NCBI RefSeq assembly: GCF_022045235.1
Contig: NW_027266265.1
Coordinates: 36,456,001 to 36,520,000 of the forward strand
Direction: 5' to 3'
Origin: Haliotis cracherodii
Taxonomy: Eukaryota
DNA: 64,000 nucleotides
Part shown: piece after piece, positions 1 to 64,000 of the stretch
How positions within the stretch are numbered: position 1 is the stretch's first letter
How the letters are laid out: each line of letters begins with the position of its first letter
Notes under the pieces: generated by a model
Databases searched by the model: none
The model's input: the letters and a program-made list of their open reading frames with translations, nothing else
Told to the model about the DNA's origin: nothing
Program-made: the position numbers and the translations under genes

Positions 1-645
1 CAGTATCTGCTACTGTGTGAGAGAGGCTGGTTTAGGTGAGACATATATGTCCGTCAGTATCTGCTACTGTCTGATATAGGCTGGTGTAGGTGAGACATGT
101 AGGTCCGTCAGTATCTGCTACTGTCTGATATAGGCTGGTGTAGGTGAGACATGTAGATCGTCAGTATCTGCTACTGTCTGATATAGGCTGGTGTAGGTGA
201 GACATGTAGGTCCGTAAGTGTCTGCTACTGTCTGATATAGGCTGGTGTAGGTGAGACATGTAGGTTCGTCAGTATCTGCTACTGTCTGAGAGAGGCTGGT
301 GTAGGTGAGACATGTAGGTCCGTCAGTGTCTGCTACTGTCTGATATAGGCTGGTGTAGGTGAGACATGTAGGTCCGTCAGTATCTGCTACTGTCTGAGAG
401 AGGCTGGTGAAGGTGAGACATGTAGGTCTGTCAGTATCTGCTACTGTCTGAGAGAGACTGGTGTAGGTGAGACATGTAGGTCCGTCAGTGTCTGCTACTG
501 TCTGAGAGAGACTGGTGTAGGTGAGACATGTAGGTCCGTCAGTATCTGCTACTGTCTGAGAGAGGCTGGTGAAGGTGAGACATGTAGGTCTGTCAGTATC
601 TGCTACTGTCTGAGAGAGACTGGTGTAGGTGAGACATGTAGGTCT
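1..645. repeat. 54-bp minisatellite, ~12 copies, truncated by window start
   Basis: Unit CAGTATCTGCTACTGTCTGA(T/G)A(T/G)AGGCTGGTGTAGGTGAGACATGTAGGTCCGT recurs at 1, 55, 109...; explains ORF 118..735. Confidence 0.95.
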
Positions 646-893
646 CATCTGAGAGAGGCCAGGAAGTTTAGAAGCTTTGGTCTCAAATAAACTTTTTAAC
701 CAAATGTGACGAAAATTAAGAATTCCTTTCTTCAAAGTCCTGTGATGCTTTAGAGAATCTCACCCGAGTGTCTTTTGATATCAATGTCAATAAAAGTTTG
801 AAAAAAACAAACAAGGAATTATTTTGCAGCCACCATATTATCAGTATAAGACATTGACATCAGTAATGACCTGTGATCCTCTCTCATTGACAG

Positions 894-3800
894 AGCCTGG
901 ACACTCAGCTGCTGCAGAAGGTTCTCAACATATACCTCAGCTTGTGCCGCGCCATCAACCCAACAAGGCACCTCCAGATGATCTTCAGGGGCCTCTGTGG
1001 CCGCATCAGTAAGGTAAGGCATCAGCCACACCAGACACCTCCAGATGATCTTCAGGGGCCTCTGTGGCCGGATCAGTAAGGTAAGCCATCAGCCGCACCT
1101 GACACCTCCAGATGATCTTCAGGGGACTCTGTGGACGCATCAGTAAGGTAAGCCGTCACCAGATACATCCAGATGATCTTCAGGGCCCTCTGTGGACGCA
1201 TCAGTAAGGTAAGCCATCAGCCACACCAGACACCTCCAGATGATCTTCAGGGGACTCTGTGGATGCATCAGTAAGGTAAGCCATCACCAGACACCTACAG
1301 ATGATCTTCAGGGCCCTCTGTGGACGCATCAGTAAGGTAAGCCATCAGCCACACCAGACACCTCCAGATGATCTTCAGGGGACTCTGTGGACGCATCAGT
1401 AAGGTAAGCCATCAGCCACACCAGACACCTCCAGATGATCTTCAGGGAACTCTGTGGACGCATCAGTAAGGTAAGCCATCACCAGACACCTCCAGATGAT
1501 CTTCAGGGCCCTCTGTGGACGCATCAGTAAGGTAAGCCATCAGCCACAACAGACACCTCCAGATGATCTTCAGGGAACTCTGTGGACGCATCAGTAAGGT
1601 AAGCCATCAGCTCCACCTGACACCTCCAGATGATCTTCAGGGCCCTCTGTGGACGCATCAGTAAGGTAAGCCATCAGCCACACCAGACACCTCCAGATGA
1701 TCTTCAGGGAACTCTGTGGACGCATCAGTAAGGTAAGCCATCAGCCACACCAGACACCTCCAGATGATCTTCAGGGCCCCTTCTGGATGCATCAGTAAGG
1801 TAAGCCATCAGCTCCACCAGACACCTCCAGATGATCTTCAGGGCCCCTTCTGGACGCATCAGTAAGGTAAGCCATCAGCTCCACCAGACACCTCCAGATG
1901 ATCTTCAGGGCCCTTTCTGGACGCATCGGTAATTCAAGCCATCAGCCTCACCAGACACATCCAGATGATCTTCAGGGCCCTCTGTGGACGCATCAGTAAG
2001 GTAAGCCATCAGCCGCACCAGACACCTCCAGATGATCTTCAGGGGCCTCTGTGGCCAGATCAGTAAGATAAGCCATCATCCTCACCAGACACCTCCAGAT
2101 GATCTTAAGGGGAACTATCAGCTTGCTTCTCGAACTTAATCAACAATTTTCATGATTCCACACCTGTTCCTTGTGCTCTTACCTTTACATAAGTACACCT
2201 GCCACTTGATCTGATGAACATACTGCCAAGATTTCCAGGGATAAGGCTCCCAACAATGTGGCCAAGATGTCATGTTTCTTTCACCAACACATGTTCTTTG
2301 TTCCAGTCTTCCAGCCTGCATGAAAGCCTGGACCTGTCTCCTCGCCCCGACCAGGATGTCTCCTTGTTGTGGCAGGAGTCACCGATGTTGCTGTGTGCTG
2401 AAGAGCCAATCAAGGCCGACCTAGAGGAGGAGGAAGATATATTTGCAGGTATACTTACCTCATCAAACGATGTATCACTTATTCAGGGATGTGTTCATAC
2501 AAGTTTAGTTGTAAGTGTTTTGAGGTGAAAAGGGTTTTAACGTAAGATTATTGCACTTATATAGCAAAGTGTTTTTATTTGTTGAAAGCTGGGACTGGCA
2601 AAGATTAGCGGGGATTTTTACCCCTAGTTTCAAAAGCTAAGGGGAACACTGATAAATCGGTTAAAATCAAGGACTGGTCGGCTCATGGTCAGTATAGACC
2701 GCCTCCGTGGTCTTGTGGTAGAGCGTCCGCCCGGAGAGCGGAAGGTCCAGGGTTCGATCCCGGGCCGCGTCATACAAAAAGACGTTAAAAGATTGTACTT
2801 GTTGTTACCCTGTCTGGCGCTCGGCATTAAGGGGCTAAAACAAGGACTGGTCGGCTCGGAGTCAGTATACTGTGTCTGAGTGGGGTATTCGTGTTAAACT
2901 GCGGCATGGTATCTCAGTGAGCTAGCACTATAAATCGGCATCAGTCCGGACTAGTACAAGCAGCCACACACACACATACACGTGCATGCACGTCGCTATA
3001 TAAGTGCAATAATCTTGGACGCGACGTTAAACCCAATTTCACCTCACCTCATGGTCAGTATACTGTGTCTAGTACAAACAGACATGGGCATACACACAGG
3101 CACATTGCTGTATAAGTGCAATAGGTCTGAACGCAATGTTGAAACCTATTTCATCTCAACTCACCTAATCAGTATGATACTTGAGTAATGACGTTTGAAT
3201 ACTTTTGTGTTTCAGGTGGTGACCTGCCAGCCTTCTACGCGGAATGCCTTTCACTGAATGTGAGCAATACAAGCGGTCAGTTGAGTCTGTCTGGGAGACA
3301 ACGGACCGTGAGCACCCAGAGTGAGGGGGGTGAGGCACGGGAGACTGAAGGGGGTCAGGACAAAGGGGAGGAATCTGATGACTGGGACAGTTGGAGTGAT
3401 GATGATCAGGTGAGCACCAAGATTGAGTGGGGAGGGTGAACGGGAACTTGTAATGAAGACAGGATGGTGAAGGGAGGAGGCTGGATGGTGAAGGGAGGAG
3501 ACTGGGTGGTGAAGGGGAGACTGGGTGGTAAAGGGGAGACTTGGTGGTGAAGGGGAGGGGAGACTGGATGTTGAAGGGGAGACTGGGTGGTAAAGGGGAG
3601 ACTGGGTGTTGAAGGGGAGGGGGAGACTGGGTGGTGAAGGGGAGGGAAGACTGGATGTTGAAGGGGAGACTGGATGGTGAAGGGGAGACTGGGTGTTGAA
3701 GGGGAGGGGGAGACTGGGTGGTAAAGGGGAGACTGGGTGTTGAAGGGGAGGGGGAGACTGGGTGGTGAAGGGGAGGGGAGACTGGATGTTGAAGGGGAGA

Positions 3801-5225
3801 CTGGATGGTGAAGGGGAGACTGGGTGTTGAAAGGGAGGGGGAGACTGGATGTTGAAGGGGAGACTGGGTGGTGAAGGGGACTGGGTGTTGAAGGGAAGGG
3901 GGAGACTGGATGTTGAAGGGGATACAGGGTGGTGAAGGGGAGACTGGATGGTGAAGGCAAGACTGGATGGTGAAGGCAAGACTGGGTGGTGAAGGGGAGG
4001 GGGAGACTGGATGGTAAAGGGGGAGACTGGATGGTGAAGGGGGAGACTGGATGGTGAAGGCAAGCCTTGATGTGAAGGGGAGACTGGATGGTGAAGGCAA
4101 GACTGGATGGTGAAGGCAAGACTGGATGGTGAAGGGGGAGACTGGATGGTGAAGGGGAGACTGGATGGTGAAGGGAAGGCAAGACTGGATGGTGAAGGCA
4201 AGACTGGATGGTGAAGGGGGGGACTGGATGGTGAAGGCAAGACTGGATGGTGAAGGGGAGGGGGGAGACTGGATGGTGAAGGGGAGGGGGAGACTGGATG
4301 ATGGAGGGGAGGGGGAGACTGGATTATGGAGGGGGCACATGCAAGGGAGGCAGGATGGGTGATGAGCATGACTAAAGATTAAATCTTGTATTATGATCAA
4401 TTTGTTATTTCACATCACTCTGATTGCTTCTGTTTGTTGTCCAGGATGATGCTTCAGTCATTGAGATGTTTTCTACGTTCCTGCACCAGCTGAAGTTGTC
4501 CCTGGGGCAAGGTAAGAACATGGATTATAGTAAAATAAATCAGGTGTTCTTTAACTCTTTTTTCTAAGCTATGAAATACTTTGGAATGTTCGTTTCTGTG
4601 CATAAATGGATGTTTTGTCTTCTTTCTAATATGATTGTTCATAAATTGCCGTCCGTTGATTCTGGGTTAGAGTAGGTCCACAAAAACATGTGATGGTCGT
4701 CAAAGTCAACTTGAGGGATCCAGTGGTCAAGCTCAGTGACTTCAACATAAAGCAACAGTGTGGATCGTTGCTCATAACATGTAACACTGGATTGTCTGGT
4801 CCAGACTTCATTATTCACAGGCCGTCATAAAGTTGAAATATTGCTGCATTAAACAACAAACGAAAAAAAAAAAAATGAATGAACATGGTCAGTAAGATGT
4901 GTAGGTTTTATTTCAAGCTTTTGTAGGGGTGGTCTGGTAGCCTAGTGGTTAAAGCATTTGCTCGTCACGCCGAAGAACCGGGTTCGATTCCCGACATGGG
5001 TACAATATGTGAAGCCCATTTCTGGTGTCCCCTGCCGTGATATTGCCGGAATATTGCTAAAAGCGGTGTAAAACCATACTCACTCACTCACTCACTCAAG
5101 CTTTTGTCACCCATGATTATACGAATACTTTATGCTCAACAGGCGCCGCATCAATATTTGACGGGGAAGTGATGCTGCTTGATGAAGAAGAGAGAAGATT
5201 GATTAACCGCTTAGTGTCTGATTGA
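894..5225 (+). CDS. 3' part of an unidentified multi-exon gene; exons 894-1013, 2307-2448, 3216-3409, 4445-4511, 5143-5225 (TGA)
   Basis: All junctions GT-AG with matching phases (0,1,0,1). Joined frame is open: SLDTQLLQKVLNIYLSLCRAINPTRHLQMIFRGLCGRISK/SSSLHESLD...EEEEDIFA/GGDLPAFYAEC...ESDDWDSWSDDDQ/DDASVIEMFSTFLHQLKLSLGQ/GAASIFDGEVMLLDEEERRLINRLVSD*. 5' exons lie outside the window; family not recognised. Confidence 0.8.
969..2110 (+). repeat. ~61-67-bp minisatellite (~17 copies) built from an exon 3' end plus its splice donor
   Basis: Unit CACCTCCAGATGATCTTCAGGG..CTCTGTGGACGCATCAGTAAG|GTAAGCCATCAGCCACACCAGA; the first copy overlaps exon 894-1013. Confidence 0.95.
2697..3047 (+). mobile_element. 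SINE family B (tRNA head + Meta-domain-like body, MetaSINE-like)
   Basis: A/B-box head, GTCATACAAAAAGACGTTAAAAGA..GGCGCTCGGCATTAAGGGG body, (ACCTC)n tail; 15-bp TSD CTCATGGTCAGTATA (2682-2696 / 3048-3062); nested in an older related copy. Confidence 0.85.
3460..4360. repeat. G-rich intronic minisatellite (GACTGG(A/G)TG(G/T)TGAAGGGGA, ~17-23-bp units)
   Basis: Directly visible; produces the Pro/Ser-rich ORFs at 3165..4400. Confidence 0.95.
4926..5095 (+). mobile_element. SINE family A (tRNA-Asp-like head, ~170 bp, (ACTC)n tail)
   Basis: GGTAGCCTAGTGG A box, GGGTTCGATTCCC B box, GTC anticodon-like loop; TSD TCAAGCTTTTGT (4913-4924 / 5096-5107). Confidence 0.9.
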
Positions 5226-5907
5226 TGACAGCTTGAAGTGTCAGTTTCGTCAAGTGTAATTACAAGAGGAGGAAGTGTGGATTCATGTCTGAATGTCTAC
5301 TCTCTGTTACATGGATATTTTTATTTAAATGACTCATTATCAAATATAGTTTCGTACTTGATATTTCCATTTGTTGGGTCAGTAGTCGTTAGTTTCCATG
5401 TGCTTTGTAAGCTGTTTTGTTTTTTAATTATAATCAGGTCCTCGTTTCATAAAGCAATTATAGCGTGACGATGATCATTAGTCTATGTTTAAGTTTGGAG
5501 TTACGATCATCGTAGCGCAGTGATGGCTGTGTGTTACAGGTCGCTGATCGACAAGTGTCCTACTGAGAGGGGAGACCATGAATCTAACAATGTGCCACAA
5601 ATTACACAACATTTGAAATACAATTTGCCTGGAAAAGGCATGAATTACCTCTAACTGGAAATTTCCAGATTAAAAAGCCATTTTTGAATATTTGTTTACT
5701 GCAGTAATTTTCTCTTGATTACTTTTGGTTTTCAATGTTACTTTCTCATATTAATATACTACCTGTGAAGCTCTGGGGTAGAATAGGTCTTCAGCAACTC
5801 ATGCTTGACGTAGTGGCTCACTATGGCTCACTAAATATGTCTCCTATCTAAACTGCCTGGCAAAAGAATACACAGTCATGTTTGTTAGTGGCTTCAAATG
5901 AAACAAG

Positions 5908-6170
5908 ACCCCTGAAGATCCTGGGTAGATCTCCCCATCTCCCATGCTTGCTGAAAAGGTGACTATGCTTGTCTTAAGAGGCTGCTAACGGGATCGGGTG
6001 TTAGGCCTGCTGACTTGGTTGATGCATGTCATCGTATCCAAATTGCATGGTTCGATGCTCATGATGTCAATCCCTTTATTGTCTGGTCCAGACTTGATTA
6101 TTTACAGACTGCTGCCATATAGCTGGAATACTGCTGAGGGCGGCGTCAAACAAACAAAAAACAAACAAAC
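5908..6170 (+). mobile_element. Short retroposon family D (no tRNA head), diverged copy
   Basis: Matches family consensus GACCCGTGAAGATCC...GGCGTTAAAC(AAAC)n. Confidence 0.8.
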
Positions 6171-6409
6171 ATAATGACATACAGGGACCTAAGTCGATGT
6201 CTAATGACATGATCAGGGGTTGACACACCTTTGGCCAAATCCAACTAGTTCGCCGCTCATTTTGAATTAGCTGTTTATGTCAAATAGCTCGAGTTTGGAA
6301 AGTAACTAGCCTCTCTGGAGTTTCCCTTGCCTCGAACTGTCTACGCTTGTGATTTGTGATAATTATTTCACTACCTTTTCACTTAATTCCTTTGCATCAT
6401 TGCATCATT

Positions 6410-6575
6410 GGGCGGTCGGGTAGCCCAGTGGTTAAAGCGTTTGCTCGTCACGCCGAAGACCAGGGTTTGATTCCCGACATGGGTACAATGTGTGAAGCCC
6501 ATTTCTGGTGTCCCCCGCCGTGATATTGCTGGAATATTGCTAAAAGCGGTGTAAAACCAAACTCACTCACTCACT
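6410..6575 (+). mobile_element. SINE family A
   Basis: TSD CATTGCATCAT; the empty site is visible in the paralogous segment near 8352-8375. Confidence 0.9.
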
Positions 6576-6639
6576 CATTGCATCATACCGAGGAGAGCTG
6601 TGTCCCTTGGGCATGCCAGAAACCTAAGATCATGAATTC

Positions 6640-6930
6640 GGGGGCGTGGGTGGCTCAAATGTCTAAGTTGTCTAAGGCACCGCGATTCGCTGTGCAGAGT
6701 TGCGTCCCTTTGGCACGCCAAAAACCTATGATTGTGGGTTCGAATCCCAGTTTGCCCCAATTATGTTTCTAGGTTTGTCAGCACCATACCGGTGCTTGTG
6801 GGGTTCATCGAATGGTAAACGTCTTGAGACCTGCATCACTTTGGGCTTTCCTCCAACACTAAGCTAACACGCTGTGATATAACTGGAATACTGTTAAAAA
6901 CGGCGTTAAACCCAACTCACTCACTCACTT
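6640..6930 (+). mobile_element. SINE family C (tRNA-Leu-like split head, V-SINE/RUDI-like tail)
   Basis: GGTGGC..GTCTAAGGC and GGGTTCGAATCCC boxes; tail TTCCTCC..AAGCT..CGCTGTGATATAACTGGAATACTGTTAAAAACGGCGTTAAAC(ACTC)n. Confidence 0.8.
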
Positions 6931-7574
6931 ACCATACCCCATTTCACCTCACCTCACCTCAGGGTGATTATAAGCTGACCGCCGTGATATGACTGAAATA
7001 CCGTTCAAAGCGGTCAACGCACTCATTCTTTGCATTATATGACTTGACTGTATACTTGTGATATGGAGAAACATACATTTAGGAAAAAAACCAGCTTTTC
7101 AGCTGGTGTCGGTTGTGTTATATATGTGACTGCCTCCGTGATCACCCATGTTACATATATATACAAAAATGAGATCAGTGTCATGTGTAGAAATTTCCAT
7201 AAGGTATATGGAAGCTCGGAATATGTGAAGATATTGATTGGATGGTGGTTGACTTGTTTCCTGGTGTGTATCTGTGGAGACGCATGCCATTCAAATGTGA
7301 AAAAAACATATCAATTTATCTTTTTGTTCCTTTGTTTGTTGTGTTCAGCAAATCTGTAGAACCTCCATGAAAAGTGTTGATTTTAATCATCAAAGGGAAC
7401 AGTATTTCTTATTTTGCAAGTTTAATTTACTAGTTTTTACATGCTCAAAATATTTATTTTGTATTGATTTACAATTTGTCATGGCATTGTGTTTGTATGA
7501 TGTTATTTCTGAGTGATCTTATTGAAGTTATGTTAAAATCTTGTTATGTTAGGGACTGACATTTGGGGTCGCTG

Positions 7575-7605
<31 letters not shown>

Positions 7606-8028
7606 GGAGATGGGGGGATGCAGGGATTTTTCCCCTAAAATATATTGTCCCAGAAAATTCTTAAAAATAATGTCTATGCTTCAGACCGTTAAAAAAGAAG
7701 ACTTCTCTGTTAGATCAATTACATTGTTGCAAGGTGTTTTTCTCAAGAAGATAATCAGGATCATAGTTTTAATTCAATAATATCTGGTTTTGCAGCTGTA
7801 GCTAAGAAATTATTTTAGGCTAAAAACATATTAGTCTTGGTTCTCAGGCACCGCCCCCACCATCAGAAAGTCCGCCACATGTTTTTTTTTTATTTCCATT
7901 TTCAAAATAAATATGAAAATCCTAATACTTAAAAACAATGCGATCCAATAAAGCAATCCCTTTACATGAACACTGCTTCCTCCTCTTAAGGTCAATGCAG
8001 CAATAGGAATTTGTATGCTTGTTTATGT

Positions 8029-9021
8029 AGGGAGGCTCTTTCCCAGGTTGATGGTACACAACTGTTTATTTGGTTACATACTAGTTCTCCAGACAAAATC
8101 CCAGCACCCCCTCCAAGAATGTCAAATAGTCATTCTCTTACTCTATCCGTCCAAATTAACAATGATATACTGCTGTGACACTCATGTTGTGTTATACTGT
8201 ACACTAAATGTCTGTGAATAAAATACTTGAAACTGTGATTTTGTCATTCTTCTATAAGCCCTCCTGGAATTTCCCTTGCCTCAGACTGTCTACGCTTGTG
8301 ATTTGTGACTTAAATGGCGATAATTATTTCACTACCTTTTCACTTGCTTCCTTTGCATCATTGCATCATACTGAGGAGAGTTGTGTCCCTTGGGCATGCC
8401 AGAAACCTAAGATCATCAGTTTGAATCCCAGTTAAGCCCAATTATGTTTCTACAAGGTTTTTCAGCACCTCCTGTGCTTGTGGAGTTCATCGAAGTAGTG
8501 GGGCGGTTGGGTAGCCTAGTGGTTAACGCGTTCACCCGTCACACTGAAGACCCGGGTTCGATTCCCGACATGGGTACAATGTGTGAAGCCCATTTCTGGT
8601 GTCCCCCACCATGATATTGCTGGAATATTGCTTAAAGCGGCGTAAAACCATACTCACTCATTCACTCACTCACTCATCAAAGTGGTAAACGTATGAAGGG
8701 AGGCTCTTTCCCAGGTTGATGGTACACGACTGTTTATTTGGTTACATACTAGTTTGGACAAAAATACAAAAAAACTACCGGCCACCCGCACTATATTTAC
8801 AAAAAGTTGTTGCCTGAAAACCAATTCTTTTATTTCTTAGGCCTAATCTCCAGACAAAATCCCAGCACCCCCTCCAAGAATGTCAAATAGTCATTCTCTT
8901 ACTCTATCCGTCCAAATTAACAATGATATACTGTAACAGTTGTGACACTCATGTTGTGTTATACTGAACACTAAACGTCTGTGAATAAAATACTTGAAAC
9001 TGTGATTTTGTCATTCTTCTA
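8029..9021 (+). repeat. Direct duplication of ~220 bp (8029-8253 and 8698-9021), each copy with AATAAA
   Basis: GGGAGGCTCTTTCCCAGG...GAATAAAATACTTGAAACTGTGATTTTGTCATTCTTCTAT occurs twice; the second copy has a ~90-bp insert. Confidence 0.9.
8500..8674 (+). mobile_element. SINE family A nested in a family C copy
   Basis: Consensus match; imperfect TSD TCATC(G/A)AAGT(A/G)GT. Confidence 0.85.
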
Positions 9022-9391
9022 TTGTCAACTCACTCACTCACTCACCTTTAGGTTATTACAACTTTTGTCTTATTGCTAATTTATCAAAACTTAAGCCTTG
9101 TTTCGGGAAATATATCTTCAAACTTTGTCATCATGCAGCGCCTCTCAATCATACCAATCACCATTGCTATGCTAGCACCAGTCTCACAAATGACAGATGT
9201 CTTGTATGTATATGTGTGTGTGTATATATATGAGTATGTCGTAATATAACTATCCAAACCTACCAGTGCACCAAATAATCCTGAACACAAAAAGCATTAA
9301 GACCGTTTGCTTTCATAACGTTAAGACGTCTTTATTTCAACAACTTAAACGATCGTATCTCCGCAATACAGGCAGCCATCTTTGATCAGGG

Positions 9392-12300
9392 TCACTTGAC
9401 ATCTTGACTGATGTAGGTCACTTGCTCGATTGTGACTTCACTGCTAATGACCAACCGGTCTGTGTGGTAGGACGGGTAGGTGTTGCACTGTTCCCCAATG
9501 TATTCTCCGTCAACAATCACCTGTAATGACAAACACATTGATACTGACAACCATTTTCTGCTGCCAAACTCGGAGGAAAAGTGATTGAGTTGGGTTTAAC
9601 GCCTCTTTTAACAGTATTCCAGTTATATCGCGGCGTGTCAGCTTAATGTGGGAGGAAAGCCCAAAGTGATGCAGGTCTCAGACGTTTACCGCTTCGGTGA
9701 AACCCACGAGCACGGGTATGGTGCTGACAAGCCTAGAAACATAATCGGGGCGAACCGGGATTCGAACCCACAACCATAGGTTTTTTGGCGTGCCCAAGGG
9801 ACGCTCTGTACAGCGAATCGCGGCGCCGTAGACGACTGGGTCACCCGTGCCCCCCGGAGGAAAAGAGTGAGTTGAGGCCGCTTTGAACAGTATTTCAGTT
9901 ATATCGCGGCGTGTCAGCTCGATGGGCCAGGTACATCAAAAGTGCAGGTCTCAGGCGTTTAGCACTTTGAAGAAACCCACTAGCACGGGTATGGTGCTGA
10001 CAAACCTAGAAACATAACCGATGAATCGGGATTCGAAGCCACGATCATAGGTTTTTTGCCGTGCTCAAGGGACGCAACAGTCCACAGCGACGTGCAGTGC
10101 CTTAGACGACTGGGCCACCCGTGCTCCCGACCATGATCGATGCCCCAGAATCAACCGCAGACAAAACCAAGAAACATTATCAAAGCGACTCTGGGATTCG
10201 AACCGACGACCACAGGGAGAACGCCTAAAGGACAAGTTCGAGCACCCAGGGGATATATGTTGTTTTTGGGTTTTTTATTTGTTTTTTAACAAAAAATCAA
10301 TAATTGATTTGTCTACTCCAGATTCGATTATTTACAGATCACCATAATAAAACTGGAATGTTGCTGAGCTAGGCATGTTACAAACAAACACAGTTTTGCA
10401 GTTTGTTGGTCAATAAAGCGATCCGTGAGCGCTATAAGTCAGTATTAAATATGAAAGTTACGATCGTCCTAGCTCTAAGATCGCTTTGTTGAACAGGGCC
10501 CTTATGTTAACACTACTTGAAGTCACTCACTTGAAAGGTGTGTGCTTGTCGTACTACCCCCAGCCGGAACTGCTTCCCCAGCGTAAAGGGTTGTATGTTT
10601 AATAAACCCGATGACAGGTACACGTTCGCGTGGATGGATGAAGTGCTCGCGAAACGGACTTCCAAGTAGAACAGCCGAATGTCGTTGGAGATGAGAGTAA
10701 CCGTGAATCTGAATTAGAAAATATAAATATGAATTATGACAGCTAATTTTGTAATTATTATACTGCTGCCGTTAATAATGCAGGACATGTGACGTTATGC
10801 GTAACACGCACCGTTAATAATGCAGGACATGTGACGTTATGCGTAACACGCACCGTTAATAATGCAGGAAACGTGACGTTATGCGTAACACGCTCCGTTT
10901 ATAATGCAGGGAATGTGACGTTATACGTAACACGCTCCGTTAAAAATGCAGGGAATGTGACGTTATGCGTAGCACGCACCGTTAATAATGCAGAGGATGT
11001 GACGTTATGCGTAACACACTCCGTTAATAATGCAGAGGATGTGACGTTATGCGTTACACGTTCCGTTAATAATGCAGAGGATGTGACGTTATCCGTAACA
11101 CGCTCCGTAAATAATGCAGGGAATATGACGTTATCCTTTAAATGACACAGTGATCAGTATCTTCTCATTAAGCATACACTTAAAATGACACAATGATCAA
11201 TATGTTCACGTTAAACATGCACTTGAAATGACACAATGATCAATATGTCCATGTTAAACATGCACTTGAAATGACACAATGATCAATATATTCACGTTAA
11301 ACATGCACTTGAAATGACACAATGATCAATATGTTCACATTAAACATGCACTTGAAATGACACAATGATCAATATGTTCACGTTAAACATGAAATTGAAA
11401 TGACACAATGGATGACAATCGCCATTATTCAAGCATCACAATTATTTGTGAATGGCTACGCCAGTTTGTCACATACAAGCACACTATTAAATACGTTACA
11501 GGCGTAAATGCAATCACTGGAAACATACCTTGAGCGGACGGTTAGCGTGGCTATAATCTCGAGCGAGTACTGGTCAGTAATACCCCAGGGAAGTGACACA
11601 TCAAACTCCACTCCCTGTAAGTTGAAGGGTTAATTAACGTCATGTGATCAAATAACCAGTCAATACAAAATGACATTAACCCTTGAGACTGGGTCATATA
11701 TGACAGTACGACTGTGAAATATTATTTAGGGCAAGGCCAAGTGTACACTAACAATGTTTCGTCTTGATAAGTAGTCTGTTGTTAACTCAGTTACAAGATG
11801 TATGAGGGGGCACGGGTGGCCCAGTCGTCTATGCGATGTGCAGAGTTGCGTCCCTTGGGCAAGCCAGAAACCTATGATTGTGGGTTCGAATCCCGGTTCG
11901 CCCCGATAATGTTTCTAGGTTTCTCAGCACCATACCTGTGTTCGTGGGTTTCACCAAAGTGGTAAACGTCTGAGACCTGCATCACTTCGGGCTTTTCTCC
12001 CACATTAAGCTGACACGCCGTGATATACCTTGAATGCTGCTCAAAGCGGCGTTAAACTCAACTCACTCACTCACTCAGTCCCTTCAAGATGTATAATCAT
12101 ATGTACAACCTAAAAGTCCATATCACCATCATTGTTATCAAAGTTCATTCATCAAGGCATGTATATATATATCATCACAGTAGCTTTTGGCCCTAAGATT
12201 ACGTCTTAAAGTACTATATATGGCATAAGCCGCCATAATCAAATACATTGCGATATGTAGAGACGGGGCCCAGCTTAAGAAAGTAACAAGAGAGCTGGGG

Positions 12301-15284
12301 ATGGTGACGTCACTTCCGATTCGAAGTGATGGCGAATGGGCCCAGTGCATATATATATATATATACTGCTCAAAACAAGTCAAAGAACACCCACAACTGG
12401 AAAACTGAGGGTTGCATGACGAATTATCTATTTTCATTTGAAAAATAAATCTGGTGTTCTTTAACTTCTTTTGAGAAGTATATATCAACACAGTAGAGCT
12501 ATGATAATGATACACTGGAGAATCGAGGATCAAGTCTACACGATATACGGTTTTTCCATTGGGCGAGGGGTCGGTCACATGACCGCGAAACTGAAGTTCA
12601 TAAGTGTATGAATGTCACAGTTTGACGTTCATATGTTTTTCACGAGACTGCATTCTTGAAATAACATAAACACTGACGGACTACTTCCACATTCCTGGGG
12701 GAACCCATGAGGATTCCCTTGCACGAATTCATACAGAAGCGTTATTTCTTGTCATTTAGACCCTCATTTAGCGCGTTAGCATACATTGGGTTTAGTCATG
12801 CATAGGGTTTGGATATCCTCGCTACAACCCATCCTGGAAAACAAAACGAAAAAACGCACATCCAAACTATCGTAGTTGACTCTAAGCTCCGACGTTCATA
12901 CAGTTTTGGGGGCGGTCGGGTAGCCTATTGGTTAAAGCGTTCCATCGTCACGCCGAAGACCCGGGTTCGAATCCCGACATGGGTACAATGTGTGAAGCCC
13001 ATTTCTGGTGTCCCCCGCCGTGATATTGCTGTAATATTGCTAAAAGCGGCGTAAAACCATACTCACTCACTCACTCACTCATACAGTTCGGCTCTCACTC
13101 TATAAAGGTTCATAAAGTGAACTCACACAAAGTGAGAGTCAATTCTTAAATACATCTGAAACATTTACATACCGGCTTTGGGTGTGGCCACCTCGCCCTA
13201 TAGCACGAGCCATAGAGTCCCTCCCACTCTCCCACGCTGGAACACCGGTGTTTGGTGCTTCTCCCACAGAAGAGGAATCCCGGGCGACAGGTGTACGTTG
13301 CCGTTGCACCGACGTACTTCCCCTTGAACGAAACGTCCGCGTTTGGTAAGGGAGGGGGTAAGCCACATGCGGTTTGGTCTGCGAAATGAAAATACAATAT
13401 GCATTAGTGTATATGTTCCCACAAACAAAAAAAACAAAAAAAAGCCTCGATACTACTAACATGGTAGCGCGAGGTGAATCGAGGTGAGGTGAAATTGGGT
13501 TTAACGTCGCGTCCAAGATTATTGCACTGATATACCGACGTGTGTGTGTGTGGCTGCTTGTACTAGTCCGGACTGATGCCGATTTATAGCGCTAGCTATA
13601 TACCATGCCGCAGTTTAACATGAATACCCCACTCAGACACAGTGTACTGACTCCTAGCCGACCAGTCCTTGTTTGAGCCCCATAATGCCGAGGGTGACAA
13701 CAAGTACCATCTTTTAACGTCTTTTGGTATGACGCGGCCGGGGATCGAACCCAGGACCTTCCGCTCTCCGGGCGGACGCTCTACCACTAGACCACGGAGA
13801 CGAGTCAACCTAAATCTTATACATTTGCAGATACAAAGGTACAAAAAACACACGCGTCAGCTTTCATTACGCGCAATAATTTTAATGAGGACTATTATTG
13901 TTATGGGGGCGGTCGGGTAGTGGTAAAATCTTTGCTCGTCACGCCGAAGACTCGGGTTCGAATCCCGACATGTGTGAAGCCCATTTCTGGTGTCCCCCGC
14001 CGTGATATTGCTGGAATATTGCTAAAAGCGGTGTTAAACCAAACTCACTCACTCACTCACTCACTATTATTGTTATGAAGATGGAGCAGTGGGATAGTCT
14101 AGTGGATAAAGCGTTCGCTCGTCACGCCAAACACCCGTGTCCGATTCTCCACATGGGTACTCTGTGTGAAGCCCATTTCTGGTGTCCCCCGCCGTGACAT
14201 TGCTGGAATATTGCTGAAAGCGGCTTGAAACTATACTCACTCACTGAAGGTTAATGAAGGTTATAAAACAACCCAAATGCAAAATAAGACACACACAGAT
14301 ACTGATTGTGTTCGTATTCGATACACTCAGCATTAATACAGCTATATGAGGGCGGCCTGGAAATTGTCGAGTCTGAACCAGACAAACCAGTGGTCGATAT
14401 CATGAGCAACGCCTATGCTATAGGAGTACGACGACACGCAATCAACAAAGTCACCGAACCGGAACACCCGATCCACATTTCTTCTTAAAATAAGTTGATG
14501 GGAATCAATTCTACCCCGGATTCCCTAGGGGTCTCAGAAGACAGAGGAGCGGTCGGTGGCCTAGTGGTTAAAGCGGTCGCTCGTCACACCGAAGACCGGG
14601 TTCGATTCCCGACATGGGTACAATGTGTGAAGCCCATTTCTGGCGTCCCCCGCCGTGATATTGCTGGAATATTGCTGATAGCGGCGTAAAATCAAACTCA
14701 CTCACTCACTCAAATGACAGAAAAAACAAATTACCTGGGTCGCATCCTCCGAAGAGAGGCGTAATGGCTTTTGATCCGGGGATCCTGCACAGGCTATCGT
14801 CGTCAGCATCTGTTGTGTCCAGGCTGAAGGTCAGTGAGTCCAGCTCTACCCCATACTGGTCACCGTCCTCCACCTTGACCGTCAACTGATGATTTCCCGC
14901 TTCGGCAGTTACATTTTCACCGAAATTTGCGACTTCCAGTATAGTGTTCCATAATACACCATCACCAAGTTTTTCTCGCGTTACCCAGCTTCCGACCTCC
15001 TGGTCATCGAGATGGAAGGTCAGGAGATCAGACAGGCCGTCATTGGAGTACCGCAATTTTTCTAGCGAAAACGATTTCCTTTTCTTCAAACAGAAATTAT
15101 ATATCAATTTCTCGTCGTCGTAGAGGACAACCGTGCCTTGGTTTGATGCGTGTCCACGGGGACGTAGACGACACTTCTCAACACCAACAGCAGTCGCGAG
15201 TTCATCAAGCTGAACCGTGACTTCATGAGCTAGCGACGCCCGCAGCAGGGGTAGCAACAGCACGAACGTGCACCACGTGTTCAT
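9392..15284 (-). CDS. Gene A: secreted multi-domain lectin-like protein, 382 aa (signal peptide + CBM6/35-like domain + sushi/CCP + galectin-like domain); exons 15284-14735, 13378-13173, 11614-11529, 10708-10531, 9520-9392
   Basis: All junctions GT-AG, phases 1,0,2,0, total 1149 nt. Signal peptide MNTWCTFVLLLPLLRASLA. CCP motif CGLPPPLPNA..GATATYTCRPGF..RCSSVGEWEG..C. C-terminal LPWGI..RFTVTL..YLEVRF..PFTLGKQFRLGV..FQVIVDGE..DRLVISSEV follows the galectin strand pattern. TATTTAAA lies ~40 bp upstream and AATAAA at 9336-9331. Confidence 0.85.
9582..10128 (-). mobile_element. Two tandem SINE family C copies (9582-9854, 9866-10128)
   Basis: Consensus matches; first copy bounded by TSD CGGAGGAAAAG. 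Confidence 0.85.
10768..11140. repeat. 42-bp minisatellite (~9 copies) in an intron of gene A
   Basis: Unit CCGTTAATAATGCAGGACATGTGACGTTATGCGTAACACGCA. Confidence 0.95.
11140..11410. repeat. 43-bp minisatellite (~6 copies) abutting the 42-bp array
   Basis: Unit AAATGACACAATGATCAATATGTTCACGTTAAACATGCACTTG. Confidence 0.9.
11805..12080 (+). mobile_element. SINE family C
   Basis: Consensus match; TSD CAAGATGTAT. Confidence 0.85.
12364..12480. mobile_element. Tc1/mariner-type MITE (117 bp)
   Basis: 28-bp TIRs TACTGCTCAAAACAAGTCAAAGAACACC / GGTGTTCTTTAACTTCTTTTGAGAAGTA (3 mismatches), TA on both sides. Confidence 0.75.
12908..13078 (+). mobile_element. SINE family A
   Basis: TSD TCATACAGTT. 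Confidence 0.9.
13480..13806 (-). mobile_element. SINE family B
   Basis: Reverse-complement match to 2697-3047. Confidence 0.85.
13906..14711 (+). mobile_element. Cluster of three family A SINEs (13906-14062, ~14085-14245, 14546-14711) around an old - strand family D-like copy
   Basis: First copy has 15-bp TSD ACTATTATTGTTATG; others match the consensus. Confidence 0.8.
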
Positions 15285-15649
15285 CTTTGAGTCCAGACGT
15301 TCAGTGAGACAAGAGTCTACTCATTTAAATATGCTTGGGAGATCCGGTATTTGAATATTTAACTGCTTCGTCCATATAAGGACATGCGACTGCCGCATTA
15401 TAGGTCCCATAATCAGCATTATTTACAAGTGTGACAATTTTATCACATGTGTGGATATAGATTAAAACTAAACTTTCTTAATGTTTCGACATATGATAAT
15501 TTTACGATAATGTTATTATCATTCTACGATAATTTTACGATAAGTTTATGATACTTTATGATTATTCTTGGATAACACTTTCTTAGTAAAGTACAGATTC
15601 TAGTACTTAATTGTGGGTTGAGTCCCATCCGGAATTCGAACCCGCAATG

Positions 15650-16010
15650 TATAGTATCATAAAAAAATGATACTTCTAGATTTTGAATATTACTAAAAAG
15701 TACTGCAGGAAAACGTTTGGCGAGTCTTACTTAAGTTTAGAACCAACGTCTACCTAATGAAACTGGGAGATGGAGACAAATAGCTGTAACCGAAAGAAAA
15801 ATGTCAACTTTGTAAACTATCTGACATAGGTGATGAATCCCATTATTTGATTATTTGTCCATCTTTAGAAAAAGAAAAACAACACACTTTTTACACAGAT
15901 TCTACAACATTGAACCCAATATGTATAAAATAAATTTACTTTTCAATAATCCACGATTAGGAACATTGTCCATATTTGCAGTCATTATTTCATTGTTTAA
16001 ACCTATCAAG
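15650..16010 (+). mobile_element. Decayed non-LTR retrotransposon ORF2 C-terminus (RTE-X-like zinc-knuckle region)
   Basis: Frameshifted translation KFRT..RLPNETGRW...ER(K)CQLCKLSDIGDESHYLIICP. Confidence 0.65.
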
Positions 16011-16504
16011 TAACCCACTCCTTATTTAATTGCCCACATAACATATAGTTACCAGGAGAATCTGTGCATATGTATATCATGCATGGTCGGCAAAGATGTT
16101 CAGTATCTTTTCTCTATTTATATGTATATGTATCATGTTGTTGGAGTAATTTTGTACCTCTTATACCGAACAATTTAGTCGCCTTACAATAAGCGCAATG
16201 ACAATCACGATCAATGTAATACTAACTTTAATTTCACACTTTAGTTTCGCTGAGAACCATCAAGTGGTCCTCAGGTCAGAACAGATCCGCATTACCCGAT
16301 GATGTCATAAAAGCCGACAATTCTGATCATAATGCATGATAAATGTTTAATATGCGGAAACAATACGTCCTGTGTACGGGCATATTTGTGACGTGCCATT
16401 GTTCAGCCGGACCTAACTTGCAGAGTTGGAATTCAAGATCCTGTTAAGGCTAAGCGACGCTGAGTGTATGTCATACTTCGGTTGACCGAAGTTGCTAATG
16501 CTTA

Positions 16505-16671
16505 GTGAGTGAGTGAGTATGGTTTTACGCCGCTTTTAGCAATATTACAGCAATATCACGGCGGGGGACACCAGAAATGGGCTTCACACAGTGTGCCCAT
16601 GTAGGGAATCGAACCCGGATCTTCGGCGTGACGAGCGAACGCTTTAACCGCGAGGTTACCCGACCGCCCCC
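16505..16671 (-). mobile_element. SINE family A
   Basis: Reverse-complement consensus match. Confidence 0.85.
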
Positions 16672-16769
16672 TTGTGTGTTATAGCAATACACATGGGCGT
16701 TGTGCTTCTCATCATGACAGCCATCTTTTTTTATATCTTTTTATTACGAGAATTGCCGAAAGTAACACT

Positions 16770-17025
16770 GATTGACCACACGATCCCGTTAGTCGCCTCT
16801 TACGACAAACATAGTCGCCCTTTACAGCAAGAATGGGTTGCTGAAGACCTATTCTACCCCGGATCATCAAGGGTCCCAAGCAATTGGAATACGATGACAT
16901 GGCATCAACAAGTCAGCGAGCCTGACCACACGATCCAATTAGTCGCCTCTTACGACAAGCATAGTCGCCTTTTACAGTAAGCATGGGTTGCTGAAGACCT
17001 ATTCTACCCCGGATCGTCACGGGTC
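16770..17025 (-). mobile_element. Family D, two tandem 5' halves
   Basis: Head ...CTATTCTACCCCGGATC..CACGGGTC appears twice. Confidence 0.8.
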
Positions 17026-17139
17026 AAATGTTGTTTTTTTGTTTTTAATCATGACGGGCATGGCTATGTAGCTAATTCTTTACAGCTCCCAAATGTCCTT
17101 GCTCTGTCTCATTTGACTGTTGTGATGGTGAGTGTTCAT

Positions 17140-17515
17140 AATAATTAAACAGCCAATCCCCTTCCACTGATTTACCCACCTGACCAGAACTGAAGGAGAC
17201 CAGTGAGACCACCTCGTCTGTTTCATATTTACATCTATGCATAGAGATTTAGAGTAACACTTTCCACAAAGACATATGACAAGAAGGATGACTTCAACTT
17301 CCCAATAGCAAATGTTCCCTTCGTGTCGAGCAATATTTTTGCAGCTCCAGCCTTTGGCGTTTACATTCCACAACTTCTGAGGAACAATCGAGCATGCGTT
17401 TTCTTCGGCGATTTCAAAGACTCTTATTAAAAGTTGTTTGATAAAGGGTACAACATTCAAGGCCTCAGTAAAACCTTCAAAAAGTCTTATGGTAGACATG
17501 AAGAAGGTATTTCCA
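17140..17515 (+). mobile_element. Penelope-like element RT/thumb fragment
   Basis: Decayed YDK..DDFNFPIANVPFVSSNIFAAPAFGVYI..LFDKGYNIQGLSKTFKKSYGRH. Confidence 0.75.
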
Positions 17516-17517
17516 AT

Positions 17518-17775
17518 GCTTGCCGTAAAAGGCGACTATGCTTGCTGTAAAAGGCGACTATGCTTGCTCTAAAAGGCGACTATGCTTGGCGTAAGAGGCG
17601 ACTAACGGGATCGGGTGTTCACGCTTGCTGACTTGGTTGATGCATTTCATCGTATCACAATTGCTTGGATCGATGCTCATGATATCAATCACTGGATTGT
17701 CTGGTTCAGACTCGATTATTTACAGACCCCCGTCTATAGCTGGAATATTGCTGAGTGCGGCGTTAAACAACAAAC
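17518..17775 (+). mobile_element. Family D copy with four repeats of the 22-bp ATGCTTG..GTAA(A/G)AGGCGACT unit
   Basis: Directly visible at 17516-17603. Confidence 0.85.
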
Positions 17776-17900
17776 AATCATCAATCAATACTTCCCCAAA
17801 TTAAAACATAACAATTCAAGGGCTGTACAGAGGAGGAACACACCTCTGTATTGAGTACGATACATATAACAACAGTGTATCGAAAATTCAGGTCAGGAAA

Positions 17901-20900
17901 TCATCTTTGTCCGGCTGAACCCGATATGACGGCAAATAATGCTACAACCGTTGTCAACACTGGCATAGACGAGAGGCGGGATGAACTGTCGCAGACGCGA
18001 GTTTCGTCTGAATTATCAGCGCATTCGTCCACACCATTGCAGGCTAACGTCTTGGCTATGCAGAAGTTGTTGCTGCACTGGAAGGCGTCGTCGAAGCAGC
18101 TTCCTAAAAAACGAAGCAAACAAATTTTGGGCAATGGTCTTTTAACGCTAAAATGTGGTTAAGTATGCTAAAACTTATATTAGTTCACTATTATTTCCTG
18201 ATACTTTTTTTATTATAAAATACAACTTTGTGTTTTTACAAAGCAAAACAAATGGAAAAATGAGTTTAGATCAAAGGAACATTTGATTTTTCGATTTAAC
18301 TTTAATTTGTCCTTCCTTAGTATTTTATGCACACGTTAATACAGCATGTTGAATTTTGTACATATCTCAACCGAGACACGTCATAGCAAAGAGAGTTCAG
18401 GACAAATGTGTTAACAGAATAAAAAAAGATTATGTCGTAATCAGGCACAGTATTGCTGTTGTTGTTGTTGTTGTTAACGATGGTGTTGAACCAACACATT
18501 AACAAGCAGGTCATGTTTGAGTTTGAGGATGACAATGACGGTTTCATTTGGGACGTCATTTTGCCCATCAAAACCGATACCGCCTTGAATATTCTTGAAC
18601 AAAATTATAGCCCATCGCATCAGTGATATAAGAACCCAGATGTATATATCTTTAAACATATTTTATTAATAGTGGCCAATCGGCGATGTAGAAGTCCGCT
18701 AGAAAAATCCTCAAGTCACACATCGGCAGACAATTTCTAACTGGTTACCCTAAAACTGCAAACACCGACAAGCAGATGGTGAAGGATGACCGAAACACAG
18801 GTTATACACGTAGTGGCGTCTCCTGAGTCGAGGCTACTTATACATTGGCCTCAATTCACCCAGCAGTCAATGGGTACCCGGGAGTATGCGATGTAAACGT
18901 AAATGCAGTACCTTCCAGCGCAAAATAGACAGCTTGGATTGTATACTCCCCGGGGAACTGAGACTGCAAAATGAATGGACCCTGTTCCCTTGAGTCGTGT
19001 TACGTTTGAACAGCCGCTGTGTGGATAACGCGCTGTACAGGTGTGTACTGTCATTACCATTGTACCACAGAAGTAAACAGGGACTTACCAATAGGCCCTC
19101 GTTTGAGCGATGTCAGTATGATAGTGAAGGTAGCATCGGAGTCTATTGTGTCCGTGTCATACTGCAGAGCTATGGCTGGCACAGAGGTGTTGAACACCTT
19201 GGTGGCCAATCTAGAGCCGCACAATGTTCCTGTTGGGTGGAAAGTAGAACATATATAGAATAGTATAATTAGGAGATAAACATACTGTGTTTTCAATGTA
19301 GAGCTAGGTTACCTGTAGATTTCACCGCGCTTAATTGAATTTGGAACCGAACCGACTAAATAAAACGCGAACTCTTTGGTGTCAGCAAATATACTGAGTG
19401 AAGCGGCATGGGTTGAGTCCAGTGTTTTGAGTGGGTTCTCGATCTGAATTACGGAATCACCGAAGAAAATAAGGTGCTGTATATACTCAAGCAGTTTGTT
19501 TACACCGTAATACTTCACTCGAATATATGACAGGCATTGAAAGCATATAAAGCACGGCAACTTGGTAAGATAACATGAGGTGGGCATCCCTAAAGAAAAC
19601 AAAGCAAGCTTTGCAAGGCTTTCGCTCTACATCGCGCGTCACCATTATGACGTCATATCGCTCATTATGACGCAAAAGATATGACGTCACAGTCGTAAAT
19701 AGAAAAGGCTCACAATTCCAAGCTCTCTGTTGTCTCCAAAATGTAAATACATTCCCTTTGTTGATTTCTTTCTTGTTTTTTCTGCACGAAATGTATTGCC
19801 ACACATCCTTTGAATATTGTAGTAACCTCATCTTTGCATTTTGTAACCTGTAATTGTATATATAATTATTTAAATATGCCTACCGACAATGACTGAAAAT
19901 AGTACTATTCTATGATTATTAGCTTCCGCGGTGATGCGGCCGTCAAACCTGCTGTTTCACTCAGAGGGGGTTTATTGTGATTTAATAGCCTCTGATTGAC
20001 CAATCAGAATCGAGTAAATTCCAAATTTATGGCAGAATAATGATTTGTCGACGCCATGTTGCACTCAAGTTGACATAATGACGTCACAATATATATACGT
20101 CACAATATGACGTAATGTTTATACTTTTTGATCATGTGGAATATGGGTTTGTCAACGTTATGACGTCACCAATGATAACGTAGTGTGCAATAAGGTCAGA
20201 ATACTTATAATATCCTTGTGGACGCCAAGTTAACACTTCTCCTCTGGGCCCCGTTCCACAAAGCGATCATAGTGCTAAGTCAATCGTAATTCCCATGCTT
20301 TAACATAGACGTACGGCAGTCGTAGCGCTAAGATCGCTTTGAGGAACGGGACCCTGGACACTGTTTTCAATACTTCTTTACAACCGTTTTAAATGGAATG
20401 GATAACACAAAGGTTATAATGAAACTGACTTTACCAAACACGTAAGTCTGAAACACCATCTGTCGGCCAGCACTGGAAGGAATCCATATTAGTTTCGTTC
20501 ACGTGACTATCTCATAACAAACTTAATAAATACTGACATTTTGGCTGGTCTACATTTTTGTACTTCAGATCTATGTATTGACCAACTTGTATTTATCATA
20601 AATGGTTAATGTCATGGATGCGACAAACCAATCCGATAAACTTGAAACACGATCCGATGACTATTCAAATGAGGTCGCCAAGCATGTACTACTTTCAAGC
20701 TCAATACATCAATACATCTATTGACCGCCTCCGTGGTCTAGTGGTAGAGCGTCCGCCCGGAGAGCGGAAGGTCCGGGGTTCGATCCCCGCCCGCGTCATA
20801 CCAAAAGACGTTTAAAGATGGTACTTGTTGTTACCTTGTCTGGCGCTCGGCATTAATGGGCTAAAACAAGGACTGGTCGGCTCGGAGTCAGTGTACTGTG

Positions 20901-23502
20901 TCTGAGTAGGGTATTCATGTTAAACTGCGGCATGGTAACTCAGTGAGCATGCACTATAAATCGGTATCAGTCAGGACTAGTACAAATAGCCACACAAACA
21001 CACACCCGTACATGCACGTCGCTATATAAGTGCAATAATCTTGGACGCGACGTTAAACCCCATTTCACCTCACCTCTTTGTTCTATTGACTAACGTTCTC
21101 AAGATTGGGGTTTCACAATGTGTCGTCGGGGCGGTGGGGTCTAGTGGTTAGATGACATGGGTACAATGTGTGAAGCCCATTTCTGGTGTCTCCCGCCGTG
21201 ATAATGCTGGAATATTGCTAAAAAGCGGCGTAAAACCATACTCACTTACCTACTCATTCACCCAAGTCGTCACGATATGGCTGAAATATTGCCCATGTGA
21301 CGTTAAATAATAACTCACTCACTCACACATTCACCCAAGGACATACAATTGCAGAATAATAACAATTTACCGGATATTCGAGGCCCGAGCGGATCTACGA
21401 TCTCCAGCGTGGTGTTGCATTCCAAGGGGAGGCTGAAGGATGTGATGTCAATGAGGATGCCTAGCGCGTCTTCATCAGTCGCCACGTCCATATTGCACGA
21501 CGACGACAGATTCCCCCTCAGAATCATGCTATCGGAGAAGGAAAGTGTGTCGTCACAGTTGCTCTCCATGGCAACTGAAAAGAACTTGAGGTCAGGGCAT
21601 GGTGTTTATGCTTCGCGGAGAGATGGAGATTTTTAACAAAAATAATGCTTTGTGTTTTTTTGTATTTAAAACATTGCATGTAAAGGCGGCGTAAAACAAT
21701 ACTCACTCACACTTTACTAATTGAAATGGGGCACGGGTGGACCAGTCGTCTAAGGCGCCGCAATTCGCTGTGCAGAGTTGCGTCCCTTGGGCATGGTAGA
21801 ACCTTTGATTGTGGATTCGAATCCCGGTTCGCCCCCATTATGTTTCAAGGTTTGTCAGCACCATACCCGTGCTCGTGTGTTTCAACAAAGTGGTAAACGC
21901 CTGCGACCTGCATCACTTCAGGCTTTCCTCCCATATATAGCTGACAAGCCGTGATATAACTGGAATACTGTAAAAAAGCGGCGTTAAACCAAGCTCACTC
22001 ACTCACTATAAATTTTTTTTGTTATTTAGCGCCACACTCCAGCTACATGGTCCAGCTACATGACGCTATTCACCACGTCACCGAGCCTACCCATCTGATA
22101 TATGTAGTCGCCTCTTGCGACCAGCATAGTCTGTGGGATCTATTCTACCAAAGAAGCATAGGCATATGTAGATACTAGGACAATAAAAATCCGCTCTAAT
22201 CCGGCAGCATAGGCATCCGTAGGTACTTGGACAATAAAATGAGTGAGTATGGTTTTAAGCCGCTCTTAGCTCTACTCCAGCAATATCGCGACAGGGACAC
22301 CAGACATGGGCTTCACACTTGTTGGAAATCAAACCATAGGCGTGACGAGCGAACGTTTAACCACTAGCCTACCTATCCGCCCAATGAACGTGAGGCTGTT
22401 TGGTCAAGCGAAAACGATAACGATGAGATCCAATATAATGGACGCCCACCCTACCCACTTTCCAAAACATCAGACCGCCTCCGTGGTCTAGTGGTAGAGC
22501 TTCCGCCCGGAGAGCGGAAGGTCCGGGGTTCGATCCCCGGCCGCGTCATACTAAAAGACGTTAAAAGATGGTACTTGTTGTCACCCTGTCATATTGAATT
22601 TAGCAAATATTCTGGTTCAATTCGTGACGCTCTACGATCTAGTTACGATACAGGTACGATATAGTTACGAATATTCGTGGGATTCAGCTGGATTCGCTTG
22701 AATATTGTCAGGAATTCACTACGATTCACAAGAAGATATTAGGAATACTGCACGAAAGTTACGAATCAGTTACGAATCAGTTAAGAATACGCCGAATTGT
22801 ACCAATCAGGTACGAATAAAAATGAATTGGTGACTATTCTTGACAATTTTGGGGTGGGTTTTTCCCTCAAGATAGCTTCGGCGTGTATTCGTGGGATTCG
22901 TGACAGATTCGTAGCCGATTCGTCGTAAAGCCACGAATTCACGAATCCTCGAATGACTTATGAATACCTACGAATGCCTACGAACCGATTACGATTCAGT
23001 TACGATGCATAAGAATGCATTACGAATTTGTTACGAATTAACTACGATATTTTTTAATCGGGAGTTCGTGGCCAAAACTGTGAACAGCTCAAAACTTTTG
23101 CCACGAATTCCCCATAGCTCAAGGATAGTAAGAACTAACTACGAATATATGCGAATCAGTTAAAAATTTCACTGATTACGATTCAACTACGAATCCTAAA
23201 ATTTATCAATTCGTGGGATTCGTGGTCTGTGTGGAATAGTAGTATTCCTCAAATAAGCTCATGACCCTGGTAGACATTTTTACCTGACGAACAGACAGCC
23301 TCGTATCATCATTAAACTGCCGACGACCCGAGGCTGCCTGTTTGATCAGGTCAGAAAGGCTATTAGAAGTGGAATGTGGAAAGGGGAAGGTTAGGGGTCA
23401 CCAGGACGTCTGTGTATACTTACATGTCTCTGGTGTTTTGGCACCGCCGCTGGTCCATGTTGACATACACAGAGAGAGAAACACAACAGTATAGGAAGCC
23501 AT
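17901..23502 (-). CDS. Gene B: CUB-like + LDLa protein, 208 aa, GPI-signal-like C-terminus; exons 23502-23424, 21574-21371, 19229-19089, 18103-17901
   Basis: GT-AG, all phase 1. Signal peptide MASYTVVFLSLCMSTWTSGGA. CUB-like NCDDTL..CNMDV..ILIDITSFSL..CNTTLEIVD..GTLCGS..FTIILT. LDLa CFDDAFQCSNNFCIAKTLACNGVDECADNSDE..C. Ends SSSRLSSMPVLTTVVALFAVISGSAGQR*. Confidence 0.88.
18815..19060 (+). mobile_element. Old CORE-SINE-like fragment
   Basis: GGCCTCAATTCACCCAGCAGTCAATGGGTACC resembles the CORE domain; decayed L2-like tail. Confidence 0.4.
20247..20353. mobile_element. PIF/Harbinger-type MITE (107 bp); decayed relatives near 5436-5540, 10405-10500, 35080-35185
   Basis: TIRs GGCCCCGTTCCACAAAGCGATC / GATCGCTTTGAGGAACGGGACC with CTG on both flanks. 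Confidence 0.7.
20723..21075 (+). mobile_element. SINE family B, full length
   Basis: Consensus match to 2697-3047. Confidence 0.88.
21728..22007 (+). mobile_element. SINE family C
   Basis: Consensus match. Confidence 0.85.
22590..23245. mobile_element. TTACGA/TCGT-rich degenerate element (probable non-autonomous DNA transposon) abutting a truncated family B SINE (22472-22590)
   Basis: Dozens of dispersed TTACGA(A/T) and ATTCGT motifs; class not determined. Confidence 0.45.
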
Positions 23503-25305
23503 TTTATTTAATTTTACAGTGACGCATACGTTGATGAATGCACTGTAGATAGGACAACCTTTATCAACAGTGGATTCAAGGATATCTCCGTGTGGGCCCG
23601 TATGATAACACAGATACGTATGCTATAACACAGAGTGAGTGAGTGAGTGAGTGAGTGAGTGAGTGAGTGAGCGGAATGTGAGCGGAATGTGAGAGGAAAG
23701 CTCTATTTTTTTTTTTTTTAAATTTTTTTTTAGGAAAGCCCTAGGTGATGTAGGTCTTAGACGTGTACTGCTTTGGTAAAACCAACGACCACGGGTATGG
23801 TACTGACAAAACATGAAACGTTATCGACGCGAACAGGGATTCGAACCCAGTCAGAACATACCGACCTCGTCGCTCGTATTAAAATTCTTTCGTTCGTTTT
23901 TAAACAGTTTGCCAGTGTGAACAGATAAGCGCAATGATAACGTGCAGTGCCAGCCTGTGATCTCGTATGTGTCAGAGTGGCACAGTGTTATCTTATCACC
24001 GAATAAAAAACTCTTGTTGATGCTTCGTGGGTACACAATCAACAACTACGGTAGCTCACTTTGGTCATAACGAAGGAGAAGGAGAACGGGTTGATTTGTA
24101 GTCTGAGGTGCTGCAATTCGCTGAGCAGAGTTGCGTCCCTTGGGTGTACCAGAAACCTGTGATCACGGGTTCGAATCTTAGATTCTATTTCATGATGATT
24201 TCTAGGTTTGACCAAGGTAGTTTGGGCTTCCTCATTCATCAAGATGAAATTCTCATTCTTTTGTTTGTTTCTTTGTATTCAGCAATATTCCAGCTATATG
24301 ACGGCGGTCTGTAAATAACCGTCTGGACCAGACAGACCACTGATTGACATCATGAGCATCGATCCACGCTGACATGCATCAACCAAGTCAGCGAGCCTGA
24401 CCACCCGATCCCGTGTGTCGCCTCTTACGACAAGCATATCCGCCTTTTACGTGTCTGCTTGTACTAGTCCGGATTTTTACCGGTCTTATGGCACTAGCCC
24501 ACTAAGATACCATGCCACAGTTTAACATGGGCATTCCACTCAAACACAGTATGCTGACCCAAGCCGACCAGTCCTTGTTTTATCCCCTTAATGTCGAGAC
24601 AGGGTAACAACAAGTACCATCTTTAACGTCTTTTGATATGACGCTGCCATGGGATCGAACCACCGACTTTCCGCTATCGGGACAGGCGCGCTATCTACTA
24701 CACCACGGATCAGGTTACAATCACATCCTGAAATTATCACTTATTGATGCAGATTCCTATCAAAACATGTTTGAAATTCAGCTAACCATAGAGCAACTCG
24801 CTTTCGGGTCGAAATACCCATTCACTCAAGCATTGCTAGCCATCGAGTGTAGGATATCTCCATTCTCCATACACCCTGGACCTAGTCGCCATTATAGTTC
24901 CGTGTCTTAGGAGTCATCAACAGATCCGTTCTTTCGTGTCATAGCGCCCCTCCTCGACACCCCCACCCCCACCCCCACCACCCCCCTACACACATTTAAT
25001 AATAATTAAATCATCTACCAACCAGTCAGTGTCATTTTCCAATAGAATGCCCAAATAATGTGCTTCATCATGAATTGAGTATACCTAAGTGAAAACTGAC
25101 AACTCTGCAAACAAATCACAAGGAAATTTTAATAACAAACAATTATAATAATAACCGTCACCGTCATCATGTACTGACGTTTTCTTTAAGAAAAATCTGA
25201 AACAGCGAAATACATTTGTCACAAAATACATTGTCAGATACATTCTGTGAGAACATCGGCTTTATATAATCATTCATCATTCACTTATTGTTACAAATAT
25301 ACATA

Positions 25306-25480
25306 CAGTAAACTACGTTTATAACGAACACGCTTATAACGAACTGACGGATATAACGAACTTATGTTTTTGTCCTAAATATTTGCTGCAGTTAAGCTGT
25401 ATATATGCTTATAACGAACTACGGTTATAACGAACTGAAATAAGTGATCCCTTTGAGTTCGTTTTAACCGTAGTTTGCTG
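25306..25480. mobile_element. pogo/Tigger-type MITE
   Basis: 24-bp TIRs CAGTAAACTACGTTTATAACGAAC / GTTCGTTTTAACCGTAGTTTGCTG, TA flanks, internal TATAACGAAC repeats. Confidence 0.8.
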
Positions 25481-25747
25481 TATGCATAGCCAAAGAGACA
25501 TTACCACGTTTGAAATCGTTATTCCTATATATGTAAAAGGAACCGACCAGTTGATAATCTGAAAATGAATCGCCTCCCAATTGCCTTCTTGAAAAAAATA
25601 ATTGTGGTTCTGACAGTTGAAAAAAGAGAAATTGATAGTCACATAAAATACATCGTTGCAAATGTTGTTTTTTGTGAAAAAATATTTAGGCTCATAGTAT
25701 TAATTAAAAAAAATAGCTGGATTTGCATATGTAGCTTAAAACAGCTA

Positions 25748-25968
25748 GTCCAGCTATATGACGGCGGTCTGTAAATAATTCGGACCATACAATCAAGTGA
25801 TCGATGTCACGAGCAACGATCTACGCAATTGGGATCGATGACATGTATCAACCAAGCCAGCAGCCTGACCTACCGATCCCGTTAGTCTCCTTTGACGACA
25901 AGCATAGTCGCCTTTTACGGCAAGCAGGGGTTGCTGAAGACCCATTCTACCCCGAATCTTCGCGGGTC
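25748..25968 (-). mobile_element. Family D
   Basis: Reverse-complement consensus match starting at the GACCCG head. Confidence 0.8.
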
Positions 25969-26289
25969 CTCTATACAAATTCCCCCACCCAGCATCCCAA
26001 TAACAAATGGCCGGTTTCTTAGTCGGATTAACGATTCAGAAGGAGTATTTTCCTTTTGGCTATGTCGAGTTCCCAAAAGGAATCGTTCGGAATGTGAGGC
26101 TTCCTGTTTAACAAGATGTCACTGTGTATGCAACTTCGTAGTGATCAGGGGGGAATGTTGAACAGTCATGATCTATGTGTAAGTGAGGCCAAAATACATC
26201 ACAACTCTGATAACATTTGTACTCTTAAGGCAAGGCAATAGTAATCAATTTCAATATTATCCTTCCAACGGTACTGTCAAGCCGGAAAG

Positions 26290-27152
26290 TCAGTATAAAT
26301 TCATCTTGACAACAATCGATGCCGTAGTTAGGCCGACAATACACATCTGTGTTAGTGGGGAAGTAGCAGGCGGAGATGCCGATGTCGGTCTCGGCGGGGA
26401 CAGGGTAGACGAAGGAGTCGATGTCGAGGCAGAAGTTGCTGCCGAGGAAGAAGCTGCTGTCGAAGAAGAAACAGATACCGATGTCGGTTTTGGCGATGAC
26501 AGAGTTGACGAAGAAGTAGATATCGAGGCAGAAGCTGCTGTCGAGGAAGAAGTTGCTGTCGAGGACGAAGAAGATGTCGAGGAAGAAGTAGGTGTCGAGG
26601 AAGTAGAAGATGTCGAGAACGGTGTTGATTGACAAACAGCTGTTTCATCGGAATTATCAGAACACTCGTTGTAGGTATTGCAGACCAAATCCTTTGGGAT
26701 GCACAGCTTGTTGTCACACTGGAAGTCAAGCTGCGAACACGACCCTGGAAGACATAAGCAACACTTCTCTGTCATACAAGAATGAGAGCCTTAAAATATA
26801 AAGCACCTCATGGGGGATGAAACAGGGGCCAAAGGTTTACAAGCGAGTGTATGTCATTGCACGCCGCAACCAGCTATACCAAGGGGATCCGTAAATAATC
26901 GAGTTTGGACCAGACAAACCAGTGATTGATGACGCCGTCGGGATACGTCGCGATCAACAAATCACCGAGCCGGACTTCCCAGAGTCACCTCTTGCGAAAC
27001 TCAACACAGTGGTCGGGACCTGGACCCGCACGTGCCCAAAACAAACGTTACGACGACCGCAAGTCCAATGCTTTAACCCAGAGGTGAAGGTGAGGTGAAA
27101 TTGGGTTGAACGTCGCGTCCAAGATTATTGCACTTATATAGCGACGTGCATG

Positions 27153-27187
<35 letters not shown>

Positions 27188-29116
27188 TGCTAGCTCACTG
27201 AGATACCATGCCGCAGTTTAACATGAATACCCTACTCAGACACAGTATACTGACTCCGAACCGACCAGTCCTTGTTTTAGCCCCTTAATGCCGAGCGCCA
27301 GACAGGGTAACAACAAGTTCCATCTTTTAACGTCTTTTGGTATGACGCGGTCGGGGATCGAACCCCGGTCGGGGATCGAACCCCGAACCTTCCGCTCCCC
27401 GGGCGGACGCTCTACCACTAGACCACGGAGGCGGTACTTTAACCCAGACGTACGATGGTCGTAATGCTAAGATCGTTGTGTGCTCAGTGGGCTCAGTCTC
27501 AGCGAGGTGATTTGTTGAATGAATGTAATGTGAATGAAATACGCCTACCATGGATGAAGTTATTATATTTTTTAGAATAACAATACTCACTATTTTAATT
27601 AAAGTGCTAAAGAGACACATTCTAACCTGGGCCACCACGGTTAGCAGATCGTAACATAAGTGATGAAAATAGGACTTTAATACACACCTTCAATCCCCAT
27701 GTTGAACGCAGTCATGGTGATTGACAATGATTTCCCCTCAGTGTTTGGAGAGTTACTTTTGTAATCAAATTGAGCAAAGTTGCCCGGCGCTTTGAAGACT
27801 TGGGCGTTATCCTCCTTGCATAGAGGACCTGTATCATAAAGCAACAGGTCATTATTATTCATCAAATGTTTTATAAAGTACAAATTTCGTTTTTTAAGTG
27901 TTGATGTGAACAATTTGAAGAGCAACATAATGAGTTTTCAGGATACCAGTATATGTAACGGTATTGTAATGAATTCAGAGGTAAAGCTGAACCCACGAGT
28001 ACGGAAACTGTGTTAACAAATCTAGGATCATATTGAGGGCGAATTTAGGACTCAAATAATGATCGCAGGATCCTTGCACAAATAAGGGACGTCACTCTGC
28101 TCAGAACGTTCATGTAGCGTGGTTGACTGAGCCAAACACTCTGACCATGTATAATCACAAGTACAGAATTCAGAAATAGATTCTGACCAATTGACCTGCC
28201 TTTGCATGTGTTTGTGACAGTTGCCACCGGTAGGACAGGTTACGCTCACCTTTTCGCGAACACCTGGTGTCGTCACTATTTCAGAAACACATGCTCATGA
28301 TAAAGTTGGAATCGTACAATCAACTCTTTTTATGAATATGGGAAGGTGTTTGCCGTTTTCATTTGAAGTTAGAACTCTCCTTACCTGCAATACTGTTTCC
28401 ATTTCCATCTAGGATGTCCAGGCTGGTGTTGTTGCAGCTGTCCACGAGGTCTAACACGGTGATGTCGATGAGGAGCCTTTCGTTTTCCACGTTGCTCTGA
28501 ATGACGAGGTTACATTCCTCCACTGAACGCAGGTCTGAGGCGAGCAATATCACGCTCTCGGAAAAACTCATGGTACTATCACAGTTCTCTTCCAACACCC
28601 CTGAAAACACGTGAAGTAAATATATGTTGCTGGTTGACAAATACGCTTTATGTTTCATGACATACTTAAGAGTGCAATATACTAAACTTAGAGTCACGAT
28701 CTGATAAATATGCAAATGAGTTCCCCTAGCACGAAATAAGTTCCATACATCGATTGGTCCGTTAATTATAACATAACGTCCCTTGTAGGTTTAGATAGAG
28801 GATTGACAATATTGGAGGCCAATTGATTAAGTAGTTTCTATTCCATATACATGTATATGATGAGAAATGTATTTATCAGTGTCTAAAAAATACATATATC
28901 AAGGTCTTCGCGCAGTGTGATATACACGTAAGATGATGTAGGTTGTTAGATATATCCCAGACGGTGTTTTGGTCTATATGAAACAGAAACTATAGACAAC
29001 TATGATTGTCAGCACAACACAGCACCACACTTACATTGCTCTGGTGTTTTTGTACACACGGATCCGATAGAAACAATTGCAATGAAGAGGAGGAAAATTT
29101 CACAACACGACGCCAT
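26290..29116 (-). CDS. Gene C: CUB-like + LDLa + Ser/Thr-rich stalk, 297 aa, GPI-signal-like C-terminus; exons 29116-29035, 28600-28385, 27828-27688, 26744-26290
   Basis: GT-AG, all phase 1; start context CAAGATGGCG. Signal peptide MASCCEIFLLFIAIVSIGSVC. LDLa CSQLDFQCDNKLCIPKDLVCNTYNECSDNSDETAVC. About 90-aa S/T/A/P tract, then MCIVGLTTASIVVKMNLY*. Confidence 0.88.
27083..27436 (-). mobile_element. SINE family B in intron 3 of gene C
   Basis: TSD CTTTAACCCAGA; absent at the paralogous site of gene D (~35125-35150). Confidence 0.9.
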
Positions 29117-29513
29117 CTTGGAAACAGGAGATAACATCTGGGACAGAGTGTTACAGATTCAGGGTCGGCGATACATCTCTCATATCAAGTGACTGTGTTC
29201 ATATATCAGGTTGTTACCAATATGTACTTACTACCAGCAATGAATAAGGGATCTATCTGCTGATTTGAAAGCGGCTATCGTTGAGGTGTACATATACAAT
29301 ACCGTGGCGTTGCATCTAATCGCAATGTCCAAATACAATGAAATTTCACATCGTGTATGAAAAACATATAATGCACGTGCACACTGAAGCTAAACTGTTT
29401 GCGCAGGTAGGGAACTAATACAACTGAGCTAAGCACACGCTTAAAAATGCCTCCGAGACAGTTTCTCAATGACCAGACAAAATGGCGGAGTGTGGGTACG
29501 ATAGATGGGGGAC

Positions 29514-30374
29514 TAGTGGTGTAACGATACATCGAACTATCGATTGATTGCGATTGCGTGTCTCACGATAGTACACTATCGATTGCAACTTGAAACAATC
29601 GATACTATTGACGATTGTCTAACTATCGATAGTTTCGATAGTTAATTTGTTTTGTACATTTACTTTCTTAAAAAACATAGAAACAACTCCTATGATCATC
29701 TAACCTCTGTCGTGCTTTCGTTTGGATTGCACTACTTTGTCTGCTTGATTTAGAGTTACGTCCCTTAGCTACTCGTCGCTAGGCAACATTGACAAGTTGG
29801 CGGACGCCACATATCAGTTAAAATTGTCGCCAATAAGGCAGGCAAATCGTGGTTATGGGACCATTTTGGCTTTGTCAAAACGGAAAACGAGACAGACAAG
29901 CAAAAAGTAAGTTGTAGAATCTGTCGGATAATTCTAAAGTATTCAGGAAATCTAATCTGACCGACCACTTGACAAGACGGCACCCAGATATTCGTCCACG
30001 TGAAAAAGGGGGATCAAATACTAGTCATTCTATCACATTCATACACATTGGTGCTAAAACACTGCAGTAACCTAAGACTTTACCAGTTACATGAAGTGAA
30101 TTTTTTTATTAAAATGTTTTTGAGAGGTCAATTTGAACTTGTTTTCTTTTCATTTCTTGTTTTCTTTACACATAGTATCAGAAAGTTATAATTAGTTTGA
30201 TGGTGTCAGTCAAAATGCTGAAATATATGCTGCTAAAGCCTGCTATAATTGCAAGTGAAAACTATCGCAATAGTATCGCAATAGTAGGGCCACTATCGCA
30301 ATAGTATCGCAATAGTTGTTTTAACTATCGCAGTAGTATCGCAATAGTAAAAAATGCCTCAATAGTCACCCCTA
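29514..30374 (+). mobile_element. Internally deleted hAT transposon with a BED zinc-finger remnant
   Basis: Ends TAGTGGTG / CACCCCTA; perfect 8-bp TSD TGGGGGAC (29506-29513 / 30375-30382); subterminal TATCGAT/TATCGCAATAG repeats; from 29841 GKSWLWDHFGFVK..KVSCRICRIILKYSGN/SNLTDHLTRRHP (one frameshift). Confidence 0.88.
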
Positions 30375-30486
30375 TGGGGGACGTCAATATTTCAACTTGC
30401 CCAAACGTTTGGTTAATCAGAAAGTGAAATTCCTCGACTGTGTGGTAGGTACCCTCAAACGGGCGAGGTTGCAATGAGATCTGGGC

Positions 30487-30770
30487 GTGGCAGGCCTTAA
30501 AACATTATTGCAATACGCCATTGATTTCAATCTGCTCCTGTTATCAATATGTGTCATGGTGTGGGGCGGCGTCACACATGGCAGGCGAACTGATTTGCTT
30601 ATTGTGAATGGACATTATACTGGCCAGCGATATGTTGACGAAAGTTTTCCTCCCTCGTTGTTCCATTCGCTGGAGTTATCAGCCGAAATTGTGAACAGCG
30701 AAAAAGCACATCGTGCCCAGCTCGTCGCCGATTATCGTCGACGCGTTGGGCATACGGACTTCCGTCTGGC
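30487..30770 (+). mobile_element. Tc1 transposase fragment
   Basis: VMVWGGVTHGRRTDLLIVNGHYTGQRYVDE; later AHRAQLVADY. Confidence 0.75.
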
Positions 30771-31810
30771 GAGGATTGGCAAAATCTAAACAAGGTAATT
30801 TGGTCAAGAAGTAACTTAAGCTTTAGTTATATTGATGATCTGATATCGTTCAATAACAATCAAATAGCTAATTTCCCTCCACTGATTTACCCACCTAAAC
30901 TAGAAATAAAGTGACCAATCGGACCTCCTCATCTGTTTCATATTTAGATCTGGCCGACTCCGTGGTCTAGAGGTGGAGCGTCCGCCCGGAGAGCGGAAGG
31001 TCCGGGGTTCGATCCCCGACCGCGTCACACCAAAAGACGTTAAAAGACGGTACTTGTTGTTACCCTGTCTGGCGCTCGGCATTAATGGGCTAAAACAAGG
31101 ACTGGTCGGCTCGGAGTCAGTATACTGTGTCTGAGTGGGGTATTCATGTTAAACTGCGGCATGGTATCTCAGTGAGCTAGCACTATAAATGGGCATCAGT
31201 CCGGACTAGTACAAGCAAACACACACACACGTACATGCACGTCGCTATATAAGTGTAATAATCTTGGACGCGACGTTAAACCAAATTTCACCTCACCACA
31301 CCTATGCATAATGATTCAGAGTGACAAATCACTCTCCACAAGACTGTATGATGAGAGGGATGACTCCTATCCTATAGTCAACCTTCCCTTCACGTCGTGC
31401 AATATTCCAGCAGCTCCAGCCTTTGGTGTTTACATTTCACAACTTTTGAAATACAATCGAGCGGGCTCTTTCTACCAAGGAGCACGGGCATCAGAAGTTG
31501 TTTGATCAGGGTTAAAACACTCAAGGCCTCAGTAAAGCTTTCAAAAAGCGTTATGGTAGACATGTGGAGGACTTTTCCAAATTTGACGCATCAGTGACAA
31601 AAATGATGTCCGATGCAATTCCCTATTTTGACTTGTACCATACATGTCTGTTCCCGTGTTGTTTCATGTGAACAACTGACTAGCCTTTGCATGTGTTTGT
31701 GGCAGGTGCCACCGGCTGTTCAGGATACGCTCACCTTTTCGCGAACACCTGGTATCATTACTATTTTTTAGTGTTTCTTGAACACGTGCTCATGATATAC
31801 TCAGAATCGT
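30770..31810 (+). mobile_element. Penelope-like element 3' fragment (RT catalytic region to 3' end), interrupted by a family B SINE (30951-31303)
   Basis: YIDD at 30828-30839; STRLYDERDD..PIVNLPF..NIPAAPAFGVYISQL; conserved 3' motif at ~31688-31765. Confidence 0.8.
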
Positions 31811-32177
31811 GCTGAGATTTCTACTGGATATGGAATGGGTTTTGTGGCTTTATTTATTTGATCTTATCTAGTTTGTATTATCATCATCGCCTTGATAATC
31901 CATATACTTGGCGGAAACCTTTTTGTGTAAGGTCACATTAGTTATGAGTAGTAAGCAGTACGTCGGATGACGTCACTCATGGCCGTCATGTTATGTAATA
32001 ATGCGCCACTGCAATCATGAGAATAGAGAGAATGCATCGATTCGATGCTAAAGTGATCCGCTATTACTGCACTCACACTACAGGCTACAATTTCTCTTAC
32101 AACTTGTTTTTCCACTGTTCGCTGTAAGATAAATGGTATCTGACAGACACTCGTGTATTAATCTTTACATAACGGGT

Positions 32178-32457
32178 GGGCACGGGGGGCCCAGTCGTCT
32201 AAGGAGCCGCGATTCGCTGTGCAAAGTTGCGTCACTTGGGCACGCCAGAAACCTTTGTTTGTGGGTTCGAATCCCGGTTCGCCCCGATTATATTTCTAGG
32301 TTTGTCAGCACCATACCCATGCCCGTGGGTTTCACCGAAGTGGTAAACGTCTGAGACCTGCATCACTTCGGGCTTTCCTCCTACATATAAGCTGACACGC
32401 CGCGATATAACTGGAATACTGTTAAATGCGGCGTTAAACCCAACTCACTCACTCACT
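32178..32457 (+). mobile_element. SINE family C
   Basis: Near-consensus copy. Confidence 0.88.
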
Positions 32458-32784
32458 CTAAATGACGCACCCCATGATAGTGTTACTTCTGCCACGTACT
32501 TATCTTAAATATAATTAAGGAAGTAATGGCGTAACAAGGTCATAGGCGGACCATATGGGATAGAACATAAGACTATTGTATGTGGAGCCTTGAGTGAGTG
32601 AGTGAGTGAGTGAGTGAGTGAGTGAGTTGAGTTTAACATGTATAGGATATACCATATTTAATTATGAATAATGTGTAAGTTTTGTTATTTCATCAGATCA
32701 GACGGATTCTAACCAGGGAACTATGTACCTTCAAGCCGACGAGGCATGACATATGTCTCTTCGTCTTATTGCTGTAATACAAAG

Positions 32785-33315
32785 TTTGTTTGTTTGTTTT
32801 TTTCTTTGTTGTTTCCCGCCGCACTCAGCAATATTCCAGCTATATGACGGCGGTCTGTAAATAATCGAGTTTGGACCAGACAATCCAGTGATTGACATCA
32901 TGAGCATCGGTCTACGCAACTGGGATACGATGACAAGCACCAACCAAGTCAGCGAGCCTGACTACCTGGTCACGTTAGTCGCCTCTTACGACAAGCATAG
33001 TCGCCTTTTACGACAAGGAAGATACATATGTCGACGGAAGATACTCCAAGCCTTATGTATTTCAAAAACTAGTGATAGCGATAAGGGCTTCATTCAGATT
33101 GTCCCGGAATAAAACGAGTGGTCCCTAATGGTATTTATAAATGTATCACGTTAACTACAGTGACCATCTACATATAAAAATGTATAATACAAACATGCAT
33201 CAACCAAGTCAGCGAGTCTGACCACCCGATCCCGTTAGTCGCCTCTTACGACAAGCATAGTTGTCTTTTACGGCAAGCATGGGTTGCTGCAGACCTTCCC
33301 CGGATCTTCACGGGT
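32785..33315 (-). mobile_element. Family D copies (32785-33015 and 33193-33315)
   Basis: Reverse-complement consensus matches. Confidence 0.8.
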
Positions 33316-33488
33316 CCTCTAATACAAAGTAGACCAGTTAATTATTTTAATTAGAATATAGCATCGAAAGGCATACTGTCATATATTAGCGGCCACAGAT
33401 GCATGCTGGTAATCATCAATCTGACAAAATCTTGCATTCATCCTGTTGCAGAATCCTCTGGAACATAAGCTTTATTTAAAACGGTTAC

Positions 33489-36400
33489 TCAATTAACGCT
33501 GTCATATCCCCGATGGTGCCTAAGTCTCCTAGTCAGACACAATGCTGCCACTGCGACCGCCAACAAACAAGCGAATGTCACACCAACTATAAGTCCCGCG
33601 TTTTCTCCCAGAGGGGTGTAGTCGGGGCCGTTGCAGTCATTCTCATCTGAGTTATCAGAACACTCGTTGTATCCATTGCACAATAAGTCTTTGGGTATGC
33701 ACAGATTGTTGGCGCACTGGTACTCAATCGAAGCACATTTCCCTGAAACAAAAACAACCAAGACACTTTATGAAATGTGCCAATAGATAAACAGGTTTTT
33801 GACTTTGATAATATTACTGGTTTACTTACTGTTTAAATTGTTTACAATTCGGTCCCCGAAATAAGCATCTGTCAATGCACAGTATGGCCTATTCTTGGTG
33901 AAGAATAATTGTAGAGGAAGAATGTTTCTTTCTCAGAATATGCACACTATGGCCTATTCTGTCTTGGTGAAGAATAATTGTAGAGGAAGAATGTTTCTTT
34001 CTCAGAATATGCACACTATGGCCTATTCTGTTTTGGTGAAGAATAATTGTAGAGGAAGAATGTTTCTTTCTCATAATATGCACACTATGGCCTATTCTGT
34101 CTTTGTGATGAATAATTGTAGAGGAAGAATGTTTCTTTCTCATAATATGCACAGTATGGCCTATTCAGTCTTGGTCAAGAATAATTGTAGAGGAAGAATG
34201 CTTAATTCTCATAATATGCACAGTACGGCCTATTCAGTCTTGGTGAAGAATTATTGTAGAGGAAGAATGTTTCTTTCTCATAAATGCACAGTATGGCCTA
34301 TTCAGTCTTGGTGAAGAATAATTGTAGAGGAAGAATGTCTCTTTCTCATAAAATGCACAGTATGGCCTATTCAGTCTTGGTGAAGAATAATTGTAGAGGA
34401 AGAATGCTTCTTTCTCAGAATATGCACACTATGGCCTATTCAGTCTTGGTGAAGAATAATTGTAGAGGAAGAATGTTTCTTTCTCAGAACATGCACACTA
34501 TGGCCTATTCTGTCTTGGTGAAGAATAATTGTAGAGGAAGAATGTTTCTCATAATATGCACAGTATGGCCTATTCTGTCTTGGTGAAGAATAATTGTAGA
34601 GGAAGAATGTTTCTTTCTCAGAACATGCACAGTATGGCCTATTCTGTCTTGATGAAGAATAATTGTAGAGGAAGAATGTTTCATCCTCATAATATGCACA
34701 GTATGGCCTATTCTTGAAGAAGAATAATTGTAAAGGAAGAATGTTTCTTTCTCAGAATTAATGACGATAAAGCAACATAATGTGAATTTGTAGTGCCGGA
34801 TGTTTTGTCTGAAGGGACCGGAAGTGTAAAAATATATACATTTGGAACATTTACTTAATATATTGTTGCTGTGTTATGATGCTGTTTCGTTCTTGTTGAC
34901 ATGTGCCTGGTATTAATTATTATTTGGTGCACAGAAGGGAACGTTATGTGTGGTCTCCATAGTGATATGTGGTCTCTGGCAGTATCTAGTACTTTCATCA
35001 AAATAGACATCTTACATGGATAAAAACATCATTAGTAAATGGAATATCTCTTGCGAAACGCAATACAGTGCTGGAGACCTGTGTCCACCTGCTCAAAGCA
35101 AACGCTACGACGATCGTAACTCCAATACTTTAACATTGACTTAAGATAGTCGTAACGTTAAGATCGTTGTGTGCGAGTGGGTCCCGCCTTAGCCTGGTGA
35201 TTTGTTGAATGAAAGAATGAAATGCGCTAAAGGTGGATGAGTGAGTGAGTTGGGTTTAAGGCCGCTTTTAACACTATTCCAGTTATATCGTAGCGTGTCA
35301 GCTTAATGTAGGATGAAAGCCCGAAGTGATGCAGGTCTCAGACGTTTGCAACTTCGGTCTATCGTGGATGAAGGATTTATACTTTTTACAATACAAATAA
35401 ACAATATTTTAATTAAAGTGCAACAGAGACACATTCTTACCTGAGTCACATCGGTTAGCAGATCGTAACACAAGTAATGAAAATATGACAACTTTGATAC
35501 AAACCTTCAATCCCCATGTTGAACGCAGTGATGAGGATCGACAATGATTTCCCCTTAGTTTTCGGAGAGTCACTTTTGTAATCAAATTGAGCATAGTTGC
35601 CCGGTGCTTTGAAGACTTGGGCGTTATCCTCCTTACATAGAGGACCTGTATCATGAAGCAACATGTCATTATTATTCATCAAATGTTTTACAAAGAACAA
35701 ATTTCGTTTGAGTTATTAATGTGAACAATTTGAAGAGCACCAGACTAGCAAGGGGCGCGACTGAGGGACGTTTCTGCACCAAACACTCTGACCATGTATA
35801 ATCACAATCATCACTCATTTTTGACAAGTACAGAAATTAGAAATTCTGGCCAATTGACCTGCCTTTGCATGTGTTTCTGACGGGTGGCACCGGTGGGACA
35901 TGATACGTCGACCTTTTCGCGAACACCTGGTGCCGTCACTATTTGATAGTGATTCAAAAACACATGATCGTGTTAAAGTCAGAATCGTACAATCGATTGC
36001 ATTTGGCAGAATCTGAATAATATGTAAAGAGGTTTGTCGATTTCATTTGAAATTAAAACTCTCCATACCTGCAATGCTGTTTCCATTTTCATCTAGGATG
36101 TCCAGACTGGTGTTGCTGCAGCTGTCCACGAGGTCTAACACGGTGATGTCGATGAGGAGCCTTTCGTTTTCCAAGCTGCTCTGAATGACGAGGTTACATT
36201 GCTCCACTGAACGCAGGTTTGAGGCAAACAGTATCACGCTCTCGGAAAAGGGCATGGTACTGTCACAGTTCTCTTCCAGCACAACTGAAAACACGTGAAG
36301 AGAATATCTATTGGTGTTCGTCAAATACGCTCTATATTTCATCGTATGGTTCATCACATACTGCAGAGTGTTTGTGCAATATACTTATCCGATAAACTTA

Positions 36401-36830
36401 GAGTCACGATCTGATACATATGCAAATGAGTTCCCCAAGCACGAAATAAGTTTCATTCATCGATTGGTCCCTAAATTATTGCATAAGGTTCCTTGTAGGT
36501 TTCGATAGAGGTTTGACAATAATGGAGACCAATTGATTAAGTAGTTTCTATTCCATACATATGTATATGATGAGAAAGGTATTTATCAGTGTCTAAAAAA
36601 AACATGTATCAAGGTCTTCGCGCAGTGTGATATACATTATGACGTAAGATGAAGTAGGTGGGTGGAAATATCTAAGACGGTGTTTTGGTGTATATGAAAC
36701 AGAAACTATAGACAACTAGACGGGAGTAGACAGCACCATACTTACATTGGTCTGGTGTTGATTGAGGCCACACGGATCCGGTAGAAATAAGTGCAATGAA
36801 CAAGAGGAGGGTCCTACAACATGACGCCAT
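33489..36830 (-). CDS. Gene D: CUB-like + LDLa + TM type I membrane protein, 231 aa; exons 36830-36746, 36284-36069, 35645-35505, 33742-33489
   Basis: GT-AG, all phase 1. Signal peptide MASCCRTLLLFIALISTGSVWP. LDLa CASIEYQCANNLCIPKDLLCNGYNECSDNSDENDC. TM AGLIVGVTFACLLAVAVAALCL. Tail RRLRHHRGYDSVN*. Confidence 0.9.
33876..34760. repeat. 69-bp minisatellite (~13 copies) in intron 3 of gene D
   Basis: Unit ATGCACA(C/G)TATGGCCTATTCTGTCTTGGTGAAGAATAATTGTAGAGGAAGAATGTTTCTTTCTCA(G/T)AAT. Confidence 0.95.
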
Positions 36831-36993
36831 CTTGGACAGAGATAACATCTTCGACAATGTGTATCAGATACATGGGTCGGCGATACAGCCAAATGACTGT
36901 GTTGATATAGTAGGTTGTTATCGGTATGGTTAAATTTTCTTAATTATACACATGTGATGCATGTCTTTTCACGAAGATATGTTATCCTTACAG

Positions 36994-37292
36994 TAGTGAG
37001 TGAGTGAGTGAGTGAGTGAGTGAGTTGGGTTTAACGCCGCTTTTAACAGTATTCCAGTTATATCGCGGCGTGTCAGCTTAATGTGGGATGAAAGCCCGAA
37101 ATGATGCAAGACTCAGACGTTTACCACTTCGGTGAAACCCACGAGCACGGGTATGGTGCTGACAAACCTAGAAACATATTTGGGGAAAACCGGGATTCGA
37201 ACCCACAATCATAGGTTTCTGGCGTGCCCAAGGGACGCAACTCTGCATAGCCATTCGCGGCGCCCGTAGACGACTGGGCCACCCGTGCCCCC
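36994..37292 (-). mobile_element. SINE family C
   Basis: Reverse-complement consensus with long (GAGT)n tail. Confidence 0.88.
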
Positions 37293-37365
37293 TCCTCACA
37301 GTTGTGATTCATAAGTACCTTTATACCCATGACGCATTATTTTCACACACGCACGCACGCACGCA

Positions 37366-38300
37366 CAAACTGCCGACCAAAAGAAACTTTGCCACTTTAA
37401 AAATGAAATTGCAAAAATTAAAAAAAAAAAAGTTCGACCAGGATCAATTCAAAACACATCGTCAAAACACAACAATGCCCTATGCAGAAAGTGACACACG
37501 TTCACGGGATGTTTTTTTGCCGAAAATGCGAAGAGGTGAAAGACGTGCCGCTTGGGCAGCCAAAACTACACGTGCAATAAGGGTATGTAAATGATACAGA
37601 CGGTATGGCAAGTCAGACACACACACTGATAAGAAAGCATCACAAAAATGCCACGACTGACACCCGAACACCGCGAGCGGGCCCTGGGTAGGATACAGAT
37701 TGTAGCCACCCATGCCCATATTGCTAGAACCTTTGGTTGCTCCCGTGTTGCTGTAACTTACCTGATGCAACGTTACAGACAGACCGGACAGACATCAGAC
37801 ATGCCAAGAACAGGCAGACCCAGTACGCCCAATAAAGACCGGTACTTGCGTACTTTGCATCTCTGGAATCGATTCCTGACAGTGATGACATCAGCGACGG
37901 ATGCCTCCAGGCATATGCTTACTCGACAGGCAGTGGCCAGGGCTACAGGAGTTAGGGCTTACAGACCTACCAGAGGACTATTATTGCCAGTGCAACATCT
38001 TCTTCACAGATAAAAGCCACTTCTGTCAGTTAAGAGCTGATGGAAGATAGCGAGTTTACCGCCGAAGGGAAGAACGAACGGCGGCATGTTGTGTTCAGGT
38101 GGTCGTGCCGTATGGTGTTATGGTGTGGGGATAGATTTGTAGGCAGGAGCGAACACCACTGGTCATCGTTAACGGACATTTGACAGCTCAGTGTTGCATG
38201 GATGACGTTCTTCGTCCGATTGTCCGACCATTTCTATAGCAGCTGCCACGTAGTGTCCTTTATCAGCATGACAACGCCAGACTCCCTACAGCCCGTTTGT
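37366..38300 (+). mobile_element. Decayed Tc1 transposon (transposase pseudogene from 37648)
   Basis: MPRLTPEHRERALG..IARTFGCSR..RYRQTGQTSDMPRTGRP (paired HTH, GRP motif); VMVWG..LVIVNGHLTAQ..DDVLRPIV..YQHDNAR; stops and deletions. Confidence 0.85.
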
Positions 38301-49986: not shown

Positions 49987-51684
49987 CATTCCTGAACACA
50001 AAGCTTGTAATAACTACGATTCGACCTTGCAACCTCTAGACTGGTAGTCCTTCACGTTACCACCTGCGCTACCGAGACTGTTTACAGCACCAATGTCAAA
50101 TTGTCCTCGTCAATATTATCATTAGTTTTTTATGCACATTATCTTGTTAATATTATACCAAGTTCGTTGTAAGTCCTGATGGTATATGTGTTATGCATGT
50201 GCTTGTGAATCTAATTTCAAATATATAATATATATCTTATCCATATTTGAATTAATGCCCAATTATTTGGACTTAATTTAGATAATTAAGACAATACACA
50301 GTGATATGTACTTTGTCGTCATTTAAATTCAAATTTTAAACAAGTTTAGATATGGGGATGTTGTGTTTAGGTGGTGTTTAGGCTGTGAGACGATAGCTCA
50401 TTCCATGTGTTTTGACCATAAACGTGTTTAGAGAGAACACATCAAATGTTTATTCTGGTTAGCATTTACACACATTCCTAAACATGTTTAGATATGCACA
50501 TATCATATGATGTCTTGAGGTCTTTGTACGATGAGCAATGATATATATTTTTATAAATATCGCTGAATGGAGACAAAAATCCGCCCAGGGCACATTTGTA
50601 TTCATATCTGATCAATTTCTGATCGACAACATAAGACTTGTATTGTTGACAATGGGATATATTTTCAACTTGAACGGCTTAATATTAGTCACTCCAGTTT
50701 TCTAAGGAATTCGCTATGCAGCGTTGCGTCCCTTAGGACGAAACCAATGATCGTGGATTCGAATTCGAGAATCGCCCTGATTATGTTTCTTGGTTAGTCG
50801 TGCTTCACGAAAGTGGTAAACATCGTAGACCTGCATCATTTGACGCCTTCCTCCCAAACTGACAAGCTGTGATATAACTGAAAAAGTGTTCAGGCGGCGT
50901 TAAACCCAACTCAGTCACTCACTCACTCACTCAGTCACTCACTCACTCACTCATGGCTGATTATTGCAGGCTATTCATACAATTACAGATGTGGACTGTT
51001 TAGTTATGTTGACACCCGATATGGAATTATGAATTTCATTTTGTTCGACAGGTCATAGCCTCTCTGTTGTAAATTGGGGTGTCGCTACTTGTACAAGTTA
51101 GCACTAATGCCGCTTCCATCGTGCTAGCCAACTTTGATACCATGCCGCAGTTTAACATGCTCTCCGGGCAGAATCTCTATCCACTACACCACGGAGGCTG
51201 TCACTTTATTGTTAACGAATGAAAGTGTTTGCTGCGATCTGACTTGTTGAATAAAAATATTCTATTGCGCATGATTACGTTTCTAAAGTATCTTTATTTT
51301 CCTCAATCCAAAATTTGAAAAACTTGTCATTCGGTGGGTAAGAAACATACAGCATTTGTTCAAAATTTATCTGAATACTTGATCGGCCATTTTAACATGT
51401 AAAACCTCTGGCTACCTGTTCCGAATGGAATTTAATCTATGCTTCATTTAAAAGAGTTTACACTCGATGTTCATTTGTCGTTATGGCGCAATTCTATTAA
51501 AAATTCCCAAATTTAATTATTGAAAAGAATATATACATTCTTGCCTTGGTATATATATATATATATATATGCCTAATTGTAAGGTTATAGACGTGTTAAT
51601 GAATATAAATTTAGACATTTGGAATTTAAATAGAAAAAAAAACAAATACTGTATTTAGGCAGAGGCTCCTTTTGGTATGAAAGG

Positions 51685-51931
51685 GTTTGTTTGTTGTTTA
51701 ACGTCGCACTCAGCAATATTCCAGCTATATGACGGCGGTCTGTAAAATAATTGAGTCTGGACCAGCCAATCCAGTGATTGACAACATGAGCATCGATCCA
51801 CGCAATTGGGATCGATGACATGTATCAACCAAGTCAGCGAGCCTGACCACCCGATCCAGTTAGTCGCCTCTTACGTCAAGCATAGTCGCCTTTTACGGCA
51901 AGTATGAGTTGCTGAAGACCTATTCTACCCC
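51685..51931 (-). mobile_element. Family D
   Basis: Reverse-complement consensus match. Confidence 0.85.
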
Positions 51932-52307
51932 CTTTTTATTTCGAAAAAAATCTTTATTTCTGTATAAATTACCACCAAAGACAATAAACAGATCTTAATT
52001 GTGCACCCCCCTTTTAAAAAAAGCTGTAACCGCCCATGTTTAGTATGTACTTTAGAGGGAGATTTTCTTTTGACTATACAAAGACTATTAAAGAGAACCA
52101 AATGATAGAGCTTTCTGACTGTTTTTTCGCGTTTTCGAGCACAACATTCGTAGATTTTTTCTTGCAGGTTACTGAAAGGGTGGTGACGAATGTTATATAT
52201 GCTTTGACATTATTAAGTAAGCCAAATTTGTCATTTATGAAATCAGATATAAAAAGAATATAAACACAATTCTTACTCGAATCTCGTTATACACTGTTGG
52301 TACGTAA

Positions 52308-55300
52308 TCAGTCAATAGGTAAATATGACCCACGTCTGTTCCTTGCTCGGTGTATTTTGACGGCGAAGACACAAACAACAGCTAACAGAAACACCCCACA
52401 ACATACAGACACAATAACAACTTTCTTCACCAGCTGGTTGCCTTCAGTCGCATTACAGCCTATCGTCTCGTCCGAATTATCGGAGCAGTCATCGAAGCTG
52501 TTGCAGGTCATGTCGCTGTCTATGCAGAGTGAGTTACTGCACGTGAAGTCATAAGACGTACACGCCCCTGCAACAAAGATATCCTCTTAGGCGACTCTGG
52601 TGTTAAGGGTTTTGGTTTGGGATTGGTTTGTTGCTTAACGCCGCACTCAGCCATATTCCAGCTGTATGACGGCGGCTGTAAATAATCGAGTCTGGACCAG
52701 ACAATCCAGTGATTGGTATCATGAGCATCGATCCACGCAATTTGGATCGATTACGTGCATCAACCAAGTCAGGGAGCCTGACCACCCGATCCCGTTAGTC
52801 GCCTCTTACGACAAGCATAGTCGTCTTTTACAGCAAGAATGGGTTGCTGAAGACCTATTCTACCCCGGATCTTCAAGGGTCCCACGCAATTGGGATCGAT
52901 GACATGCATCAACCAAGTCAGCGAGCCTGACCACACGATCCCGTTAGTCGCCTCTTACAACAAGAACAGCCGTCTTTTACAGCAAGGGTGAGTTGCTGAA
53001 GGCCTATTCTACCCCGGATCTTCACGGGTGTAAGTGCACGAGCGTTCTGTAGCACTTACCATTGATCTGTTCGTGAAAGGACGTGATAAGTAAAGTGAAG
53101 ACATCCTGAGAAGCCTCATGCTCGCCACGGTTGGAATGGTACCAAACTCCCACTGACTGACCGCTGGAGTTGAAGACAGGAGTTGTTATGTTGGTACCAC
53201 ATAGACGTTCTTGAAGAAAGAATAAAAAAAAAGAAGAAATAATTATCACAAATGTCATAAAAACTACAATTATATATTAATTATGGTGGATAACGTGAAA
53301 TGTCTACATATATGTAGCGCTCCAGTGAGCTAGGATGAGGGTCAAAAGAAAATATACCCAGTTTGTTTTTTATGTAATTGAAAATTGAAGAATTGTTGTT
53401 AAATTTTATTATATTTGTTTAATCATCACTCATTCCTGCAAAAGTTTACAAAAAGTAATCTGTGGCTGGGTAATTTTGTGTAAACAAATTAGCTTAGTGA
53501 AAATCGGAGTAAGGTATGAATTTGCAACCACATGACCCCAACCATCTTGAAATGTAAATTTGTGTCAAAAAAAGGTAATTTGTTGATTATAAAAGATAAG
53601 ATGTCTAAGATACCCATCGACAGCTGTGTATCAAGTCATTTTTAAAAAGTTAAACGAATTATTTTTCAAATTATATAAAAAAGAAATAAAACCACGTAGA
53701 ATATTCTTTGAGTGCTGACTAAGCGCCAGTACAGTGTTTTTTTGTGTGGATATTTTCAATTGAAAAGCAAACATATAATAAAGTCAACTGAAGCCATAGT
53801 TTCTCTCGCCCCTCAGTTTGTTTGGGTTTAACGCAGCTTTAAACATGGTTTCAAACACGGTGCACAAGAGATGCAGTTTTTAGGCATTTTCGACTTTCGT
53901 GAAACCCACTGGTCTCGGATTTGATGTCTGATTTCAGGCACATGAAATGATTCCTGAACGACATGGTGAACAACATGGATTACACGTGCATACTATGTCA
54001 GAGGGGTACTCAAAGAACGTGATCTAGACTACCAGTTGTCGGACTTTCATTTTTTGTGGACGCCTCGGTGGCTGAGTGGGTTAGATCGCTGACTTTGTGT
54101 GCTGGCGATTAGGTGCCTCACTCTGGCAAGTGTGGGTTCGAATCCCGGACGGGACTCAACCCCCCCCCCCCCGCAATAAAAGAAAAAAAAAGAAAAAAAA
54201 AAGGTACGGGCATCTGTACTTTATTAAGAAAGTGTTATCCCACATATAACATTTGTTACATACTATAATTGATGAAAATATATGATTTACACAATACATA
54301 AATTGTTTGTTTGTCTTTAATTCCCTACTCGTGTATAGTAGTTCTGCTATATAACGTGTGCTGAACCACACATTCTACAACGTCGGGGTGCGATGACACG
54401 CAATCAACAAAGTAACATTGACTGAGAGGATTTTTATGAATTGTCTGAGTTTCCCATCTCCCGCCCGCCCTGAATATCCATTCCGGCGTAAAACATTACA
54501 AAGTTTTCATATCTCAATTTTCCCCGCCGCTGTGGAAACCGATGCTCCGATATGAAAGTTACTACTGCAACTGCACAATCATACAAAAACTAGGTCAGCT
54601 TGAAATTGCTTCAGCTATATCTATTAAATAGTGGCTTCCAAAGAACAGCGACTCGATCTTCGTCGTAAATTAATTTGAATAAAAGCGAAAAAATCATTTC
54701 GCTATATTTGCATATTACGAAATCTCGATTGTACGATTCTGACTATATCAAGAGCATGTGTTTATGATTCACTATCAAATAGTAATGATACAAGGTGTTC
54801 GCGAAAAGGTGAGCCCCACCTGTGGCACCCGTCACAAACACATGCAAAAGCAAGTCAGGTAAGAAGTCCTCCTTTTCGTACACTCACTCACATGGCGGCA
54901 TGAGGTTTTCACATCTGATTCAATTCAATAGAGTGAATCATTGTAGAATCACAACCAATATACCGGAACTTTCTACCTGTACATAGTAGATATATAAGTT
55001 CATCTATAATCATCGTTAACAAGTGACACATGATCCAAGTTAACATAGGGAATTATATCAGACATCATTTTTGTCACTGGTGAGTCACATTTGGAAATGG
55101 GACCCGTGAAGATCCGGCGTACAGTAGGTCTTCAGCAACCCATGCTTGGCGTAAAAGGCGACTATGCTTGTTGTAAGAGGCGACTAACGGGATCGGATGG
55201 TCAGGCTCGCTGACTTGGTTGATGCATGTCATCGATCCCAATTGCGTGCATCAATGCTCATGATGTCAATCACTGAACTGTCTGATCCAGACTCGATTAT

Positions 55301-57056
55301 TTACAGACCGCCATCATATAACTGGAATATGGCTGAGTGCGGCGTTAAACAACAAACAAACAAACAAAAACATTTGGAAATGTCCTCCACTTTTTGGAAG
55401 CTTTACTGTAAACTTGAAGTCTTGGTAGAAAGAGTATGCTCGAGTTATGAAATGTAGACACCAAGGACTCAAGTTGCAAGAATATTGCTCCAAAGTTGAA
55501 GTCATCTCTCTTGTCATATAGTCTTGTGGGGAATATTTGGTTACTAACTGGTACTTTAAAATGTCCTAAAACAAGTCACACGATTAGTAAAAAATGTCTT
55601 TATAAAATTTATTGTTTTTTCTTACTTCTCCCACCCGCTCTCTTGCTGGTGAGGATGGAGATGACAAACACATAAAAAACACGGATGCCTTACCGAATAC
55701 AATAGCTATCTCATAAAATATCTTGTGGAATCCCCACGGAGCCGAACGAAAAGAAACACGTGTGTAATAGGTATGATTCTGTGGCCATCCCAGTCTCACC
55801 TGAAGCATGTTTGCCCTCAATCTGAGACACATGGACGCCGGCTTTCGAGCAATCTGGATAGCCGGGGATGTCAATACTCAGGAGGCGAACTAACAACCGA
55901 TTGCCGTCAACGTCACTTTCAACCAACGTCTTACAACTCTCTTGTTTCTTCCTGGTCTTGTTGACGGATAGTTTGAGAAGCATATCTTCCGAAATAATGA
56001 TCGTATTGCCACATTCTTCAGAAAGCTCAACTGAAAGGATAAAGGATACAGACACTCACCATTGAAACGTCTCCTTCTAAGTCAGCGATGTAAGAAAATA
56101 AGAACGGTATAATATTGTCTTCGAGTGAGTGAGTGAGTTTGGTTTAACGTCGCTTTGAACAGTATTCTAGTTATGTCGAGGCGTGTCAGCTTAATGTGGG
56201 AGGAAAGCCCGAAGTGATGCCGGTCTCAGACGATTACCACTTATTGAAACCCACGAGCACGGGTATGGTGCTGACAAACCTAGAAACAGTATAAAGCCGA
56301 ACCGGTGTACGCGCCCACAAGCATAGGTTCCTGGTGTGCTCAAGGGACGCAAATCCACCTGTGCCCCCGTTTATCTTCGAAGGCATACAGGATAATCAAA
56401 AAAGACAAAGGATGTTGCGCAAAGGATAAAGCAAACATGGCAAAGGATAAAACATAAGTGATAAAGCATAACATATCAACACAAAAGATGAAACATACAT
56501 ATATAGAATGTAGGATAAAGTGTGAAGCATAAACGCCCTGATAAGGAATATAACAGTCACAATTACCCTTACAGATAAATAAAAAAATATTAGCCGATAT
56601 ATGCAGCGTCGTAAATGTGATACTTTAGGAGTCAAATTTGTTATCCAATCGTTGCTTTTCCTGTCTAGGGAGGCAGTGGGGTAGCCTCGTGGATAAAGCG
56701 TTCACTTGCACGCCGGAGACCCGGGTTCGATTCCCCTCTTTGGTACAATGTGTGAAGCCGATTTCTGGTGTCCCCCGCCATGATATGGCTGGAACATGGC
56801 TAAAAGTGGCGGAAAACCATACTCACTAAAACCGATATAATGTCATAACGTACTTACATGACATATTATTTACTCCACTGGGCTAACGAATTGTATTATC
56901 AAGTATACCAATCCTTCGGTTTTAGTGTAAACATAAATACACCACTAAATTAAGGCAAAACAAGTACTTACATGTCTTTGGTGTGTTCTTTTGAGCCTGA
57001 CTGACCCCACGTGTGCCTATCATTACCAGCAAAATAATATTAACATAAAGCTCCAT
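52308..57056 (-). CDS. Gene F: CUB-like + LDLa + TM type I membrane protein, 241 aa; exons 57056-56972, 56030-55800, 53209-53060, 52567-52308
   Basis: GT-AG, all phase 1. Signal peptide MELYVNIILLVMIGTRGVSQA. ECGNTI..SCKTLV..NRLLVRLLSIDIP..DCSK..RLCGTN..FTLLITSF. LDLa CTSYDFTCSNSLCIDSDMTCNSFDDCSDNSDETIGC. TM VVIVSVCCGVFLLAVVCVFAV. Tail RARNRRGSYLPID*. Confidence 0.88.
52615..53029 (-). mobile_element. Family D, 1.5 tandem copies filling intron 3 of gene F
   Basis: Two heads, at ~52880 and ~53029. Confidence 0.85.
54058..54160 (+). pseudogene. Isolated tRNA-derived head (SINE of a fifth family, or tRNA pseudogene)
   Basis: GGTGGCTGAGTGG A box and GGGTTCGAATCCC B box with a long spacer; no clean cloverleaf; followed by a C-run and an A-rich tract. 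Confidence 0.5.
54780..55530 (-). mobile_element. Penelope-like 3' fragment interrupted by a full-length family D copy (55101-55369, +)
   Basis: Minus strand TRLYDKRDDFNF..GVYIS; 3' motif at 54790-54850; D copy has TSD ACATTTGGAAATG. Region 54790-55018 is also homologous to 46940-47163. Confidence 0.75.
56124..56369 (-). mobile_element. SINE family C
   Basis: Reverse-complement consensus match. Confidence 0.8.
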
Positions 57057-58171
57057 TGTTTCAAACTGTTATTATTGTTCACGTATCGCTCCCTGTCAGG
57101 GTATAGAGTTGGCGTGCTAGTTGGATATGGTGTAAAGGTTATCACTGAAAGTAATCAAGGAGAGATTGATAACATGCAGAGAGTCAATGCGGACCATTAA
57201 ACATATCGTGTCGTGTTGTATATATCGCTTACAAAATGCCTATCTTTGATGTGGGCCTCCTGCGTTGATCGTTGCTCACAATATCGATCACTAGATTTGC
57301 TGATCCAGGCCTCGGCCCTGTAACTGGAATATTGTAGAGTGCGGCGTTCAACGACAAACACACTTTTGGGCTGTTTGGTAATGATAGGAACACATGGTGT
57401 ATAGCCTGTCATCGTGCACCGCCTGCATTGATCGTTGCTCACAATATCGATCACTGGATTTTCTGGTCTTGACTCGATTACCTCTAGGCCGGCACCCTTT
57501 AGCTGGAATACTGCAGAGTGCGGCGTTAAACGCCAAACACACATTCATGGGTATAGAGGAGTTACATGTATTCGGTCGGTCACAGCGAACACTTAAACGT
57601 AACCGTAGCGTATTTTGTATATTTATGCATGTATTCTGATGTTAGATACTAATGGGAAAGACTACATAGGATTATTGTTCTGGTGATAAACGATTCATAC
57701 AGCACATGTCTTGATCACTCTGTGAACTTATGTGTTTCGATAATGAAATATATCATGGTACGTCGCGTATCGCATTACAGAACATGATGTCCTCAACAAA
57801 CATTTCGACAACCGTGAACCTACACAACCAGGCCAGGCATACTTGGTAAATTATAAACGAGCCTTGTCTTGATAGATTCAAATATACGCGGTACATAAAA
57901 ACACAAAAACCCCAGTGTTTACACACCCGAAGCGTTGACATTTTGAACTAATATGATTTGTGTTAGGTTCAGTAGAGGTAGTTATAAATTGACATGTATT
58001 CGGAGACGTGTCGACCTTTGACCGTATTTAATCTGCACGTCGGCTATCGATACTGGTGTTGTACCCGTTCATAATATACCTGACAGAACAGTTAAATGAC
58101 ATTCAAAGCAATTGCTATTGTGACAGTGAATGTATGTGTTACTTTAAGATGAAAACCTGAGACATGTACAT

Positions 58172-58412
58172 GAGTAAGTGAGTGAGTGAGTGAGTTGGGG
58201 TTAACGCCGCTTTTAACAGTTTTCCAGTTATATCACGGCGTGTCAACTTAATGTGGGGGAAAGTGATGCAGGTCTCGGACGTTTACCACTAGAAACATAA
58301 TCGGGGCGTACCGGGATTCGAACCCCCAATCATAGGTTTCTGGCGTGCCCAAGGTACGCAACTCTGCACAGCGAATTGCGGCGCCTGAGACGACTGGACC
58401 ATCCGTGCCCCC
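58172..58412 (-). mobile_element. SINE family C (internal deletions)
   Basis: TSD ACATGTACAT. Confidence 0.85.
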
Positions 58413-58467
58413 ACATGTACATAAATTGAATGGCTGCTGATGCACAGACAGTGACTATCTGGAGGAA

Positions 58468-59445
58468 TGAGTGACTAAGTAGTGTGAGTGTATGAGTGAG
58501 TGTTTGAATGAGTGAGTGTTTGAGTGAGTGTTGAGTGAGTGGTGATTGAGTGAGTGTTGAGTAAGTGTTTGTATGAGTGAACGTGTGAGTGAGTGTTGAG
58601 TGAGTGTTTGAGTGAGTGTTTGAATGAGTGACTGTTTGAGTGAGCGTTGATTGAGTGTTGATTGAGTGAGTGTTTGAGTGAGTGTTGAGTGAGTGTTTGA
58701 ATGAGTTAGTGTTTGAGTGAGTGTTTGAGTGAGTGTTTTGAGTGAGTGTTTGAGTGAGTGGTATTTGAGTGAGTATTTGAGTGAGTGCTATTTGATTGAG
58801 TGTTTCATTGAGTGTTTGAATGAGTTAGTGTTTGAGTGAGTGTTTGAGTGAGTGAGTGATTGAGTGAGTGTTTGAGTGAGTGTTTGAATGAGTGAGTGTT
58901 TGAGTGAGTGTTGAGTGAGTGGTGATTGAGTGAGTGGTATTTGAGTGAGTGTTTGAGTGAGTGTTTGAATGAGTGAGTGTTTGAGTGAGTGTTAAGTGAG
59001 TGGTGAATGAGTGAGTGTTTGAGTGAGTGGTATTTCAGTGAGTGTTTGAGTGAGTGTCAAGTGAGTGGTGAATGAGTGAGTGTTTGAGTGAGTGGTATTT
59101 GAGTGAGTGTTTGAATGAGTGAGAGTTCGAATGAGTGAGTGTTGAGTGAGTGATGATTGAGTGAGTGTTTGAGTGAGTGGTATTTCAGTGAGTGTTTGAG
59201 TGAGTGTTGAGTAAGTGAGTGGTGATTGAGTGAATGTTTGTGTGTGTGTGTATAAGTGAGTATTTGAGTTAGTGGTGTTTGAGTGAGTGTTTCAGTGAGT
59301 TTTTGAGTGAGTGAGTGTTGAGGGAGTGGTGATTGAGTGAACGCTTGAGTGAGTGTTATTTGAGTGAGTGTTTTAGTGAGTGTTATTTGAGTGAGTGTTT
59401 GAATGGTATTTGAGTGATTGTTTAGGTGGTGTTTGAATGAGTGAG
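58468..59445. repeat. ~1-kb compound (GAGT)n/(TGAGTGAGTGTT)n satellite
   Basis: Directly visible; its right end joins a decayed - strand family A SINE (~59440-59530). Confidence 0.95.
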
Positions 59446-59619
59446 GCTTATGACACCGTCAGCAATGCTGCAGTACAGAGCCGACAAGAAATGGCTTCAC
59501 ACATTGTACGTATGTGGGGAAATAAACCAATGCGTTATTTACAATGTTTCTAACACCTCATGAACAGAATCAAGTATTTGTCCATTTTGATATTCTTATG
59601 AGGTGTAGGTAGTCTCAAT

Positions 59620-59840
59620 TTATGTTTGTTTGTTTGTTGTTTAACGCGGCATTTAGCAATATTCAAGCTAAATGACGGCGGTCTGTAAATAATCGAGTTC
59701 AGACCACACAATCCAGTGGCTGACATCATGAGCATCGATTCACGAAATTGGTATACGATGACATGCATCCAACAAGTCAGCGAGGCCTGACCGCCCGATC
59801 CCGGTAGTCGCCTTTTACGACAAGCATGGGTTGCTGAAGA
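59620..59840 (-). mobile_element. Family D
   Basis: Reverse-complement consensus match with a single hairpin unit. Confidence 0.8.
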
Positions 59841-60662
59841 TGTAATCACTGTAGAATCACGTGGTAATAAAGTATATTGGGTCACGAACTATACAAAATG
59901 TTCTCTTGGACGTTTTAACTCATTATTACTTATTTCAAGAGTACTTACAGAAAATATGTGGGTCCTGTAAAATAATGCAATGATGTAATATACTGTACGC
60001 TAAGATTTTTAATAAATACTTTAATTACAGGAACTTTATGTTTCTTGCTAAGAATTTTGTCACAATGAATATTATTTTACGTCTTTCGGGATGCAATATA
60101 TATTCTTTTCCATTCTATGCATTCTATACTTTTGTGCGTATTGGACGCAAATCTCTGAGCCATGTAAAACCCTGTATGTTCAATTATTTTATAACATATT
60201 TTAAAAATCACAGGTATCCGTTTTAGAATTTGACCTTTCCGTTGGGCAAGGGTTTCGCGGGATACATAAACTGTTGCATATATCTTGCTGGCTGTCATCA
60301 GGTATCAAACCAATTAAAATCGTGTAAACAGGTCTACTATCACACAGGGCAATTATGCATGTTAATCGGATCGGATATGTGTAAAAAAGGTATACTATCA
60401 TATAGAGCAATTAAGCGTATTAACTTCGAATCAGTTATGTGTAAACAGGTCTATAATCACATGGGGCAATCATGCATGTTGAAGTCGAATCGGTTGTGTG
60501 TAAACAGGTATAGACTACAATAGATAATCAGGTACACGAAGCATCAACTGCCCGCTATTGCGACAACTTATCACCGTCACATGTAGCGATAACGTTCCTA
60601 GTATGACCTGGGGAGAAACGTCACCAACATGAAGGGGAAATACTGAATACTGTCTCGACAAC

Positions 60663-62717
60663 ATGGCTGCTAGGATCTTCATGCTATTTAGTTACATTGC
60701 ATTATATAATTTAGGAAGATGTACTTACACACCAACGACATGTGAGTATGACTTTTGGTTTGTTAAGACAGGATACTATCGGATTGAGATGCGCTGTCGG
60801 TTTCAAGTGATTTCAGGTGTGGTCTAGTCGTCTAAGGCGTCGCCTTGCTTGCCGTAAAAGGTGATTATGCTTGTCGTAAAAGGCGACTAACGGGATCGGG
60901 TGGTCAGGCTCGCTTACTTGGTTGATGCATGAGGATATTAATCACTGGATTGTCTGGTCCAGACTCGATTATTTTCAGACCGTCGTCATATAGCTGGAAT
61001 AGTGCTGAGTGCGGCGTTAAACAACAAACCAACCAACCAAAAATCTAAGGCGTCGCAATTAACTATACAGAGTTACGGACCTTTCTTGTGCCAGAGACCG
61101 GTGATCGTGGGTTCGAATCCCAAATTGTTCCTGCTTATGTTATTAGATTTGTAAACACCATACCCAAACTTGGGAGTTTCACCAAAGTCATACATTTCTG
61201 AAACCTGCATCACTTCGGGTTCAGTTGCACAGTATCCTGACACGTCGTGATATAATTGGAATTCTGTTCAAAGATGATCTGGGTCGGAAGAGATCTTCAG
61301 CAGTCCATGCTTGCCGTAAAAGGCGACTATGCTTGTCGTAAGAGACGACTAACGGGATTGGGTGATCAGCCTCGCTGACCTCTTGGCTGATTCTCGCCAA
61401 TCTTGTTACGTCAATGCCACGATTTTGTGCAATGTCTCTACCTATAGTACCCGGGAAGAACACGTCTTCGGCAACTCATGCTTAGCGTAAGAAACGACTA
61501 ACGGGATCGGGTGGTCAGGTTCGCTGACTTGGTTGATGCATGTCATCGTACCACAATTGCGTGGAAAGATGCTCATGTTGTTAATCACTGGATTGTCTGG
61601 CCCAGACTCGATTATTTACTGACCGCCGTCATAAAGCTGGATTATTGTTAAGTGCGGTGTTTAACAACAAACAAACAAACAAACAACTCAAAGCGGCGTT
61701 GTAACCAACTTTATGGCCAAACTATTATTGCTATTCCATGATATCGTTTCAGCAGATTTTACGTGTTACGGTCTGAGAGATCGTTTTAGAACATATAGTG
61801 ACGTCATTAACATGTGTAACATCAAAGATAACGGTAAAGTGAGTGAAGGTACCACATGTTTGTATATCTTCACGATTGTAGCTTTCAATTCCTCTTGAGG
61901 TGATGCAAAAGGAAGTTCTACATAATATGTTTGGGAAACATTTGTTGATATTGGAACTACAAGGGATCTGGGATCTACTGTCAAGTAGATGATTATTACT
62001 CCAGAATTACCCATTAATCTGCCTCCAGTTGGTGGATGTTTGAAAGAATTTGGACATAGAAGAGCTCTATGCTCTGCTCTATGCTTGGCTTATATGATTG
62101 GCTTTAATGCGCTGACAACTTGTGACAGTGAAGAGGACAAAGTGGTAAACGTCTGAGACCTGCATTACTTCGGGCTTTCCTCACACATTAAGTTGAATAC
62201 ACAGCTGGAATACTGTTAAACGCAGCTTTAAACTCACTCACTCACAAATGCTTGACCGAAATCAAGCTTTAGAAATAGATATAGAATGGATGATTTGGTT
62301 GACAGCGTGCCATGGTACTCCGATGACGTGGGACGTTGTTGGAACCTTAACGCTAAAACGCGTTAAACAACAAATGACGTTGAACAGAATGATCTAGTAC
62401 TGCTTCTCCTTATTGCTCATATTAATCACGGTAGAATTCATTAATACGTTTGTTATTGCTTTAAATATTATTTCTTCCAGATTATTTCGACCAGGAATGT
62501 GGCACCACAATAGACTTCACGAAAGACATGCTGCTAGAATTCACAGACAACGGTACAGAGACGGATTCGACAGAGATGTTTTGTACAGTTGTCGTCATGA
62601 CGAAGGAGTTGACACAGCGACTCCTCATAACTCCGCTCAGCATCAATTTAACGGCAAGTGACCTCTGCAACGAGACCTCACTGATCATCCTCAACTCAGA
62701 CGCGCAGCCGCTCAACG
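60663..62717 (+). CDS. Gene G (partial): sixth CUB-like/LDLa family paralogue, first two exons 60663-60741 and 62481-62717; remainder outside the window
   Basis: Signal exon MAARIFMLFSYIALYNLGRCTYTPTT (79 nt, phase 1, same TPxx ending as most paralogues). Exon 2 YYFDQECGTTIDFTKDMLLEF..FCTVVV..QRLLITPLSINL..LCNETSLIILNSD aligns with exon 2 of B-F. LDLa exon not seen. Confidence 0.8.
60815..61690 (+). mobile_element. Nested SINE cluster: family C copy interrupted by several family D copies
   Basis: D copy 60845-61041 bounded by TSD TCTAAGGCGTCGC inside the C head; more D pieces at 61270-61685. Confidence 0.8.
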
Positions 62718-63375
62718 GTAAGTGCAGAAAAACATCTTCTCCATTATAGTGTAGATTTGATGGTAAGTGCAGAAAATACATCTTCTACATTATAGTGTAG
62801 ACTTTATGGTAGGTGGTGAAATATATCTTATCCATTTTAGTGTAGATTTGATGGTAAGTGCAGCAATATATGTTCTCCATTATAGTATTATAGATTTGAT
62901 GGTAAGTACACATATATATCTTCTCCATTATAGTGTAGACTTTATGGTAAGTGCACACATATATCTTCTCCATTATAGTGTAGACTTTATGGTAAGTGCA
63001 CACATATATCTTCTCCATTATAGTGTAGACTTTATGGTAAGTGCACACATATATCTTCTCCAATATAGTGTAGACTTTATGGTAAAGGCACACGTATTTC
63101 TTCTCCATTATAGTGTAGACTTTATGGTAAGTGGTGAAATATATGTTGTCCATTATAGTGTAGACTTTATGGTAAGTGCACATATATCTTCTCCATTACA
63201 GAGTATACTTTATGGTAAGTGCACACATATATCTTCTCCATTATAGTGTAGATTTGATGGTCATTGGTGAAATATATCTTTTCCAATTAGTGTAGATTTG
63301 ATGGTAAGTGTTGAAATATATCTTCTCCATTATAGTGTAGACTTTATGGTCAGTGGTGAAATATATCTTCTCCAC
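62718..63375 (+). repeat. 45-bp minisatellite (~14 copies) starting exactly at the exon-2 splice donor of gene G
   Basis: Unit GTAAGTGCACACATATATCTTCTCCATTATAGTGTAGACTTTATG. Confidence 0.95.
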
Positions 63376-64000
63376 TTTTTATATTTTATTTAAAAAAAGG
63401 AAATTCCCGTTGCATATTACAATGTCAAAACATCTATAACTAAAAACAGATATGTTGTTATGCATACAAACTACACAAAACTAAACAGTTATCAACTAAA
63501 CAATGAATGACAATTTGACAAAACTGTGTTAAAGAACTTCGTGTTAGCATATTATAAAGATGCAGCGTATTTTGTCGAGTTATAACTTTGGGTAAATTAA
63601 GGCGGTGTGTTAAAACGTTTATATCTAAATTTTTTTATAAACAATGTACTTTGACAAAATGATTCGTTCATTTATTTTACCAAATATCAAATGGTTGGCC
63701 CCTAGCTCGCGAAACCATGTCCGCCACTGCACCACTAATCATGTATTTAATTCATAGATTGACTTGGATTGAGCATACATGTATATATCACTATTTTTTT
63801 AAAGAACTGTAAATAACATTGAACATAAAGAACGTGGCAGATATAGTACTGGAGCTCATAGCAACGTTTTGGTATTCTCAAAAGTTAAAGAAACGAATTA
63901 AAATTATGTAAATAGAGCGTTAGCAGTATTATGGCCACAGACACTGATGACGTCAAACCTCCGGACATCTAAGCGCCAAATTTCGAAAATGACAGACGAC

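Follow-up and report, generated by a model that had tools for sequence, protein, structure and literature searches.

Most of what is known of single-pass proteins that combine CUB and LDLa modules concerns auxiliary subunits of neurotransmitter receptors, besides some endocytic receptors that have been little studied. LDLRAD2, a single-copy protein made of a signal peptide, a CUB domain, an LDLa module and a transmembrane helix, is to our knowledge functionally uncharacterised (a literature search for LDLRAD2 together with CUB returned nothing), and we know of no animal in which the minimal one-CUB form has an assigned function. The well-studied type I CUB-LDLa proteins of invertebrates are auxiliary or clustering subunits (PMC9083331). 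In C. elegans, LEV-10, which carries five CUB domains, an LDLa module and a transmembrane helix, is involved in the clustering of acetylcholine receptors, for which its ectodomain alone is sufficient (PMC9083331).

In this study, we have analysed a window of 64,000 nucleotides from the abalone Haliotis cracherodii (contig NW_027266265.1, positions 36,456,001 to 36,520,000), which covers one end of a tandem array of 14 genes for small CUB-LDLa proteins, about 143 kb long (chromosome piece C2, 36,477,372-36,616,794). A first-pass annotation had counted six paralogues; six are indeed present in the window, but that number is set by the window's borders and not by the array. Gene-family expansion of a familiar domain plan is common in molluscs, and the array is an expansion of this kind, its domain plan being already known.

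Results

Exon plan and transcription of the window genes

A search for open frames with AG/GT borders recovered one shared exon plan in 6/6 window genes, here called B to G (Table 1): a signal exon (e1), two CUB exons (e2 and e3) and a last exon that codes for the LDLa module and the anchor, as had been described at first for the six paralogues. Given the lengths of e1 to e3, with e1 being 1 mod 3 in each gene, all introns are in phase 1. Five LDLa-coding exons fall inside the window (close to 18017, 26658, 33656, 42833 and 52481), all of them on the minus strand. The third and last exons of gene G lie 0.45 and 2.1 kb past the window end (L005:454-603 and L005:2125-2363), and they add an LDLa module, a transmembrane helix and a tail with YTQI.

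Table 1. Exon coordinates of the CUB-LDLa genes in the window and features of their predicted products (products of B to F as predicted from the exons listed)
Gene	Span	Strand	e1	e2	e3	Last exon	Predicted product
B	17901..23502	-	23502-23424 (79 nt)	21574-21371 (204 nt)	19229-19089 (141 nt)	18103-17901	208 aa; signal peptide, CUB, LDLa, short Ser-rich linker, weakly hydrophobic C-end
C	26290..29116	-	29116-29035 (82 nt)	28600-28385 (216 nt)	27828-27688 (141 nt)	26744-26290	CUB, LDLa, 93-aa stalk of 65% Ser/Thr, weak hydrophobic C-end
D	33489..36830	-	36830-36746 (85 nt)	36284-36069 (216 nt)	35645-35505 (141 nt)	33742-33489	CUB, LDLa, transmembrane helix, 15-aa basic tail with GYDSVN at its end
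E	42669..47576	-	47576-47492 (85 nt)	45471-45256 (216 nt)	44391-44251 (141 nt)	42919-42669	230 aa; CUB, LDLa, transmembrane helix, tail with GYDSV at its end
F	52308..57056	-	57056-56972 (85 nt)	56030-55800 (231 nt)	53209-53060 (150 nt)	52567-52308	241 aa; divergent CUB, LDLa, transmembrane helix, basic tail with YLPI
G (first two exons)	60663..62717	+	60663-60741 (79 nt)	62481-62717 (237 nt)			

Spliced exon joins were used for translation checks, the tree and dN/dS, and exons or database proteins for the searches. The window genes are real, and at least one of them is transcribed and spliced. Spliced contigs from four public RNA runs, belonging to four studies, contain the three junctions of gene E at the predicted sites (42918>44250, 44390>45255 and 45471>47492, the first and the last with reported CT..AC ends), which confirms the expectation of spliced transcripts for this gene; RNA evidence is confined to E, the other genes resting on NCBI models. 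The model of E is identical to XP_071087771.1 (P0161), that of B equals P0156 (208/208), and C and D agree with NCBI proteins apart from their starts: C equals P0005 over 297/297 residues counted from the second Met, the NCBI start being an upstream ATG at 29137, and D equals P0002 over 193/193, the NCBI start lying inside e2, without the signal exon.

Anchors and tails

Signal peptides, transmembrane helices and C-ends were judged by simple hydropathy. On this measure, D-G have a strongly hydrophobic transmembrane stretch (2.75-3.13) with a basic stop of 4-5 K/R, followed by basic tails of 14-18 residues in which a YxxPhi motif (YDSV, YDSV, YLPI and YTQI; of the GYxxPhi form in D and E) is found about 9-12 residues past the helix. 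Close to the C-end of a short tail, YxxPhi and GYxxPhi serve as sorting signals for AP complexes. Although the motif is short, its conservation at the same place near the C-end of the orthologues, as YDSV, YDSI, YLSV and YKEI with variable x residues, argues against a chance origin, and the tails of D-G, short, predicted to be cytosolic and with the motif at least 7 residues from the membrane, have the appearance of such signals. No obvious class I PDZ ligand was seen at the C-ends of B-G.

The C-terminal hydrophobic 19-mers of B and C are weaker (KD 1.85 and 1.34), and only 5 residues with one K/R follow them. Their pattern, in which a polar spacer separates a small omega residue from a terminal hydrophobic stretch, with no cytosolic tail behind it, suggests a putative GPI anchor, the alternative being a tail-less transmembrane helix. 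The variation in anchors that had been annotated was upheld, with a transmembrane helix and tyrosine tail in D, E and F; the GPI-like calls for B and C reflect a C-terminal pattern. In gene C, the stalk holds a 99-bp x2 tandem duplication (26374-26569).

By analogy with small LDLa/CUB endocytic receptors, we propose that the YxxPhi tails of D-G would couple a ligand-binding ectodomain to clathrin/AP-mediated internalisation or to endolysosomal sorting, and that B and C, either GPI-anchored or tail-less, would hold the ectodomain at the surface without internalisation signals, in the case of C on a mucin-like stalk. We give this reading a probability of roughly 0.55.

CUB and LDLa modules

Single exon-2 translations gave no CUB match with Pfam. 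At the PF00431 cut-off (21.4 bits), gene D (P0002) and the E orthologues P0001 and P0004 produced no match and P0003 reached 16.2 bits; array member I (P0020) and the F orthologue P0070 passed with 23.7 bits each, and relatives from Gigantopelta, Patella and Tegillarca scored 28.7, 38.2 and 49.0 bits, respectively. An exon-2 profile built from 14 paralogues matches a 27-CUB cubilin-like protein (E 7e-50, 19 stretches) as well as other multi-CUB proteins. When compared with the PDB, the full-length family profile finds cubilin (9e-31), NETO2 (5e-22) and enteropeptidase (1e-16), together with neuropilin-1/2, PCPE-1, C1r, MASP-2 and TSG-6. The CUB fold that had been expected for exons 2 and 3 is supported by AlphaFold models of the H. 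rufescens orthologue of E and of B (pLDDT 79.6 and 77.4; 82-95 in the CUB core), both of which match NETO2 and spermadhesin (TM 0.80-0.84, rmsd 2.1-2.2 Å), with a beta-sandwich CUB fold superposable on spermadhesin at TM 0.84 and 0.80.

Each of 17 family members retains the four Cys of the CUB domain. The first Asp of the Ca2+ site, three residues after the third Cys, is present in 84% of 44 reference CUBs and is replaced by T, A or N in 16/16 gastropod members, Tegillarca being the only family member with D at this position; the second Asp (F-x-S/T-D motif) is kept in 11/14 array members, with N or S in its place in C, E and F. The CUB domain of the window clade is, judging from the hits to cubilin, NETO2 and neuropilin and from the AlphaFold models, genuine but divergent, with the usual calcium-site Asp lost, and it would not belong to the Ca2+-binding subtype (C1r/C1s, MASP and cubilin type). 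For the LDLa module, B-E score 36-44 bits with Pfam Ldl_recept_a (PF00057, cut-off 24.1 bits; gene B 36 bits) and relatives 32-45 bits, the H. rubra F orthologue P0070 also passes, and the motif is present in frame in gene F. Ten residues are nearly invariant (C144, C151, C156, C163, C169, C179, D171, S173, D174 and E175, the last four forming the D-x-S-D-E calcium cage). The six Cys, the cage and the Pfam score together point to a regular LDLa module.

In Foldseek, both models align best with the GluK2-bound NETO2 (E 5e-8 to 6e-8), and the profile match to NETO2 is unbroken from the CUB through the LDLa to the transmembrane helix. These matches, and the roles of the well-studied invertebrate proteins with this architecture (PMC9083331), speak for the view that the abalone proteins are auxiliary or clustering subunits of the NETO/SOL-2/LEV-10 type, which would bind a channel or receptor in cis and adjust its gating or its placement, with the array serving diversified partners. 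However, most of the likeness to NETO2 could be expected of any CUB-LDLa-transmembrane chain, and the abalone proteins differ from the two to five CUBs of this type in having a single one. In addition, B-G show no evident PDZ-type C-terminus, and the tail-less, mucin-stalked and secreted-looking variants (B, C and J) fit poorly. We hold such a function to be rather unlikely, and retain internalisation or sorting by D-G, with B and C kept at the surface, as the preferred reading.

Extent of the array and origin of gene D

A profile search of the 1.18-Gb genome located 14 exon-2 copies, each with E 1e-8 to 1e-26 and all on C2, with no close copy elsewhere; the other exons of the array were mapped as well. 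Weak matches on C11 (E 0.004-0.08) were discarded as family members: they are plain CUB exons that carry the canonical motif and differ in exon structure. The paralogy of exon 2 among B-E is far above chance (tblastn E 1e-5 to 1e-51); for F and G the pairwise signal is weaker (E 1e-5 to 3e-4, 25-27% identity), and their membership is secured by the genome profile search, which scores all 14 copies within the range given above. Exon 2 of C and D is 89% identical, short of the near-identity annotated for this pair. In the tree, B-G form a derived clade of their own within the family, with long branches. Array member J has an in-frame stop in its LDLa exon, leaving a truncated, CUB-only form; apart from that exon, every reading frame is open, the splice sites are intact and no Cys is lost.

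Gene D is a composite, with exons 1-3 resembling C and a last exon resembling E. It is collinear with C over 35359-36928 (80-87%; blastn) and similar to E over 33495-33780 only (92.3%; blastn). The CUB dS is 0.167 between C and D and 1.09 between D and E, and the D-E dS of the last exon is 0.047. A recent copying of the last exon of E into D by gene conversion, in a tract of roughly 290 bp, fits these data better than unequal crossing-over, which was set aside because D and E resemble each other over no more than about 290 bp at the last exon, without collinear flanks.

Selection and spread among molluscs

Pairwise dN/dS in the CUB domain is 0.13-0.55, that is, purifying on average, and shows nothing that would indicate diversifying selection. 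B, E, F, G, H, J and L have one-to-one orthologues in H. rufescens, H. rubra or H. asinina; those of F and G in H. rubra, P0070 and P0038, are 70% and 79% identical, the unusual C-end of B is conserved in H. rufescens (97% identity), and the truncated form of J is kept in two species. The array is thus an old and stable one in Haliotis, where signs of birth-and-death turnover are confined to C/D. CUB-LDLa relatives of 190-270 aa were found in Gigantopelta, Patella, Pomacea and the bivalve Tegillarca, with further matches to partial models from Batillaria and Nucella; a word-based protein search with the family alignment returned 9 proteins and was set aside as a measure of taxonomic breadth. 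These relatives contradict the idea of a lineage-specific family, as first put forward, and its diversification is not seen in the pairwise dN/dS values. Nor is the system undescribed in the strict sense, since its proteins are already present in the NCBI annotation as uncharacterized or 'LRP-like', which makes them uncharacterised rather than undiscovered; our literature search found no paper on the Haliotis or mollusc CUB-LDLa family. The automatic names given by NCBI to family members ('LRP1-like', 'LRP8-like' and 'MFRP-like') are best-hit labels and not evidence of orthology, and the present analysis corrects what is misleading in them.

The same data bear on the suggestion that the array diversifies as a system of paired receptors, serving recognition in immunity, in symbiosis or between gametes, in which tailed members would be matched with tail-less decoys or co-receptors. 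The tandem arrangement and the long branches of the B-G clade are in keeping with it, as are the persistence of the CUB-only J and the combination, in C and D, of highly similar CUB exons with different anchors, the one in D coming from E. Against it stand the low dN/dS and the one-to-one orthology over four Haliotis species, with turnover hinted at only in C/D. The window-gene C-ends also lack a motif of the ITIM/ITAM type, (S/I/V/L)xYxx(I/V/L), the residue at position -2 being R or G. The transmembrane stretches hold no charged residue either, so that these proteins do not look like paired activating/inhibitory immune receptors. As for the pairing itself, C and D are the only genes that look paired, with a similar ectodomain and a different anchor, and the claim that tailed members have tail-less partners fits this single case. 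We consider a paired-receptor system distinctly unlikely.

It could also be argued that the array consists largely of decaying duplicates without function, the variety of anchors being mere degeneration, as the stop in the LDLa exon of J and the NCBI model of D without a signal exon might suggest. The remaining exons are intact, as described, dN/dS is well below 1, gene E is spliced in RNA and even the atypical C-end of B is conserved between species, all of which make wholesale decay highly improbable. Functional receptors with divergent fates, internalised in D-G and surface-retained in B and C, remain the interpretation that we favour.

Discussion

The array encodes small proteins of about 210-300 aa that are predicted to be type I surface proteins, each with a signal peptide, one divergent CUB lacking the canonical Ca2+-site Asp, one LDLa with an intact calcium cage, a short stalk and an anchor. 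The variety of anchors probably arose by ordinary genomic processes, namely internal tandem duplication (the stalk of C), gene conversion (the last exon of D, from E) and decay of an LDLa exon (J). As a bolder extension, which we regard as unlikely, B-G could represent an abalone-specific offshoot of an old molluscan CUB-LDLa receptor family, without the canonical calcium site of the CUB, and could act as a set of surface recognition receptors whose fate is switched by exchange of the last exon, with C, D and E as a recent matched trio and thus a non-immunoglobulin analogue of paired receptors. If so, the fates within the B-G clade would be internalising (helix plus YxxPhi), surface-retained (GPI-like, mucin-stalked) and secreted. 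In any event, the 14 genes offer a tractable natural series in which to study the ligand of the CUB-LDLa ectodomain and the effect of the anchor, with natural transmembrane, tail-less, mucin-stalked and truncated versions and one recent last-exon exchange.

The comparison with NETO, LEV-10 and LDLRAD2-type proteins drawn in the first-pass annotation was apt, NETO2 being the best structural match and one of the top profile matches. NETO1/NETO2, Drosophila Neto and C. elegans SOL-2 share with the abalone family a type I topology, a CUB directly before the LDLa and a single transmembrane helix; they have two CUBs before the LDLa (PMC9083331), whereas every abalone model and annotated relative has one. 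NETO1/2 have a PDZ-binding C-terminus, in contrast to the abalone tails of 14-18 aa, which show no recognisable PDZ ligand and are missing in some members, and NETO/SOL-2 are encoded by one or two genes instead of a 14-gene tandem array. NETO2, the closest solved structure, is a channel auxiliary subunit and not an endocytic receptor. LEV-10 also places CUB and LDLa on a type I protein, but it has five CUBs, is a single gene and can dispense with its LDLa.

Other proteins share the modules in different arrangements. LRP3/LRP12 and MFRP carry alternating CUB and LDLa modules on a membrane protein, and the tails of LRP3/12 are endocytic; LRP3/12, however, combine two CUBs with several LDLa modules, and MFRP is a type II protein with a Frizzled domain, unlike the abalone proteins with their one CUB and one LDLa. 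The CUB-LDLa part of the enteropeptidase heavy chain and the repeats of cubilin give strong profile matches, which identifies the CUB-LDLa junction as a standard module pair, but both come from large multidomain proteins, and the Ca2+-binding Asp lost by the gastropod family is retained in the CUBs of cubilin. Vertebrate LDLRAD2 has the same minimal architecture as the abalone proteins and a similar size (~270 aa).

Gene plan and extent of the array

The six paralogues B to G are securely identified as small CUB-LDLa type I surface proteins. A motif scan of the window located five minus-strand exons of LDLa type, with Pfam Ldl_recept_a scores of 36-44 bits for B-E against a cut-off of 24.1, and a search for open, phase-1 exons bordered by AG and GT recovered a single consistent plan in 6/6 genes, namely a signal exon, two CUB exons and an LDLa-plus-anchor exon, as the first-pass annotation had proposed. 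Since exon 1 always exceeds a multiple of three by one nucleotide and the internal exons have lengths divisible by three, every intron is in phase 1, as had also been claimed. G is on the plus strand, head-to-head with F. The models are identical to the NCBI proteins P0156 (B), XP_071087771.1 (E), P0005 (C, except for an upstream start in the NCBI model) and P0002 (D, the NCBI start of which falls within exon 2). In G, the first base of a 45-bp tandem repeat is the last base of exon 2, and the repeat unit includes the donor GGTAAGTGC, so that intron 2 begins with about 14 repeated splice donor copies.

Rather than the six members initially described, the array comprises 14, as counted with the exon-2 profile in the H. 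cracherodii assembly (1.18 Gb, 80 pieces; the window is C2:36456001-36520000), where this profile found no close copy outside the C2 array. Exon 2, exon 3 and the LDLa exon were located for 14/14 array genes, and the array terminates at B. The LDLa exon of J has an in-frame stop within the calcium-cage motif. NCBI models J as CUB-only in H. cracherodii (P0157, 166 aa), as it does the orthologue in H. rufescens (P0026, 158 aa), and therefore the truncation may be common to the two species. A cluster of canonical CUB exons on C11, weakly matched by the exon-2 profile, was rejected as part of the family, as it has no intron between the fourth Cys and the rest of the domain; it is a separate CUB gene group.

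Features of the array and its surroundings (window positions unless a contig or stretch is named; L005, L007 and L016 are stretches of genome outside the window)
Feature	Position	Length	Remarks
Signal exon (exon 1), B-G		79-85 nt	1 mod 3 in all
Exon 2, B-G		204-237 nt	three conserved Cys
Exon 3		141-150 nt	starts close to fourth Cys
Last exon			one residue of this exon precedes first LDLa Cys
G exon 3	L005:454-603		just past window end
G exon 4	L005:2125-2363		just past window end
Exon-2 copies (14)	C2:36,477,372 to 36,616,794		B, C, D, E, F (minus); G, H (plus); J, I, K, L, M, N, O (minus)
J LDLa exon	L007:8271-8396, minus (C2:36538271-36538396)		in-frame stop
D-E similarity	33495-33780 vs 42672-42956	~290 bp	92.3% identity
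E exon joints	42918>44250, 44390>45255, 45471>47492
E shortening in P0160	45429-45471		alternative acceptor 45429
E high-depth segments	43135-43321, 43696-44069, 44444-44817, 45566-45752, 47623-47800
Tandem repeat, D intron 3	33875-34758	69 bp x13
Tandem repeat, upstream of E exon 1	48673-49154	49 bp x9.9
Tandem repeat between F and G	58468-59443	12/27 bp	G-rich, (TGAG)n-type
Tandem repeat, G intron 2	62717-63374	45 bp x14.6	85% matches
Transposase-like ORF between D and E	37648-38013 (+)
CUB exon cluster on C11	G000:C11:13.15-13.37 Mb (L016:7793-8131, minus)

Transcription of gene E and repeats

RNA contigs from four public runs, belonging to four studies, were placed on window 42200-47800. 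They reproduce the exon joints of E exactly, the parts skipped at the first and last joints ending in CT..AC (GT..AG on the minus strand), and a 499-nt contig spans exons 3, 2 and 1 with zero mismatches. The objection that spliced transcripts might be lacking thus fails for E, the gene examined. NCBI isoform X2 of E (P0160, 216 aa) is without the 14 residues opening exon 2, the first CUB Cys among them, which is consistent with an alternative acceptor from the exon search. Five intron segments of E show very high summed contig depth in 4/4 runs and numerous loose ends, and most likely belong to abundant interspersed (SINE-like) repeats of which copies are transcribed elsewhere. Of the other repeats, the G-rich array between F and G accounts for a GC-skew spike of 0.48. 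By eye, an ORF between D and E is like the N-terminal helix-turn-helix of Tc1/mariner-type transposases, and similar ORFs are present in L016.

The CUB and LDLa domains

Single proteins of the window clade stay under the Pfam CUB cut-off, the best of them reaching 16.2 bits; array member I, the orthologue of F and relatives in other molluscs pass it with 23.7-49 bits. When the exon-2 profile was run against 1.84 billion proteins, multi-CUB proteins came first, one example being a protein of 3,634 aa in which Pfam recognises 27 CUB domains. Against the PDB, the full-length profile matched cubilin (9e-31) and, in a single stretch across CUB, LDLa and transmembrane helix, NETO2 (5e-22), a CUB-CUB-LDLa-TM protein, as well as enteropeptidase, neuropilins, PCPE-1, C1r and MASP-2. 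The AlphaFold models of E's orthologue and of B (pLDDT 79.6 and 77.4) are both beta-sandwiches, superposing on spermadhesin with TM scores of 0.84 and 0.80, respectively, and on NETO2 across about 200 columns. These profile matches, the scores of the relatives and the models bear out the CUB fold proposed earlier, and the domain is a divergent CUB. Set beside 44 reference CUBs, the family retains all four Cys. C1s-type CUBs have a Ca2+-binding Asp three residues past Cys3; in its place the gastropod members all carry T, A or N, and the bivalve alone has D. The calcium cage of the LDLa domain is intact, and any Ca2+ dependence of ligand binding would be expected to come from the LDLa rather than from the CUB.

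Membrane anchors and the origin of D

The anchor 19-mers of D-G are strongly hydrophobic (hydropathy, KD, 2.75-3.13) and are followed by 4-5 Lys/Arg and, about 9-12 residues past the membrane and close to the C-end, by the tyrosine-based motif YxxPhi (YDSV in D and E, YLPI in F, YTQI in G), which orthologues keep with varying inner residues (YDSI, YLSV, YKEI). The terminal segments of B and C are less hydrophobic (KD 1.85 and 1.34), with five residues beyond; C also bears a stalk of 93 aa, 65% Ser/Thr, including a 99-bp x2 tandem duplication. Of the anchor types first assigned, the transmembrane helix with tyrosine tail in D-F and the mucin-like stalk in C hold, and GPI attachment of B and C, for which the ends show a weak hydrophobic pattern, is plausible.

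D is collinear with C across exons 1-3 and their introns, at 80-87% identity, and its similarity to E is limited to the last exon. The dS values follow the same division: in the CUB they are 0.167 for C-D and 1.09 for D-E, and in the last exon 0.047 for D-E. From this combination of a C-like body and an E-like last exon with low dS, we infer that the anchor exon of D is a recent gene-conversion-like transfer from E.

Relatives of H and I are annotated with an additional exon that extends the tail; B-G end with the LDLa exon. These longer tails (P0020, P0035, P0059 and P0135) bear P-S-Y or P-P-x-Y-like motifs in the extra exon, such as PPSY in Gigantopelta and PPPY in Tegillarca, which are absent in B-G and would fit binding to WW-domain ubiquitin ligases.

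Distribution and selection

Contrary to the earlier suggestion, the family is not lineage-specific: members of like size and plan are present in Haliotis rufescens, H. rubra, H. asinina, Gigantopelta aegis, Patella caerulea, Pomacea canaliculata and the bivalve Tegillarca granosa, and partial models of Batillaria attramentaria and Nucella lapillus match it. A maximum-likelihood tree of 30 rows unites B-G in a clade (support 97/97), within which B, E, F and G are each joined to an orthologue of a different Haliotis species (100/100); the base of the tree, with H-O, Gigantopelta and Patella, is unresolved. A single 524-kb contig of H. rubra carries orthologues of E, F, G and H, and therefore the array is older than the split of these abalones. 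As to the idea of a diversifying family, pairwise dN/dS of the CUB is 0.13-0.55, with the majority of paralogue pairs near or past silent-site saturation, and pervasive diversifying selection is not supported by these sequences.

Discussion

The tails of D-G are basic and very short, and the YxxPhi conserved near their C-end, GYxxPhi in D and E, suggests a role in internalisation or endolysosomal sorting. A ligand bound by D-G would be internalised or sorted to endolysosomes, and B and C would present a similar ectodomain devoid of sorting signals. The earlier proposal of paired immune receptors rests mainly on the C/D pair, which does speak for it, but B-G contain neither an ITIM/ITAM consensus nor a charged transmembrane residue. 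The main rival to internalisation or sorting is a NETO-like auxiliary role. Vertebrate LDLRAD2 is among the proteins nearest in plan to those of the abalone. So, too, are the NETO/SOL-2-type proteins (PMC9083331).

Follow-up and report, generated by a model that had tools for sequence, protein, structure and literature searches.

The gene between two neighbours of a Haliotis cracherodii CUB-LDLa cluster is a chimera of both

Gene D, one of a tandem cluster of CUB-LDLa genes in the abalone Haliotis cracherodii, is a real chimera of its two neighbours: exons 1-3 are of the type of gene C and exon 4 is of the type of gene E. The window analysed here, meaning the whole stretch of 64,000 nucleotides, covers positions 36,456,001 to 36,520,000 of contig NW_027266265.1 (assembly GCF_022045235.1). 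The cluster comprises six genes with two anchor types. The minus-strand order is E-D-C, with all three genes on the same strand, and D lies between both intact parents. All introns of D, C and E are GT..AG and of phase 1. Our model of gene C corresponds to protein P0002 but for 7 additional N-terminal residues, and that of gene E is identical to protein P0008. All coordinates are collected in Table 1.

Table 1. Features of genes D, C and E and their surroundings, in window positions (nt mismatches are those of the D exon to the parent named; a dot marks features without strand).
Feature	Position	Strand	Remarks
Gene D exons	36830-36746, 36284-36069, 35645-35505, 33742-33489	-	231 aa, predicted model
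Gene C exons (5' parent)	29116-29035, 28600-28385, 27828-27688, 26744-26290	-	297 aa
Gene E exons (3' parent)	47576-47492, 45471-45256, 44391-44251, 42919-42669	-	230 aa
Gene B, distant paralogue	17901..23502	-	Short hydrophobic C-terminus, GPI-signal-like (predicted); outgroup
Gene F, distant paralogue	52308..57056	-	Transmembrane helix and tyrosine-bearing tail; outgroup
D exon 1, signal peptide, C-type	36746..36830	-	17/82 nt vs C, 30/81 vs E
D exon 2, first part of CUB, C-type	36069..36284	-	18/216 nt vs C, 61 vs E; CUB fold
D exon 3, second part of CUB, C-type	35505..35645	-	11/141 nt vs C, 46 vs E
D exon 4, LDLa, transmembrane helix and basic tail with terminal YxxV, E-type	33489..33742	-	18/251 nt vs E; Pfam PF00057; hydropathy
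C-homologous tract of D	35048..36950	-	~110 bp 5' flank, exons 1-3, introns 1-2, start of intron 3
E-homologous tract of D	33495..33820	-	Exon 4 to stop codon, preceded by the final 40-80 bp of intron 3
Breakpoint interval, neither parent	33821..35047	.	No match above shuffles to intron 3 of C or E
D-specific 3' flank	33318..33488	-	AATAAA hexamer 13 nt past stop; like neither E's nor C's
Dispersed-repeat fragment starting at E stop codon	42614..42671	-	Alignment to each of the 5 repeat copies tested outscores all 300 shuffles
D-C spacer	29117..33317	.	Repeat-derived almost throughout; zf-BED remnant
E-D spacer	36831..42668	.	Direct-orientation likeness to D-C spacer only at 36839-36928, interspersed repeats aside

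The mosaic is well illustrated by the informative sites. Exons 2-3 of D carry 91 C-type versus 13 E-type sites and the LDLa part of exon 4 carries 1 versus 31 (exon contrast p 4e-19), this part having 3/113 nt mismatches to E and 32/112 to C. In whole codons, D and C differ at 8/71 amino acids of exon 2 and 6/46 of exon 3, and D and E at 25/71, 18/46 and, in exon 4, 9/82; adding the split codons recovers the hand counts of the sequence-only reading, which had proposed such a chimera between its parents and with which site counts, AU tests and strand order agree. Trees built exon by exon conflict with one another (AU p 0.020 and 0.022). On LDLa nucleotides the AU test rejects the pairing of C with D (p 0.022), while on LDLa proteins alone this pairing is not rejected (p 0.097). 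The reading had also called exon 4 of D unlike that of C, which is right for the mucin part, where there is no homology, but not for the first ~110 nt, which encode a homologous LDLa (80% over 85 nt; 11/34 aa differ). D diverges from each parent at 7-8% of sites, and total divergence is equal in both halves (18/251 nt vs E, 29/357 nt vs C; p 0.76). Between C and E, dN is even across the gene (exons 2-3 0.24, LDLa 0.22). The E proteins of H. rufescens, H. asinina and H. rubra likewise show E-type sequence over their full length, so that E is unmixed in four species. Since E and C are evenly diverged over all exons and E is unmixed elsewhere, D is the recombinant.

Both likenesses extend into non-coding sequence. 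Introns 1-2 and the proximal 5' flank of D align with those of C, as had been noted from the letters: in intron 1 (434/461 bp) the alignment extends over 429 bp with 11% mismatch, the C/D introns hold a steady 11-18% mismatch (82-89% identity) with separate SINE insertions, and the 5' flanks are alike over ~100-110 bp. In intron 3 the C-like sequence ends at 35048, equivalent to C 26989, next to the earlier estimate of ~35047/~26985. The core D/E block, 33495-33780, corresponds to E 42672-42956 at 92.3%, with short remnants reaching ~33820; this homology, 286 bp in all, includes 38 bp of intron and ends at the stop codon. The sequence-only reading had seen E-like sequence resume at ~33790; it is present, but the motif quoted for it lies at 33759-33780. 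The breakpoint interval contains a tandem array of 69 bp x 12.9 at 33875-34754 (TRF; ~880 bp). Beyond the stop codon, the 171-bp 3' flank of D has no match in the E-D spacer or the rest of the window, and scores 23 against the C mucin exon and 3' flank for a shuffle mean of 24; a single weak match, AT-rich and 1 kb past the C stop, is equalled by 2/100 shuffles. Depth arithmetic suggests that E-type contigs also end near 33495 in two other organisms.

On balance, the likeliest origin of D would be one tandem duplication with its ends in intron 3 of E and intron 3 of C, and with the geometry of FCGR2C and anti-Lepore genes. As the introns of the parents cannot be aligned with each other, the intron-3 junction would have formed either at interspersed repeats or independently of homology; the phase-1 introns would have kept the reading frame across it. 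Between the introns of C and E, no common sequence for a crossover was found besides interspersed repeats. Introns 3 of both genes carry same-orientation SINE copies that are 78% alike, and the breakpoint interval has been overwritten; a SINE-mediated crossover is a possibility, and no crossover site can be placed between the two introns. As a placed site the SINE was rejected: the remnant in C intron 3 is a different, decayed copy, closer to other copies. A 15-base match linking the C and E intron-3 SINE copies had first seemed diagnostic.

A single duplication gives this order, polarity and gene gain, as in human FCGR2C, where the 5' part of FCGR2B is joined to the 3' part of FCGR2A (PMC6563257, excerpt). 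Like D, FCGR2C is a chimeric receptor between kept parents, with the outer domain of the downstream and the tail of the upstream parent. There, however, two collinear 80-kb modules at 94% identity prove the crossover, whereas the E-D-C spacers are unalignable and offer nothing comparable (PMC6563257, excerpt). As collinear intergenic modules are absent, D may work like FCGR2C but is not counted as a proven crossover product. The unequal crossover initially proposed thus fits order and polarity but is not established, the duplicated 3' flank and spacers being unalignable and the C and E introns sharing only repeats. Against one duplication also stand the D/E likeness of 286 bp only, which stops at the stop codon, and the unmatched 3' flank of D, although the C/D introns keep 82-89% identity.

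The spacers have only ~100 bp in common, and two collinear copies of an intergenic module are absent. When 29 tiles of 150 bp of the D-C spacer were compared with the E-D spacer, the promoter-proximal tile was the sole strong same-strand match outside multi-copy repeats, which bears out the earlier caveat that no homology was visible between the spacers. One more tile, a transposon remnant with 66% likeness, scored just above the shuffle maximum (41 vs 38). Such same-orientation remnants, which we take to be Tc1-like (Pfam gave weak helix-turn-helix matches only), were rejected as duplicated spacer, 66% likeness being too distant for duplicates; an inverted match, 30773-31474 to 39676-39377, is a high-copy repeat and was discarded as a trace of duplication. 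DNA-run depth is 77 to over 1,000,000 in 16/16 bins of 29272-33367 and 8-33 in repeat-free exon and intron bins. Because the D-C spacer consists almost entirely of repeats and the flank of E begins with one, the absent spacer and 3'-flank likeness is weak evidence. Under a single duplication, this likeness would later have been lost by repeat insertion and deletion, probably on the side of E at its stop codon, and some subsequent gene conversion may have occurred between D and C, perhaps between D and E too.

A serious though unlikely alternative has two stages, first the duplication of an entire C-type gene and later the substitution of a copied E exon 4 for its own, through conversion or templated repair of ~290-330 bp. 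The shortness of the E-type tract, its termination at the stop codon and the absence of a duplicated spacer all speak for it, and so does the apparent age of exon 4. The four synonymous D/E differences in its whole codons show the E-type base in the runs of three other organisms, so that about 0-1 synonymous difference in 61 sites had accumulated before speciation. At the age of the C/D introns ~5 would be expected if rates of 8-10% are assumed (p about 0.01-0.04), and with this shortfall exon 4 looks younger than the C/D introns or later converted. D and E also share an 81-bp identical run (permutation p 0.02). The run comparison covered 4 of 22 listed runs over region 26200-33870, with 40 of 758 difference rows listed. 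None of the runs listed is recorded as RNA; X6, X15 and X16, RNA by guess only, served for presence and base states and not for expression. Positive selection on D exon 4 (~10 replacement vs 0-1 silent changes before speciation) was considered and set aside, the sites being too few.

Anti-Lepore HBB/HBD fusions of mammals resemble D in geometry, in the doubt between crossover and conversion, and in being fixed across species; such globin mosaics can also stem from conversion, and it is the flanks that decide (PMC4041002, excerpt). Their classification relies on the intron and both flanks (PMC4041002, excerpt), whereas the 3' flank of D fits neither parent. D does show the 5' donor pattern, having the 5' flank of C, while the 3' flank of E is absent, perhaps owing to the repeat in E's flank. 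The two-step origin is itself burdened by this flank, which is unlike the C mucin exon or 3' flank too. Moreover, it would be awkward for E to convert a C-type exon 4 through homology, donor and acceptor being just 71% identical over the LDLa nucleotides, with no homology in the mucin part or at the 3' end. It also invokes two events for an order that one event gives, and the overall divergence of the two halves is equal.

Less probable still is that D is older than either likeness, as an old chimera or third paralogue, and that repeated conversion kept its halves alike to C and E so that neither dates its origin. At site 28528/36212 the C and D of the window have one base in common and all contigs of three other runs have another. 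At 2 of the 8 positions that differ between the D of the two species, window C has the residue of window D while the H. rufescens D has that of all four E proteins. These one nucleotide and two amino-acid sites are hints of later C/D conversion. A tree with all four E exon-4 proteins together and D apart is not rejected (AU p 0.108), and spacers without likeness fit a greater age. However, the C/D likeness spans the introns at its steady mismatch rather than in patches of identity, and the longest identical C/D runs of exon 2 (p 0.057) and exon 3 (p 0.72) are not significant. Between species, exon 4 of D falls into a clade of its own (support 96/97), and this grouping by gene gives no sign of D/E exchange after speciation. 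Protein searches found no D-type protein of H. asinina or H. rubra, which is weak evidence because C was missed there too; they returned only E-type proteins for these two species and no C-type protein from any other species, an absence that is likewise weak because C exon 4 is present in the runs of other organisms.

That D descends from an ordinary D/C duplication, the last exon of C being newly acquired and that of E merely conserved, is very improbable and largely refuted by the divergence values. The mucin stalk of C is indeed unique in the cluster, but dS between D and E is 0.07 in exon 4 versus 1.05 in exons 2-3, D and E have the 38 bp of intron in common, C and E diverge evenly over the exons, and C exon 4 with its stalk was present in 4/4 runs examined. 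A false joining of C-like and E-like reads across the ~880-bp array, which lies within the breakpoint interval, is excluded, since the annotated H. rufescens protein P0006 is joined in the same way and carries the D-specific residues of either half (which also makes D older than about 4.3 My), D differs by 7-8% from both parents, and exon 4 of D, followed by its own 3' flank, was found in 4/4 runs examined.

The proteins of this cluster consist of signal peptide, CUB, LDLa and anchor. LDLa (PF00057) passes the Pfam cut-off in 5/5 proteins, and CUB was detected by Pfam only below threshold, in 1/5. The structure model is confident for residues 30-150, and its top fold match is a spermadhesin CUB (E 4e-8, TM 0.85 by target); CUB domains and Neto2 are the best fold matches, with a profile match to Neto2 as well. 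This single CUB domain of 118 aa differs between C and D at 14/118 residues. The earlier view that C and D have nearly the same ectodomain therefore applies to the CUB domain but not to LDLa, which in D is E-type. In D, E and F, a 19-residue mean hydropathy of 2.75-3.13 followed by basic residues indicates one transmembrane helix, whereas C (1.34) and B (1.85) are without tail. Gene C continues from LDLa into a 91-aa stalk of 67% Ser/Thr and a hydrophobic stretch of 13 residues, 5 residues from the end; this C-terminus fits the general pattern of GPI signals, which are cleaved and have a small-residue attachment site, and GPI anchoring of C is probable from hydropathy. The tails in this cluster measure 12-14 residues. 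That of D has one YxxV, taken here as an internalisation motif, with an Arg at position -2 relative to the Tyr. The helix of D is free of charged residues.

D is thus predicted to place nearly the CUB domain of C on a different membrane anchor. It would bind C-type partners via CUB, sit near the membrane and be internalised via its YxxV tail, unlike C with its long Ser/Thr stalk and probable GPI anchor. To our knowledge, few members of the CUB-LDLa family have been studied. Drosophila CULD and NETO1/2 have the same succession of signal peptide, CUB, LDLa and one transmembrane helix, yet NETO has two CUB domains (PMC4732287, excerpt). The abalone proteins differ by their single CUB domain, by the 12-14 residue tail and by coming from a tandem cluster of six genes with two anchor types. 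Function of D as a trafficking or accessory protein in the manner of CULD and NETO is predicted.

An event of this kind is already known in globin and Fc-receptor genes, while the abalone case is new; our literature search found no published account of this locus. It presents a new membrane protein that arose by a one-exon swap between mollusc tandem neighbours and has stayed bracketed by both parents, intact for >4 My. As with FCGR2C in apes, a single step probably gave a binding domain a different anchor. In the globin fusions, by comparison, the swap differs from that of D, which alters the membrane anchor (PMC4041002, excerpt), and FCGR2C combines Ig domains with ITAM/ITIM tails, whereas here the switch falls within the ectodomain, between CUB and LDLa, and there is no ITAM (PMC6563257, excerpt). 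Should C and D turn out to have a common ligand, the three genes would offer a small natural test of GPI versus transmembrane anchoring in CUB-LDLa proteins.

Paired receptors typically oppose an ITIM to an ITAM or a charged transmembrane residue. Siglec-11/16 resemble C/D as neighbours with a near-identical ligand-binding domain, differing anchors and hints of conversion, but C and D have no opposing activating and inhibitory motifs, and C is without cytosolic tail (PMC5701461, excerpt). It is conceivable, though doubtful, that C and D form a mollusc receptor pair matched by conversion, in which C would present the common CUB ligand site on a tall GPI/mucin form, open to shedding and serving as decoy or for capture, and D would present it on a short form that is endocytosed; D would then be a bridge, its 5' half co-evolving with C and its 3' half co-evolved with E.

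A metagenome scan with E exon 2 gave 594 pattern matches, 0 of them confirmed. The nearest Atlas clusters contain CUB+LDLa proteins, one of them being mainly molluscan. The search of representatives returned mostly multi-LDLa proteins; it also returned P0117, the H. rubra relative of gene G.

Gene D is a real, old and intact chimera. At the informative sites of exons 2 and 3 it carries 91 C-type vs. 13 E-type states, and within exon 4, over its LDLa part, the balance turns to 1 vs. 31 (p 4e-19), which bears out the sequence-only reading of D as C-type in exons 2-3 and E-type in exon 4. The nucleotide differences are 18/216 in exon 2 and 11/141 in exon 3 to C, vs. 61 and 46 at the same lengths to E; the LDLa part differs from E at 3/113 and from C at 32/112. 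Trees built per exon are incongruent, each partition rejecting the other's tree in the AU test (p 0.020 and 0.022). The suggestion that exon 4 of E is merely conserved falls away, because D/E dS is 1.05 in exons 2-3 vs. 0.07 in exon 4, which excludes plain conservation. C and E diverge evenly (dN 0.24 in exons 2-3, 0.22 in LDLa), and in H. rufescens, H. asinina and H. rubra both parts of the E protein are of E type; neither parent is therefore a mosaic, and the recombinant is D.

The D-type protein of H. rufescens (P0006) likewise joins a C-type CUB domain to an E-type last exon, with D's own residues in both, and the D proteins of the two species group at 96/97 in the exon-4 tree. The public runs examined, coded as four organisms, contain exon 4 of D together with D's 3' flank in 4/4 cases, and C exon 4 as well. 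Because P0006 has the same join and all four runs hold D exon 4 with its flank, D is no artefact, and the misassembly that had been named as a way to overturn the chimera is countered. Exon 4 of D shows 9-15 differences to eastern and 20-22 to western E proteins. This suggests that D arose later than the east/west Pacific split (36.4 My) and earlier than the black/red abalone split (4.3 My), dates as stated in PMC11704959; the upper bound is soft (AU p 0.108 for a tree with the four E exon-4 proteins together, apart from D).

The cluster has six related members: B, C, D, E and F lie on the minus strand, and G, of which the window holds a part, lies on the plus strand. They have a common plan of four exons and phase-1 introns: exon 1 encodes the signal peptide, exons 2 and 3 together one CUB domain, and exon 4 an LDLa module and the anchor. 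Database proteins of H. cracherodii are identical to the window proteins (P0001 to D from residue 39, P0002 to C, P0008 to E); P0007, a listed E isoform in which exon 2 lacks its first 14 residues, the first CUB cysteine among them, reflects an alternative acceptor. LDLa scores above the Pfam cut-off in 5/5 proteins scanned. The CUB assignment rests on the predicted structure, confident over residues 30-150, with spermadhesin CUB domains, neuropilin and Neto2 as top fold matches; Atlas neighbours are CUB+LDLa clusters. The C-terminus of D, E and F consists of a transmembrane helix and a short basic tail that carries a tyrosine motif; B and C have no tail, and their C-terminus is a shorter hydrophobic stretch. 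In C this stretch is preceded by a 91-residue stalk (67% Ser/Thr), a pattern from which a GPI anchor is predicted.

The exon 3-exon 4 splice of D is predicted: its splice sites are intact, the frame stays open, and the annotations of two species agree with it. D would present a C-like CUB domain close to the membrane, with a tail able to drive uptake (YxxV, an uptake motif); the CUB domain of C would stand on a long glycosylated stalk, probably held by a GPI anchor. The ectodomains had been described as nearly the same; this holds for CUB (14/118 residues differ) but not for LDLa (11/34). The paired receptors Siglec-11/16, as described in PMC5701461, carry opposing signalling motifs, which the C/D pair lacks.

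C and D align over 429 bases of intron 1, over most of intron 2 of D and over the C-like part of intron 3, with mismatches of 11%, 13% and 17-20%, respectively. The 1.2 kb between the C-like and E-like tracts matches neither parent and holds a 69-bp tandem array. The SINEs in intron 3 of C and of D postdate the C/D split and could be markers in other species.

Tracts, repeats and further genes in the window
Feature	Position (strand)	Remarks
C-like tract of D	down to 35048	~110 bp of 5' flank, exons 1-3, introns 1-2, part of intron 3
E-like tract of D	33780-33495	remnants to ~33820; ends at stop codon
Tandem array	33875-34754	D intron 3, within breakpoint interval
Other tandem arrays	1-645, 951-2116, 48468-49157, 62717-63378	intronic or intergenic; units of all arrays about 54, 65, 69, 45 bp
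SINE, C intron 3	27081-27434	flanked by a clean target-site duplication of 10 bp; D lacks this SINE
SINE piece of D	35238-35358	
Repeat fragment, E 3' flank	42614-42671 (-)	
SINE + flank	39583-40001 (E-D spacer), 43122-43537 (E intron 3)	inverted 419-bp copy, 90%
Element with inverted ends	41986-42530	below E stop; inverted copy 45954-46325 in E intron 1, 90%
Decayed transposase remnants	37642-38360, 30521-30781	one per spacer, same strand, 66% alike; presumably Tc1/mariner-like
zf-BED remnant	29793-29957	
Gene G	60663-62720 (+)	sixth paralogue, head to head with F; exons 1-2 alone recognised within window; exon 2 shares 74% identity with P0117 of H. rubra, numbered next to the E-type protein of that species by accession
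Gene A	14735-15284 (-), 9300-11600	signal peptide; first exon 183 codons, weak CBM_6 match below cut-off; candidate further exons by eye near 11530-11620, 10510-10700, 9350-9520

A crossover origin of D is likely on the gene arrangement. A single duplication with its ends in intron 3 of E and intron 3 of C would account at once for the gene order, the polarity and the added gene, and we hold this single event somewhat more probable than all else; FCGR2C, in the account of PMC6563257, combines the same three features, as proposed here for D. The halves of D diverge from their parents to a similar overall extent (18/251 vs. 29/357, p 0.76). The unequal crossover put forward earlier fits in these respects, but the duplicated spacers and the E 3' flank behind D that a single duplication predicts are both absent within the window. 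The 171-bp 3' flank of D has no match there, and when the D-C spacer was tiled against the E-D spacer, matches were confined to the tile next to the promoter, to interspersed repeats and to a single transposon remnant, 66% alike. No position was found for the duplication junction; same-orientation SINE copies in intron 3 of C and of E show no tie to the event.

In globins, as PMC4041002 presents them, the gene flanks are the accepted test of crossover vs. conversion. The missing likeness counts less here, because the D-C spacer is repeat-derived and a repeat fragment starts at the E stop. Depth in a DNA run is 77 to >1,000,000 in 16/16 spacer bins (29272-33367), against 8-33 in bins without repeats, so that little old unique sequence is left for comparison. 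At the stop codon itself the E 3' flank opens with a fragment from the interior of a dispersed repeat (5/5 copies tested score above all 300 shuffles), as would be expected had the old UTR been deleted; the stop codon may be borrowed from the repeat. E-type tails differ at the C-terminus, with one extra residue in D and five in H. rubra, which presumably would alter a C-terminal PDZ-type motif.

A two-step route, in which exon 4 of a C-type gene was later replaced by an E copy, is unlikely but has a point in its favour. At the four silent D/E differences in the whole codons of exon 4, among the 40 of 758 differences listed, the runs of the other three organisms carry the E base, which suggests that the differences arose recently in the lineage of the window; before speciation the silent sites of exon 4 would then have been almost the same as in E, while the C/D introns already differed. 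Counter to a single age, this points to a later D/E conversion or a later exon 4 transfer. Against the route stands that E would have had to convert a C-type exon 4 at 71% identity, without homology at the 3' end. That D is an older gene homogenised in halves is improbable.

C and D may have exchanged sequence at a later time. In the window they have one base in common at site 28528/36212, where all contigs of the three other runs have another. The D proteins of the two species differ at 8 positions; at 2/8 window C equals window D, and there H. rufescens D retains what every E protein has. Together with the nucleotide site, this makes three hints of C/D conversion later than speciation; in exons 2-3, tests on the length of identical runs were not significant. 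A literature search on the E-D-C locus found no published account, and one on mollusc chimeric genes listed one general review; a chimera between tandem parents is a kind of event already known.

Follow-up and report, generated by a model that had tools for sequence, protein, structure and literature searches.

The ~90-nt head of an abundant retroposon family, termed family D, is predicted to adopt a conserved double-pseudoknot RNA fold, and we regard the head as a real structured RNA. The family was studied in a window of 64,000 nucleotides (the whole stretch of DNA that was analysed; positions count from its first letter). We propose that family D is a LINE-mobilised retroposon of the LP-SINE type, that its head is a covarying fold common to LINE 5′ ends and viral 3′ UTRs, and that this fold likely blocks Xrn1/Xrn2; the probability of this reading is put at about 0.5. 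More tentatively, the head may represent an undescribed exoribonuclease-resistant fold that passed among the LINEs/SINEs of animals, several RNA viruses of unrelated lineages, and one large DNA virus. A precise 5′ end would then be obtained via host RNA decay, as a third way beside internal promoters and self-cleaving ribozymes.

The full copy at 55101..55369 (forward strand, ~270 bp) is an element of the LP-SINE type, flanked by an exact target site duplication (TSD) of 13 bp (left 55087..55099, right 55370..55382). An extra G (55100) lies between the left TSD and the element. As a blastn query, this copy gave 39 matches in the window, ~20 of which are long family-D segments, and a covariance-model search of the window yielded 27 matches with E ≤ 1, including 22 with E < 0.01. 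These numbers agree with the ~20 copies counted in the sequence-only reading. The second TSD-bounded copy which it had named, at 39729, was likewise recovered (39729..39999, forward strand; TSD of 12 bp with one mismatch), as was the sharp common 5′ start: 14 heads were located in the window, and the linker is intact in 12 of them.

Further full copies are found at 43809..44085 (forward strand, with TSD) and 43125..43393 (reverse strand); the upstream flank of the latter duplicates the flank of the 39729 copy. On the reverse strand, there are also a TSD-flanked copy that is broken by ~180 nt of other sequence (32786..33316) and a copy with an intact head and without the 3′ end (25746..25968). 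Two 5′-truncated copies (40838 and 60843) both have a TSD. TSDs of 11–14 bp are present in 6 of the 10 copies tested, and a convincing TSD is absent in the other 4. Two reverse-strand copies are head-dimers: in 52611..53030, two motifs lie ~149 nt apart, and 16773..17025 has the same internal junction and a different flank. The internal motif of the dimer is still pairable, but its P1 carries a G-to-T change.

Family D had been described as lacking A and B boxes. Neither box was found in any of the four D copies checked, even with one mismatch allowed; the general box consensus was used, and the B box was detected in two tRNA-headed SINEs as a control. ARAGORN and Rfam gave no match on family D, and the six tRNA-like matches of Rfam at the gathering threshold over the window are all located outside the family. 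The genome-wide evidence comes from contigs assembled from four public runs (~1 Gb). Longer copies with a tRNA or 5S head, which would speak against the earlier reading of the head, did not appear in this set: 865 and 413 contigs have loose ends before 55101/55102, with an agreement of 0.35 and no common upstream sequence.

In the 55101 copy (forward strand throughout), two unpaired nucleotides, GA (55101..55102), precede stem P1 (55103..55118; 55103–55106 with 55115–55118). Within P1, the U at 55107 is conserved, and pseudoknot PK1 has its 5′ strand at 55108–55114. The loop-3 linker (55119..55126), which reads ACAGTA in this copy and AGAATA in most copies, is followed by the 3′ strand of PK1 (55127..55133), forming 7 bp with 55108–55114. 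An 8-bp H-type pseudoknot had been suggested at this place; it does covary, but, as its eighth pair is not maintained from family to family, it is better described by 7 bp and a single unpaired U. P1 and the linker as described earlier hold for the majority form of the head, which is confirmed by the assembled contigs at 55118/55122/55124. They do not hold for the 55101 copy itself, which is damaged in both parts (CGGC-GT-ACAGTA) and in which the outer pair of P1 is broken.

Stem P3 (55134..55146; 55134–55137 with 55143–55146) is predicted by eye in analogy with parsed families, and its loop contains the predicted 5′ strand of a second pseudoknot, PK2 (CCC, 55139–55141). Two 22-nt units precede the 3′ strand of PK2 (55189..55191). 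One (55144..55165) is a duplicate, as is typical for family D, and its hairpin is weakened; the other consists of hairpin P4 (55170–55184, 7-nt loop) plus TAA (55166..55187). The downstream CCC..GGG had been counted with the hairpin unit and belongs to the predicted PK2, which was missed earlier; against just 3 bp in D, PK2 reaches as many as 8 bp in other families. The unit occurs 1, 2 or 4 times per copy, in line with the repeat range of 1–4 given before, and its size is corrected to 22 nt. It is near-invariant from SINEs through viruses, with one stem base of P4 changed in the 55101 copy. That a hairpin of 17 nt is almost unchanged points to a specific ligand or a catalytic core, more than a steric block would require, and counts against the exonuclease-block reading. 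Its resemblance to a conserved segment of small-subunit rRNA is presumably due to chance.

The body of the element (55192..55307, by blastn) leads into a 3′ tail (55308..55350) similar to the tail of the tRNA-headed SINEs in the window, from which a common partner LINE of both appears probable. The terminal repeat is (CAAA)n (55351..55369), and the hexamer before the repeats is AATATA in two D copies and AATATT or AATATG in most.

The support for the structure comes from covariation, since the single-sequence and nested-fold signals are weak. In an alignment of 17 families that had not been adjusted to the structure, pairing is seen in 90.9% of the cells, compared with 73.7% in shuffles and 30–49% with slid partners, and 46 cells are changed on both sides (16 in shuffles). 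Double changes are found in 6 of the 7 pairs of PK1 and in 2 of the 4 pairs of P1. Family-swap permutation over 29 representatives, with chance hits kept in, gave 412 vs. 318 ± 14 for PK1 (0/20000) and 338 vs. 286 ± 14 for PK2 (7/20000); the search patterns contained neither pseudoknot. A diverged subfamily copy at 14324..14533 (reverse strand) has GGGAATC/GATTCCC as PK1, i.e., three double-sided changes relative to D with 7/7 pairs retained. Several families (L009, L013, L139, L143) have no PK2 or a doubtful one, and we propose it more weakly than PK1. An 8-bp helix within a single sequence arises in 128 of 5000 shuffles, modestly beyond chance. With nested folding, three D heads have z-values between −0.4 and −0.9, and 7 sequences ranged, uninformatively, from −3.1 to +0.8. 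With 6 of 7 PK1 pairs covarying, the earlier view of the head as a structured RNA with an H-type pseudoknot is borne out. As a conserved RNA structure, it was found neither in print nor in Rfam: E-value scans of the element, six viral loci, and seven other loci against Rfam gave no match on the motif.

The fold is tied to the 5′ boundary of the elements, which start 2 nt before P1 in three families (D, L048-type, and L033-type). At the L048-type boundary, position −2 is A in 24/36 and position −1 is C in 31/36, and position −3 is random. The boundary bases are GA, AC, or GC, depending on the family, and viruses do not retain them; no nucleotide at the element boundary is conserved across families. 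The part before the AGAATA linker expands to 17–140 nt in other SINE families, and the boundary stays 2 nt before P1 despite this expansion. Among 52 heads examined, the junction is without an extra base in 13 of the 14 TSD-resolved copies. An autonomous LINE with this 5′ end, for which a search had been proposed, does exist: L350, with an intact APE-RT-RNase H, carries the same fold ~400 nt upstream of ORF1. In L088, the motif precedes an ORF1-like frame, and L144 was read as RTE-like by eye, with no match in Pfam. L350 and D have only the head in common; the window contains no RT ORF, and no partner LINE could be assigned to D.

The fold is also present in six independent RNA viruses (L008, L009/L014, L011, L013, L015, L367). 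In all six, the motif lies on the sense strand after the last ORF, and in none in the 5′ UTR. It is located 11–416 nt past the stop and 89–184 nt from the contig end (five measured). L008 and L367 carry it in tandem, and a 212-kb DNA virus has it between genes. Relaxed viral scans in which the P4 loop or stem was freed gave 120 and 82 loci. Among the 198 loci parsed, all 7 that scored ≥ 19 are contigs already known, and a covariance model run on 100 relaxed-scan loci (L255–L348 left out) added one new virus (L234/L367). A core-only scan returned 16 loci, of which 8 are known and the other 8 are at 30 bits or less or unscored; the upstream pseudoknot was absent in all 6 new loci inspected. Matches in L002, L004, L012, and 7 of 14 in prokaryotic genome assemblies were treated as chance. 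The 7 clear ones of these 14 appear to be animal DNA, which fits a eukaryote-specific partner, and phage genomes gave weak partial matches only.

The earlier reading missed that the element class is already published as LP-SINEs (PMC4758252). This class comprises Hdi_LP/Hmi_LP, Lsa_2, Oco/Oed_LP, and Sgl_LP, and a LINE-derived head is also described on the pectinoid MESC SINEs (PMC4758252). The 5′ head of ~70 bp is reported there on Nimb-17_LMi, I-3_DR, and RTE-9_CPB as well, and is read as a LINE promoter; the accessible part of that report gives neither a fold nor a viral occurrence for the “Nimb-17 homology” head (Matetovici 2016; PMC4758252). Like LP-SINEs, family D has no tRNA/5S head or Pol III boxes and combines the homologous head with TSDs and terminal tandem repeats, here (CAAA)n, at a similar length (~255 bp in LP-SINEs; PMC4758252). 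By eye, the scallop head in Fig. S2 contains the GAAT linker and the 16-nt core of D and shows the P1/PK layout of D; its loop can pair with its 3′ strand, in letters that differ from those of D (PMC4758252). Unlike LP-SINEs, D mostly has the duplicated 22-nt unit (PMC4758252). D may be the Hdi_LP/Hmi_LP family itself: its length fits their 255-bp consensus, a match of length and not of the consensus sequence, and their AATATA hexamer before the repeats recurs in two D copies. The core strings are absent from the supplement of Kojima 2018.

In known xrRNAs, which depend on a pseudoknot, Xrn1 halts at the P1 base; they are located in 3′ UTRs or ahead of ORFs (PMC6299227), often in tandem (PMC13211532). 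The features of this class that we find here are a covarying pseudoknot at a putatively protected 5′ end and the sense-strand placement in viral 3′ UTRs or intergenic regions (six RNA viruses, one DNA virus). As in dianthovirus-type xrRNA-D and flavivirus xrRNAs, the pseudoknot is on the 5′ side and the putative RNA end is at the P1 base (PMC6299227); the 3′-UTR and intergenic placement, the stem-loop right past the pseudoknot, and the tandem copies are further likenesses. The head differs from both in its simple H-type PK1, the AGAAUA loop 3, and the second pseudoknot with an inserted hairpin, and from described xrRNAs in its occurrence in retrotransposons. The coremin motif of unrelated RNA viruses also has a short conserved hairpin and then a UAA-containing spacer, but its loop is YGAD/YGNNAD and an upstream H-type pseudoknot is lacking (PMC10520033). 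None of the six viral loci tested has the coremin pattern on its sense strand. Membership in any of these described families was rejected, as the layout differs and Rfam gave no match.

If the head blocks Xrn1/Xrn2, copies would be transcribed by read-through from host promoters, and 5′-to-3′ decay of the host transcript would stall at the P1 base, which would leave an RNA starting 2 nt before the stem. Copying of the RNA by a partner LINE, probably of the I/Nimb group, is shown by the TSDs, the 5′ truncations, the CAAA tail, and the tail common with tRNA-headed SINEs. For viruses, the expected product would be a 3′-UTR RNA protected by this fold. We know of no plain H-type pseudoknot that forms an xrRNA-style ring around the 5′ end, which counts against this reading, as do the required tolerance of loop-3 insertions up to 140 nt and the shortness of PK2 in D. 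The extra G at the junction in 1 of 4 TSD-resolved full copies of the window and the purine with which the SINE families begin, as transcription starts often do, also count against it.

A new class of self-cleaving ribozyme, one of the possibilities of the sequence-only reading, would cut 2 nt before P1 and release the element from the host RNA, in the manner of the HDV-like and twister ribozymes of R2, RTE, and L1Tc. The fixed boundary without extra bases, the double pseudoknot with invariant unpaired nucleotides, and the expandable linker, comparable to J1/2 of HDV-like ribozymes, would suit such an activity. HDV-like and twister ribozymes (R2, RTE, L1Tc Pr77, SIDE/NARTc) are likewise structured RNAs at the extreme 5′ end of LINEs, are passed to non-autonomous elements, and are swapped between clades; the head differs in strand order and spacing and in its viral 3′-UTR sites. 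HDV-like ribozymes nest P2-P3-L3 between the strands of a 7-bp P1 and have a paired G at +1. In D, ~12 nt lie between the 7-bp strands, and the first two bases are unpaired and variable. Pistol ribozymes have a short P1 whose loop forms a pseudoknot and an A-rich linker, as the head does, followed by a P2 strand, P3, and a G-U cleavage junction. In the parsed families, the 3′ strand of PK1 directly follows the linker, and there is no P2/P3 cleavage junction. The suggested likeness to pistol and HDV therefore does not extend to membership, and neither they nor any other Rfam ribozyme matched. LINEs offer a precedent for 5′ ribozymes (PMC6765202, as far as its accessible part goes), and linear RNA viruses do carry ribozymes in their UTRs, singly or in tandem pairs (PMC13725137), but the published viral ones are mostly before ORFs. 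A cut in the six RNA viruses would split the coding RNA from its 3′ end in each case, no conserved nucleotide marks the putative cut, and the head-dimer, with its still pairable internal motif, was inserted at two unrelated sites. Self-cleavage is disfavoured because of the fold inside viral 3′ UTRs and the propagated head-dimer, and we consider it unlikely. Even less likely is that the fold recruits a host endonuclease to the boundary, e.g., via a tRNA-like surface, a proposal we rate as very improbable. The 7-nt loop of P4 does look T-loop-like in part (U1, purine at position 4, A5, on a G-C closing pair); in T-loops, which share the U1-A5 pair and purine 4, position 2 is mostly G or U, but it is A in P4 (bioRxiv 10.1101/2022.12.26.521914). 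Moreover, no tRNA or tRNA-like match was obtained, and a viral 3′-UTR cut would be as costly as for a ribozyme.

Two further functions do not involve a cut. The head could be a cap-independent translation enhancer or bind ribosomes or initiation factors, acting as a viral 3′ CITE and, within LINEs, in ORF1 translation or in keeping SINE RNA near LINE proteins. Its place just past the stop in viruses that are tombus-like or otherwise probably lack a cap, its position upstream of ORF1, and the near-invariant hairpin, as in BTE-type enhancers, are in keeping with this, and 3′ CITEs can be pseudoknotted (PMC13211532). The exact start 2 nt before P1 in several promoter-less, non-coding SINE families would be left unexplained, and enhancement may be an additional role of the 3′ half instead of an alternative; as the sole explanation, it seems rather unlikely. 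A LINE-derived internal promoter (Pol II), with the RNA fold being secondary, agrees with the head at the extreme 5′ end in place of tRNA heads, as the available part of the LP-SINE paper proposes (PMC4758252), and with the purine at the first position; trypanosome Pr77 is both promoter and ribozyme. However, covariation and sense-strand conservation in RNA viruses without a DNA stage indicate selection at the RNA level, so a DNA-level promoter, an option raised earlier, cannot explain the conservation. The distance of the conserved blocks from the start also varies by as much as 140 nt, and there is no excess of untemplated G at the junctions, a weak argument since cap copying by these RTs is uncertain. 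Hence, we consider a promoter improbable.

How promoter-less, ribozyme-less LINEs and “headless” SINEs obtain a defined 5′ end is the wider question, which the 2016 LP-SINE paper, in its accessible part, answered with a putative promoter (PMC4758252). With a covarying fold that is also present in viral 3′ UTRs, the question can be reduced to a one-gel test. If a block of Xrn1 is true, the head would be the first retrotransposon-linked xrRNA in the literature searched and would have a novel xrRNA architecture; it would also be a case of a non-coding module that moves from transposons to RNA viruses or back. If the RNA is cleaved instead, it would be a new ribozyme class. Either outcome would be relevant to RNA and mobile-element specialists, and a small 5′-protecting RNA would serve retrotransposon-based gene insertion.

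The element at 55101-55369 is a ~270-bp copy of family D, a headless LP-SINE-type retroposon, with a 13-bp target-site duplication (TSD) and a (CAAA)n end. The sequence-only reading had described the family as abundant, TSD-bounded and free of A/B boxes, and this was borne out: about 20 substantial copies were found in the window, 14 heads could be placed, TSDs of 11-14 bp flank 6 of the 10 copies tested, and four copies lack any Pol III box, unlike the control SINEs, which show a B box. Two of the six TSD-bearing copies are 5'-truncated, which fits the expectation for target-primed reverse transcription. ARAGORN and Rfam gave no match on family D. In assemblies of four public runs (139,866 contigs from the largest), the sequence before 55101/55102 shows nothing in common across 865 and 413 contigs (agreement 0.35). 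Hence, a longer tRNA- or 5S-headed form is not evident, in line with the earlier claim. In seven contigs, a D tail is joined straight to a D head (joint 55350 to 55100), so head-to-tail D arrays exist.

The heads at 43581(-) and ~61443(+) have ~49 nt upstream in common (92% identity), and in both the loop U, invariant elsewhere, is changed to G; they represent either a variant extended at its 5' end or one copy that was amplified within another repeat. The flank upstream of the 39729 copy (39583-39726) is a 94% inverted duplicate of 43396-43537, which precedes the 43393 copy, and resembles a repeat also at ~17134-17228 and ~30773-30949. At least two further abundant repeat families have a tail similar to that of D (4912-5098, 6395, 8486, 12895, 14069, 14530, 47715, 49468, 49809 and 56655, and a family at 6649, 11795, 21726, 32176 and 48102), one of which carries a B box and ends in (TCAC)n. 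The common tail suggests one partner LINE. Two similar cysteine-rich exons, LDL-receptor-A-like by eye (26290-26790 and 42669-43160, minus strand), and a possible exon of a secreted protein (14706-15320) place the repeats in or near host genes. Many minisatellite arrays with periods of 19-69 nt are present (1-760, 896-2182, 3424-4365, 10685-11188, 33802-34819, 48472-49245, 58477-59445 and 62748-63422).

We scanned for exact patterns using only the conserved 16-nt core and the linker; the invariance of hairpin P4 is a product of pattern selection. The scans matched 7 and 8 viral loci, 14 loci in prokaryotic assemblies and, in metagenomes, 122 stretches among the matches listed (estimated total ~7400). 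The parsed loci give one layout. A 3-5-bp stem (P1), a conserved U and a 7-nt loop strand are followed by a variable spacer, AGAAUA and the 7-nt partner strand that closes the first pseudoknot (PK1). The next stem, P3, is short, and its loop pairs with bases just past the core (PK2), with P4 and UAA lying between the two PK2 strands. The earlier description of the head agrees with the majority letters of family D, but in the focal copy both P1 and the linker carry damage. The hairpin unit described earlier is likewise present in repeats, but with its length corrected to 22 nt; D carries a duplicated, weakened version of the fold's 3' half.

A plain MAFFT alignment was made of 17 families, picked from 28 clusters for a clear head with chance hits and damaged copies excluded; in it, the proportion of cells that pair is 90.9%, compared with 73.7% for shuffles and 30-49% for slid partners. 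The H-type pseudoknot proposed earlier found support here, as 6 of 7 PK1 pairs show double-sided changes; in P1, 2 of 4 do. The number of double-change pairs (8) is not above shuffles (60/500). When partners were swapped among 29 representatives, chance hits included, the PK1 score was reached in 0 of 20000 permutations and that of PK2 in 7 of 20000. In PK1 of a diverged window copy at 14530, three pairs are changed on both sides and 7/7 pairs are intact. Judged by these comparisons, the head is conserved as an RNA structure. Support for PK2 is weaker than for PK1: it has 5-8 bp in several families, including the swapped CCTGG/CCAGG and CCAGG/CCTGG, 3 bp in D, and is doubtful in L009, L013, L139 and L143. 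Scans with the P4 loop or stem freed gave only one further virus, with two motif copies and a slightly drifting P4 loop.

In retroelements, the motif marks the extreme 5' end. The boundary lies 2 nt before P1 in D and in the L048- and L033-type families, its letters vary by family (GA, AC and GC, respectively), and of the 14 copies resolved (52 heads examined), 13 have the TSD directly next to it. Growth of loop 3, the linker region, by up to 140 nt leaves it unmoved. Insertions of 131-140 nt occur in SINE families L057, L061, L062, L111 and L032, and of 58-67 nt in L024, L039, L066, L069, L090, L096 and L126; these families with long insertions keep the two strands of PK1 and begin at the same point. 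A tandem motif pair heads an animal repeat (L046:1342-1521), a parallel to the dimer in D and to the tandem copies in viruses. L350 is an intact animal-type LINE (G001:C4:518500-528500) within a scaffold assembled for a bacterial symbiont; its motif lies ~400 nt before ORF1, which has a weak zinc knuckle and a relative in L088, and ORF2 encodes endonuclease, RT and RNase H. SINE-like DNA occurs in six other prokaryotic assemblies (L139, L142, L143, L144, L147 and L150), in L142 and L150 at contig ends adjoining bacterial ORFs. The seven clear prokaryotic-assembly matches look like animal DNA and are probably host or animal contamination.

LP-SINEs as a class are already known. Matetovici et al. 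(2016; PMC4758252) report them from molluscs, with a ~70-bp head common to the LINEs Nimb-17_LMi, I-3_DR and RTE-9_CPB and proposed as a promoter, citing Pr77 as precedent. Their abalone families measure 255 bp, and D is presumably Hdi_LP. By eye, the scallop head in their Fig. S2 shares the 16-nt core and the GAAT linker with D; its loop and downstream strands are complementary (GCAGGTA/TACCTGC), as are those of D (GAAGATC/GGTCTTC), with different letters.

In RNA viruses, the motif lies in the sense-strand 3' UTR, 11-416 nt beyond the final stop codon in the five for which this was measured. The carriers have an S-domain capsid (L008), a Peptidase_A21 capsid (L009/L014), a toti-like RdRP_4 (L011), RdRP_3 with a nodavirus-type capsid (L013), RdRP_3 (L015), or RdRP_3 with an S-domain capsid (L367); in L008 and L367, it is tandem. 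One high-scoring copy (L010:6983-7057) sits between two same-strand ORFs of a DNA virus of 212 kb and 28% GC, which we take to be iridovirus-like, near a NAD-dependent ligase gene; its PK1 letters are close to those of D. Assembly chimeras are argued against because the motif of L009 recurs in a separate record, L014, and because no viral copy runs on into a SINE body.

Conservation of the pairing in viruses without a DNA stage indicates a function at the RNA level. Blocking of 5'-to-3' decay is a single function that would fit both the retroelement and the viral positions, and from sequence we give it a probability of about 0.5. A pseudoknot is required by known exoribonuclease-resistant RNAs (xrRNAs), which halt Xrn1 at the P1 base and are located in 3' UTRs or ahead of ORFs (PMC6299227); they are frequently tandem (PMC13211532). 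Family D would be transcribed by read-through, an exonuclease would presumably trim this RNA to 2 nt before P1, and an I/Nimb-type partner would copy the product; TSDs of I/Nimb-type elements peak near 12 bp (PMC4245944). Against a decay block, the fold matches no known xrRNA family, an H-type pseudoknot need not make a protective ring, and SINEs begin with purines. The coremin Xrn1-resistant motif (PMC10520033) differs from the fold.

A self-cleaving ribozyme, with precedent in LINEs (PMC6765202; PMC5786205) and in UTRs of linear viruses (PMC13725137), is unlikely: cleavage would cut off viral 3' ends, the boundary is without any conserved base, and a head-dimer whose internal motif can pair was inserted at two sites. 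Slightly less probable again is a translation enhancer, which suits the viruses as well as the invariant hairpin, yet leaves the fixed SINE start unaccounted for; enhancement could be what the 3' half does, the half duplicated and weakened in D. A head acting as promoter alone is improbable and recruitment of a host endonuclease very much so, as both fit less.

The fold has no match in Rfam, and features expected of the pistol and HDV-like ribozymes are absent from it; both candidates were rejected. The P4 loop has only a partial likeness to a T-loop as described in bioRxiv 10.1101/2022.12.26.521914. Our literature search, thin on subscription papers and Repbase reports, found no description of the fold or of its viral presence, no core string in a relevant paper and no natural xrRNA in a retrotransposon. 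The sharing of one fold between retrotransposons and viruses would surprise specialists, and whether it blocks decay or serves another function can be decided by two standard in vitro assays.
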